In this document: piece after piece, positions 1 to 30,641 of the stretch | Layout of the letters: every line of letters starts with the position of its first letter | Numbering within the stretch: position 1 is the stretch's first letter | NCBI GenBank assembly: GCA_963783575.1 | Contig: CAWAOD010000002.1 | Span: 1 to 30,641, forward strand | Direction of reading: 5' to 3' | Source of the DNA: an uncultured Spirochaetota bacterium | GTDB taxonomy: Bacteria > Spirochaetota > Brevinematia > Brevinematales > JAOACQ01 | DNA length: 30,641 nt | Notes under the pieces: generated by a model | What the model saw: only the letters and a program-made list of their open reading frames with translations | Told to the model about the DNA's origin: nothing | The model's database searches: none | Position numbers and translations under genes: made by a program

Positions 1-21
1 TGCAGGCTCAGGGTGCGCTTG

Positions 22-1818
22 CTATTTCAATTGAGGTATTTTATTTTTAAAATAATATTCAATAATTTTAATTGCTATAGGTGCAGCTATTCCCGAACCT
101 CCTCCTCCATGTTCCACAACAACAGTAACTGCAATAACATCATTAATATTTGTGGCGCCATAAGGGGCAAAAGCCGTAAACCACGCATGGGTTTCCTTTT
201 CTTTACCGGCTTCACCGGTTCCGGTTTTAGCGGCAATCGGGATATCAGTAACACTTTTAATCCATTTTGTAGTACCATAAGAAGTTACACCATACATTCC
301 TTTTCTCAATATATCGAATTGATCGCTTGAGAGATTAATCTTTCTTAATATTTCGGTTTTTTTCTGCCAGATTGACTGTTTGTCACTTTGTGAAAGGACT
401 TCCTTTAAAATATAAGGTTTATATATTAATCCATTATTGACAATCGACATTGTTAAAACATTAATACCAATCGGAGTAACAAGAAGATCGCCCTGCCCAA
501 TTGATATGTTCGCAGTATCCCCATTCTGCCAGGGACGGTTATATTTTTTCTTGAACCAGTCCAACTCAGGTAATAAGCCGACAGATTCTCCCGGTATATC
601 GATTTCAGTCTTTTTATTCAACCCGTAATTTTCAGCATACTGCATTATTTCTTCCCTACCGACGGCAAGACCCATAGTATAGAAATAGACATCGCAGGAA
701 TTCGCGATGCCGCCGATAAGATTTTGGTTGCCATGGACATTCCAGCATTTAAAAATTCTGTTGCCTATCTTTAAAAACCCAGGACAATTTACAATTTTAT
801 CAATAGGCAGTCCTGTCTTCAAAACGGCAGATGCAGTTACAAGCTTAAAGATCGAACTTGGCGGATATGTTCCCTGTACAGCTCTATTTAAAAAAGGTTT
901 ATCAATATTATTCTTTAATACAAAAAATTCTTCCATTGTAAAACGGTCCGAGAAAATATTCGGATCAAAGGACGGTTTGCTTACCAGGGCCAGAATTTCT
1001 CCTGTTGCGGGTTTTGAAACAATTACGGCACCGGTTTTATCCTCAAGAAGATCATACGAAAGTTCCTGTATATCCTTGTCTATGGATAAGACAAGTGCAT
1101 TCCCCGAAACGGCTTCTTTAACCTTATTTTCACTCTGAACATCACCATTAACATCTACAACTCTCTCAAGAACTCCTTCTTTTCCACGGATAGTTTCATC
1201 ATAGAATTTTTCCATACCCATCTTACCTAAAATACTACCCGAGTGATATTCGGAATTTGATTTCAGTTTTTTAAGCTCATCTTTATTGATTATACCTGTG
1301 TATCCGATCAATTGTGCAGTAGTTTCCCTAAGAGGATAAATCCTTCTCGGGCGGTTTTCCCAGTATAAACCCTTATACAGGTCATAATGTTCGGTAAAAT
1401 GGATGAGAGTTTTCGAATCGATATCATATTTTAAAACAACCGGAGTATATTTATCAAGGGCCTGTTCTTTTAAAATGGTTTCAATCTGGTCAACCCCGAT
1501 GTTTAACAAAAGCGAAGCATTGGATAGAGTTTCCTCCCTTTCCGAAGGGTCCTCGGGAAGGTTTGCCGGTATGGCTATAACGCTCATGGATTTTCTATTA
1601 TATGCCAGTTTATTTTCAGCGCTTCTATCGTAAATAACACTTCGGTATGCGGGTATTTTAATAATCTGCGTCCTGTTTTCCTGAGCCTGTCTGTAATATT
1701 CTTCCCCCCTGATCAATTGAAGATATATCAATCGCATAAAAATGATGAAACATAAAAAATAGATTATTACCGTAATGATGTTAAGCCTGATTTTTGTTTT
1801 ATATGCTAATTCCTGCAT
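22..1818 (-). CDS. mrdA: Penicillin-binding protein 2 (class B PBP transpeptidase)
   Basis: N-terminal TM anchor followed by RLIYLQLIRGEEY; PBP dimerisation region (R-x-YP, IGYTG, GKMGMEKFYD); transpeptidase motifs SxxK (SIFK), SxD (SCD) and KTG (AKTGT); GGAG RBS upstream. Confidence 0.92.
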   Translation of the reverse strand: MQELAYKTKIRLNIITVIIYFLCFIIFMRLIYLQLIRGEEYYRQAQENRTQIIKIPAYRSVIYDRSAENKLAYNRKSMSVIAIPANLPEDPSEREETLSNASLLLNIGVDQIETILKEQALDKYTPVVLKYDIDSKTLIHFTEHYDLYKGLYWENRPRRIYPLRETTAQLIGYTGIINKDELKKLKSNSEYHSGSILGKMGMEKFYDETIRGKEGVLERVVDVNGDVQSENKVKEAVSGNALVLSIDKDIQELSYDLLEDKTGAVIVSKPATGEILALVSKPSFDPNIFSDRFTMEEFFVLKNNIDKPFLNRAVQGTYPPSSIFKLVTASAVLKTGLPIDKIVNCPGFLKIGNRIFKCWNVHGNQNLIGGIANSCDVYFYTMGLAVGREEIMQYAENYGLNKKTEIDIPGESVGLLPELDWFKKKYNRPWQNGDTANISIGQGDLLVTPIGINVLTMSIVNNGLIYKPYILKEVLSQSDKQSIWQKKTEILRKINLSSDQFDILRKGMYGVTSYGTTKWIKSVTDIPIAAKTGTGEAGKEKETHAWFTAFAPYGATNINDVIAVTVVVEHGGGGSGIAAPIAIKIIEYYFKNKIPQLK

Positions 1819-1858
1819 TTATTACCGACTCCTCAACAAGCATGCCCCAAATATAGTA

Positions 1859-3841
1859 TTATACTAAAGAAACAGGATCAATATCTATTTCTAAATAAAG
1901 ATGCCTTGAAAATGAACTGATTTTGAAAAATTCTTTTATTACCCTGATATCTTTATTTATCTCATTGATATAATTAGACTTAATAATTATATGATACCTA
2001 TAGTTATTTTTCAACTTTTCTATTGGACAACTGACAGGACCAAGTATTTGAGTGCCGGGGCTTAATTTAATAGTATTATTGATATATTCTTTAAGCTTTT
2101 GGACAAATTCAATCACCTTCCCCTGATTTTCACCGCGTATAACAAGCCTGCCGATCCTTTTAAAAGGAGGATAATTGAAAAGCCTCCTTTTTTCTATTTC
2201 AATCCGGAAAAATTCACTGTAATCCTGCTTCGCTGCTGTAGTGATTGAGTAATGATCGGGAAGATAGGTTTGAATTATTGCTTCACCCTGTACATCTCTT
2301 CTTCCCGCTCTTCCTATAACCTGCGTCAGCAGAATAAATGTCCGTTCCATAGACCGGAAATCCGGTATATTCAGTATTATGTCCGGCAGAATCACCCCAA
2401 CAAGTTGAATTCCGGCTATATCATGACCCTTGGCGACCATCTGTGTTCCGATAATAATATCGGCTTCCCTGTTCTTAATTTTTCCAAGAATCTCCAGGTG
2501 GCTGTTCCTTTTCCTGGTTGTATCAAGATCCATTCTCTCGATTCGGTAATTTGGGAAAAAAGATTCAACCATAGATTCAAGTTTTTCCGTACCGCTTCCC
2601 AATTCCGAGATATCAGAATTGCCGCAGCTTGGACAGATATCAGGATGGTTCTGCGCATGCCCGCAATGGTGACAAATGATTTTCCCCAGGGTTTTATGAT
2701 AATTCAGAGATACATTACAGTTCGGGCAATTGAATACATAACCGCAATCTTTACAAATCAATACCGGTGAAAAACCTCTTCTGTTTAAAAATAGAAGGAC
2801 CTGTTTCTTTGATTTTAGAGTTTCCATCATATCCTTCAATAATTCTATCGAGATAAGACTTTTTTCTTCCGCCTTATCCTTCATATCGATTATTTTTACA
2901 CTGGGCAGCTTTATATTGCCATATCTATTCTTTAATTCGATTAAATGAATTTCTTTTTTTAATGAATAATAATAAGTTTCAATCTGAGGCGTTGCTGAGC
3001 CCAGAACCAGTGTAGCACCAAGAGTCTTAGCCCTGCGGTATGCTACCTGCCTTGCATGGTAACGCGGAGAATTGTTGGATTTATAGGAGTCTGCATGTTC
3101 CTCATCAATAACAATCAAACCCAGGTTCTCTACCGGAGAAAATACAGCCGAACGGGGGCCTATCACAACATGAGATTTTCCCTTCAAAGCTTTCAGCCAT
3201 TCCCCCAGCTTTTCATTCTGAGTCAGCTTACTATGGTATATAGATACTTCATCACCGAAGCTTTCATAAAATCTTTCAAGGTTTTGCGGCGTCAGGGCAA
3301 TTTCAGGAATCAATATTATCGATGATTTTCCAAGATCAAGAGCCTTCTTAACAAGGTGTTTGTATATTTCTGTCTTCCCGGAACCGGTTATACCATGAAT
3401 AAGAAATGTTTCCGGTTTGCCTAAAAATTTCTCAATCTCATTATAAGCCAAAAGCTGTTCGACGTTCAATTCGGCTAATTTACCGGTAAAACTATAAGGG
3501 TGTGAATATTTTTTAGGATTTTTTGCAGAGGGAGAAATTGCAAAAAGGGCCTCACTGAAAGGACTTACATAAAATCTGCTAATCCATTGCGCTGTTTCAA
3601 TGACTTCTTCATTTAAGATCGGATCATCATCAATTATTTTCAAAATATCTTTTATCTTGATGCCTGCTAACTTTTCTTTAACATCTTTTTCATCAATTAT
3701 TTTAATTATATAACCAATAGTTTCTCTTCCGCCGAAATTGACGGATACTCTCTGAAGAATCTTAACTTTCAATTCTTCCGGAATTCTATAATAAAAATTA
3801 TTATCAAGTGGAACATTAATTGCAATTTCAGCTATAAGCAT
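1859..3841 (-). CDS. priA: Primosomal protein N' (replication restart helicase)
   Basis: Walker A GITGSGKT, LIPEIALTPQ, DEEH box, LGSATP, two pairs of CxxC zinc motifs, QVIGRAGR, C-terminal IDIDP. Start placed at ATG 3841 (MLIAEIAINVP, GGAG RBS upstream) rather than 3928. Confidence 0.96.
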   Translation of the reverse strand: MLIAEIAINVPLDNNFYYRIPEELKVKILQRVSVNFGGRETIGYIIKIIDEKDVKEKLAGIKIKDILKIIDDDPILNEEVIETAQWISRFYVSPFSEALFAISPSAKNPKKYSHPYSFTGKLAELNVEQLLAYNEIEKFLGKPETFLIHGITGSGKTEIYKHLVKKALDLGKSSIILIPEIALTPQNLERFYESFGDEVSIYHSKLTQNEKLGEWLKALKGKSHVVIGPRSAVFSPVENLGLIVIDEEHADSYKSNNSPRYHARQVAYRRAKTLGATLVLGSATPQIETYYYSLKKEIHLIELKNRYGNIKLPSVKIIDMKDKAEEKSLISIELLKDMMETLKSKKQVLLFLNRRGFSPVLICKDCGYVFNCPNCNVSLNYHKTLGKIICHHCGHAQNHPDICPSCGNSDISELGSGTEKLESMVESFFPNYRIERMDLDTTRKRNSHLEILGKIKNREADIIIGTQMVAKGHDIAGIQLVGVILPDIILNIPDFRSMERTFILLTQVIGRAGRRDVQGEAIIQTYLPDHYSITTAAKQDYSEFFRIEIEKRRLFNYPPFKRIGRLVIRGENQGKVIEFVQKLKEYINNTIKLSPGTQILGPVSCPIEKLKNNYRYHIIIKSNYINEINKDIRVIKEFFKISSFSRHLYLEIDIDPVSLV

Positions 3842-3924
3842 AGCAGATACTCCGAATTGTTTTAAAATGATGGAAACAGAATTATAATAGCTTATTGGAA
3901 GGCTAATGTAAAGAAAAAAGCCGA

Positions 3925-4912
3925 TCAAACCTTTTCATCAGAGAGAACGGTTTCACTGCTCCTTGCCAGATATCGTTGAAGCAGAATGAAAATAAAAATA
4001 AGAATGCCTACAACTATCCTAGTCCACCAGGAACTTAAAGTACCCTGAAAGTTAATAAAATTTTGTATCAGTCCGAGGATCAACACTCCCACAAGAGTTT
4101 CCTTCGATATATCCGATACCTCCTGTTAAAAGAGTTCCCCCTATAACTACCGATGCAATAACATCCAATTCAAGGCCGCTGGCCGCCGCAGCATAGCCGG
4201 AAAGTGTATAAACAGAATATATTATTCCCGCCAGTGCGCAAAGTGTACTGTTAAGAGTATAAATCATAATCTTGGTTCTTCCGACAGGCAGCCCCATCAA
4301 TAAGGCCGATTGCTCGCTACCGCCGATAGCATACGTATTCCGGCCGAAATTAGTAAAATGAGACAAATATGCTCCCAATAATACAATAAAAATAAACACA
4401 ATAGCAACAATAGGCAAATTCACTCCCTTAAACAATGGAATTCCTGCTGTAGAAATCCGGATTAAGAGAGGATGTGTAATCGGTATGGAATCAAGGCTTA
4501 CCATATATGCGGCTCCTCTGGCGAGGAACATACCGGATAAAGTAACAAGAAAAGCCGGGAGCTTAAAAAAATGTATAAGACTTCCCATCGTCATTCCAAT
4601 TATCGCACCGATTGTAAGAGTGATTAATATTACGAGAAATGGATGGTAATGATATTTCTCTATCATTTGAGCCATATAAATACTTGTGAATGCTACCATT
4701 GATCCAACGGATAGATCGATGCCGCCTGAAATAATGACAAAAGTCATTCCGACTGCAATAATTCCTAAAAAGGCATTATCATAAAAAAGATTTATAAAAA
4801 CCCTCAGCGAGAAAAATCCGTTATACATAAATGAACCGATGCAATAAATCAGGATAAAAACACACACAGTGGCCAATAAAGGTATATTTTTTCTCCTTAT
4901 ATTTATTTTCAT
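3925..4912 (-). pseudogene. yjfF: YjfF-like sugar ABC permease (copy 2), interrupted by a single extra base near 4098-4100 (real frameshift or sequencing error)
   Basis: ORF 4052-4912 has GGIDLSVGS and the EAA-loop (YAIGGSEQSALLMGL) but ends in unrelated residues after GGIGYIEG. Removing one A from GGAAAC restores TLVGVLILGLIQNFINFQGTLSSWWTRIVVGILIFIFILLQRYLARSSETVLSDEKV* (stop 3925-3927), matching the paralog at 7209-8228. Confidence 0.85.
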
Positions 4913-4925
4913 AACTCAAACTCCA

Positions 4926-5999
4926 TTAGACAATCAAATTACCGAGAAAAACTAATATAAATTTTTTAAAGTTTAAAATTATCTTTTTAAACTCCTCAGA
5001 CTGTATAAGAGAAACAACTAAAACTACAAAAGCTTTGGGAACCAATATTTGTTCTGGAGGTATGCCTCTTGTCAATATTGTTGTTGTAAGACTTTGAATA
5101 ATAAGCGTACCGATCATAGAACCTGCAATTGTAAATTTGCCTCCCCATACTGTTCCGCCAATTATAACCGATGCAATAGCGTCAAATTCCTGATATAATC
5201 CGCAATTATTACCGTCCGCACCTTTGATGTCGGATGTAACAATCAAGCCGGCAATACCGGCACACAAGCCGCAGAAAATATAAACTATCAGCTTTATAAG
5301 CTTAGTATTTAAACCCATATATCTGCTTGCCGCAGGGTTCTCGCCTACCGCTTCAATAAGCATACCCAACTGAGTTTTTCGGGTTATTCCATAAGTCAGT
5401 AATAACAGCAAAAAAACAATAACTATGGGGAATGGTATTCCGAATAATTCACCACTACCGATATATTGAAAAGATTTATGTTGAAAAATAATAATCTGTC
5501 CTGAAGTTATGAGTTGCGCAATACCTCTGCCGGTTATCATAAGAATCAGAGTCGCAACAATCGGTTGTATCCTGATATATGAAACTAAAAATCCATTCCA
5601 TAAACCGGCAATTATTGAAACCAATAAAGGGATAATTATTACTATAAAAATTGGGACCGGTACACCATATTCAAGAATACCTGCCGTATATCCCGGCCTG
5701 ATGATTATAGCCGCAACAGCGCCGGAGATTGCCATAATAGCTCCGACGGAAAGATCGATCCCGCCGGTAGCATATACAAGCGTCATACCTATTGATAACA
5801 GCATAACAGGAGCGCCCCTGTTTAATATGTCCACAAGGCTTCCAAAAAGTCTGCCATCTTTAATTTCAAGCCTGATAAAACCCTTGGTAAAAATTATATT
5901 AAACAGAATTATAAGCAAAAATGCAATAAACGGCCAGATCAATTTTTTAAGATTTATATTTGTTGCAATTCTTTTTAATAGTTCCATGTTATTTTCCAT
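4926..5999 (-). CDS. ytfT: YtfT-like sugar ABC permease (copy 2)
   Basis: Hydrophobic BPD_transp_2-type protein: LEIKDGRLFGSLVDIL, GGIDLSVG, IQPIVATLILM, EAVGENPAASRYMG, ADGNN; paralog of 8225-9250. Confidence 0.85.
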   Translation of the reverse strand: MENNMELLKRIATNINLKKLIWPFIAFLLIILFNIIFTKGFIRLEIKDGRLFGSLVDILNRGAPVMLLSIGMTLVYATGGIDLSVGAIMAISGAVAAIIIRPGYTAGILEYGVPVPIFIVIIIPLLVSIIAGLWNGFLVSYIRIQPIVATLILMITGRGIAQLITSGQIIIFQHKSFQYIGSGELFGIPFPIVIVFLLLLLTYGITRKTQLGMLIEAVGENPAASRYMGLNTKLIKLIVYIFCGLCAGIAGLIVTSDIKGADGNNCGLYQEFDAIASVIIGGTVWGGKFTIAGSMIGTLIIQSLTTTILTRGIPPEQILVPKAFVVLVVSLIQSEEFKKIILNFKKFILVFLGNLIV

Positions 6000-6043
6000 T
6001 ATTTTATTTATGTCAAAAAAACATCGGTTCTGGTTTATTTTCC

Positions 6044-7015
6044 CTAATATTTCCTTGTAGGTAAAATTTTTTTAGCTGATTCCTGCGGAAAAACATACTC
6101 CTTAGTAACAATTCTCTTAGGTATTGTTTTACCCTCTATTAAATCTTCAATGGCATCAAAGAATTGAGGACCTAAAATGGGATTGCACTCGACAGTGCAA
6201 TTAAGCTTGCCTTCTATCATTGCTTCGAAAGCATCTCTAACAGAATCGATTGAAACAATTATTATGTCTTTTCCAGGCTTTAAGCCATATTCTTCAATAG
6301 CCTGAATAGCTCCAAGAGCCATATCGTCATTATGTGAGAACAAAATATGAATGCTTGCTCCTTCGGATTTTAAAAAAGCTTCCATTACCTCTTTTCCCTT
6401 TGTTCGGGTGAATTCACCGGTTTCTGTTTTAATAATCTTAAAATCAGGGTAACTTTTCAAAATTTCCCTGAAACCATTAAATCTATCTTTTTCAGGGGCC
6501 GAACCCACAGTCCCCTGAAGTTCAACAATATTCCTTTTATCCTTCGGCGCATTACTGACAAGCCATAAAGCAGCTCTGCGGCCTTCCTCAACAAAATCGG
6601 ACCCCATAAAAGTTACCCATAATGTTTCATCCGTTTCATCAACAGCTCTGTCGCATAAAATTACAGGTATTCCGGCAGATTTAGCTTCCCTCAAAACAGG
6701 CCCCCATCCCGATTCAACCACCGGTGAGAATCCTATCACATCAACATTCTGAGCAATAAATGATCTGATTGCTTTAATTTGATTTTCCTGCTTCTGTTGG
6801 GCATCCGAAAATTTTAATTTAATTCCTCTCTTTTTAGCTTCGGAAATTATCGATTCAGTATTGGCAGTCCTCCAGGCGCTTTCTGCGCCGATTTGAGAAA
6901 AACCAACAATAATACTTTGAATATTCTTACCTTTTAAATCTCCGGCAGATAAAATATTTGTAAAGGTAATCATATTCAAAAAAATAAATATTAACCATTT
7001 ATTTAAAAATATCAT
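6044..7015 (-). CDS. ytfQ: YtfQ-like periplasmic sugar (galactofuranose/arabinose-type) binding protein (copy 2)
   Basis: VGFSQIGAESAWRTANT, SDAQQKQENQIKAIRSFIAQ, ELQGTVGS, HNDDMALGAIQAI, VECNP, C-terminal RKY; signal peptide. Start placed at ATG 7015 (AGGAGG RBS). Confidence 0.9.
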   Translation of the reverse strand: MIFLNKWLIFIFLNMITFTNILSAGDLKGKNIQSIIVGFSQIGAESAWRTANTESIISEAKKRGIKLKFSDAQQKQENQIKAIRSFIAQNVDVIGFSPVVESGWGPVLREAKSAGIPVILCDRAVDETDETLWVTFMGSDFVEEGRRAALWLVSNAPKDKRNIVELQGTVGSAPEKDRFNGFREILKSYPDFKIIKTETGEFTRTKGKEVMEAFLKSEGASIHILFSHNDDMALGAIQAIEEYGLKPGKDIIIVSIDSVRDAFEAMIEGKLNCTVECNPILGPQFFDAIEDLIEGKTIPKRIVTKEYVFPQESAKKILPTRKY

Positions 7016-7137
7016 TATACCTCCTGATAATAAAAATAATAATATTTTAGAACACATAATGTATTATTTCAAAATATCCGGCTAATAAATGTTTCTTTAG
7101 TTCTATTAATTTAATATTTATTTATTTCAAAAATAAA

Positions 7138-7169
7138 ATGCCGGGCTGAATTATAAATCACCCCGGCAT
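7138..7169 (-). terminator. Rho-independent terminator after the first ytfQRT-yjfF operon
   Basis: Inverted repeat ATGCCGGG...CCCGGCAT, followed on the minus strand by TTTATTTTT. Confidence 0.7.
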
Positions 7170-7208
7170 ATTAATAATAAATTAATTATCGAATAAAAAT
7201 CAACTATT

Positions 7209-8228
7209 TCAGCTTTCCTTAACAACATTTACAGGATTTGCATTTTCCTTCTGCTTAAGTCCAATTCGATTGGCTTCAAAGAATCTTTGCAGAATACAGA
7301 ACAGAAATACCAATAAACCAATAATTATTCTTGTCCACCAGGAATTAATCGTGCCCTGAAACATAATCAACACCTGGATTGTTCCATATACCAATACGCC
7401 GAATATCGTTCCCAGAATACTACCCACGCCTCCTGTTAAGAGAGTGCCGCCGATTACCACCGAAGCGATTGCGTCCAGTTCCATACCTTTTCCATCCAGT
7501 GCATAACCTGACATTGTGTATAATGTGAACACAATCCCGGCTAAAGCCGAACAAAAGCCGCTTACTGCATAAATTATCATCTTCGTACGCGCCACAGGAA
7601 GGCCCATTAAAATGGCCGACTGTTCATTTCCACCCATTGCATAAATTGTCCGGCCGTATTTAGTGTAACGCGCAATGTATATTCCTATAAATACGGTAAT
7701 CAGCGCTATTGCCGCACCTATCGAGATAAAATTACCGCCTAATAAATTGATGTGAAATTGCGCCAAGGCATTATAAAATGGATTGTTAATCGCTATAGTA
7801 TCAATACTTACAACATAACACAAACCTCTTCCCAGGTACAAACCGGCTAATGTAATAATAAAAGGCGGAAGATCAAAAGCCTGAATTAAATACCCCATCA
7901 TTAAACCAAGCAATGTTCCTATTATCAGAACCACCGGCAGAACAATTATAATGCTTAAATGCGACTTTTCCATGAGGCTTGATGTTACCATTGTTGCCAA
8001 GGCAAGCATGGAACCTACAGACAGGTCAATGCCGCCTGATATAATGACAAATGTCATTCCCACGCCCAGTATTAACAGATAGGCATTATCAATGAACAGG
8101 TTGAAAAAATTCTGAACTGAAAAGAAGTTTGTAAAAGCAACCGAACCTGATCCAAACATAACAATAAACAGCCCAATAGTTACAAAAGTTGGTAGATTTC
8201 TGGCATTTATCAAAGATTTCTTATTCAT
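7209..8228 (-). CDS. yjfF: YjfF-like sugar ABC permease (copy 1)
   Basis: GGIDLSVGS, YAMGGNEQSAILMGLPV, ELDAIASVVIGGTLLTGG, FQGTINSWWTRI; overlaps the upstream stop (ATGA coupling). Confidence 0.9.
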   Translation of the reverse strand: MNKKSLINARNLPTFVTIGLFIVMFGSGSVAFTNFFSVQNFFNLFIDNAYLLILGVGMTFVIISGGIDLSVGSMLALATMVTSSLMEKSHLSIIIVLPVVLIIGTLLGLMMGYLIQAFDLPPFIITLAGLYLGRGLCYVVSIDTIAINNPFYNALAQFHINLLGGNFISIGAAIALITVFIGIYIARYTKYGRTIYAMGGNEQSAILMGLPVARTKMIIYAVSGFCSALAGIVFTLYTMSGYALDGKGMELDAIASVVIGGTLLTGGVGSILGTIFGVLVYGTIQVLIMFQGTINSWWTRIIIGLLVFLFCILQRFFEANRIGLKQKENANPVNVVKES

Positions 8229-9250
8229 GCTGACAGCTCCTTTCTACTAAATATTCCAGTTACCTTCGAACGGAATTTTTCAGACTGCAGTAAACAGATT
8301 GCATAAACAACTATAGCCTTTACTACCTGCGAAATTTCCGGCGCCACATTAAATGCATAGATAGTTGTTGTAAGTGTCTGAATGATCAAGGCGCCTACCA
8401 TACTGCCCAGAAGGTAAAACTTTCCTCCGTTAAGTGATGTTCCGCCAAGCACAACAGCCAATATGGCATCCAGTTCAAATAAGTTACCGGCATTATTTCC
8501 GTCAGCGCTTCCTACAACCGAACAGACGATCAATCCTGATACACCCGCGCAAAACCCGCTGAATGTATAGCACCAGAAAATAATATTCTTGGCATTTATT
8601 CCTGAAAATCTTGTTGCCGTTGGATTTATTCCCACAGATTCAATAAATAAACCCATAGCTGTTCTTCTTGTCAATATTATAGTTAAAATTAATACAACCG
8701 CTACAATGTATATATCAAACGGCAGACCCAGCAGGTAACCCTGGCCAAGATAAAAGAACGGTTTGTGATAGAGCCAGATGATCTGCGCATTCGTAAAAAC
8801 CATGGCTATACCGCGGCCGGCGACAAAAAGTATCAGCGTTGCTATAATAGGCTGCATACCAACTCGTGAGACCAGCATCCCATTCCACATTCCGGCTAAT
8901 ATTGAAATCACCAAAGCGGCGAGCATACAGATAAAAAGAGGATGAAGTGAAACCCCCTTCAAATCTCCCCCGATTAAAACCGCTACGGCGCCGGCTGAAA
9001 TCGCTACCACCGAACCGACAGATATGTCAATTCCATGCGTCGCAATCACAAGTGTCAGCCCTATTGCCAGAAGCATAATCGGGGCGGCATTCTTTATAAT
9101 ATCAATAAGATTGCCGTAAAGATGCCCTTCTTTTATTTCCATGGCGAAAAAATTTTTGGTAAAAAACAGGTTAAATAGTAAAAGTATTCCAAGAGCAACC
9201 AAAGACCATATAATTCTGGAACTTGTAAAACGCTTCCAAATATTGACCAT
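8225..9250 (-). CDS. ytfT: YtfT-like sugar ABC permease (copy 1)
   Basis: GIDISVGS, MQPIIATLILFVAGRG, ESVGINPTATRFSG, ADGNNAG, ELDAILAVVLGGT. Confidence 0.9.
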   Translation of the reverse strand: MVNIWKRFTSSRIIWSLVALGILLLFNLFFTKNFFAMEIKEGHLYGNLIDIIKNAAPIMLLAIGLTLVIATHGIDISVGSVVAISAGAVAVLIGGDLKGVSLHPLFICMLAALVISILAGMWNGMLVSRVGMQPIIATLILFVAGRGIAMVFTNAQIIWLYHKPFFYLGQGYLLGLPFDIYIVAVVLILTIILTRRTAMGLFIESVGINPTATRFSGINAKNIIFWCYTFSGFCAGVSGLIVCSVVGSADGNNAGNLFELDAILAVVLGGTSLNGGKFYLLGSMVGALIIQTLTTTIYAFNVAPEISQVVKAIVVYAICLLQSEKFRSKVTGIFSRKELSA

Positions 9251-9252
9251 AC

Positions 9253-10779
9253 CTATTTACCTCCCGCAATAGCATGCAAGATGCCGTTCTCATTCATTTC
9301 ATTATCACGCAGTTCCCCGATTTTTGCTTTGTCCTTTAAAACAGCAATCCTGTTGCTGCAGCGTACAACCTCCTCAAATTCAGAGGAGATAAATAATACT
9401 CCCATCCCTTCCCTGCTCAGATTAAGTATCAATTCCATAATCTCAAGTTTAGCTCCGACATCTATACCGCGTGTAGGCTCATCCAGGATAAGAGTTTTCG
9501 GCTTTGTAGCAAGCCATCTTGCCAGCATAACTTTCTGCTGATTACCTCCGCTTAATCTTTTAACTGCCTGGTCTTCACTTGGAGTCCTTATCCCTAAAGT
9601 TTTAATAAAATTGTCAGCAATTGCCATCTGTTTTCTTTTTGGTATATATTTAAACATTCCATTTTTACCCTGTAAAGCGAGAATTATATTTTCCCTCACT
9701 GAAAGATCAGGAATGATTCCCTCGCTCTTTCTGTCTTCGGGACAATACCCCATGCCCGCAGAAACTGCATCTTCCGGCGAATTGATATTTGTTTTGGTAT
9801 CATTAATTTTAACTTCGCCATAATCCGCTCTTTCTATCCCAAAGATAAGCCTTGCCATTTCCGTCCTTCCGGAGCCAAGAAGCCCAGCAAGGCCGAGAAT
9901 TTCACCTTCATTGATGTTCAGATCAAAAGGCGAGAGATAACCCTGCTTTCCCATGCCTCTTATTTTAACTATTGGATTTGCCACTTTTGCAGCTGCTCCG
10001 GCTTCTTTTCTCCTTTCATCGTCTCTTCTGGAATAGCTGAATTCCGATAATTCCTTACCCAGCATCTTAGCAATAAGATCAATCTTCGGCAGTGAAGCTG
10101 TTTTATACTCCCCAACCAACACACCATTTTTCAAAACCGTGATACGGTCCGATATCTGGTAAGTCTGGTCCAAAAAATGGGTTATGAATATTATTGCCAT
10201 ACCTTCATCACGCAATTTACGGATTACTTTAAATAACTGATCAACTTCCTTTTCATCAAGACTTGAGGTCGGTTCGTCCAGAATTAAAATCTTGGCAGAC
10301 ATATCCAGTACACGCGCAATAGCTGCCATCTGCTGAATTGCGATGGAACAGGATGATAATACCTGGGTTACATCTATCACTATATTTAACCGTTTTAATA
10401 TTTCTTCCGATTTCCGGTACATCGTCTTCCAGTCAATTCTTCCATATTTCATCGGCTCTTTACCGATAAAAATATTCTCGGCGACTGATAAGTTCGGACA
10501 AAGATTTACTTCCTGATACACTGTGCTGATTCCCAGTTTTTGAGCTTCCAGCGGTGAATCCGGTTTTATAGGTTTCCCTTCTAAAAAAATATCTCCGGAA
10601 TCCTGTTTATGAACTCCTGTCAAAACCTTTATCAAGGTTGACTTCCCGGCTCCGTTCTGGCCCATTATAGCATGAACCTCTCCTTTATAAAGATGGAAAT
10701 CCACATCAGATAAAGCTTTCACTCCAGGAAAATATTTATTAATTTTTTTCATCTCCAATACTGTTATATTCTCAGCCAT
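9253..10779 (-). CDS. ytfR: CUT2-family sugar ABC ATPase with two NBDs (YtfR-like)
   Basis: Walker A GQNGAGKST, Q-loop VYQE, Walker B ILDEPT, H-loop ITHF; second NBD with LSGGNQQ and LDEPTRGIDVGAK. Confidence 0.93.
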   Translation of the reverse strand: MAENITVLEMKKINKYFPGVKALSDVDFHLYKGEVHAIMGQNGAGKSTLIKVLTGVHKQDSGDIFLEGKPIKPDSPLEAQKLGISTVYQEVNLCPNLSVAENIFIGKEPMKYGRIDWKTMYRKSEEILKRLNIVIDVTQVLSSCSIAIQQMAAIARVLDMSAKILILDEPTSSLDEKEVDQLFKVIRKLRDEGMAIIFITHFLDQTYQISDRITVLKNGVLVGEYKTASLPKIDLIAKMLGKELSEFSYSRRDDERRKEAGAAAKVANPIVKIRGMGKQGYLSPFDLNINEGEILGLAGLLGSGRTEMARLIFGIERADYGEVKINDTKTNINSPEDAVSAGMGYCPEDRKSEGIIPDLSVRENIILALQGKNGMFKYIPKRKQMAIADNFIKTLGIRTPSEDQAVKRLSGGNQQKVMLARWLATKPKTLILDEPTRGIDVGAKLEIMELILNLSREGMGVLFISSEFEEVVRCSNRIAVLKDKAKIGELRDNEMNENGILHAIAGGK

Positions 10780-10829
10780 TACATGACCTCCCCAAATTAA
10801 ACCACTAAACTTAATTCCCGGTTTTAAAA

Positions 10830-10853
10830 GACCACCCCTAGTCAGGGGTGGTC
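10830..10853 (-). terminator. Intercistronic stem-loop after the binding-protein gene (partial terminator or mRNA stabiliser)
   Basis: Perfect 10-bp stem GACCACCCCT-AGTC-AGGGGTGGTC, followed by TTTT on the minus strand; a typical position in ABC operons. Confidence 0.7.
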
Positions 10854-10889
10854 ATAATTTATTCAGTTTAAGCTATAACGTTATTAAGA

Positions 10890-11867
10890 TCAATACTGAC
10901 GTGTCGGTAATGCTGCAGCGGCAGTTGTCTCGTCAAAAATACCTTCGATTGTATTGATTTTTGCAGGAAGCTTTTTGCCGGCCATCAGATCTTTAACAGC
11001 CTGTAAAGCCTGGGGTCCAAGAAGAGGATTACATTCTACAGAGCAATTCATTTCACCAGCAACCATAGCTTCGAATGCACCCTTAACACCATCCAAACCA
11101 ATGATAATGATATCTTTTCCGGGTTTGAGACCGGCTTCTTTGATAGCCTGTATGGCGCCGAGAGCCATTCCATCGTTATGAGCATATAAAACCTGGATGG
11201 TTTTGTCGGCTTTCAGAAAAGCTTCCATAACGGCTTTACCTTCAGCAACTGTAAAGTTACCGGTCTGAGAACGGGTAATCTTCCAATTGGGATGGTTAGC
11301 AGCCATAACGGTCCTGAAGCCTGCAGCTCTCTCGATAGCAGGAGCAGAGCCGGTGGTTCCCTGAAGTTCGACTATGTTAATCGGCTTCGTGCCGTCATCG
11401 ATACCTTTCTTCTTTAAATAGTCACCCAGCCATGTAGCGGCTTTTTCGCCTTCTTTCGTAAAATCGGAACCCATAATGGTCAATCTTAAATCCCTGTCTT
11501 CTTTTGCAACATCTCTATCAATCATTATAACAGGAATCTTGGCTTTTTTAGCTTCTTCAAGAACCGGGCGATAACCGGTTTCAACAATAGCAGTAAAAAC
11601 AATTACATCAACTTTTCTGGTAATAAAAGATCTTAAAGCCTTAATCTGGTTTTCCTGCTTCTGCTGTGCATCGGAGTAGATAAGAATCATATTGGGATCG
11701 TCATTGAAAGTATTCTGAACAGAAACGGTATCGGCATCTCTCCATTCGCTTTCAGAACCAACCTGTGCGAAACCGACTACAATTTTTCCGCCGACTTTAG
11801 CGAAACTAACCGAGAATACAACCATTGCTGCGGTCAACAACAACAAACCTTTTAGCCACTTGTTCAT
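10890..11867 (-). CDS. ytfQ: YtfQ-like periplasmic sugar binding protein (copy 1)
   Basis: Signal peptide ending VSFA; VGFAQVGSESEWR, SDAQQKQENQIKALRSFI, HNDGMALGAIQAI, VECNPLLGP. Start placed at ATG 11867 (AGGAGG RBS). Confidence 0.9.
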   Translation of the reverse strand: MNKWLKGLLLLTAAMVVFSVSFAKVGGKIVVGFAQVGSESEWRDADTVSVQNTFNDDPNMILIYSDAQQKQENQIKALRSFITRKVDVIVFTAIVETGYRPVLEEAKKAKIPVIMIDRDVAKEDRDLRLTIMGSDFTKEGEKAATWLGDYLKKKGIDDGTKPINIVELQGTTGSAPAIERAAGFRTVMAANHPNWKITRSQTGNFTVAEGKAVMEAFLKADKTIQVLYAHNDGMALGAIQAIKEAGLKPGKDIIIIGLDGVKGAFEAMVAGEMNCSVECNPLLGPQALQAVKDLMAGKKLPAKINTIEGIFDETTAAAALPTRQY

Positions 11868-12102
11868 AAACAATCCTCCTAAAATTTTTATGTCTTTCGA
11901 CACTTCTTTCTTTTCTTTATTAATTTACTACTAATAAAGAAAAGACTCATAAAACAACACCTTCCGACACCCATCATTTAAAAACGATGAATATCCCGCC
12001 ATCCGCTTACATATAATCCTCCTTTATATTTTGCTCCCATCATTACCAAAAGAGGTAATCTGAAAACAAAATTATTTTTAAATTAAAAGAATTATAATCA
12101 GC

Positions 12103-12753
12103 TTATTTTGAAACATTCAAAAATTTGTAAATATTCTGACCTGTAAATAATTTTTCAATATCAAACTTGAGCGGTCCTATTACATTGCTGACAGCTCCAT
12201 TGGGATATGCAAGCAGTAATGTGTTATTTATTGCAATGATTGTGACTTTTCCTTTAATATCCAACCGGTCTCCATATTTAATATCCTTCTCGTTTCCATT
12301 TGCATCTGCATATATTTGCCTTCCAAGGTATTGTTTGACCACAAGTTTGTTTTTAAATGACGGATCGGTTTTGTCGCTTACTTTCGGAAAACTGACGAAT
12401 CTCGGTTTTTCCTTTGAAATTTCCCCTGCTTTTTTAATCACATCTCCCTTATCGCTTCCATCAATCTCATATACAGCAGTAGGATTATTCGCAGGTGTTA
12501 ACTCTACCCAATCCCTATCAACATTGACCCTGATTTCCGCATTGGCAGGTATTGAATCGCCGACTTTAATAACCACCCAATCTCCGGTTCCAACCCTATA
12601 GCTTACATGACCATCTTCAGTTTCAGAATAGAGACCCACAACTGCTAGAGGGCCGCTTTTAGCGGAAGTCTGCTTTTGAGCGGAATATAATCCGGTTATT
12701 GAAATTAATAGAAGAAATGAAAAAACTGAAATACCTGTTTTTAATAATCTCAT
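12103..12753 (-). CDS. Secreted hypothetical beta-rich protein with an apparent internal duplication
   Basis: 216 aa ORF with GAGGAG RBS and Sec signal peptide (…GLYSA); first gene downstream of the sigma-54 promoter. Confidence 0.75.
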   Translation of the reverse strand: MRLLKTGISVFSFLLLISITGLYSAQKQTSAKSGPLAVVGLYSETEDGHVSYRVGTGDWVVIKVGDSIPANAEIRVNVDRDWVELTPANNPTAVYEIDGSDKGDVIKKAGEISKEKPRFVSFPKVSDKTDPSFKNKLVVKQYLGRQIYADANGNEKDIKYGDRLDIKGKVTIIAINNTLLLAYPNGAVSNVIGPLKFDIEKLFTGQNIYKFLNVSK

Positions 12754-12845
12754 TTTATTCTCCTCAATCTATATTTGATATACAATAAATAAAAAAAGTA
12801 GAAAAGTAAAGTAATTACATAAAATACTTTATTATTCAAAATTAT

Positions 12846-12861
12846 TGCAATTTACTTGCCA
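12846..12861 (-). promoter_or_regulatory. Sigma-54 (-24/-12) promoter for the hypothetical-ytfQRT-yjfF operon
   Basis: Minus strand TGGCAAG-TAAA-TTGCA matches consensus TGGCACG-N4-TTGCW with exact spacing; a bEBP gene is divergently adjacent. Confidence 0.85.
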
Positions 12862-13074
12862 ATAAATATTGAATTATAAGGAATCATTTCATTAAATTAT
12901 ATTATTAATATTTTAACTGATTTAATATATATCCTAACTAATTACTAATTAAATAGATAAGAATTATTTTAATGTATATTTTTTATTCGGAATTGAAACA
13001 AATTAATATTTAAAACTTGTTTTTAATAAAAAAATATTTATCTGCTACAAATTTTTAAATAAAATTATCTTTTA

Positions 13075-13127
13075 ATTGTATAAATAATACACATTTTCTA
13101 TGTATAATTATGTATATTATTTACACA
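13075..13127. promoter_or_regulatory. Tandem candidate enhancer (UAS) sites TGTA-N7-TACACA
   Basis: ATTGTA-TAAATAA-TACACA (13075-13093) and TATGTA-TATTATT-TACACA (13109-13127), 34 bp apart; the same motif occurs with perfect palindromic arms at 13338-13356. Confidence 0.6.
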
Positions 13128-13222
13128 TAGAAAAATATCGATTTACTTTAAATTTTTACTCAAATATAATAATTCATTGAAAATACAGAAATAAACAAAT
13201 AAAAAGGTAAATTATTAATAAA

Positions 13223-13238
13223 TGGCACACTTCTTGAT
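13223..13238 (+). promoter_or_regulatory. Possible second, divergent sigma-54 promoter (variant -12)
   Basis: TGGCACA-CTTC-TTGAT: good -24 element and correct spacing, but GA instead of GC at -12. Confidence 0.4.
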
Positions 13239-13318
13239 TAATTTATTTTACCATGTTTGTTAATAAAATATATAACAGTTTAATGGTTTTAATTTAGTAG
13301 TAATTACAATAATTATTG

Positions 13319-13356
13319 TTGACAACAATTACCAAACTGTGTAGAATTATTACACA
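13319..13356 (+). promoter_or_regulatory. Sigma-70 promoter of the two-component operon overlapped by a palindromic operator
   Basis: TTGACA (13319-13324)-N17-TAGAAT (13342-13347); palindrome TGTGTA-N7-TACACA at 13338-13356. Confidence 0.7.
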
Positions 13357-14720
13357 TGAGTATATTATTTATTGAGAATATAATGAATAATTCTATTTTG
13401 ATTATCGATGATAATGTCAAATTAAGTCAAAGCCTGAGCCAGAATTTCGAACCTCTCGGATATAAATGTTTTACAAGTACAAATTGTTCCGAAGCGCTTG
13501 ATATCCTATCAAAACATCAGATAAAAATCGTTTTACTGGATATTGTCCTTGGAGAAGAAGATGGGATGGCGGTGCTTAGTAAAATTGTTTCATTAAACTT
13601 ATCAATACATGTTATAATGATCACCGGTTTTGGAACTATTGAAACAGCAGTCCAATCAATAAAATGCGGGGCTTTTGATTATGTCCAAAAACCTCTTGAT
13701 TTCAATAAACTGCTGAAAATTATAGAGAACGCATTCAGAATATCCAATCTTCAGGAAGAAAATCAAAGTTTAAAAAAACAAATTTTTGAGCTTTCTCCGA
13801 AAATGATCACACAGAATAAAAAGATGATAGAAGTTTGTAATACCGCAAAAAGATTGGCAAATACAAATATACCGATATTAATTTGCGGTGAGAATGGAAC
13901 AGGAAAAGAATTGCTGGCTGATTTTATACACAAAAATTCCACACGAAGCGCTTTTCCAATGATCAAGATAAACTGTGCCGCATTTCCGGAAAATTTACTG
14001 GATAACGAGCTTTTCGGTCATGAAAAGGGTGCATTTACAGGAGCAAATTCTTATTTTAAAGGAGTCTTTGAAAAGGCGAATAAAAGCACCTTATTACTGG
14101 ATGAAATAGGTGATATGTCTCTGGCTACACAGGCAAAAATTTTAAGAACACTGCAGAATCAGGAAATTAAAAGAATCGGCGGAAATGAAACAATAAAAGT
14201 TGATGTTCGTTTTATTGCCGCGACAAATAAAGACTTAAAAAAGCTCATTGACGAAAAATTATTCAGAGAGGACCTTTTTTATCGGCTAAACGCCGCTTCC
14301 ATTAATATTCCGTCGTTAAGGGAACATATGGATGATATTTCTCTTTTAATCGATAATTTTTTAAAGGAATTTTCAAACAATAATAAAAAAAATGTAGAAA
14401 AGGTCAGTAATGAAGTAATGGAATTGTTTCTTGAATATCAATGGCCAGGAAATATCAGGGAACTTAAAAATGTTATTAATTATTCGGCGGCTCTTTCAAC
14501 AAACAATCAAATCGATATTGAAGACCTGCCAGTGTCTTTTAAAGTCAGTGAAATCTCTGAAGAAAATGAAGATATACTCGAAAATAATGAAAAAAGACTT
14601 ATAATAAAGATACTTCAAAAAACAAATTTCAATAAAAAGAAAGCCGCTGAAATATTAAATATAAGCAGAAAAACACTTTATAATAAACTGGAGAAATATG
14701 AAATTAACATCTCAGAATAG
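13356..14720 (+). CDS. Sigma-54-dependent response regulator (NtrC/AtoC family: REC-AAA+-Fis HTH)
   Basis: REC domain (IIDD, LLDI, ITGFG, KP), Walker A GENGTGKE, GAFTGA motif, LLLDEIG, FREDLFYRL, WPGNIREL, HTH KAAEILNISRKTLYNKL. The true start may be ATG 13383. Confidence 0.95.
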   Translation: MSILFIENIMNNSILIIDDNVKLSQSLSQNFEPLGYKCFTSTNCSEALDILSKHQIKIVLLDIVLGEEDGMAVLSKIVSLNLSIHVIMITGFGTIETAVQSIKCGAFDYVQKPLDFNKLLKIIENAFRISNLQEENQSLKKQIFELSPKMITQNKKMIEVCNTAKRLANTNIPILICGENGTGKELLADFIHKNSTRSAFPMIKINCAAFPENLLDNELFGHEKGAFTGANSYFKGVFEKANKSTLLLDEIGDMSLATQAKILRTLQNQEIKRIGGNETIKVDVRFIAATNKDLKKLIDEKLFREDLFYRLNAASINIPSLREHMDDISLLIDNFLKEFSNNNKKNVEKVSNEVMELFLEYQWPGNIRELKNVINYSAALSTNNQIDIEDLPVSFKVSEISEENEDILENNEKRLIIKILQKTNFNKKKAAEILNISRKTLYNKLEKYEINISE

Positions 14721-16548
14721 AATGGACCAGGATAATCCGTTATTAAAACTTACAAATATTTGTCTGAAACAGGAAAATACATCGGTCCTTAAAGAAATTA
14801 ATATTGAAATTAAGCGCTCCGAAGTGCATGCTTTGGTTGGAGAACATGGATCAGGGAAATCATCTCTTGGTTATATCATCAGCGGAATGCAGAGGCCGAA
14901 TTCAGGCGATATATTTTATAAGAACAAACATTATAATTATTTGAATATTAATAATGCCAGAAAATTAAATATTGTAATGGTTTTACAGCAGATATACCTG
15001 CTGGATTATTTTACCGTGGCAGAAAATATCCTTATCCCTGATAAAATCACACATTCCTTTCCATTTTTAAGAAAAAAACACATCTTTCAGGAAGCTAAAA
15101 CTCTTCTGGAAGCCAACGGTTTCATGATTGATCCTCATATGCTTGTAAAAGACCTCCAGTTGTCTGATAAAATGGTAATTCACATTTTGAGAAGTATTTA
15201 TAGAAAACCTGATCTTTTGATACTGGATTCCGTGCTGGAAAAGTTAGCCTCATATGATATGGAGCTTATCAAGGGTCTCTTAATAAAATTAAAAAATCAG
15301 GGTACAGCGATGCTATACATCACAAACCGTATTGACGACGTTTATGATATCGCAGACAAAGTCACAATTATTAGAAACGGCGAAATATTACTTACCGATG
15401 CCGTTAGAAATATAGACAGGATCAACCTCATAAAGCTCTGCTATGCTCAAATTACCAAAAGCCAAAGTGCGGAAAATATAAACCAGGAATTTTACCAGCT
15501 TTTAAAATATAACGAGGCAATATTGCAGAAACTTCCGGTAAATCTTATAGTCACAGATAATGAAAACAGAATTAAAATGATAAATGAATTTGGGATTGTC
15601 TACTTTCATCTGGGGAAATCACCATATATTAATGTTCTTCTGGACGATCTTTTCGGTAAAAAAAACAGGGAAGCCCTGAAACTAATTAAGAGCGCATTGT
15701 CCGACAAGCAGGAAAAGGCTTATTTCAGTGTTCCCATGACAGTAAAAGATTCCAAGAATATTACAAATATCAAAACCTTCCCAATCTATGATGGTACATT
15801 CTTAATCGGAAACATTATAATAATAGAAGACATATCAAAACAGGAAAATCTCAGGCAGCAGGTGATCCTTTCCGAAAAATTAGCTTCAGTCGGGCTGCTT
15901 GCCGCGGGGGTGGCTCACGAAATAAATAACCCGCTTGAAATAATCTATAATTATTTAAATTATTTAAAATTCAACCTGAATAAGGAATCCATTCAAAAAA
16001 CCGTCAAAAATCTTGAAGAAGAAATAGCTTATATAAAACAAATTGTTGGTAATCTTATCTCGTTTTCTGACAGTAATAAAATCACGAATGAGGATTTTAA
16101 TGTCCATGATTTAATCCAGAGCCTGTTGAATCTTATAAAATATAACGCGAAGCATAAGCATATCTCTATGAAATACCTGCCTTCGGATTCGCCGATCTCG
16201 ATAAAAGCAAATAAAAACGAGATTAAACAGGTAATACTGAATTTAATAAAAAACAGCTTTGAAGCTATGCCGGACGGAGGCATTATAAATATAGAAACAC
16301 AAATTACCGAATCCGGCAGTTTGAAATTTGCCAATATCATCATTCGTGATACCGGACCCGGGATTAAAGAAGAAAACCTTCACAACATATTCCTCCCGTT
16401 CTACTCAACTAAAAAAGGTGGCAGCGGCCAGAACCTTGGACTTGGCCTTTCTGTCAGTTACGGTATCATAAAAAAGTACAACGGCGAGATCAGCATAATG
16501 AACCTGAAAGGAGCAGGCTGTGAATTCAGGATAATCCTGCCGCTGTAA
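14698..16548 (+). CDS. Soluble hybrid sensor: degenerate sugar-ABC ATPase domain + PAS-like domain + histidine kinase
   Basis: aa ~15-245 resemble the first NBD of CUT2 ATPases (EVHALVGEHGSGKSSL, TVAENIL, ADKVTIIRNGE); PAS-like ILQKLPVNLIVTD...KMIN; H-box LAAGVAHEINNPL; N-box NLIKNSFEAM, G1 DTGPGI, F IFLPFYSTK, G2 GLGL; no TM segment. Alternative start ATG 14722. Confidence 0.9.
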   Translation: MKLTSQNRMDQDNPLLKLTNICLKQENTSVLKEINIEIKRSEVHALVGEHGSGKSSLGYIISGMQRPNSGDIFYKNKHYNYLNINNARKLNIVMVLQQIYLLDYFTVAENILIPDKITHSFPFLRKKHIFQEAKTLLEANGFMIDPHMLVKDLQLSDKMVIHILRSIYRKPDLLILDSVLEKLASYDMELIKGLLIKLKNQGTAMLYITNRIDDVYDIADKVTIIRNGEILLTDAVRNIDRINLIKLCYAQITKSQSAENINQEFYQLLKYNEAILQKLPVNLIVTDNENRIKMINEFGIVYFHLGKSPYINVLLDDLFGKKNREALKLIKSALSDKQEKAYFSVPMTVKDSKNITNIKTFPIYDGTFLIGNIIIIEDISKQENLRQQVILSEKLASVGLLAAGVAHEINNPLEIIYNYLNYLKFNLNKESIQKTVKNLEEEIAYIKQIVGNLISFSDSNKITNEDFNVHDLIQSLLNLIKYNAKHKHISMKYLPSDSPISIKANKNEIKQVILNLIKNSFEAMPDGGIINIETQITESGSLKFANIIIRDTGPGIKEENLHNIFLPFYSTKKGGSGQNLGLGLSVSYGIIKKYNGEISIMNLKGAGCEFRIILPL

Positions 16549-16689
16549 ACTCTTATCCTTGCCACATTTTTTGTATTATTTTTGGTTTATAATTATAATT
16601 TTTATGCTTAAAAAAAATATTTATCAAAAACTTCAGTTTTTTAATAATTACGATAGTATTATAATAATAGGAATAGAAGGAGTTGGAAT

Positions 16690-18012
16690 ATGAATAGGAT
16701 TTTTAAAATTCTAACGGTGATTTTTGTTGTGTCAAATGCACTTTTTATTTTCAGTACTTGCTCGCAGACACCGGCAAACAATTCTTCTAGCAGTACGGCA
16801 AGCAGTTCGTCAATCGGTACGAAGTATGGATATTATAAGGTCGGAGTAGGTAACCTGAAAAGCTTGCATTTGTCTAAAGCGGGCTCTAAAGATAATTTCA
16901 CAAGTATATCCAAGGCAGTCATTACAATTGTCGATTCTCAGGGCCAGTTAGTTACCGATTCGGATGTTGTTGAGCTTTTTGATTTTGGCGGTACTTATCT
17001 GAGCGCGTCAATTCAGATTCCTGCCGGTACATACAAATTGACCCGGTACCTGATCGCAGATTCGTATAACAGGATTCTCTATGCAACCCCGATTACAAAT
17101 TCCCTCCTGGCGGCAAATGTGGCAAACCCGCTTCCGATTGAGTTTACGGTTTCGGAAAGTGCTACAACAAATGTTATTGCAGATATCATCCAGGTTTACA
17201 ATCATACTGGCACTGATTTTGGTTACGCGGGATTTACATTGCCTACAAATGCATTAACAAATCAACTGCCTTTCCCTTCGCAAACGACAATCTATTCTTA
17301 TTCAATTGGATCCAATGGAAATTACCTTTATGGATATCAATACCAGGGGTATTTTTCATATTACGGCAATAATGGTAATAAGAATTATAATACAGTTGAT
17401 GGTCAGATGAATAACGGCGATGATGTTGTGACTGGCTGGTGGAAAGACCAGTCGAACGCGAATTTCGGTTCATGGCAAAGTGGGGCTGGAGCAGACGGGC
17501 AATGGTTTACCTCCGATGATGTCATTCAGCATTGGGAAGATTGGACAGTATCGAGCTATCACACGATTTATACAGCCGCCGGCCCGGATGGAATATGGTT
17601 TACATCGGATGATATACAAACCGAATGTTATAAAGATAGTTTTGATGCTGAAGGAAATACTGTCAGAAGAGTACACTATACGAATGCGGGTGCGAATGGA
17701 ATATGGAATGACAGCGATGATGTTATAGGCCCTGATTGGTTTGGCTGCTGGTATACAAATTTCTATGACGGCACAAACAACAGGTGGTGGAGCTGGACAA
17801 AACAGATCAGGTATGATGGACCCGGGCCTGGTGGAGTATGGTTAACAGCGAATGACCATGTCAAAGAGTGGGTAGTTCATGAGTTTTCAGATACCCGGTT
17901 CTCTAAATTTTGGACAAAAGAAACATATTATACTGATGCCGGACCGGATGGAATTATGTTTACAGCAGATGATGTACCATATCAGTATAACATTGCTACA
18001 AATATACAATAA
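16690..18012 (+). CDS. Putative lipoprotein with repeated G-x-D-G-x-W-x-T-x-D-D motifs
   Basis: AGGAG RBS; signal peptide ending FSTC (Cys24), then a Ser-rich linker; beta-rich N-terminal domain; six imperfect repeats in the C-terminal half. Confidence 0.75.
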   Translation: MNRIFKILTVIFVVSNALFIFSTCSQTPANNSSSSTASSSSIGTKYGYYKVGVGNLKSLHLSKAGSKDNFTSISKAVITIVDSQGQLVTDSDVVELFDFGGTYLSASIQIPAGTYKLTRYLIADSYNRILYATPITNSLLAANVANPLPIEFTVSESATTNVIADIIQVYNHTGTDFGYAGFTLPTNALTNQLPFPSQTTIYSYSIGSNGNYLYGYQYQGYFSYYGNNGNKNYNTVDGQMNNGDDVVTGWWKDQSNANFGSWQSGAGADGQWFTSDDVIQHWEDWTVSSYHTIYTAAGPDGIWFTSDDIQTECYKDSFDAEGNTVRRVHYTNAGANGIWNDSDDVIGPDWFGCWYTNFYDGTNNRWWSWTKQIRYDGPGPGGVWLTANDHVKEWVVHEFSDTRFSKFWTKETYYTDAGPDGIMFTADDVPYQYNIATNIQ

Positions 18013-18027
18013 GCTTTATTAAATTTC

Positions 18028-18056
18028 TTCCCGCCCCGCATTGCGCGGGGTGGGAA
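18028..18056. terminator. GC-rich hairpin between convergent genes (possible bidirectional terminator)
   Basis: TTCCCGCCCCGC-ATTGC-GCGGGGTGGGAA, a 12-bp stem with one imperfect pair. Confidence 0.65.
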
Positions 18057-18118
18057 TAATATTTTCTTGCCACAGATACAAATGTGATTCAGCAAATTAA
18101 TCAGATCAGCTTTATTTA

Positions 18119-19204
18119 TTATTTATTTTCCTCTAAAACTTTGTTGATCATCAGATCGTTAAACTTCTGAGCTTCTTCGAAGTTCGGCATATGAGCGGAA
18201 TTCTCAAACCAGAATAATTTTTTTTTCGGGGCTTTCAGCGCTTTAAAGTATTTTTCCGCCAGTTCGAAAGGCGCGTTATAATCATGACGACCTTCCATAA
18301 AATAAACCGGCATTTTCAATTCCGGGGCGGATATTATCAAATCATCCATTGTGAATTCTTGGGGCATCAGCATAATGAGGCTGCCTATAGCCCCTGCCAT
18401 AAACCCGAATAAATCAAACACATTTTCCTCCGGGCCAAATAAAGACTTGAGTATTAAATTATAATCTTTCTGCCCGTAAATGGCCCCGCCGTAATAAACC
18501 AGCCATTTTCTCTCAACCCCCATATCAGCAAGCAGCCGGCTTCCCTGAGCAGGATAATTTGTAAGAGACTGAAGTTCTTTCAATGCTTTAGAATTATTTT
18601 CTTTTTCCGCCATATCCAGGGTAAACTGATAGCTCACTATTTCATTGTCTCTGAAATTAACAACCTGGCCGATACCGATATAGGCTTTGATCCGTTCAGG
18701 ATATCTTTTGGCGATATTAATCCCCAGAAAACTGCCCCAGGAATGTCCGGCAAGGAAAATCTTGTCCTGATGAAACCGTTTACAGAGCATTTCTATCAGG
18801 TCATTACCGTCGGAAATAAACTGCTCCGGATTCATCGAGTCCTTCGGAATAAACGGATTATAAGATTTTCCCGTCCCGCGCTGGTCCCAGTTGACCACAA
18901 TAAAATAATTTTCCAGTTCCGAATTAAAATGCCTGACTAAAGGCATTTCGTCGGTTCCGGGCCCGCCATGTAGAAACAGGAGTATCGGACTTCTGTCATT
19001 TTTGCCCCGGATTAAAATAGTCTGTTCCATGCCGCCAAGCCGGATATGCTCCAGGGACGCCACGCTTCCGGGGAGAACATTACCGTCCGAACCTTTAAAC
19101 AGCGGAGTCTGCATAAAATGATAGGATAGAAACATGCCGGTAAACAGCACTAAGATCAGCAGAACGATTAATCCGGCAAGGCCTAAAAGAATTTTCTTAA
19201 TCAT
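18119..19204 (-). CDS. Membrane-anchored alpha/beta hydrolase (proline iminopeptidase-like)
   Basis: N-terminal TM; LHGGPG oxyanion motif, WDQRGTGKS, nucleophile GHSWG, GRHDY, FENSAH. Confidence 0.88.
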   Translation of the reverse strand: MIKKILLGLAGLIVLLILVLFTGMFLSYHFMQTPLFKGSDGNVLPGSVASLEHIRLGGMEQTILIRGKNDRSPILLFLHGGPGTDEMPLVRHFNSELENYFIVVNWDQRGTGKSYNPFIPKDSMNPEQFISDGNDLIEMLCKRFHQDKIFLAGHSWGSFLGINIAKRYPERIKAYIGIGQVVNFRDNEIVSYQFTLDMAEKENNSKALKELQSLTNYPAQGSRLLADMGVERKWLVYYGGAIYGQKDYNLILKSLFGPEENVFDLFGFMAGAIGSLIMLMPQEFTMDDLIISAPELKMPVYFMEGRHDYNAPFELAEKYFKALKAPKKKLFWFENSAHMPNFEEAQKFNDLMINKVLEENK

Positions 19205-19237
19205 TACAATTACTCCTTAATTTTATTTTCTATTTAT

Positions 19238-19780
19238 CTAATTTCTTCGTTTCTCAAATTCCTTCATAACTCTTTTTTGTGCTTGATTTTGTTCTTCATC
19301 TATTTCAAAACCGGCTTCTTCTTCAAATCCATCCTGCTCTATGCCGTCAAAACGGTACATTTTCTTCAAAAAGCCCCACAAGAGTTCCATTTCATCTTTT
19401 GTGAAATCCTTAAAAAGATCCAGAAAAAAGATTAGTCCTTTCTCACCGCATTCAATTGTTATATGTTTACCGGCCTCAGTTATTTTAACATTAACCGCTC
19501 GCTTATCCCGCGGGCTAGGTAACGTTACAACGTAATCCTTCTTTTCCAGATTGGTTACAAGCTGTTTTGCATTTTGTTTGGTGGTTCCTAATTTTCTCGC
19601 TATATTATTCAATGTTGACCCGTCTTCCGGTAAATGAAGAATTGCCATCATTGACATAAGCTGTCTTGAAGTTAATTTTTCAAGATACTTGTCTCCCTGT
19701 ACCTGAATCTTATTGGCAAGAGAAAAAAGAGTCGCGTAAACCTGTTGCATTAAAAATACTATTTCTTTCGGATTTTCCAT
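19238..19780 (-). CDS. MarR-family transcriptional regulator
   Basis: [30 protein letters not shown], wing [22 protein letters not shown]. Confidence 0.9.
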
Positions 19781-19805
19781 ACTAATTTCTCCTTTTATAT
19801 AACAA

Positions 19806-19860
19806 ACAATATATTGTCTATTATTATAGTAATTGATTTAAATTTCGTCAATATATTGAC
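19806..19860 (-). promoter_or_regulatory. marR promoter with two palindromic operators
   Basis: Minus strand TTGACG (19846-19851)-N17-TATAAT (19823-19828); palindromes GTCAATATATTGAC (19847-19860) and ACAATATATTGT (19806-19817) share the core CAATATATTG. Confidence 0.75.
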
Positions 19861-19979
19861 TAATATTATTTCAGCTTTTCTGAGACATTAAGATGGTTTA
19901 AGAATGGAGTAAATAAATATGACATTATTAAGTTTAAAGGCTCCGGTTGTTTATCGAATAGGTACACTTGTAAAAAATA

Positions 19980-20010
19980 GGGCTGTGCCAGATAAAATCT
20001 GGAACAGCCC
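19980..20010 (-). terminator. Rho-independent terminator of the lacI-araB-araD-isomerase operon
   Basis: GGGCTGT-G-CCAGAT/ATCTGG-A-ACAGCCC stem, followed by TATTTTTT on the minus strand. Confidence 0.8.
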
Positions 20011-20062
20011 AAGCACACTTGCAGAACCGAAATAGGAGGGAGGATATATATTAGAAAAATGA

Positions 20063-21547
20063 TTAACTCAAAAAAGGATTTTCCGTTTTATAAAAAACCC
20101 CTGCGGGATGATTAAAGGAAACATCTTCAATGCCCAACATTTTTATAGCCGCAAAAATTGCTTTCCCGGCATGCTTGAATGCAATACCGGCATGATGCGG
20201 ATATCTTTTTTCAATAAGCACATGCCTGTAAAATCTGCCCATTTCTTCTATTGCAAAAACTGCAATTCCGCCAAAAGATTTCGGATTTATGTCCAGAATT
20301 TCACCCTGGGCGATGTATGCGCGAAGTACAGTATCCGCAGTCGACTGTAGCCTGAAAAGAGTTATATCACCTGGTTTTATCCGGCCTTCAAGAGTACCCC
20401 TTGTAATTTCCGGATCCTTTCCAGGCTCCATAAGACGATGCATAATAAGCTGATATTTCATATGGGAATTTGCCATACATGAAGATGCCGTATTTCCGCA
20501 GTGAAATCCCATAAAAAGGTCTGTCGGTTTGTATTTTTTTATTTTGCCTCCGGCTTCATCTATCATATCATAAGGCACAGTATTGTTTATATCGAGCAGA
20601 GTGGCAGGCAAATCTGTAGCGCAAACAGCTATGTATTCACTCAAAGCTCCGTATATGTCAACTTCACAGGAAACAGGTATTCCTCTTGATGCCATTCTTG
20701 AATTGATATAGCAGGGAACAAACCCAAAATATTTTTCAAAAGAAGGCCAGCATTTATTAGCGAAAATTCCGAATTCCGATGCCCCGAGATTCTTATCCAT
20801 AAAATTCGTCAGGGCGGCTTCGTATTGAGCCAGATTTTCAAGAAGCGCAGGATAAGTGTTACCTTTGCCCAGTTCTTTAGCCATACTTCCCGCAATCTCT
20901 TTTATCTTTGGATCCCCTTTTGCTGTTTGAAATATATCATATAAATCCAGTTCGCTATTTTCCATGATTTCAACGCCGATATCGTATAAAGGCTTTATCG
21001 GGGCATTACATGCCAGAAAATCCTGCGGACGAGGACCGAAAGAAAATATTTTCAGTTTTTTTAATCCGAGCATTATTTTTGTGACAGGTATAAAATCAGA
21101 AATCATACCGGCGACTTCATCGGCAACTCCTACAGGATATTCAGGAATATAAGGCTTTAGATGCCTTAATCCAATATTATAAGAAGCATTCAGCATCCCG
21201 CAATAGGCGTCGCCCCTGCCCCCGATCAAGTCTTTGCCTGTTTCTTCGGCGGCTGCAGTAAACATCACGGGACCGTCGAATTTTTGTGCAATTAAAGTTT
21301 CAGGACCTTCGGGGCCAAAGTTTCCAAGATAAACAACCAGGGCATTAATCTTTTTTTGCCTGATTTCATCAAGGGCTTTCAGTACATCGGCTTCATTTTC
21401 TATGGTGGTTTTCAGTTCGGTAATGCTTATGCCTTTTTTGACACATTCTTCCACAACCTTTGCTCTTCTTTTTTGTGATAATTCAATTGGAAAACAATCC
21501 CTGCTTACAGCTACAATCCCTAAACTAACTTTTGCGGTATTATCCAT
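20063..21547 (-). CDS. L-fucose/L-arabinose isomerase family protein (probable alternative L-arabinose isomerase)
   Basis: SRDCFP, GNFGPE, RGDAYCG, KCWP, CEVDIYG, FHCG and PHH motifs of the fucose-isomerase-like family; in an operon with araB and araD. Start placed at ATG 21547 (AGGAG RBS). Confidence 0.8.
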   Translation of the reverse strand: MDNTAKVSLGIVAVSRDCFPIELSQKRRAKVVEECVKKGISITELKTTIENEADVLKALDEIRQKKINALVVYLGNFGPEGPETLIAQKFDGPVMFTAAAEETGKDLIGGRGDAYCGMLNASYNIGLRHLKPYIPEYPVGVADEVAGMISDFIPVTKIMLGLKKLKIFSFGPRPQDFLACNAPIKPLYDIGVEIMENSELDLYDIFQTAKGDPKIKEIAGSMAKELGKGNTYPALLENLAQYEAALTNFMDKNLGASEFGIFANKCWPSFEKYFGFVPCYINSRMASRGIPVSCEVDIYGALSEYIAVCATDLPATLLDINNTVPYDMIDEAGGKIKKYKPTDLFMGFHCGNTASSCMANSHMKYQLIMHRLMEPGKDPEITRGTLEGRIKPGDITLFRLQSTADTVLRAYIAQGEILDINPKSFGGIAVFAIEEMGRFYRHVLIEKRYPHHAGIAFKHAGKAIFAAIKMLGIEDVSFNHPAGVFYKTENPFLS

Positions 21548-21579
21548 ATTCACTCTCCTAATAAATTTCATATTATAAC

Positions 21580-22275
21580 CTATTTCTGACCATAATAAGC
21601 ATTTTTACCATGTTTTCTTTTATAATGTTTATCTATTAATGATTTTTTCAGCCTTACAGAATTCGGATTAATCTGCAGTGTAAACAAAGCCATTTTTGCC
21701 AGTTCTTCAAGAACAACGCTGTTATAAACCGCTTTTTCAGGAGTTTTACCCCAGGTAAAAGGGCCATGACAGGCTACAAGCACCATTTCTACCTCTGTAT
21801 AGGAATAATTTTTGAACAATTCTATAATCTGATTTCCGGTTTCAACCTCATAATCTCCCTGAATCATTTTATCGCTCATAATTTTTGTACAGGGAATATC
21901 GACAGGCATATGATCCGCATGAGTGGTTCCAAAAATCGGAATCGGTTTTACGGCCTGTGCCCACGCTACGCTGTAAGTTGAATGGGTATGTACAATACCT
22001 CCAATCTCCGGAAAGTTTTTGTAAAGTATTGTATGCGTTTTTGTATCCGAAGAGTAGCGCAGTTTTCCCTCAATAACCCTGTTTTCAAAGTCTACAACAA
22101 CCATATCTTCCGGTTTTAATTCATCATATGGAACACCGCTGGGTTTTATGGCAAAAACCCCTTTTTCGCGATCAATAGCGCTTACATTTCCAAAAGTATA
22201 AACCACAAGTTTTTTCTTTGGAAGTTCCATATTACACAGCCAGGCTTTTTCCTTCAATTCATCAAATGAGCTCAC
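21580..22275 (-). CDS. araD: L-ribulose-5-phosphate 4-epimerase
   Basis: TFGNVS, IKPSGV, SSDTKTH, VHTHS, GTTHAD, HGPFTWG, RKHGKNAYYGQ. GTG 22275 preferred as start from its spacing to AGGAG. Confidence 0.95.
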   Translation of the reverse strand: MSSFDELKEKAWLCNMELPKKKLVVYTFGNVSAIDREKGVFAIKPSGVPYDELKPEDMVVVDFENRVIEGKLRYSSDTKTHTILYKNFPEIGGIVHTHSTYSVAWAQAVKPIPIFGTTHADHMPVDIPCTKIMSDKMIQGDYEVETGNQIIELFKNYSYTEVEMVLVACHGPFTWGKTPEKAVYNSVVLEELAKMALFTLQINPNSVRLKKSLIDKHYKRKHGKNAYYGQK

Positions 22276-22284
22276 AAACAACTC

Positions 22285-23964
22285 CTAATTTACCGTTTCG
22301 CTTTCAATAAACTGGGCGATTTTAGAATATCTGACATACAATTCAGAATACTTTTTAACATTCTCCGGAACTGGATTATATTCTTTTTCAAAACCGCTTC
22401 CCATCGCTTTTTGAGCATCAAGTATGTTATTATAAATCCCCGACACAACAGCCGCGAACATAGCAGCTCCAAGAGCGACAGCCTGTTCCGAGCGCGCAAC
22501 TTTAATCTTCATATTCAGCACATCGGCAACGACCTGCATTACAAAAGGAGATTTTTTCGCGACTCCGCCAAGCGCGATGACTCCTTTAATATCAACACCT
22601 TCTGAGATAAATCTATCTACGATCTTTTTTGTTCCAAATGCGGTTGCTTCGACAAGAGCGCGGAAAATTTTCGGCGCATCGCTCCCAAGATTTAAACCGG
22701 TTATTGCGCCTTTCAAAGCCTGGTTGGCATCGGGGGTTCTTCTTCCGTTCAGCCAGTCCAGAGCCACAATTCCGGACTCGCCGATTGGAATTTTTTCAGC
22801 TTCTGCCGTTAATGCAGGAATTATTTTATGTGAAATTTCCTCAATAAGTCCATCCATATTTTTAATTGAAGAAAAGCTGGTTTGTTTTAAGACATTTTCC
22901 ACAGGCCATAAAATAAGTTTTCTGAACCATGCGTATACATCACCAAAGGCCGATTGCCCTGCTTCCATACCCAACATCCCTGGAATAATGGAACCGTCGA
23001 CCTGGCCGCATATTCCATGTATCAATTTGTCACCGATTTCATTCATAGGAGCTACAAGCATATCGCATGTCGATGTTCCCATGACTTTACTGAACATATA
23101 CGGTTCGATCTCGCCGCCGACAGCTCCCATATGCGCATCAAAAGCACCGACACCAACCGCTGTATCAACAGAAAGACCCAGTTTTTTTGCCCATTCTGGA
23201 GTTAAATTCCCAACTTTAACATCACTTGTATATGTATCTTTGAAAAAACGGCTTCTTAAACCTTTAAGGAGCGGATCAAGCTTTTCCAGAAATTTCTCAT
23301 CAGGAAGGCCTCCAAATTTTTCATGCCACATAGCCTTATGCCCGGCGGCACAGCGGCTTCTTTTAATTGCGGCCGGGTTGGTATTCCCCGTCAGCAATGC
23401 TGGAATCCAGTCACAGTGCTCTACCCAGGAATATGCGGATTCCCTTACTTTTTCATCAACCCTGATTATATGGAGTATCTTGGCCCAGAACCATTCTGAT
23501 GAATATATCCCGCCTTCATATTTTGTAAAATCAATACCGCCCCAGTTTTTTGCCTTATAGTTGATCTCTTCGGCTTCCTTAACAGCGGTATGATCTTTCC
23601 ATAATATAAACATAGCGTTGGGATTATATTCAAAACCCCTGGTTAAAGATAGAGGCATTCCGTTTTTATCCACGGCAACAGGGGTTGAACCGGTCGTATC
23701 AATGGATATTCCTTTAATATTTTCAGCAGTGCCTTTTGGCGATTTCAAAAGAGAAGCCTTGATTGTTTCTTCAAGCCCTTCAATATAATCAAGGGGATGC
23801 TGTCTGAACTGGTTTTTTGCGGGATCACAAAAACTCCCGTTTTTCCATCTTGAGTAATAATGAATGGCACTTGCAATTTCTTTTCCATTTGAAGCATCCA
23901 CTATAACTGATCTAACCGAATCCGTTCCATAGTCAACACCGATTACATAATTTAATTCGCTCAT
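22285..23964 (-). CDS. araB: Ribulokinase (FGGY family)
   Basis: GVDYGTDSVR, FRQHP, LWKDHTA, YSSEWFWAK, CAAGHKAMW, MGTSTCD, GICGQVDGS, DWLNGRRTP. Confidence 0.95.
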   Translation of the reverse strand: MSELNYVIGVDYGTDSVRSVIVDASNGKEIASAIHYYSRWKNGSFCDPAKNQFRQHPLDYIEGLEETIKASLLKSPKGTAENIKGISIDTTGSTPVAVDKNGMPLSLTRGFEYNPNAMFILWKDHTAVKEAEEINYKAKNWGGIDFTKYEGGIYSSEWFWAKILHIIRVDEKVRESAYSWVEHCDWIPALLTGNTNPAAIKRSRCAAGHKAMWHEKFGGLPDEKFLEKLDPLLKGLRSRFFKDTYTSDVKVGNLTPEWAKKLGLSVDTAVGVGAFDAHMGAVGGEIEPYMFSKVMGTSTCDMLVAPMNEIGDKLIHGICGQVDGSIIPGMLGMEAGQSAFGDVYAWFRKLILWPVENVLKQTSFSSIKNMDGLIEEISHKIIPALTAEAEKIPIGESGIVALDWLNGRRTPDANQALKGAITGLNLGSDAPKIFRALVEATAFGTKKIVDRFISEGVDIKGVIALGGVAKKSPFVMQVVADVLNMKIKVARSEQAVALGAAMFAAVVSGIYNNILDAQKAMGSGFEKEYNPVPENVKKYSELYVRYSKIAQFIESETVN

Positions 23965-23999
23965 AATTTTTTCTCCAGCTTTTTAATTTTAAATCCACC

Positions 24000-25049
24000 T
24001 CAATATCCATTGTAATAAATAAAGTTTTCCTTTGTTATTATTTCTAAAGGCATCATAATACTTTTTTCACAGGGTTCCTGAAGGACTATAGAGCGATATA
24101 AAGTGTATATACCTTCATATCCCTGAGTTTCCGCTTTCTGGCTGATTATGAAATCTATTATACCTTCATTTAAGTATTCAATATTATCCCGTACAAGATC
24201 ATATCCTATCAAATGAATTTTACGGTTACTAATTTTATTTTTTAAGTATTCGCCGGCATTATGTACGGAAACATTTGTAACGAATATACCTTTCAAATCT
24301 TTATTCTCTGCAAAAATATCATCCATCAATTTAAAAAATGTATCCTTATCGCTATGATTTGATAATTCATATGTTACAAGCCTTATACCAGTTTCATTTT
24401 CAAAATAAAATTTAAATCCTTCAGCCCTTTTCATGATGTGATAGTCATCATGAAATGCCAGAATGACAGCAATAATTCCCTTTTTTCCAACCATCAATTT
24501 CATAAGCTTGCCGCAAATAACACCGCTTTGAAAAGAATCCTGGCCTATAAAAGACAAAGCTTTTTCTCCGGGAATATTTGCATCAAAAAATACATAAGGT
24601 ATATTATCAGGTATCCTTTGCAGAAATTCCTTTATAGCCTGATATAATACAGGAGCTATTAAAATCCCGTCAGCTTCCGAATCCAGAACTTTACTGCCTG
24701 CACGTTTAAATGAATTCTCCGAATATCTGTCGTAAAACATATATTTCAGTTTCACATGATATGGTTTAAGTTCATTTTGAGCCTTCTCCATACCTTTCAC
24801 TGTCATTTCCCAATATCTGCTGTCCTGAAAGGGTTTAGGCATTAAAACTGCAAAATTAAATACCTTTGACATAGAAAGACGTCTTGCAAAAATATTCGGT
24901 TTATAACCGGATTCTTTGATAACTCGCAATACTTTATCGGTTGTTTCTTTCGATACCCTTCCTCTTCTATGGACGACACGGTCCACTGTTCCGATTGAAA
25001 CATCAGCCTTTTGAGCGACATCCTTTATAGTAATCAATATTTTCTCCAA
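24000..25049 (-). CDS. LacI-family transcriptional regulator
   Basis: TIKDVAQKADVSIGTVDRVVHRRGRVS HTH, hinge YKPNIFAR, periplasmic-binding-fold C-terminus. TTG start at 25049 or, with a better RBS, 25037. Confidence 0.92.
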   Translation of the reverse strand: MEKILITIKDVAQKADVSIGTVDRVVHRRGRVSKETTDKVLRVIKESGYKPNIFARRLSMSKVFNFAVLMPKPFQDSRYWEMTVKGMEKAQNELKPYHVKLKYMFYDRYSENSFKRAGSKVLDSEADGILIAPVLYQAIKEFLQRIPDNIPYVFFDANIPGEKALSFIGQDSFQSGVICGKLMKLMVGKKGIIAVILAFHDDYHIMKRAEGFKFYFENETGIRLVTYELSNHSDKDTFFKLMDDIFAENKDLKGIFVTNVSVHNAGEYLKNKISNRKIHLIGYDLVRDNIEYLNEGIIDFIISQKAETQGYEGIYTLYRSIVLQEPCEKSIMMPLEIITKENFIYYNGY

Positions 25050-25058
25050 AAATGATTA

Positions 25059-25181
25059 ACGTACACGCATATTATAATTTATATAGTTACAATTTGTCAA
25101 TAGCTAGATAAAATATATTTAATTTTATATCTTATTACAGAGTAAGTGATTATAAAATTATGGGTGATCTACGTACACGCA
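25059..25181 (-). promoter_or_regulatory. lacI-ara operon promoter with two copies of ACGTACACGCA (candidate operators)
   Basis: Minus strand TTGACA (25095-25100)-N18-TATAAT (25071-25076); identical 11-mer at 25059-25069 (over the predicted +1) and 25171-25181. Confidence 0.65.
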
Positions 25182-25346
25182 ACTGAAAATAACACATTTA
25201 TGTGAACATTTTTTGCTTTAATTGATCAAGATAATAAAATAAGCTGGAAAATTTATTCTTTAGCTTTTCTACTATAGTTTTTTGCCGACTTTAAAAAACA
25301 ATCGCTCAGATCAGGGTTAATATAACGTCTGATATATTTCAAGGAA

Positions 25347-25375
25347 TTGACTTTCAAATTGAGCTATTATATAAT
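25347..25375 (+). promoter_or_regulatory. Consensus sigma-70 promoter with no downstream CDS
   Basis: TTGACT (25347-25352)-N17-TATAAT (25370-25375). Confidence 0.6.
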
Positions 25376-25379
25376 TATT

Positions 25380-25484
25380 TCAGGAAAGGTAGGAGGAATA
25401 TTATTTCGAAGTTAATTTCCTTTTAGAAAGTGTGAATAAAACCAACCATTCTTCACCTTTATCCTACCTTTCCTGATTTATTTT
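25380..25484 (+). ncRNA. Candidate ~100-nt structured small RNA
   Basis: Begins at the predicted +1 of the promoter above; perfect 15-bp terminal inverted repeat (25380-25394 / 25462-25476) enclosing two possible internal stems; T-rich tail. Confidence 0.45.
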
Positions 25485-25491
25485 AGCATTA

Positions 25492-26466
25492 TTAAGACTT
25501 TTTGCCCTGTCTGACCTGGTCAAATATGACGGCAACAAGAAGAATTACACCTTTAGCCAGATATTGGTAAAATGTCGGAATCCCAAGAAGATTCATTGCG
25601 TTCTGGACAGATCCCATAATCATAACTCCGACAATGGTACCTATAATCGTACCAACCCCTCCCATCAGCGATACGCCCCCAAGAACGCATGCTGAAATGC
25701 AGTCAAGCGAAAATCCAGCTGAGCTGTTAGGCTGACCGCTCGTCATTCTAGAGGCAAGAATTATACCCGCAAGGCCGGCCATAAATCCCTGTATTGTAAA
25801 TATCATTATTTTTATTCTATCAACATTTATACCGGCAAGCCTGGCAGCCTCCTTATTGCCTCCGATAGCCATTGTATTCCTTCCATAAGTTGTTTTATTT
25901 AGAAGAAATCCAAAAACTATAAAAACTATTATGGTAATCCAGATGGGATTGGGTACGGAAAGAAACCGGCCGTTGCCAAGCACAAAAAATTGTTCTTTGT
26001 TTATTCCAACGGAACTTCCGTTTGAGGTAATAAAAGCTACACCTTTAACAATATAGAGCATCGCAAGAGTTGTTATCAGCGAATTGATTTTAAGCTTTGC
26101 GACAACAATACCGCTTACTAATCCTGCCGCGCCGCCCGCAAGAAGACCGCATAAAACACCAAAATAAATGTTTCCTGTCTTGCTTATAATCACAGCGGTG
26201 AGAACACCCGCCAGAACAACAATGCCTTCAACCGATAGATCAACCTCGGCGGCGCCAAGACAGAAAAGCATTGTGCTCGCTACCATACCAACCATCGATA
26301 TTGAAAGAACCAGACCGATAATATTCTGCACTGTAAAGAAATATGGAACAAAAATCGATAGTAAAATGAATAGGATTAAAAACACCACCAGCATACCCGC
26401 ATTTTCCCATATACTTTTTAAACTGAAGGTACTTTTTTTTGAAATAGCTACATCGTTTGTCTTCAT
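25492..26466 (-). CDS. araH: L-arabinose ABC transporter permease
   Basis: IWENAGMLVVF, GMVASTMLFCL, DLSV, KINSLITTLA, AIGGNKEAARLAG, SRMTSGQP, ISACVLGGVSL. Confidence 0.9.
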   Translation of the reverse strand: MKTNDVAISKKSTFSLKSIWENAGMLVVFLILFILLSIFVPYFFTVQNIIGLVLSISMVGMVASTMLFCLGAAEVDLSVEGIVVLAGVLTAVIISKTGNIYFGVLCGLLAGGAAGLVSGIVVAKLKINSLITTLAMLYIVKGVAFITSNGSSVGINKEQFFVLGNGRFLSVPNPIWITIIVFIVFGFLLNKTTYGRNTMAIGGNKEAARLAGINVDRIKIMIFTIQGFMAGLAGIILASRMTSGQPNSSAGFSLDCISACVLGGVSLMGGVGTIIGTIVGVMIMGSVQNAMNLLGIPTFYQYLAKGVILLVAVIFDQVRQGKKS

Positions 26467-26489
26467 AAATGCATTCCTCTATAAATAAA

Positions 26490-27995
26490 TTATTTTTCTT
26501 CCGTCTCTGACAACGGCAAAGCTAATTGCAGCAATTTTTCCTGGGTTGCCTCACTTCGATTTAATGAACCTACTATTTTTCCCTCTTTCATTACTATGAT
26601 ACGGTCGCATATACCCAGAATTTCCGGCAGTTCGCTGGAAACCACAACCACACCGAACCCTTCTTCTGCAAGGCTGAAGATTATAGAATATATTTCCGTC
26701 TTCGCACCGACATCAATGCCTCTGGTCGGTTCGTCCATAAGAATTATTTTTATATTTTCAGACAGCCATCTTGCCAGAATGACCTTTTGCTGATTTCCAC
26801 CGGAAAGGTTCATCGCTAATTGGTTAAGACGCGGGGTTTTTATATTGAGTTTTTTGATAAATTTTATTGCATTATCTATTTCCTTCTTATTATTAATCAT
26901 AAAACCGAAATTTGAAAAAAGCCTTCTCACACTTATATTAATATTCTCCAGAACAGAGCGGATTGGAATAATACCTTCCTGTTTTCTGTCTTCCGGGCAA
27001 TATGTTAGGCCGTTTCTTATCGAATCCCTGACGTTATTGATAATGATTTCTTTACCGAGAATCTTTATTTTTCCTGAATTCTTCGGGGTGCTGCCATAGA
27101 CAAGCTTCATCAGTTCCGTCCTGCCAGCTCCGATCAAACCAAAAAAGCCTACAATCTCGCCGGCAGCAACAGAAAAACCGGCAGGTTGTTTCAAACCCGG
27201 GCCCATGATATTTTCTACTTCAAGAATCGGTTCTCCGGTTTTTCTGGGTTTGTAATTATAGATATCCGTTATTGAACGTCCGACCATGTTTTTAACTAAT
27301 AGATCTCTTGTTACATTTTCTATCGTTTCAAAGTTTTGTACAAGCTTGCCATCTCTGAAAACAGTAACCGAATCGCAAATTTCAAATACCTCTTCGAGTC
27401 TATGGGATACATATATAATAGTGCGCCCCTTGTTTTTCAGATCCTTCACAACCGCAAATAATCTTCTTACTTCCCTATCAGAAAGGCTTGAAGTCGGTTC
27501 ATCAAAAACGATAATTTTTGCATCCTGCAACAGCGCTTTGGCAATTTCTATCATCTGGCGCTGGCCGATCGATAAATTTTTCAATTTTATCGACGGCTCA
27601 ATATTTTCACCTATAGTTTTCAAAATTTTTAATGAAGTCTCTATCATCTTCTTTTTATTCACTATGCCGAAATTAGTCGGGTATTTACCTAATAACAGGT
27701 TCTCAGCAACCGTCATTTCCGGAACCAGGTTCAATTCCTGGTAGATTGCGGCAACCCCGGCATTAAGCGCTTCTTTTGTATTTTTAAAAAATTGTTTTTT
27801 TTCCCCGAAAATAATATTACCAGATGTTGGCACATAGGCGCCGCTTAATATTTTCAGTAAAGTTGATTTTCCAGCGCCATTTTCTCCAACCAATCCATGA
27901 ACACTGCCTTCTTTTACACCGAATGAAACACCGTCCAATGCCCTGACTCCTGGAAAATCCTTTGAAACAGAATTGAATTTCAAGTAAGCTTCCAT
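26490..27995 (-). CDS. araG: L-arabinose ABC transporter ATPase
   Basis: GSVHGLVGENGAGKSTLLKILSG, LVPEMTVAENLLLG, FDEPTSSLS, YVSHR, LSGGNQQKVILARWLSE, DEPTRGIDVGAK. Confidence 0.92.
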   Translation of the reverse strand: MEAYLKFNSVSKDFPGVRALDGVSFGVKEGSVHGLVGENGAGKSTLLKILSGAYVPTSGNIIFGEKKQFFKNTKEALNAGVAAIYQELNLVPEMTVAENLLLGKYPTNFGIVNKKKMIETSLKILKTIGENIEPSIKLKNLSIGQRQMIEIAKALLQDAKIIVFDEPTSSLSDREVRRLFAVVKDLKNKGRTIIYVSHRLEEVFEICDSVTVFRDGKLVQNFETIENVTRDLLVKNMVGRSITDIYNYKPRKTGEPILEVENIMGPGLKQPAGFSVAAGEIVGFFGLIGAGRTELMKLVYGSTPKNSGKIKILGKEIIINNVRDSIRNGLTYCPEDRKQEGIIPIRSVLENINISVRRLFSNFGFMINNKKEIDNAIKFIKKLNIKTPRLNQLAMNLSGGNQQKVILARWLSENIKIILMDEPTRGIDVGAKTEIYSIIFSLAEEGFGVVVVSSELPEILGICDRIIVMKEGKIVGSLNRSEATQEKLLQLALPLSETEEK

Positions 27996-28056
27996 TGTAT
28001 ATTACCCCTGGTTTTATTTTATATAGAAACAAAATCATTCTAAGATCTTGATTTTT

Positions 28057-28091
28057 AAGATTCGGGGTATGAAAATCATACCCCGAATCTT
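28057..28091 (-). terminator. Intercistronic stem-loop between araF and araG
   Basis: Perfect 16-bp stem AAGATTCGGGGTATGA-AAA-TCATACCCCGAATCTT. Confidence 0.7.
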
Positions 28092-28115
28092 TTAATTTAA
28101 TTTTGTCTTATACAT

Positions 28116-29108
28116 TTATTTAGGAATAGCTATTCCGGAATCCGTGTAAACCTTCTTCCAATTTTCTTTTGTGATAAGAGTTCCTGCAGTTCTGGTATCC
28201 GCAGCCGGTACTGTACCTTTTGTAATCCAATCAAACATCATTTTTGTTGTATTATAACCATGTACTTTTGCCGCTAAAAGAATGGTCCCATAGAAACCGG
28301 TAGCAGTAGGTTTGGTCCATTCATTTACTGCAACGGATCCACCATTGATGCCAACAGCGCAAATGTCAGCAGCTTTGAATCCCCTGCCTTCAAGAGCGCG
28401 AACGCCGCCGATCACAGATTCTTCATTTCCTGAGAATAGAAGCCAGTGTTTAAAATTAGGGTTCTTTGTAATAACGATTGTAGAAGCGTCAAATCCGCCG
28501 GGAGTATCGTTGCTCTTCTCGGGAGCTTCTAATATATTAGCCTGAGGGAAACCTGCGGCGAGCAGAGATTTAATAGCGCCATCTGTTCTGTCTTTAATAG
28601 TCTGAAGCTCATTGAAGCTGATTTCAATAGCAGCGGTTTCTGATGCTTTCCAGCCGCGTTTCTTAAATTGATTGGCAAGAGTCGCGCCAACATTTTCGCC
28701 AATTTTACCGGCAGAAATGCCAAGATAAGGAACCTCAGCCATAGGATTACCGTTGGCATCTACCCAGCGGTCATCAACAGCTATGTACTTCAATCCGAGA
28801 GAATCCGCTTTTGCTTTAATAGCAGATCCAAGTTTCGGATCGGGAGTGCAGATTACGAAACCCTTGGCACCCTGTGCGGCAAGAGTATCCAATGCAGCAA
28901 GGACTTTGTCGCCATCAGTAGCGCCAATCGGTATTACTGTAAAACCAAAATCTTTAGCGCATTGGGCGGCAAACTTCTGTTCCAGTTGAAACCAGGATTC
29001 TTCGGGTTGTTTTACCAGGAAGCCAATCTTCACGTCTGCAGCAAAACTTGCAGCAGTAAACCCAGCTGTTAATAGAAGACTCACTAAAACCAAACACAAC
29101 TTCTTCAT
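28116..29108 (-). CDS. araF: L-arabinose-binding periplasmic protein
   Basis: Signal peptide; KIGFLVKQPEESWFQLE, GAKGFVICTPDPKLGSAI, AVDDR, GGVRALEG, GING are hallmark AraF segments; AAGGAGGAG RBS. Confidence 0.92.
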   Translation of the reverse strand: MKKLCLVLVSLLLTAGFTAASFAADVKIGFLVKQPEESWFQLEQKFAAQCAKDFGFTVIPIGATDGDKVLAALDTLAAQGAKGFVICTPDPKLGSAIKAKADSLGLKYIAVDDRWVDANGNPMAEVPYLGISAGKIGENVGATLANQFKKRGWKASETAAIEISFNELQTIKDRTDGAIKSLLAAGFPQANILEAPEKSNDTPGGFDASTIVITKNPNFKHWLLFSGNEESVIGGVRALEGRGFKAADICAVGINGGSVAVNEWTKPTATGFYGTILLAAKVHGYNTTKMMFDWITKGTVPAADTRTAGTLITKENWKKVYTDSGIAIPK

Positions 29109-29303
29109 AAACTCCTCCTTTAATATTATTTATTTCGAAGTGTCTTTTAGGATCTTTCATTTCTCTTTAAAAATAATTTACTTTTATCATAGAGCGGATT
29201 GCACAATGAATACCATATATAAATTGAACATTTTAATGGACAATTTGAGCAATTTATATAATTATTTAAAATATATTTTCTAATATTTGTGCATAAAATG
29301 GAT

Positions 29304-29337
29304 TTTTTGGTATTATAGATATGATTTTTGGTAATAT
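29304..29337. promoter_or_regulatory. Tandem direct repeat with 21-bp period upstream of araF (candidate AraC-type binding site)
   Basis: TTTTTGGTATTAT (29304-29316) and TTTTTGGTAATAT (29325-29337). Confidence 0.45.
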
Positions 29338-29361
29338 TTTTGATTCACCACTGATAAATTT

Positions 29362-30429
29362 TTATTCTATGATGTAATCTACCCTGCCATCTCTGAATTT
29401 TACCGGGGATAAATTTACTTTTTCTTTAAAAATACGCGAGAAATAATAAGGATCATCAAAACCAAGCTTAATGGCGATTTCCTTGATTTCAAGATTTGTA
29501 TAAATCAGCATTTCTTTTGCTTTTTCCATTTTAATTTTTATGAAATACTGATTTGGAGATAAGCCTGTCTCCACTTTAAAACGCCTTCTAAAATTCTCAT
29601 ATCCCATATAAACTTCTACAGCTACTTTATGGAAATCAATATTATTATCCATAACCCTTTCTTCCATGATCATCTTGGCTTTATGGATAGGGTCATGAAC
29701 CTGCTGTATCTGTAGTTTTTGAGAGGATAAAAGCAATTCATTAATTTTATCATCTGAAATATCTATACTGTTTTCCAATTCAATTAATTTTGAATTTTTA
29801 ATTAAATATAATTTATCAACCAGTACTTTTACATCTTCTGCGGTACTCGGGAGAATTATAATACATTTTCCTTTATTCTTTAATTCTTTGATTATGGAAA
29901 CGAAGGCTTCAAACTGTCTTAAACTCATTAAACGGGTAATCTGGCCAAATACATAATAATCGCAGTCCATTGTCAAAACCCTTGCAATTTCCACCATCAG
30001 TTTTTCATTTGGATTCAATTGTTTTAATTTCAACTTAATATTAATAGGCGTCTGAAGCTTTTCCAAAACCGAAATTCCTTTTTTAATCATTAGTTTCTTG
30101 TTTATAAAACCATATCTCGAATAAAGATTGGAACTGCTTAAAAAAATATTTTCAAGAACTGTCATATTATCTATCAAATTAAAGTTTTGTCTCATTATTC
30201 CAATATTTTTTATCCTGCTATTGTGTAATAATTTTTGATTCATAAAATAGATATAGCCGGAATCCTCATTTTCTAATCCGCACAGGATATTTATAAAGAT
30301 ATCCAATGCTTTCTGATTATCCGATATAATACCGCAAATATTCCCGGTCTTTACTTCCAGATTGATATTGTCAAGCATCAGAAAATTCTCTTTTGTTATG
30401 GTAATTTTTTCCAGTTTTAAAATTTTCAT
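29362..30429 (-). CDS. AraC-family regulator with an N-terminal degenerate sugar-ABC ATPase-like domain
   Basis: N-terminal LDNINLEVKTGNICGII...ILCGLENEDSGYIY...NMTVLENIFL...MVEIARVL resembles a CUT2 NBD; C-terminal AraC HTH FRRRFKVETGLSPNQY...IKEIAIKLGFDDPYYFSRIFKEKVNLSPVKFR. Start placed at ATG 30429; a TTGACA-N17-TAATCT promoter lies at 30450-30478. Confidence 0.88.
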   Translation of the reverse strand: MKILKLEKITITKENFLMLDNINLEVKTGNICGIISDNQKALDIFINILCGLENEDSGYIYFMNQKLLHNSRIKNIGIMRQNFNLIDNMTVLENIFLSSSNLYSRYGFINKKLMIKKGISVLEKLQTPINIKLKLKQLNPNEKLMVEIARVLTMDCDYYVFGQITRLMSLRQFEAFVSIIKELKNKGKCIIILPSTAEDVKVLVDKLYLIKNSKLIELENSIDISDDKINELLLSSQKLQIQQVHDPIHKAKMIMEERVMDNNIDFHKVAVEVYMGYENFRRRFKVETGLSPNQYFIKIKMEKAKEMLIYTNLEIKEIAIKLGFDDPYYFSRIFKEKVNLSPVKFRDGRVDYIIE

Positions 30430-30613
30430 AGTATTCAACCTATTCAATTAGATTAAATCATTCCTGTATTTTTGTCAATTCAGAGAATGCCATATGATTA
30501 CATAAAAGGTATGATTTAATATTCATCATTCAATATTTTAAAATGAGATCCCAATTTAATAATCACTCAATTTGGGTATACCTAAACTGAGCGATTCTTA
30601 TTCAATAATAACT

Positions 30614-30633
30614 CCCCTCCTTGATAAGGAGGG
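30614..30633. repeat. GC-rich palindrome resembling a REP-like extragenic element (may run past the window end)
   Basis: CCCCTCCTT-GAT-AAGGAGGGG followed by a G-run (GTGGGGG) in an otherwise AT-rich region. Confidence 0.4.
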
Positions 30634-30641
30634 GGTGGGGG

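Follow-up and report, generated by a model that had tools for sequence, protein, structure and literature searches.

Sugar importers flanked by soluble regulators with a CUT2-type ATPase domain in an uncultured Spirochaetota bacterium

Sensing coupled to ABC transporters is known so far from separate proteins or from membrane kinases. In Bacillus subtilis BceAB-BceS/BceR, the ABC transporter is the sensor for a histidine kinase that controls the transporter genes, and in Escherichia coli PstSCAB-PhoU-PhoR/PhoB, the PAS-containing kinase has no periplasmic sensor and receives its signal from an ABC importer (PMC6978683, excerpt). In E. coli, MalK, the ATPase of a sugar ABC transporter, governs the transcription activator MalT in keeping with the state of transport (PMC10427625, excerpt). 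In CbrA/CbrB and CrbS/CrbR, a transporter-derived part precedes the PAS and kinase domains (PMC7096432 and PMC5715377, excerpts). Moreover, a sugar-binding protein of the type considered here triggers a kinase in XylFII-LytS and ChvE-VirA, of which LytS controls the xylFGH operon (PMC8050422, excerpt). Finally, clustering of gaf and araFGH genes is already known: the furanose (GafABCD) and pyranose (AraFGH) arabinose importers of Clostridium beijerinckii are clustered with araBAD-type genes, and the E. coli ytf operon is controlled by ordinary AraC and GalR/GalS (PMC10191376, excerpt).

Here, we analyzed 30,641 nt of contig CAWAOD010000002.1 (GCA_963783575.1) from an uncultured Spirochaetota bacterium; this whole stretch is called the window, and the features described lie between positions 3,925 and 30,429. 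The original prediction placed three modules in it, namely, YtfQRT-YjfF with a sigma-54 promoter, a bEBP, and an NBD-kinase, AraFGH with an NBD-AraC fusion, and a catabolic operon headed by lacI, and this gene map was borne out. The window unites two versions of an NBD-bearing regulator and ordinary LacI control beside well-characterized arabinose importers. The two regulators are as follows.

14698..16548, plus strand: soluble NBD1-helical linker-PAS-HisKA-HATPase kinase (domain searches)
29362..30429, minus strand: soluble NBD1-AraC fusion of 355 aa (ABC_tran and AraC domains)

We propose, with a probability of roughly 0.55, that the input of these regulators, a degenerate copy of NBD1, docks on the coupling helices of the permease where the real ATPase would otherwise sit. 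Binding protein loaded with sugar outside the cell would thereby switch on the promoter of its own importer. For the kinase, the expected path is phosphorylation of the NtrC-type activator and, through it, expression of the gaf operon from the sigma-54 site; araFGH would be the target of activation by the AraC fusion, and repression by LacI would be confined to the catabolic operon. The observed basis of this proposal is the domain make-up of the regulators, their absent membrane segments, gene neighborhoods, and promoter motifs. Because relatives of both regulators nearly always adjoin CUT2 importers, the regulators likely read sugar by plugging into membrane subunits.

Sequence and phylogeny agree with the original prediction that the input of both regulators is a CUT2-type NBD. 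All fusion domains group with NBD1 of CUT2 importers and not with NBD2 or Liv-type ATPases (98/96); an NBD2 origin was rejected. Each fusion carries a single NBD, so the arrangement is not tandem as in the active CUT2 ATPases RbsA, AraG, and YtfR, and neither protein has a membrane segment. The window's kinase has the H, N, G1, and G2 boxes of class I histidine kinases, and its NBD retains Walker A and the Q-loop, with the signature, catalytic Glu, D-loop, and switch His gone. In the AraC fusion, Walker A is wholly lost, as are the Q-loop, Glu, and switch His; despite this, the predicted model retains the whole ABC fold, and its top Foldseek matches are ABC NBDs. The N-terminal domain of this protein matches ABC_tran, with no match to PF02311 (the cupin of E. 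coli AraC), and its C-terminal double helix-turn-helix matches PF12833 at 65.9 bits (cut-off, 33.6).

Neither fusion is an assembly artifact, since 663 proteins match the N-terminal 371 residues of the kinase and 14 clusters, counting that of the window, align with at least 94% of the length of the AraC fusion. ABC_tran, HisKA, and HATPase domains occur together in 118 of the 120 kinase homologues listed. It is very improbable that the NBDs are leftovers of gene fusion that serve as mere dimerization or spacer domains of constitutive activators: the catalytic motifs have decayed, above all those of the AraC family, but the full-length domain is kept in 118/120 of the listed kinase homologues, from several phyla, and in 14/14 AraC clusters. 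The residues common to NBD1 and both fusions may be needed for folding only, which would weigh against docking.

The term pseudo-NBD, used in the original prediction for both domains, suits the AraC domain and overstates the case for the kinases. Unlike the window's copy, the kinase family mostly retains Walker A (118/120 listed), the Q-loop, Walker B Asp-Glu (catalytic Glu in 91/120 listed), and the switch His; therefore, the AraC domain is the one NBD that is clearly dead, and nucleotide binding by the kinases is probable. That transporter ATPase domains were co-opted twice, as had also been proposed, is not established. In a mixture-model tree, the domains of the two fusions are weakly united at 90/68, under the tool's star level, and a quick tree gave no decision; AU tests did not reject descent from the neighboring ATPases (P = 0.26 and 0.18). 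The window's kinase is sister to the kinase of locus L187 (100/98). We also found an NBD fused to a PP2C phosphatase, a third type of output, with no relative found outside its own cluster.

Upstream of the kinase lie its putative partner and the following regulatory sites.

12846..12861, minus strand: sigma-54 (-24/-12) promoter site (10/11 consensus positions; 0/300 shuffles)
13077..13127, no strand assigned: two TGT-N11-ACA sites with 34-bp spacing, a candidate bEBP enhancer
13356..14720, plus strand: NtrC-type response regulator (bEBP) with REC, sigma-54 AAA+ with GAFTGA, and Fis helix-turn-helix

The activator has the receiver Asp and GAFTGA motif of an NtrC-type partner, the sigma-54 site at 12846 to 12861 is one of only two in the window, and rpoN was found in the genome. 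CbrB, introduced above, is a sigma-54 activator as well. A third TGT-N11-ACA site (13340-13356) overlaps the bEBP gene's own promoter, and comparable pairs with 31- to 33-bp spacing occur in L187 and in three other loci (L183, L184, and L189), while the site is absent from 8/19 regions. The enhancer consensus was derived from the window itself, and its rarity in the genome is therefore circular.

Among relatives, we looked for a lack of genomic association between the fusions and CUT2 importers, and none was seen: importer genes with PF02653 permeases adjoin 24 of the 25 kinase genes examined, the exception being L189, where no importer is nearby, and a CUT2 binding protein adjoins the AraC fusion in 9/9 loci, with many of the compared loci coming from related genomes. 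The bEBP gene adjoins 24/25 kinase genes (the remaining one is cut by a contig end), and a sigma-54 site that matches at least 9/11 positions is present at every one of the 25 loci. Motif-based scans of the collection returned ordinary kinases or AraC proteins at 74/80 and 78/80 loci, which were excluded, as was a kinase fragment with no visible NBD. In genomes G139, G206, and G186, orthologues of the gaf operon lack both the kinase and the sigma-54 site, although two transporters with no kinase nearby (L201 and L202) have sigma-54 sites. Against docking, it should be said that the regulator of a transporter operon adjoins that operon whatever signal is sensed.

Of the 24 kinase loci linked to a transporter, 23 have a normal ATPase and one is cut short, and so the kinase would have to compete with the ATPase, which also argues against docking. 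The same observation favors an explanation that we regard as unlikely, in which the fused NBD reads transport activity from the cytoplasmic side, either by pairing with the real ATPase of the transporter or by sensing ATP/ADP, much as in MalK-MalT. The conserved nucleotide-binding motifs of the kinase family would suit such a function, and for 7/11 kinases the own-locus ATPase is among the top 3 of 11 by similarity, in comparisons that are not independent. For the window's kinase, the neighboring ATPase ranks 10th of 11, a further point against docking.

The gaf cluster itself differs in one respect from the single YtfQRT-YjfF transporter originally predicted. Set 1 is as claimed, but the cluster is double, with a second binding-protein/permease set that has no ATPase gene.

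3925..4912, minus strand: yjfF2, gafD-like permease of the second set (NCBIfam YjfF, 354 bits, residues 6-275)
4926..5999, minus strand: ytfT2, permease without its own ATPase gene (63% identity to the kinase-linked permease of L187)
6044..7057, minus strand: ytfQ2, GafA-type furanose-binding protein (top PDB matches 6hbd/6hbm, 5ocp, and 2vk2)
7209..8228, minus strand: yjfF1, permease (above the NCBIfam YjfF cut-off)
8225..9250, minus strand: ytfT1, permease (clusters with G139 and G206 orthologues)
9253..10779, minus strand: ytfR, tandem-NBD ATPase of set 1 (66-69% identity to G139/G206; tree 97/97)
10890..11903, minus strand: ytfQ1, GafA-type binding protein (top PDB match 5ocp, arabinofuranose-specific GafA)
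12103..12753, minus strand: 216-aa protein with a hydrophobic N terminus, the first gene past the sigma-54 site (no Pfam family)

The 216-aa open reading frame heads set 1 in the window and three relatives. Judging from the trees, the kinase probably has the ATPase-less set 2 as its own partner, since this set groups with the kinase-linked transporter of L187, which is from another family (support, 87/95 for YjfF, only 56/67 for YtfQ, and only 53/24 for YtfT). YtfQ2 is 75% identical to the L187 binding protein, and YtfT2 retains the coupling-helix motif. The reading frame of yjfF2 is broken near 4100, a break and stop read from the sequence; set 2 is therefore possibly decaying, which counts against the proposal. 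Only five PDB matches at E < 1e-40 were obtained for each of YtfQ1 and YtfQ2, all of them GafA proteins, and both proteins fall under the NCBIfam YtfQ cut-off. GafA proteins of differing selectivity are reported to have identical first-shell residues (PMC10191376, excerpt).

Three unrelated genes (16690-19780) separate the kinase from the catabolic operon, which consists of the following features.

20063..21571, minus strand: fucose-isomerase-like protein, distinct from AraA
21580..22281, minus strand: araD (above the NCBIfam cut-off)
22285..23964, minus strand: araB, ribulokinase (above the NCBIfam cut-off)
24000..25049, minus strand: lacI, LacI-family regulator, first gene of the operon
25056-25069 and 25168-25181, minus strand: two candidate LacI operator copies flanking a sigma-70 promoter

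The true araA is on contig C15 of the genome. Orthologues of lacI head lacI-araB-araD in G139, G206, G186, and G143. The promoter between the two operator copies (25071-25100) scores 12/12, and the candidate operator, TGCGT..ACGTTAA, is invariant in 5/5 aligned genomes, with no further copy within the window. These observations uphold the separate layer of LacI control that had been predicted.

The AraC fusion is followed by a candidate operator and the AraFGH importer.

25492..26466, minus strand: araH, permease (above the NCBIfam cut-off)
26490..27995, minus strand: araG, tandem-NBD ATPase (above the NCBIfam cut-off)
28116..29108, minus strand: araF, L-arabinose-binding protein (top PDB matches are L-arabinose-binding proteins, E 4e-100)
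29208..29248, minus strand: candidate AraC-fusion operator, two half-sites 21 bp apart beside a weak -35

This candidate operator is modest against controls. The window, G139, and G206 have 27/41 bases in common, and G139 and G206 are identical at 40/41 though different transporters follow. However, when the window's site was left out of the profile, there were 124 matches in the genome, at least 15 of them scoring above that site; matches were also seen among the upstream regions used as controls, in 11 and 51 of 1387 (AT-matched, 6 and 30 of 291); and no copy of the motif was seen in L193, L194, L195, L085, or L086.

In 4/8 assessable AraC-fusion loci (L193, L194, L208, and L086), which represent two lineages because the first three are from one genus, a binding protein and permease occur without an ATPase. 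XylG above the cut-off was not found in three genomes of that genus, and the coupling-helix motif is retained in the five ATPase-less permeases checked. These loci and the lack of any Walker A in the AraC family speak against pairing with the real ATPase, as does the fact that CUT2 ATPases join their two NBDs inside one chain (PMC11466899, excerpt).

Somewhat less likely still, in our estimate, is that the ligand is a sugar or sugar phosphate inside the cell, bound directly by the regulators via the PAS domain or a remodeled NBD pocket, with importer adjacency reflecting control only. Both fusion proteins are soluble, direct sugar binding is usual for AraC-family proteins, and the kinase's PAS domain could bind ligand directly, as the PAS domain of CbrA does (PMC7096432, excerpt). 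Against this, close homologues are paired with importers for different sugars (AraFGH, MglBAC, and XylF/H), and cytoplasmic sensing in the window is already covered by LacI. NBDs linked to AraF and to MglB are 54-58% identical, and so a sugar-blind adapter fits better than a sugar pocket.

The three layers form a local mosaic in which the modules are interchangeable, not a conserved furanose-versus-pyranose design. Among 401 genomes searched, both fusions occur in three, and they share a locus only in the window's genome; the phylum-wide searches scored only 3-5 candidates per genome, with misses possible. One regulator type per ring form, as the original prediction would have it, is not supported as a rule: one relative has AraFGH together with the kinase, and elsewhere the AraC fusion accompanies MglBAC or XylF/H. 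We therefore rejected a strict pairing of regulator type and ring form.

More tentatively, and with somewhat less confidence than in docking itself, we posit that CUT2 importers may function as modular receptors, in which binding protein and permease sense and a nontransporting NBD1 plugs in with an exchangeable output (kinase, AraC, or PP2C); some loci would have dropped the ATPase and retained a receptor for that purpose alone, and the second gaf set may be such a case. If this is true, then a transporter ATPase domain inside soluble regulators would be a new kind of input domain, and a one- or two-component regulator could take its specificity from any CUT2 binding protein. Plug-in sugar biosensors are a possible use. 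Judged by title or the start of the abstract, no paper on NBD-kinase or NBD-AraC fusions was found.

The locus differs from the systems introduced above as follows. The C. beijerinckii clusters have no NBD-fused regulator mentioned in the excerpt of PMC10191376, while the window has two. In XylFII-LytS and ChvE-VirA, the binding protein touches the extracellular domain of the kinase, with no permease or NBD between them (PMC8050422, excerpt). The fused part of CbrA and CrbS is an SLC5 membrane carrier (PMC7096432 and PMC5715377, excerpts), whereas here it is a soluble ABC NBD. BceS is membrane bound and contacts a complete exporter (PMC6978683, excerpt); the window's kinase is soluble and NBD bearing, lies beside sugar importers, and would act via sigma-54. 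This kinase is not intramembrane as in Bce-type modules, and the window's permeases are of the PF02653 importer type rather than the FtsX-type exporter. In the Pst system, a separate adaptor binds the ATPase PstB (PMC6978683, excerpt), while here the link would be a built-in copy of the ATPase. Finally, MalK is a working motor that holds MalT in trans (PMC10427625, excerpt), whereas in this locus the AraC DNA-binding domain is joined in one protein to a dead NBD.

The three modules of the window, namely, the gaf (ytf) cluster with a bEBP and an NBD-kinase, AraFGH with an NBD-AraC, and the lacI-headed catabolic operon, were confirmed by open reading frame, Pfam, and NCBIfam scans. The window is one entire contig of a 4.9-Mb genome, which protein names in a genome of the same phylum place in Spirochaetota, and its gaf cluster is double: orf216-ytfQ1-ytfR-ytfT1-yjfF1 (set 1) is followed by ytfQ2-ytfT2-yjfF2 (set 2). 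Because just 44 bases separate ytfQ2 and ytfT2, set 2 has no ATPase gene; a second ytfR was not found in the genome (90% complete), and the yjfF2 reading frame is broken near 4100. GafA structures are the only matches at E below 1e-40 for both YtfQ proteins, while AraF matches structures of arabinose-binding proteins. The ring-form specificities cited in the original prediction are borne out by sections of PMC10191376, which also describe gaf and araFGH clustered together in Clostridium beijerinckii; the co-presence of furanose and pyranose importers is therefore not new.

Additional features of the window
22-3928: pbp2 and priA, downstream of the cluster and outside it
12103-12753: orf216, encoding a 216-aa protein with no Pfam family and a hydrophobic N-terminus, kept (51-53%) immediately before gafA in three relatives; a candidate accessory arabinose protein
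16690-19780: genes for a 440-aa protein (short internal repeats, nothing in Pfam), an alpha/beta hydrolase, and a MarR protein, which separate the kinase from the catabolic operon
20063-21571: fucose-isomerase-like gene in the expected araA position; a true araA sits alone on contig C15
25373-25483: inverted repeat (22-base arms, 67-base spacing) between araH and the lacI promoter
30557-30600: palindrome (25-base arms) upstream of the AraC fusion gene, close to the contig end

Neither fusion protein has membrane segments. The kinase fusion (616 aa; model pLDDT 78.7, pTM 0.44) comprises an NBD, a helical linker, a PAS fold, HisKA, and HATPase, and the AraC fusion (355 aa; model pLDDT 84.2, with ABC NBDs as the top fold matches) comprises an NBD and an AraC HTH. 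With 663 matches to its N-terminal part, the kinase fusion belongs to a large family; ABC_tran, HisKA, and HATPase occur together in 118 of the 120 matches listed, with Spirochaetales, KSB3/Moduliflexota, and Desulfobacterota among the named members. The AraC-fusion family is small (14 clusters). The term pseudo-NBD suits the AraC family, in which Walker A is absent (20 aligned rows, some near-duplicates), but it fits the kinase family less well: no variation occurs across 57 rows at the Walker A Lys, the Q-loop Gln, or the Walker B Asp, and Glu and His are retained in 81% and 88%, respectively. What this family has lost is the signature region and the D-loop, and the window's copy lacks the Glu and His as well. 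The kinase fusion probably binds nucleotide. Transporter-like ATP hydrolysis should not be expected of either fusion because both lack an NBD2 with an intact signature, a line of reasoning grounded in the NBD asymmetry of CUT2-type ATPases covered in part of PMC11466899. That the fused NBD is vestigial seems very improbable.

Both fusion domains cluster with NBD1, the first ATPase domain of CUT2 importers (98/96). The proposed derivation of both inputs from transporter ATPase domains is supported, but co-option on two occasions is not established: in the best tree, built from 39 of 99 delimited domains, the NBDs of the kinase and AraC fusions unite at 90/68 and neither sits next to the ATPase of its own locus, and AU tests do not reject local origins. 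A third output exists in the form of an NBD-PP2C (SpoIIE/PP2C) phosphatase with a degenerate NBD1 (L196:8575-10434, G264:C3). Its NBD clusters with the AraC family (100/99); the protein forms a single cluster, and a CUT2 importer lies ~5 kb away.

We examined 25 kinase genes (3 from the window's own genome, 7 in six collection-scan loci, and 15 from genome searches), several of the loci surveyed, here and for the AraC fusion, coming from related genomes and hence not being independent. Importer genes with PF02653 permeases adjoin 24 of the 25, a bEBP adjoins 24, and a sigma-54 site (at least 9 of 11 positions) is present in all 25 loci. The exception for importers is L189, where the kinase adjoins lacI-araB-araD-araA and the sigma-54 site points at a nontransporter gene. 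Included in the 24 is the kinase of L188 (G113:C136), which faces a branched-chain amino acid-type importer of the same permease family; a B12-binding corrinoid protein is next door. Such a sigma-54 site is absent from all eight AraC-locus regions and from the kinase-free gaf operons examined, and it is present in two kinase-free gaf-like operons (L201 and L202). At L076, two divergent bEBP-kinase pairs each have their own CUT2 importer and sigma-54 site, and the kinases of L229 and L235 adjoin importers with single-NBD ATPases (~260 to 280 aa). The window's genome carries two further NBD-kinase and bEBP pairs (L001:9750-16519 on C3 and L002:7335-14660 on C14), each facing a CUT2 importer that has a sigma-54 site. 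Because the reading frame is broken in both of these kinase genes and in one or more of the ATPase genes, the assembly may often contain single-base errors.

A CUT2 binding protein adjoins the AraC fusion in 9/9 loci, with various partners.

Importer genes beside the AraC fusion
Window and G139: AraFGH
G206: MglBAC
G264: another complete importer
G143, G333, and G405 (one genus): XylF-XylH without an ATPase
L086: AraF-AraH without an ATPase
L085: AraF, truncated by the contig end

XylG above the cutoff was not found in G143, G333, and G405 (83 to 97% complete). At the three loci of that genus (L193, L194, and L208), an MFS carrier gene adjoins the ATPase-less xylF-xylH and the AraC fusion, and this carrier could be the working transporter. 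A rule of one regulator type per sugar or ring form is not supported by these pairings, which swap: in KSB3 locus L005, AraFGH goes with a kinase fusion. The modules are thus interchangeable.

Control sites were also compared. A motif upstream of lacI is invariant in 5/5 aligned genomes; scanning the whole window gave two copies, both at the lacI promoter, and none near the importers. This pattern supports control of the catabolic operon by LacI, which would respond to a putative cytoplasmic ligand. Paired TGT-N11-ACA sites lie ~215 to 265 bases upstream of the window's sigma-54 site, and pairs of a similar kind occur in four other kinase loci. AraC sites typically show a 21-base period. A 41-base block before araF, with its half-sites spaced by 21 bases, is identical at 27/41 positions to G139 and G206, which share 40/41 with each other even though the next gene is araF in one of them and mglB in the other; given the controls, the block is suggestive only, as a candidate AraC-fusion operator.

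A contiguous, kinase-free lacI-araB-araD-orf216-ytfQ1-ytfR-ytfT1-yjfF1 operon occurs in three same-family genomes, with whose genes set 1 clusters in trees, and searches of the 11 further genomes covered from this family gave no kinase fusion. Set 2 clusters with the ytfQ-ytfR-ytfT-yjfF set of G333 and G143, with good support for yjfF only; in G333, the kinase facing this set is the sister of the one in the window (100/98). In the simplest reading of these sequences, the kinase, bEBP, and set 2 would have come in jointly, captured the set 1 promoter, and shed their own ATPase. Set 2 would now either borrow YtfR, act as a receptor, or be decaying.

We favor, at a probability of about 55%, a model in which the fused NBD1 docks on the importer permease. 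A dimeric regulator would offer two NBD1 copies to the permease's two coupling helices and would sense the change caused by a sugar-loaded binding protein. Docking is pointed to most strongly by the recurrence of sets that lack an ATPase but keep their coupling helices intact, and by the fact that close homologs are paired with importers for different sugars. Direct binding of a cytoplasmic ligand by the regulators is, by comparison, unlikely. Counting against docking is the normal ATPase present in most kinase loci; that the fused domain instead pairs with the real ATPase, or senses nucleotide, is a less likely alternative, slightly ahead of direct ligand binding. Overall, the original prediction is partly upheld: both regulators have NBD1 inputs and adjoin CUT2 importers, but ring-form pairing is not supported as a rule and two origins are not established.

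A description of either fusion was not found in searches of open-access papers, a set that mostly omits subscription journals. This locus contributes the two fusions in one place and a second gaf set without an ATPase; comparison adds the partner swaps across genomes, a candidate operator for LacI, and a phosphatase version of the fusion. Transporter-coupled sensing itself is known from Bce and Pst-PhoU-PhoR (PMC6978683), MalK-MalT (PMC10427625), and CbrA (PMC7096432). In the relevant portions of these sources, no fused NBD is described for any of the systems, whereas the window's regulators carry one. The system is a variant of transporter-coupled sensing and, if docking is true, would represent a new type of receptor.

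Follow-up and report, generated by a model that had tools for sequence, protein, structure and literature searches.

A family of soluble histidine kinases with a CUT2 NBD1-like input domain, encoded beside sugar transporters

What can a soluble histidine kinase sense with a domain that resembles the ATPase of a sugar importer? The question is raised by a gene in a stretch of 30,641 nucleotides from an uncultured Spirochaetota bacterium (assembly GCA_963783575.1, contig CAWAOD010000002.1, positions 1 to 30,641), hereafter the window. The first-pass annotation, made from the letters alone, had read this gene as a degenerate sugar-ABC ATPase domain fused to a PAS-HisKA-HATPase kinase, and had proposed that the product binds ATP without hydrolysing it, docks on a sugar permease and converts its state into phosphorylation of the adjacent sigma-54 activator.

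Domain make-up and descent of the kinase

The kinase and its parts are as follows:

14698..16548, plus strand: soluble histidine kinase, NBD-PAS-HisKA-HATPase_c, open frame of 616 aa
14725..15444, plus strand: CUT2 NBD1-like domain, residues 10-249 (profiles, alignment, AF2 model, tree, Foldseek)
15505..15831, plus strand: PAS-like domain, residues 270-378 (profile, AF2 model, Foldseek; Pfam PAS in homologues)
15835..16542, plus strand: kinase core, with DHp helices 380-458 and catalytic ATP-binding domain 465-615 (Pfam, AF2 model)

The frame is open as first described, and three of its domains score above the Pfam cut-offs: residues 31-178 are matched by ABC_tran (65.9 bits against 25, E 7.5e-18), residues 399-458 by HisKA (34 against 26.9 bits) and residues 506-616 by HATPase_c (70.1 against 26.4 bits). 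The fourth domain expected of a Pfam scan, PAS, gave zero matches at E<=1 in this kinase. A PAS fold between the NBD and DHp is nonetheless predicted from profiles and the AF2 model, which has an alpha/beta domain at residues 270-378 (block pLDDT mostly 77-88). With the family profile, residues 264-614 are matched to ThkA (3a0r_A), a PAS-DHp-CA kinase (E 1.9e-49), PAS/LOV kinases are among the Foldseek matches of this kinase, and many homologues contain PF08448, PF13426 or PF00989 (PAS), including PAS_4/PAS_9 matches.

The resemblance of the N terminus to the NBD1 of YtfR and AraG, initially aligned by eye, is borne out by Pfam, NCBIfam and the tree described below. In NCBIfam, residues 15-259 match positions 1-244 of the 492 of YtfR (E 7.2e-41) and also the NBD1 of AraG, XylG, AlsA, RbsA and MglA (E 1e-33 to 7e-41), while residues 255-615 match AtoS (E 9.1e-65). 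The protein is not itself a CUT2 ATPase equivalog, with only one NBD matched and 140.1 bits against the YtfR cut-off of 850. Its NBD is modelled with block pLDDT of 85-93 over residues 11-110 and is matched by MalK, LptB and MJ1267 in Foldseek (target TM-scores of 0.5-0.87); the linker at residues 250-268 is of low confidence. The kinase has no membrane segment, as had been claimed: its top 19-residue Kyte-Doolittle mean is 1.39, within a DHp helix, compared with maxima of 1.43 in the soluble ATPase1 of the window and 2.49 and 2.88 in the permeases.

At 50% identity the family falls into about 86 full-length clusters, found in Spirochaetota, KSB3, Desulfobacterota, Planctomycetota and other phyla. 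PF00005, HisKA and HATPase_c occur together in 120/120 best homologues, and 86 of the 93 representatives of at least 580 aa have both NBD and kinase. Since the architecture is the same in all 120, an assembly chimera is refuted, and the fusion, far from being limited to this assembly, defines a conserved family in several phyla. The nearest homologue is in a Spirochaetales MAG (L084), and there is a cultured carrier, Pseudodesulfovibrio indicus (WP_066806149.1). The distribution is patchy, with the gene found at E<=1e-60 in 0/40 related genomes. The genome of the window holds three copies with one layout, one paralogue being interrupted by a stop codon. The loci compared here come from a scan with an alignment of the family-specific linker and PAS; a scan with a full-length alignment caught mostly ordinary kinases, only L001 and L002 being full-length among its 80 loci.

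In a FastTree phylogeny built from 122 NBDs, the 36 from kinases group together (SH-like support 99), and at the split between NBD1 and NBD2 (support 100) they fall with NBD1. The kinase input is a lone NBD with a single origin in a CUT2 ATPase, whose NBD1 was severed at the inter-NBD linker and attached to a PAS-DHp-CA core like that of NtrB, AtoS and ThkA. The kinase NBD tree mirrors that of the neighbouring ATPases at shallow depth. Repeated capture of the NBD of the adjoining ATPase was considered and is refuted by the single kinase-NBD group. Full-text searches of the literature outside subscription journals, and a term look-up in PMC12316311, gave no description of the fusion, in keeping with the first impression that there is no characterised example, and the family is apparently unstudied.

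The NBD motifs lie at the coordinates first given and match the translation. Walker A (GEHGSGKS, residues 48-55, 14839-14862) and the Q-loop (MVLQQ, residues 94-98, including Q97) are intact. Walker B reads LILDS (residues 174-178, D177-S178 at 15226-15231) and the H-loop ITNR (the N210 codon starts at 15325), where the two real ATPases of the window align LILDE/VFDE and ITHF/VSHR, so that Glu is replaced by Ser and His by Asn. The ABC signature (LSGGQ, or LSxGxxQ in a CUT2 NBD1) is degenerate as well, reading LQLSDKM against LSIGQRQ in ATPase2. Judging by these motifs, this kinase should bind ATP but, lacking the catalytic Glu and H-loop His and having a degenerate signature, should hardly hydrolyse it.

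Conservation was counted in the 86 representatives (at least 580 aa, with NBD and kinase) and separately in 121 close homologues. The Walker A Lys is kept in 82/86 and 121/121, respectively, the Walker B Asp in 83/86, Gln97 in 61/86 and the phospho-acceptor H407 in 86/86 representatives. Glu178 is kept in 77/86 representatives and 92/121 close homologues, and His210 in 70/86 and 108/121. The description as a degenerate ATPase therefore suits this protein and a minority lineage but not the family, and binding without hydrolysis is not a general rule, because most members keep both residues. The element that is degenerate family-wide is the signature motif, rather than the catalytic Glu and His: Ser154 is found in 17, Gly156 in 3 and Gln157 in 6 of the 86 representatives, and the family has its own form, LxLSD[RQK].

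Ala, Thr or Ser at the Glu position (L085, L086, L091, L096, L103 and the window) belongs to the clade with YtfT/YjfF-type pairs of permeases. We rejected the idea that loss of this Glu tracks ATPase-less transporters, as no such pairing was seen across loci: an ATPase is present in all five of the named loci, and L125 has no ATPase in the locus, yet its kinase keeps both Glu and His. L146 also has Ala at this position, but no permease was seen there.

The probable two-component pair and the adjoining transporter

The kinase gene starts within that of a response regulator, overlapping its end by 23 nt (from 14698), and the two are divergent from a sugar transporter operon:

13356..14720, plus strand: sigma-54-dependent response regulator with REC, AAA+ sigma-54 interaction (Sigma54_activat) and HTH_8 domain matches
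13319..13347, plus strand: sigma-70-like promoter match TTGACA-17-TAGAAT (11 of 12), pattern match only, just upstream of the regulator gene
13077..13127, no strand: palindromes TGTGTAAATAATATACA (13111-13127) and TGTGTATTATTTATACA (13077-13093), candidate activator-binding sites
12846..12861, minus strand: sigma-54 type -24/-12 promoter TGGCAAGTAAATTGCA, a pattern match lying 93 nt before the operon's first gene
12103..12753, minus strand: opening gene of the sigma-54 unit, for a protein of 216 aa with a signal-like segment at the N terminus
7209..11903, minus strand: complete CUT2 transporter of the YtfQRT-YjfF type, four genes, as set 1
10890-11903, minus strand: SBP1, binding protein of set 1
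9253-10779, minus strand: ATPase1, two-NBD ATPase of set 1
8225-9250, minus strand: permA, YtfT-like permease of set 1
7209-8228, minus strand: permB, YjfF-like permease of set 1
7122..7176, minus strand: terminator-like hairpin after permB (-21.5 kcal/mol, z -4.66), then UUUUAUUUUU
3934..7057, minus strand: second YtfQ/YtfT/YjfF-like set, with no ATPase gene
6044-7057, minus strand: SBP2 of the ATPase-less set
4926-5999, minus strand: permC of the ATPase-less set
4052-4912, minus strand: permD of the ATPase-less set

The permeases are of the BPD_transp_2 or YtfT-YjfF type. The 216-aa protein gave no family matches, and among the loci compared only L085 has a homologue at the same position. 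The SBP2-permC-permD unit has a sigma-70-like promoter match of its own and is separated from the sigma-54 operon by the terminator-like hairpin; permD carries a frameshift near 4087-4104, which puts its last ~57 residues in another frame, down to about 3934. The window also encodes a second regulator, NBD-AraC, likewise built on a CUT2 NBD1 and likewise beside a CUT2 operon; in its conservation profile, no particular surface is clearly retained.

The linkage to a sigma-54 activator and that to CUT2 operons, the latter left by the first-pass annotation to a search across genomes, both proved to be tight. The kinase gene directly follows a sigma-54 response regulator gene in 64/69 family genes, and all parts of a CUT2 operon (permease, two-NBD ATPase of ~500 aa and binding protein) lie within 7 kb in 44 of the 48 assessable loci, that is, those with at least 6 kb of flank on both sides. 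In L125 the kinase adjoins genes for permease and binding protein, and the locus lacks an ATPase gene. A -24/-12 site directed towards the transporter operon is found in 40/53 intergenic regions of related loci, where about 2 are expected (from 0.087 sites per kb per strand across loci), and only 1 points away from it. The palindromes lie ~215-265 bp upstream of the -24/-12 element, and the motif TGTRTA-N5-TAYACA is enriched ~45-fold upstream of the regulator gene (22/66 related loci). The genome encodes rpoN (353.7 bits, cut-off 277). Kinase and regulator very probably form a two-component system that switches on the divergent CUT2 operon from the -24/-12 promoter.

What the kinase may read

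Considering that the kinase and its sigma-54 partner adjoin such a transporter in several phyla, the kinase may well read the transporter itself, through docking on the permease, to switch sugar uptake on; we see the chances of this as evenly balanced. A kinase dimer held by the DHp helices would present two NBD1-like domains. With conserved Walker A, Walker B Asp and Q-loop, these would bind ATP; the coupling helices of the cognate permease would be their docking site, where they would displace the real CUT2 ATPase in some of the complexes. A sugar-loaded binding protein docking on the permease would pull the two kinase NBDs together, and their movement would be relayed by linker and PAS to the DHp helices, flipping the balance between kinase and phosphatase. 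Sugar specificity would then come from the transporter and not from the kinase. Such a source is the more plausible because paralogous kinases in one genome are 50-80% identical per domain and their cognate binding proteins just 24-37%.

We infer the docking step from indirect pointers: the solubility of the kinase, the contrast between similar paralogous kinases and divergent binding proteins, the shallow-depth agreement of the kinase NBD tree with that of the neighbouring ATPases, L125 with no ATPase, the ATPase-less set of the window, and NBD-AraC. A complex prediction with permA, permB and kinase residues 1-250, made from an alignment for each, scored 0.01, which counts neither way. Other observations weigh against docking. 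As 44/48 loci encode a complete two-NBD ATPase, the kinase would have to compete with it or to occupy only a subset of the complexes. The kinase homodimer would offer NBD1+NBD1 where the native partner of the permease is NBD1+NBD2, so both coupling helices of a YtfT/YjfF-type heterodimeric permease would have to accept an NBD1. Gln97 is present in only 61 of the 86 diverse representatives. Finally, the ATPase-less cases amount to one locus of 48 and this window, where permD is frameshifted, and these sets could be driven by an ATPase whose gene lies elsewhere.

The PAS domain, rather than the NBD, could be the true sensor. It would detect a cytoplasmic sugar or metabolite after uptake, while the NBD would work as a transporter-independent, ATP-driven dimerisation switch that gates the kinase or tunes it to the ATP supply; such switching occurs in non-transport ABC proteins. 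The PAS is well folded and sits between NBD and DHp, Walker A and B are maintained, as are the catalytic residues in most members, which is what a working ATP switch would show, and an ATPase of the transporter's own is already there in 44/48 loci. We nevertheless think this unlikely, though a serious possibility: nothing evident would tie an energy sensor near-obligatorily to CUT2 operons across phyla, descent from the CUT2 NBD1 in particular is equally unexplained, and a PAS that is 47-58% identical between most paralogues, against only 24-37% for their binding proteins, is less likely to set sugar specificity. Divergence does not single out the NBD either, because NBD and PAS diverge about equally between paralogues.

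A more elaborate form of the transporter-reading model, which we regard as rather improbable, splits receptor and pump. SBP2-permC-permD and the hydrolysis-dead kinase dimer (S178, N210 and degenerate signature) would form a non-transporting receptor, in which outside sugar would close the kinase NBDs and lead to phosphorylation of the sigma-54 activator, which would then induce SBP1-ATPase1-permA-permB. The CUT2 NBD1 would, on this view, serve more widely as a transferable module by which regulators plug into ABC permeases, recruited at least twice (kinase and AraC regulator).

The partner of the NBD might instead be the transporter's own ATPase or another soluble protein, so that the kinase reports a busy motor in the manner of MalK and MalT. 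ABC NBDs are built for pairing with NBDs, a complete ATPase is nearby in 44/48 loci, and the LxLSD[RQK] signature could suit a non-canonical partner. However, CUT2 ATPases hold both NBDs in one chain and leave no free half-site, and neither L125 nor the second set of the window has an adjoining ATPase. MalT is held by idle MalK through the extra C-terminal domain of MalK; the CUT2 NBD1 has no such domain, and the kinase NBD aligns along the entire NBD1. This makes such a contact a poor candidate. Equally doubtful is an NBD that is a relic or a scaffold for dimerisation or stability, with the kinase regulated elsewhere or constitutive: three catalytic elements are degenerate in this protein and a same-genome paralogue is broken by a stop codon, but a relic would not remain conserved to the degree seen across phyla in the Walker A Lys (82/86), the Walker B Asp (83/86) and the fold, with an NBD mean pairwise identity (0.39) close to that of the PAS (0.38).

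If the kinase does read the transporter, its internal ABC motor would give a compact link between a loaded binding protein with engaged permease and gene expression, the NBD-permease interface would be reusable as a signalling plug, and it would be explained how Spirochaetota, KSB3, Desulfobacterota and Planctomycetota sense extracellular sugars with soluble kinases. Should the NBD never touch a permease, the family would still represent a new ATP-dependent input domain of histidine kinases. Its size and the cultured carrier make the idea directly testable.

Comparison with known systems

Like the CUT2 ATPases (YtfR, AraG, RbsA, XylG, MglA), the kinase has a full-length NBD1 with Walker A, Q-loop and Walker B Asp; unlike them, it has one NBD, no NBD2 and a degenerate signature, and here has also lost Glu and His. 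The PAS-DHp-CA core and the NtrC/AtoC-like partner regulator are those of NtrB, AtoS and ZraS kinases and of ThkA (PDB 3a0r), but these are not known to carry an N-terminal ABC NBD, and the AtoS score here is 219 bits against a cut-off of 646. In PstSCAB-PhoU-PhoR and MalK-MalT, an importer ATPase subunit reports transporter activity to a regulator. PstB-PhoU-PhoR and MalK-MalT signal between separate proteins, whereas here the NBD is inside the sensor itself. To our knowledge, transporters that act as co-sensors (Bce, Pst-PhoR, DctA-DcuS, MalK-MalT) always do so through contacts between separate proteins.

The Bce modules (BceRS-BceAB) of Firmicutes sense flux via an ABC transporter (PMC4513084, PMC10314905). 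According to these papers, the histidine kinase is signalled by the transporter and not by a ligand, and controls production of that transporter, as proposed here. BceS is, on the same accounts, a membrane kinase that contacts BceB, a separate protein, via transmembrane helices, while the present kinase is soluble and has the NBD in the same chain. Neither the two-TM kinase nor the BceB-type permease with a large extracellular domain of Bce systems is found here; the transporter belongs to the CUT2 sugar importers, which depend on a binding protein, and sigma-54 provides the output. A parallel in covalent layout is that of CbrA and CrbS, kinases with an attached SLC5 solute-transporter domain (PMC7096432, PMC5715377), which, as these sources outline them, also combine part of a transport machine and a histidine kinase in one chain. 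CbrA and CrbS are joined to a secondary transporter's membrane permease; in the family described here, the fused part comes from a primary ABC importer and is its soluble, energy-coupling domain.

Architecture of the NBD-kinase and conservation of its motifs

The ORF at 14698-16548 (+) encodes a 616-aa protein in which an ABC nucleotide-binding domain (NBD) is followed by a histidine kinase core. Pfam, NCBIfam, the AF2 model (mean pLDDT 77.5) and Foldseek agree on this arrangement, which the first-pass annotation had proposed from the sequence alone.

Domains of the kinase (residues)
31-178: ABC_tran (Pfam, E 7.5e-18, above the curated cut-off)
399-458: HisKA (Pfam, above the curated cut-off)
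506-616: HATPase_c (Pfam, above the curated cut-off)
10-249: NBD (AF2 model)
250-268: disordered linker (AF2 model)
270-378: PAS-like domain (AF2 model)
380-458: DHp helices (AF2 model)
465-615: catalytic domain (AF2 model)

Of the 492 positions in the NCBIfam model of YtfR, 1-244 align with residues 15-259 (E 7.2e-41), a stretch that also matches the first NBD of AraG, XylG, AlsA, LsrA, GguA, MglA and RbsA. The AtoS model matches residues 255-615 (E 9.1e-65); none of the NCBIfam models aligned to the kinase reached its cut-off. Foldseek retrieved PAS/LOV kinases and ABC NBDs, among them MalK (rmsd 2.8 over 226 columns) and LptB (target TM-scores 0.82-0.87). The PAS domain, also expected by the annotation, had no Pfam counterpart and is assigned from AF2, Foldseek and the match of the family profile to ThkA (3a0r_A), a PAS-DHp-CA kinase, over 264-614 (E 1.9e-49). 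No hydrophobic segment was found in the kinase, its highest 19-residue Kyte-Doolittle mean being 1.39 versus 2.49 and 2.88 for the permeases.

The annotation had placed every motif correctly. Alignment with the real ATPases of the window confirms the two losses it described: the catalytic Glu is replaced by S178 and the H-loop His by N210. The signature motif is also degenerate (LQLSDKM versus LSIGQRQ in ATPase2, the other CUT2 ATPase of the window).

Motif conservation in 121 close sequences and 86 diverse representatives
Walker A Gly48: 121/121 close; 83/86 diverse
Walker A Lys54: 121/121 close; 82/86 diverse
Q-loop Gln97: 120/121 close; 61/86 diverse
Walker B Asp177: 121/121 close; 83/86 diverse
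Catalytic Glu178: E 92, A 24, T 3, S 2 close; E 77/86 diverse
H-loop His210: H 108, N 6, R 4, Y 2, S 1 close; H 70/86 diverse
Phospho-acceptor His407: 86/86 diverse

The ATP-binding residues are thus conserved. Since Glu178 and His210 are mostly kept as well, the description as a degenerate ATPase holds for the window kinase and a minority of its relatives, and fails as a feature defining the family. The signature, by comparison, is never canonical (consensus LxLSD[RQK]; in the diverse set Ser154 17/86, Gly156 3/86, Gln157 6/86). The Glu-less variants (the window kinase and those of loci L085, L086, L091, L096 and L103) fall within the clade attached to YtfT/YjfF-type two-permease transporters.

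Distribution of the family and origin of the NBD

The fusion is a family and not an accident. The three Pfam domains recur in every one of the 120 best database homologues (47-69% identity, coverage of at least 95%). Spirochaetes, KSB3 (Moduliflexus, Vecturithrix) and Desulfovibrionaceae are among their sources, so that the conservation beyond this assembly anticipated by the annotation is real. A search with only the family-specific linker and PAS piece (147 aa) against 1.84 billion cluster representatives gave 149 matches at E<=0.001 (98 at E<=1e-10). Ninety-three of the 149 are at least 580 aa long; 86 of these also match the NBD and the kinase core, and the remaining seven are longer multi-PAS proteins.

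A FastTree phylogeny of 122 NBDs places all 36 kinase NBDs in a single group (support 99), on the NBD1 side of the split between the two ATPase halves, NBD1 and NBD2 (support 100), indicating a single capture of the NBD, with a CUT2 NBD1 as its source. The fusion junction coincides in the alignment with the inter-NBD linker of CUT2 ATPases. Considering that the gene was absent from 40 of 40 related genomes at E<=1e-60 and is present in three copies in the window's genome, its distribution is patchy.

Another regulator of the window, NBD-AraC, at 29362-30447 (-), is likewise built on a CUT2 NBD1. Its residues ~6-252 match NBD1 of AraG/RbsA/XylG (E 1e-23 to 1e-27) and precede an AraC HTH. None of Walker A (here ISDNQKAL), Walker B and the H-loop survives. 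The NBD-AraC family is a small one, with 13 further full-length homologues (37-62% identity), and makes up its own group in the NBD tree (support 100), on the NBD1 side and apart from the kinase NBDs.

CUT2 operon adjoining NBD-AraC
28116-29108: binding protein
26490-27995: ATPase
25492-26466: permease

Linkage to CUT2 transporters and the predicted regulon

We fetched 70 loci with the family-specific alignment A2 from one-genome-per-species contigs and assigned their ORFs in phmmer comparisons with the proteins of the window; together with L001 and L002, the 72 loci hold 69 full-length family genes. A sigma-54 response regulator lies directly upstream on the same strand in 64 of the 69, and of the 48 genes flanked by at least 6 kb on either side, 44 lie within 7 kb of a permease, a binding protein and a two-NBD ATPase of ~500 aa, in agreement with the linkage to CUT2 operons that had been predicted. 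In the four exceptions, the binding protein is slightly farther than 7 kb (L092) or was not detected in the locus (L150), a binding-protein/LacI-like gene stands alone (L146), or the ATPase gene was not found in the locus (L125). L125, from an Oceanispirochaeta MAG, has a divergent operon at 6166-8735 (-) of permease, binding protein and GNAT acetyltransferase, and its adjoining regulator (8757-9416, +, 219 aa) consists only of REC and HTH_8, without the sigma-54 AAA+ domain.

The commonest layout is a regulator-kinase pair with a divergent CUT2 operon, found also at the two other copies in the window's genome, L154 (G000:C3:24000-43900) and L155 (G000:C14:90000-109900). Both have a split ATPase, of 304 + 189 aa in L154 and of 441 + 80 aa in L155. 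A TGA also cuts the L154 kinase, and the kinase ORF of L155 is missing the first ~60-95 residues.

For the 53 loci with a divergent transporter gene within 2.5 kb upstream, we defined a site as GG-N10-GC with at most two mismatches to TGGCAC-N5-TTGCW. A transporter-directed site is present in the intergenic region of 40 of them, and only one site faces the opposite way; from the whole-locus rate (0.087 per kb per strand) about two would be expected in the 23.4 kb of intergenic sequence.

Candidate control elements of the window
12846-12861 (-): -24/-12 site TGGCAAGTAAATTGCA, 93 nt ahead of the first operon gene
13077-13127: two palindromes, TGTGTAAATAATATACA and TGTGTATTATTTATACA

In 22 of 66 loci the 700 bp upstream of the regulator gene contain the motif TGTRTA-N5-TAYACA (at most one mismatch), at 0.47 per kb versus 0.0105 per kb elsewhere in the loci, an enrichment that is partly circular because the motif was derived from the window and four loci. 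The genome has rpoN. That the two-component system activates the adjoining CUT2 operon is well supported by these patterns and, in our view, very probable. Ahead of the regulator gene itself, TGGCACACTTCTTGAT (13223-13238, +) has a good -24 half, with GA where the -12 half should read GC. The match next to the regulator start codon (TTGACA-17-TAGAAT, 13319-13347) is sigma-70-like and better.

The sigma-54 unit of the window starts with a 216-aa secreted-looking protein, which had no family match, followed by the binding protein SBP1, ATPase1 and the permeases permA and permB, all four of YtfQRT-YjfF type. A terminator-like hairpin (-21.5 kcal/mol, z -4.66) and a U-run lie 3' of permB. Beyond it is a second set, SBP2-permC-permD, without an ATPase gene; the nearest relatives of permC and permD are permeases adjoining family kinases in L086, L091, L096, L103, L116 and L120, each with an ATPase. 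The YjfF-like permD (3934-4912, -) has a frameshift near 4087-4104, and its final ~57 residues continue in another frame to about 3934. Given the other split genes in this 18-contig assembly (a paralogue kinase and two ATPases), an indel error and genuine decay are equally likely.

Just downstream of the kinase, 16690-18012 (+) encodes a 440-aa protein with a lipoprotein-like signal (…FSTC), for which neither a family match nor a homologue in related loci was found; its C-terminal half holds five repeats of G-x-(D/N)-G-x-(W/M)-(F/N)-(T/D)-(S/A)-D-D, such as GPDGIWFTSDD. Between the two transporter regions, at 20063-25049 (-), there is a pentose-utilisation cluster (isomerase with Fucose_iso_C, class II aldolase/epimerase, FGGY kinase and LacI-type regulator).

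Possible mechanism and relation to known systems

The kinase dimer might dock on the coupling helices of its cognate permease through its pair of NBD1-like, ATP-binding domains; the loaded binding protein would then drive closure of these domains, which would be relayed via the linker and the PAS domain to the DHp. We regard this docking, first suggested by the annotation, as evenly balanced. The solubility of the kinase speaks for it, as do NBD-AraC, a second window regulator on the same domain, and L125, where a kinase accompanies a permease and a binding protein without an ATPase. A further argument comes from paralogous loci within one genome: leaving aside comparisons that involve L101's divergent second copy or the three paralogues of genome OY776510 that diverge more, kinases are 50-80% identical per domain and regulators 55-64%, whereas binding proteins share only 24-37%, permeases 26-47% and ATPases 37-44%, which suggests that sugar specificity resides in the transporter. 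Against docking stand the transporter's own ATPase in nearly all loci and an NBD1+NBD1 arrangement unlike the NBD pair of native transporters; sensing could also fall to the PAS domain.

We found no description of an NBD-kinase fusion in the full texts searched, and the annotation likewise knew of no characterised example; database records name the family no more precisely than 'ATP-binding cassette domain-containing protein' or 'histidine kinase'. Its parts descend from the NBD1 of a CUT2 ATPase and from a kinase core of the NtrB/AtoS/ThkA type. The system would be a variant form of transporter-coupled two-component sensing. In PstB-PhoU-PhoR and MalK-MalT the partners are separate proteins. 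Of the known systems, the Bce module comes nearest as a working analogue, its kinase reading the activity of an ABC transporter (PMC4513084, PMC10314905); unlike the window kinase, that kinase sits in the membrane, as a protein distinct from the transporter. In CbrA/CrbS the kinase is fused to the permease of a secondary transporter.

Follow-up and report, generated by a model that had tools for sequence, protein, structure and literature searches.

A catalytically dead AraG-type ATPase domain in an AraC-family regulator at the head of a spirochaetal arabinose cluster

Results

Domain architecture of the regulator

The first gene of an L-arabinose cluster in an uncultured spirochaete, here called REG, encodes an AraC-family transcription factor whose usual ligand-binding domain is replaced by a catalytically dead version of NBD1, the first nucleotide-binding domain of an AraG-type sugar-importer ATPase. 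The gene lies in the window, the whole stretch of 30,641 nucleotides that was analysed. It opens with ATG, as judged from the ORF list and the sequence; an alternative TTG start is present at 30447, and the homologues in the 27-sequence alignment align from the ATG. The gene, its domains and the positions of its former catalytic motifs are as follows.

29362..30429, minus strand: REG, regulator gene of 355 aa with pseudo-NBD, linker and AraC double helix-turn-helix (HTH) (ORF list, Pfam, NCBIfam and the 27-sequence family alignment A1)
29722..30429, minus strand: residues 1-236, catalytically dead ABC NBD, nearest to NBD1 of CUT2 ATPases (NCBIfam, BLASTP, AF2 and Foldseek)
29692..29721, minus strand: residues 237-246, low-confidence interdomain linker (pLDDT <50 for residues 237-245)
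29365..29691, minus strand: residues 247-355, AraC/XylS-type double HTH (HTH_18, HTH_AraC and PDB sequence matches)
30307..30333, minus strand: Walker A position, residues 33-41 GIISDNQKA, no GK[ST] (alignment to AraG, A1)
30001..30018, minus strand: ABC signature (LSGGQ) position, residues 138-143 LNPNEK (alignment to AraG and locus homologues)
29935..29958, minus strand: Walker B position, residues 158-165 YYVFGQIT, no catalytic Glu (alignment to AraG, A1 and locus homologues)
29842..29853, minus strand: H-loop position, residues 193-196 LPST, no His (alignment to AraG, A1 and locus homologues)

The C-terminal part of REG is the double HTH of about 100 residues by which the AraC/XylS family is recognised. 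Pfam placed HTH_18 at residues 270-347 (E 3.8e-18; 66 bits, cut-off 33.6) and also found HTH_AraC (E 1.6e-14; 54 bits, cut-off 26.6), seven helices were predicted over residues 247-354 in the AlphaFold2 model, and the DNA-binding domain of AraC (PDB 2k9s) matched residues 248-348, in agreement with the first-pass annotation, which had described this region as intact. REG is not AraC proper, as its score against the NCBIfam AraC equivalog was 59 bits (cut-off 208) with the match confined to residues 231-349, and no AraC_binding (PF02311) or cupin domain was found by Pfam at E <= 0.1.

In the N-terminal part, the ABC_tran model (PF00005) covered residues 19-158 with an E-value of 8.7e-7 and 30.1 bits (cut-off 25). 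Its top NCBIfam match was AraG (NF008442), with residues 3-234 aligned to 7-241 of 504, but the 92 bits of this match (E 2.1e-26) are far under the cut-off of 689; REG has a single NBD-like domain and is thus not a CUT2 ATPase, which has tandem NBDs, about 500 aa and a score above the cut-off. When compared with the AraG encoded in the window by BLASTP, the domain was 31% identical to NBD1 over 203 residues (E 3e-27) and 24% identical to NBD2, so that the CUT2-type layout read earlier from the sequence was borne out. Structure prediction led to the same fold rather than a non-NBD one: the AlphaFold2 model had a mean pLDDT of 86.4, and among the PDB matches listed by Foldseek were ABC NBDs throughout, such as GlcV (1oxs, E 4.7e-15) and LptB (6mbn, TM 0.84 on target), with many NBDs matched at a Foldseek probability of 1.00 and TM up to 0.85 on target. 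The RecA-like and helical subdomains of an NBD are both present. In the Protein Atlas, REG fell into generic ABC_tran clusters only.

Loss of the catalytic motifs

In the BLASTP alignment, GIISDNQKALD of REG aligned with GLVGENGAGKST of AraG, while LNPNEK, YYVFGQIT and ILPST were opposite LSIGQR, IIVFDEPT and YVSHR, respectively. The loss of Walker A, the Walker B Glu and the H-loop His had been noticed at first reading, and the alignment to AraG adds the LSGGQ signature to the list. Walker A Lys, catalytic Glu, LSGGQ and H-loop His were likewise missing in all 11 REG homologues read from their loci. The replacements are themselves conserved: the family consensus at the Walker A position in A1 is GIISDNxxxL, P194 at the H-loop position is invariant, and the D-loop after the Walker B position is replaced by MSLRQ, in which R171 and Q172 are each found in at least 90% of members. 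D37, R171 and Q172 are thus family-specific conserved residues at the former ATP site and D-loop. At the position of the Walker B Asp, the relatives have D or another residue, and none has the catalytic Glu. The Q-loop, previously described as kept, is indeed present in REG of the window (IMRQN), but the Gln is not a family feature, since the other members of the 27-sequence alignment carry G, S, K, E or D.

Size and spread of the family

A search of 5.8 billion clusters yielded about 30 REG sequences. Within the phylum, 6 of 401 sampled genomes, belonging to four genera, carried one. The 27 full-length relatives were 37-62% identical and had the same replaced motifs, and in a quick tree the N-domains formed one group (SH-aLRT 97). 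By these comparisons, the family is real but rare. Within the titles and abstracts searched, a literature from which subscription journals were largely absent, no description of NBD-AraC or NBD-kinase fusions was found. A search of sequencing runs listed no RNA run and one DNA run with a 0.07 share of words.

The arabinose cluster and its intergenic DNA

REG heads a cluster composed of genes for a binding protein, AraG, AraH, a LacI-type regulator, AraB, AraD and an isomerase, and it is on the same strand as araFGH and, as the first-pass annotation had stated, directly upstream of them. The part after araH spans 20063..25049 on the minus strand.

29109..29361, minus strand: REG-araF intergenic region (two-sequence DNA alignment A3)
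28116..29108, minus strand: araF-like periplasmic sugar-binding protein, Peripla_BP_1 (Pfam E 2.4e-41; no NCBIfam equivalog reached)
26490..27995, minus strand: araG, CUT2 ATPase with two NBDs in tandem, its motifs intact (780.5 bits against NCBIfam AraG, cut-off 689)
25492..26466, minus strand: araH, a BPD_transp_2 permease on which REG is proposed to dock (457 bits against NCBIfam AraH, cut-off 378)
24000-25049, minus strand: LacI-type regulator (Pfam)
22285-23964, minus strand: ribulokinase araB (Pfam; NCBIfam 748 bits, cut-off 428)
21580-22281, minus strand: araD (Pfam; NCBIfam 356 bits, cut-off 257)
20063-21571, minus strand: fucose-isomerase-like isomerase (Pfam)

When the REG-araF intergenic region was aligned with the orthologous region of genome G139, three blocks were conserved between the two sequences, at 29236-29252, at 29208-29222 and at 29132-29141 (ACTTCGAAAT), and these are candidate promoter or operator sites. 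A promoter scan of 28900-30641 was uninformative, as it gave 10 sites when 11.2 were expected, which is not above chance. The sigma-54 -24/-12 pattern matched 16 times in the window against 11.2 expected, again not above chance.

Gene neighbourhoods of REG

CUT2 importer genes adjoined REG in 10 of 12 loci (the window, L199, L001, L003, L081, L082, L084, L201, L202 and L203); L200 is apparently the same locus as L001. Nine loci were long enough to judge whether an ATPase belongs to the adjacent set. It does in five (the window, L199, L001, L082 and L203), and in the other four (L003, L084, L201 and L202) a binding protein and a permease occur with no adjacent ATPase gene. These four represent three lineages, because L201 and L202 belong to one genus. 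The ATPase-less pairs of L003 and L084 are the closest relatives of AraF (45-51% identity) and AraH (52-55%) of the window. The AraH product carries the motif GGNKEAARLAGI, and a motif of the GGNxEAARLSGI type, which we take to be the coupling or 'EAA' helix, is kept by the ATPase-less permeases. A permease was present in all eight REG loci long enough to show one and, as the binding protein is periplasmic, it is the only cytoplasm-exposed part of the importer in all eight.

Two loci showed no CUT2 gene. In L002, REG is followed by a GH2 beta-galactosidase of 1758 aa, with no CUT2 gene in 5.7 kb downstream and only 364 bases available upstream, and in L083 none was seen in the short flank. In L003 and L084, a second CUT2 operon in the immediate vicinity includes an ATPase. 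Genome G143 had one ATPase of the CUT2 type (C18:28472-29944), next to which no permease was matched by PF02653. An ORF of 616 aa in L084 was considered as an AraF-AraH fusion and rejected, as the tblastn matches of AraF and AraH were in different frames; the long ORF arises by reading through GC-rich sequence across mixed frames.

Predicted complex of the pseudo-NBD with AraH

Two copies of AraH and residues 1-236 of REG gave a complex-prediction score of 0.47 (0.50, 0.45 and 0.47 in separate runs), compared to 0.01 for the best of three controls. At least 75% of contacts were shared between the runs, and the pLDDT of the partner was at least 73. Of 157 solved complexes, 116 reach the mark passed here, as do 2 of 215 mismatched pairs; scores of 0.60 or less comprise only 18 of the 157 solved complexes, and both of the mismatches that pass. 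No relative of AraH detectable by sequence was present among solved structures (0 at E <= 0.001), so the pass does not depend on a sequence-similar solved complex. A general likeness to NBD-permease complexes is still a possible source of the score, which may reflect any NBD-like fold laid on a permease. The prediction weakly supports the proposed binding of REG to AraH.

A related use of the NBD in histidine kinases

14698-16548: NBD-histidine kinase (ABC_tran + HisKA + HATPase_c), in the same window

The genome encodes three such kinases, each with a sigma-54 regulator and each beside CUT2 operons. Neither HisKA nor HATPase_c was found in REG by Pfam, which places it outside this family. Like REG, the kinases have an input domain resembling CUT2 NBD1 and genes beside CUT2 sugar-importer operons; they signal through a kinase paired with a sigma-54 response regulator, whereas the output of REG is a DNA-binding domain. 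Among 121 aligned kinases, Walker A Lys, Q-loop Gln, catalytic Glu and H-loop His were present in 121, 120, 92 and 108, respectively. With these motifs largely kept, most of the kinases can probably still bind ATP; REG cannot. The kinase family is large (4119 matches at E <= 0.001 among 7999 scored candidates) compared to the roughly 30 relatives of REG, and in the quick tree the two were separate groups, not sisters.

Discussion

A model for control by the permease

We propose that the pseudo-NBD docks on the AraH-type permease and that a change in the permease controls binding of the HTH at the araF promoter, a model to which we give about an even chance. REG would then sense the state of the importer's channel and would not itself need to bind the sugar. 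Binding of REG to the permease is inferred: the loci with a binding protein and a permease and no ATPase gene point to the permease as the partner, and the NBD-histidine kinases beside CUT2 operons of the same genome are a parallel design. The pseudo-NBD would retain the sole role of an NBD that is free of ATP, docking on the cytoplasmic coupling helices of the permease. Two REG subunits would together occupy the usual position of the ATPase on the AraH dimer or, where AraG is present, compete with it for that position. Docking of sugar-loaded AraF on the periplasmic face would rearrange the permease, the two pseudo-NBDs would be released or re-oriented, and the C-terminal HTH domains could then bind the araF promoter and turn on uptake and catabolism. 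Where an ATPase gene is missing from the locus, the three remaining proteins, namely the binding protein, the permease and REG, would act as a receptor and nothing else, through which a periplasmic sugar signal could pass to DNA with neither ATP hydrolysis nor phosphorylation. The direction of control has two options, as REG could be sequestered when the importer is idle or activated when docked.

Several observations count against docking. The Q-loop Gln couples real NBDs to the permease, and it is not conserved among REG proteins in A1. A tandem-NBD ATPase, encoded in five of the nine informative loci, would leave no docking site free on the permease dimer, and REG would therefore need to compete with it. 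The ATPase-less pairs could be served by an ATPase encoded elsewhere, and two loci have no CUT2 gene in view. The conserved D37, R171 and Q172 would also fit a new interface for a small molecule or a dimer.

These last residues lead to a different account, in which the pseudo-NBD is a scaffold only, that is, a cytoplasmic sensor and dimerisation domain. The remodelled ATP pocket or the dimer interface would bind a metabolite such as L-arabinose or a sugar phosphate, and REG would act as an ordinary one-component AraC activator with no transporter contact. AraC-family proteins generally need an N-terminal domain for ligand binding and dimerisation, and such a sensor would agree with the conserved ISDN at the P-loop and R171/Q172 at the D-loop, with the drift of the Q-loop Gln, with L002 and with a regulator placed beside sugar genes like any other local one. 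It leaves unexplained, however, why the domain came from the importer's own ATPase lineage and why an ATPase-less binding protein and permease lie beside REG in four of nine loci; moreover, the LacI-type regulator of the cluster, having a sugar-binding fold, could already sense intracellular sugar. We judge this account unlikely, though by no means far-fetched.

Pairing with AraG, as an NBD-NBD heterodimer or a decoy through which REG reads ATPase activity or throttles transport, has in its favour the similarity of the N-domain to NBD1 of AraG, an adjacent ATPase in five of nine loci and the conserved new motif SLRQ in the D-loop region, which in real ABC dimers is at the NBD-NBD interface. 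Both NBDs of CUT2 ATPases are in one chain, however, leaving no free half-site for REG, and the P-loop and signature needed for an ATP sandwich are both absent from REG. The first-pass annotation had named AraH or AraG as the partner; with no adjacent ATPase gene in four of nine informative loci, AraG cannot be the general one, and we consider this pairing improbable. The choice of AraH stands on circumstantial grounds, namely the permease in eight of eight loci and the complex prediction. As for an accidental or decaying fusion devoid of function, for instance a shortened araG fused with an AraC gene, it would fit the loss of all catalytic motifs and the rarity of the family, but about 30 relatives have one length and one architecture with 33 invariant columns over both domains, they are spread over four of the genera sampled in the phylum, all 11 loci read have an open frame, and the fold is predicted with confidence. 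A conserved family with the same replaced motifs is not what decay leaves, and we rejected the pseudogene reading as hardly tenable.

Comparison with known systems

E. coli AraC resembles REG in its C-terminal double HTH and in a regulon of arabinose uptake and catabolism, but it senses arabinose by a cupin domain (AraC_binding, PF02311) that REG does not have. In E. coli XylR (PDB 4fe4), which matches the HTH part of REG, and in LacI/GalR, the fold of a transporter component has likewise been re-used as the sensor of a sugar regulator. The N-domain of XylR has the binding-protein fold. These regulators took the fold of the substrate-binding protein, which binds sugar, whereas REG took the motor domain, which is blind to substrate. 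In Bce-type flux-sensing modules (BceAB-BceS), the ABC transporter is the sensor for its own regulation; they consist of an active exporter in complex with a separate membrane kinase and, unlike REG, have neither a dead NBD nor a fused DNA-binding domain.

In E. coli MalFGK2-MalT, the resting ABC sugar importer holds the activator at the membrane by direct contact (PMC6906923, section 5.2, and reference 136 therein). The analogy drawn at first reading holds only in outline, as transport state feeds into transcription there and would do so with REG. It fails in its details: MalT, a STAND ATPase, senses maltotriose by itself and binds the ATPase MalK, whereas REG has no such sensor, carries the dead NBD itself and would replace the ATPase on the permease, and some REG loci, unlike MalFGK2, have no ATPase. 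In XylFII-LytS-YesN of Clostridium beijerinckii and in other binding-protein-dependent sensors, a paralogue of the binding protein senses external sugar and turns on the CUT2 importer xylFGH (PMC8050422). Binding-protein-dependent sensing beside a CUT2 importer is what we propose for REG as well, but there the signal goes to a transmembrane histidine kinase (PMC8050422). In that review, neither 'nucleotide-binding domain' nor 'transcriptional regulator' occurs, so its cases do not include a signal that runs from a binding protein by way of a permease to a transcription factor.

Significance

If the pseudo-NBD docks on the permease, no shorter connection between a transporter and a promoter would be known: the domain by which the importer turns ATP into movement would be run backwards, reading the movement of the channel and passing it to DNA. 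Three proteins and one promoter would then make a simple, testable system for conformational transmission from permease to NBD, a design is suggested for biosensors that respond to external sugar with no uptake, and binding-protein/permease pairs annotated as incomplete transporters would gain a possible reading. The NBD fold has been taken up for signalling on at least two occasions, as the kinase outputs and the AraC outputs show. More tentatively, and with somewhat less than an even chance of being right, the binding protein and permease may act as a transmembrane receptor in which one soluble dead NBD-HTH protein, docked on the permease, replaces the motor and reports periplasmic sugar to the promoter with no ATP hydrolysis, phosphorelay or sugar uptake. 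Taken with the NBD-histidine kinases of the genome, the ABC NBD would then be a general input domain for signalling that has so far gone unrecognised, and orphan binding-protein/permease pairs with no ATPase gene would be explained.

Results

The regulator gene (REG), its product and the genes that follow it are listed below in gene order.

29362–30429, minus strand: REG, an open frame with an ATG start, 355 residues
28116–29108, minus strand: Peripla_BP_1 binding protein (AraF), first gene after REG
Same strand as REG: AraG (780 bits, cut-off 689)
Same strand as REG: AraH (457 bits, cut-off 378)
Same strand as REG: LacI-type regulator, after AraH in gene order
Same strand as REG: ribulokinase (748 bits, cut-off 428)
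Same strand as REG: L-ribulose-5-phosphate 4-epimerase (356 bits, cut-off 257)
20063–21571, minus strand: fucose-isomerase-like isomerase, last in this order

The first-pass annotation had described REG as a dead ABC nucleotide-binding domain (NBD) fused to an AraC-type helix-turn-helix (HTH) and lying directly upstream of araFGH, and both statements were borne out. Pfam placed ABC_tran at residues 19–158 (30.1 bits, cut-off 25) and the AraC-type HTH_18 at residues 270–347 (E 3.8e-18). Among the NCBIfam models, the N-terminal part was best matched by AraG, the L-arabinose ATPase (residues 3–234 against positions 7–241 of 504, E 2.1e-26), followed by RbsA, XylG and YtfR, with scores far under the equivalog cut-off of each of the four. 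A BLASTP comparison with AraG, whose gene lies 1.4 kb downstream, gave 31% identity to the first NBD over 203 residues and 24% to the second. In this alignment Walker A was GIISDNQKA against GENGAGKST in AraG, Walker B was YYVFGQIT against IIVFDEPT, the ABC signature was LNPNEK against LSIGQR, and the H-loop was LPST against VSHR. REG is an AraC-family member by its DNA-binding domain and an ABC NBD by its fold, with none of the catalytic hallmarks of an ABC ATPase.

The AlphaFold2 model of REG, built from 27 relatives, had a mean pLDDT of 86.4 and a single low-confidence linker (residues 237–245). The PDB matches listed by Foldseek for this model were ABC NBDs, such as GlcV (E 4.7e-15), MJ1267 (25% identity), LptB (TM 0.84) and MalK (rmsd 2.2), in agreement with the NBD fold proposed initially. 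Among the PDB sequence matches, which cover either residues 1–236 or 239–351, there was no solved chain spanning both halves.

The genes listed above form a complete set for L-arabinose uptake and catabolism, with two regulators. The isomerase (20063–21571, minus strand) is not a canonical AraA, having Fucose_iso_C as its sole domain and a weak match to the sulfoquinovose isomerase model (75 bits, cut-off 700). In the REG–araF intergenic region, blocks at 29132–29141, 29208–29222 and 29236–29252 are kept in the aligned orthologous region of genome G139, and they include a near-palindrome, ACTTCGAAAT, just 5ʹ of the araF ribosome-binding site. Judged by sequence, the LacI-type regulator possibly has its operator at this near-palindrome; the two other blocks are candidate REG sites or a promoter.

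Searching 5.8 billion protein clusters gave 395 matches to REG, of which only the first 29 carried both domains (37–62% identity, 338–372 aa, two shorter); the next match was an ordinary tandem-NBD ATPase (E 3.9e-28). When 1.84 billion representatives were searched with a profile, six full-length REG clusters came ahead of the ordinary ATPases. The source-given names of the relatives were Spirochaetales and ‘Deltaproteobacteria’ MAGs. A full-length relative was encoded in 3 of the 80 top-ranked loci retained from one-genome-per-species contigs and in 4 of the 80 top-ranked loci from metagenome contigs, and REG was present in 6 of 401 sampled genomes of the phylum (4 of 152 genera), with one copy in its own genome.

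The 27-sequence alignment contained 33 invariant columns, spread across both domains, and all four catalytic motifs were substituted alike; the Walker A lysine, catalytic glutamate, LSGGQ and H-loop histidine were lacking in all 11 homologues read from loci. Family-specific conservation was found at the former P-loop (ISDN, with D37 at least 90% conserved) and the former D-loop (SLRQ, with R171 and Q172 at least 90%). We rejected a decaying fusion on account of the invariant columns, the shared substitutions and these family-specific residues; on the alignment, REG is a conserved protein under apparent selection. A quick maximum-likelihood analysis united the REG N-domains in one group (SH-aLRT 97), placed among CUT2 first NBDs on an unresolved backbone.

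Gene order at the 12 REG loci read (L001 and L200 counted as one)
Window and L199: REG, araF, araG, araH
L001: REG, binding protein, ATPase, permease
L082: REG, binding protein, ATPase, contig end
L203: REG, ATPase, permease, permease, binding protein
L081: REG, araF, contig end
L003 and L084: REG, araF, araH, intervening ATPase absent
L201 and L202: MFS, REG, convergent with binding protein, permease; ATPase absent within 10–16 kb
L002: REG, GH2 beta-galactosidase downstream; almost no sequence upstream
L083: upstream synteny with L082; short downstream sequence

CUT2 importer genes adjoined REG in 10 of the 12 loci. Where length allowed a judgement, the adjacent set included an ATPase in five of nine loci and none in four, these four representing three lineages. 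The closest relatives of the AraF and AraH of the window were the ATPase-less pairs of L003 and L084, and the ATPase-less permeases retained a GGNxEAARLSGI-type motif, which we take to be the coupling helix gripped by NBDs. The ATPase-less pairs may be served by a shared ATPase encoded elsewhere, because a second CUT2 operon, ATPase included, lies next door in L003 and L084, and one of four CUT2-type ATPases in genome G143 had no adjoining permease match. In two genomes of genus g85 (L201:404–2747, L202:8063–10675), REG was co-directional with an MFS transporter gene and convergent with a binding-protein and permease pair lacking an ATPase; the actual uptake system that REG controls there may be the MFS carrier.

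A second type of NBD fusion, to a histidine kinase, was found in the same window beside a CUT2 operon.

14698–16548, plus strand: P0269, NBD-histidine kinase (ABC_tran, HisKA, HATPase_c), preceded by a sigma-54 response regulator; CUT2 operon divergent
7209–11903, minus strand: first importer set, comprising binding protein, ATPase and two permeases
4052–7057, minus strand: second importer set, comprising binding protein and two permeases, ATPase absent

The genome holds three such regulator/kinase pairs (window 13356–16548, plus strand; C3:33749–36527, that is L161:5750–8528; C14:99334–102481, that is L162:4335–7482), each divergent from a CUT2 sugar-importer operon and each with a CUT2-like ABC NBD as the kinase input domain. 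P0269 keeps Walker A (GEHGSGKS), with Ser at the catalytic Glu and Asn at the H-loop His. The kinase family gave 4119 matches at E ≤ 0.001 among 7999 scored candidates, and the three-domain architecture was present in all 120 matches listed. Alignment of 121 kinases showed the Walker A Lys in all 121, the Q-loop Gln in 120, the H-loop His in 108 and the catalytic Glu in 92; the signature was degenerate. The kinases thus mostly retain the ATP-binding residues, whereas REG lacks them. Because the kinase NBDs and the REG N-domains formed separate groups in the tree, at least two separate recruitments of the NBD as an input domain are indicated by this grouping.

The two importer sets adjoining P0269 form one operon (4052–11903, minus strand) with a single ATPase; the second set may share this ATPase or be the docking partner of the kinase. 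TGGCAAGTAAATTGCA at 12846–12861 (minus strand) is one mismatch from the sigma-54 −24/−12 consensus; it sits upstream of an unannotated ORF (12103–12753) at the head of the CUT2 operon and faces the sigma-54 regulator gene. Such matches in the window numbered 16 against 11.2 expected, not above chance, and this candidate site is only a lead. At the thresholds used, Pfam and NCBIfam gave no match for that ORF (minus strand, 216 aa) or for the one at 16690–18012 (plus strand, 440 aa). Beside the C3 pair, a CUT2 ATPase (C3:37018–38434, L161:9019–10435) is split into overlapping ORFs of 304 and 189 aa, which may reflect a frameshift or an assembly error.

Discussion

The proposal that REG docks on the transporter was supported in part, the neighborhoods narrowing its partner from ‘AraH or AraG’ to the permease. 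With the binding protein in the periplasm and the ATPase dispensable, the permease is the sole conserved neighbor that REG could touch, and docking on a permease is the sole NBD activity independent of ATP. The pseudo-NBD would be seated on the cytoplasmic face of AraH; docking of sugar-loaded AraF on the opposite face would change the way REG is held, and the HTH domains would then be freed or aligned. Architecture and neighborhoods are observed; binding, stoichiometry and the sign of control are inferred, and to the mechanism as a whole we give about an even chance.

Complex prediction with two AraH chains and REG 1–236 gave 0.47 (runs 0.50, 0.45 and 0.47), graded ‘weak support’ by the tool; of 157 solved complexes 116 pass the mark, as do 2 of 215 mismatches, and the range up to 0.60, in which this score falls, contains only 18 of the 157 but both passing mismatches. 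The best of three controls scored 0.01, contact agreement between the runs was at least 75%, and partner pLDDT was at least 73. No sequence relative of AraH was found among solved structures, so the score does not come from a near relative that the predictor had seen; it may still be driven by a general resemblance to NBD–permease complexes. The main rival, which we hold to be rather unlikely, is that the NBD fold does no more than carry a new ligand or dimer site in the cytoplasm. The residues peculiar to the family at the former ATP site would fit this, as would the Q-loop, which the first-pass annotation had considered kept and whose glutamine varies among the 27 aligned relatives. Pairing of the pseudo-NBD with AraG is improbable, as the ATPase-less loci speak against it.

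The nearest established system is MalFGK2–MalT, in which the importer at rest sequesters the activator (PMC6906923); MalT contacts the ATPase and carries a sugar sensor of its own. Sensors that depend on a binding protein, such as XylFII–LytS, signal via membrane kinases, and the 2021 review describing them contains neither ‘nucleotide-binding domain’ nor ‘transcriptional regulator’ (PMC8050422). Full-text literature searching, judged by its listings, found no description of an NBD-AraC or NBD-kinase fusion, and a literature search found no paper on the NBD-histidine kinase family. We provisionally place REG with transporter-coupled transcription control. A bolder reading, somewhat short of an even chance, is that an importer has here been rebuilt as a kinase-free receptor.
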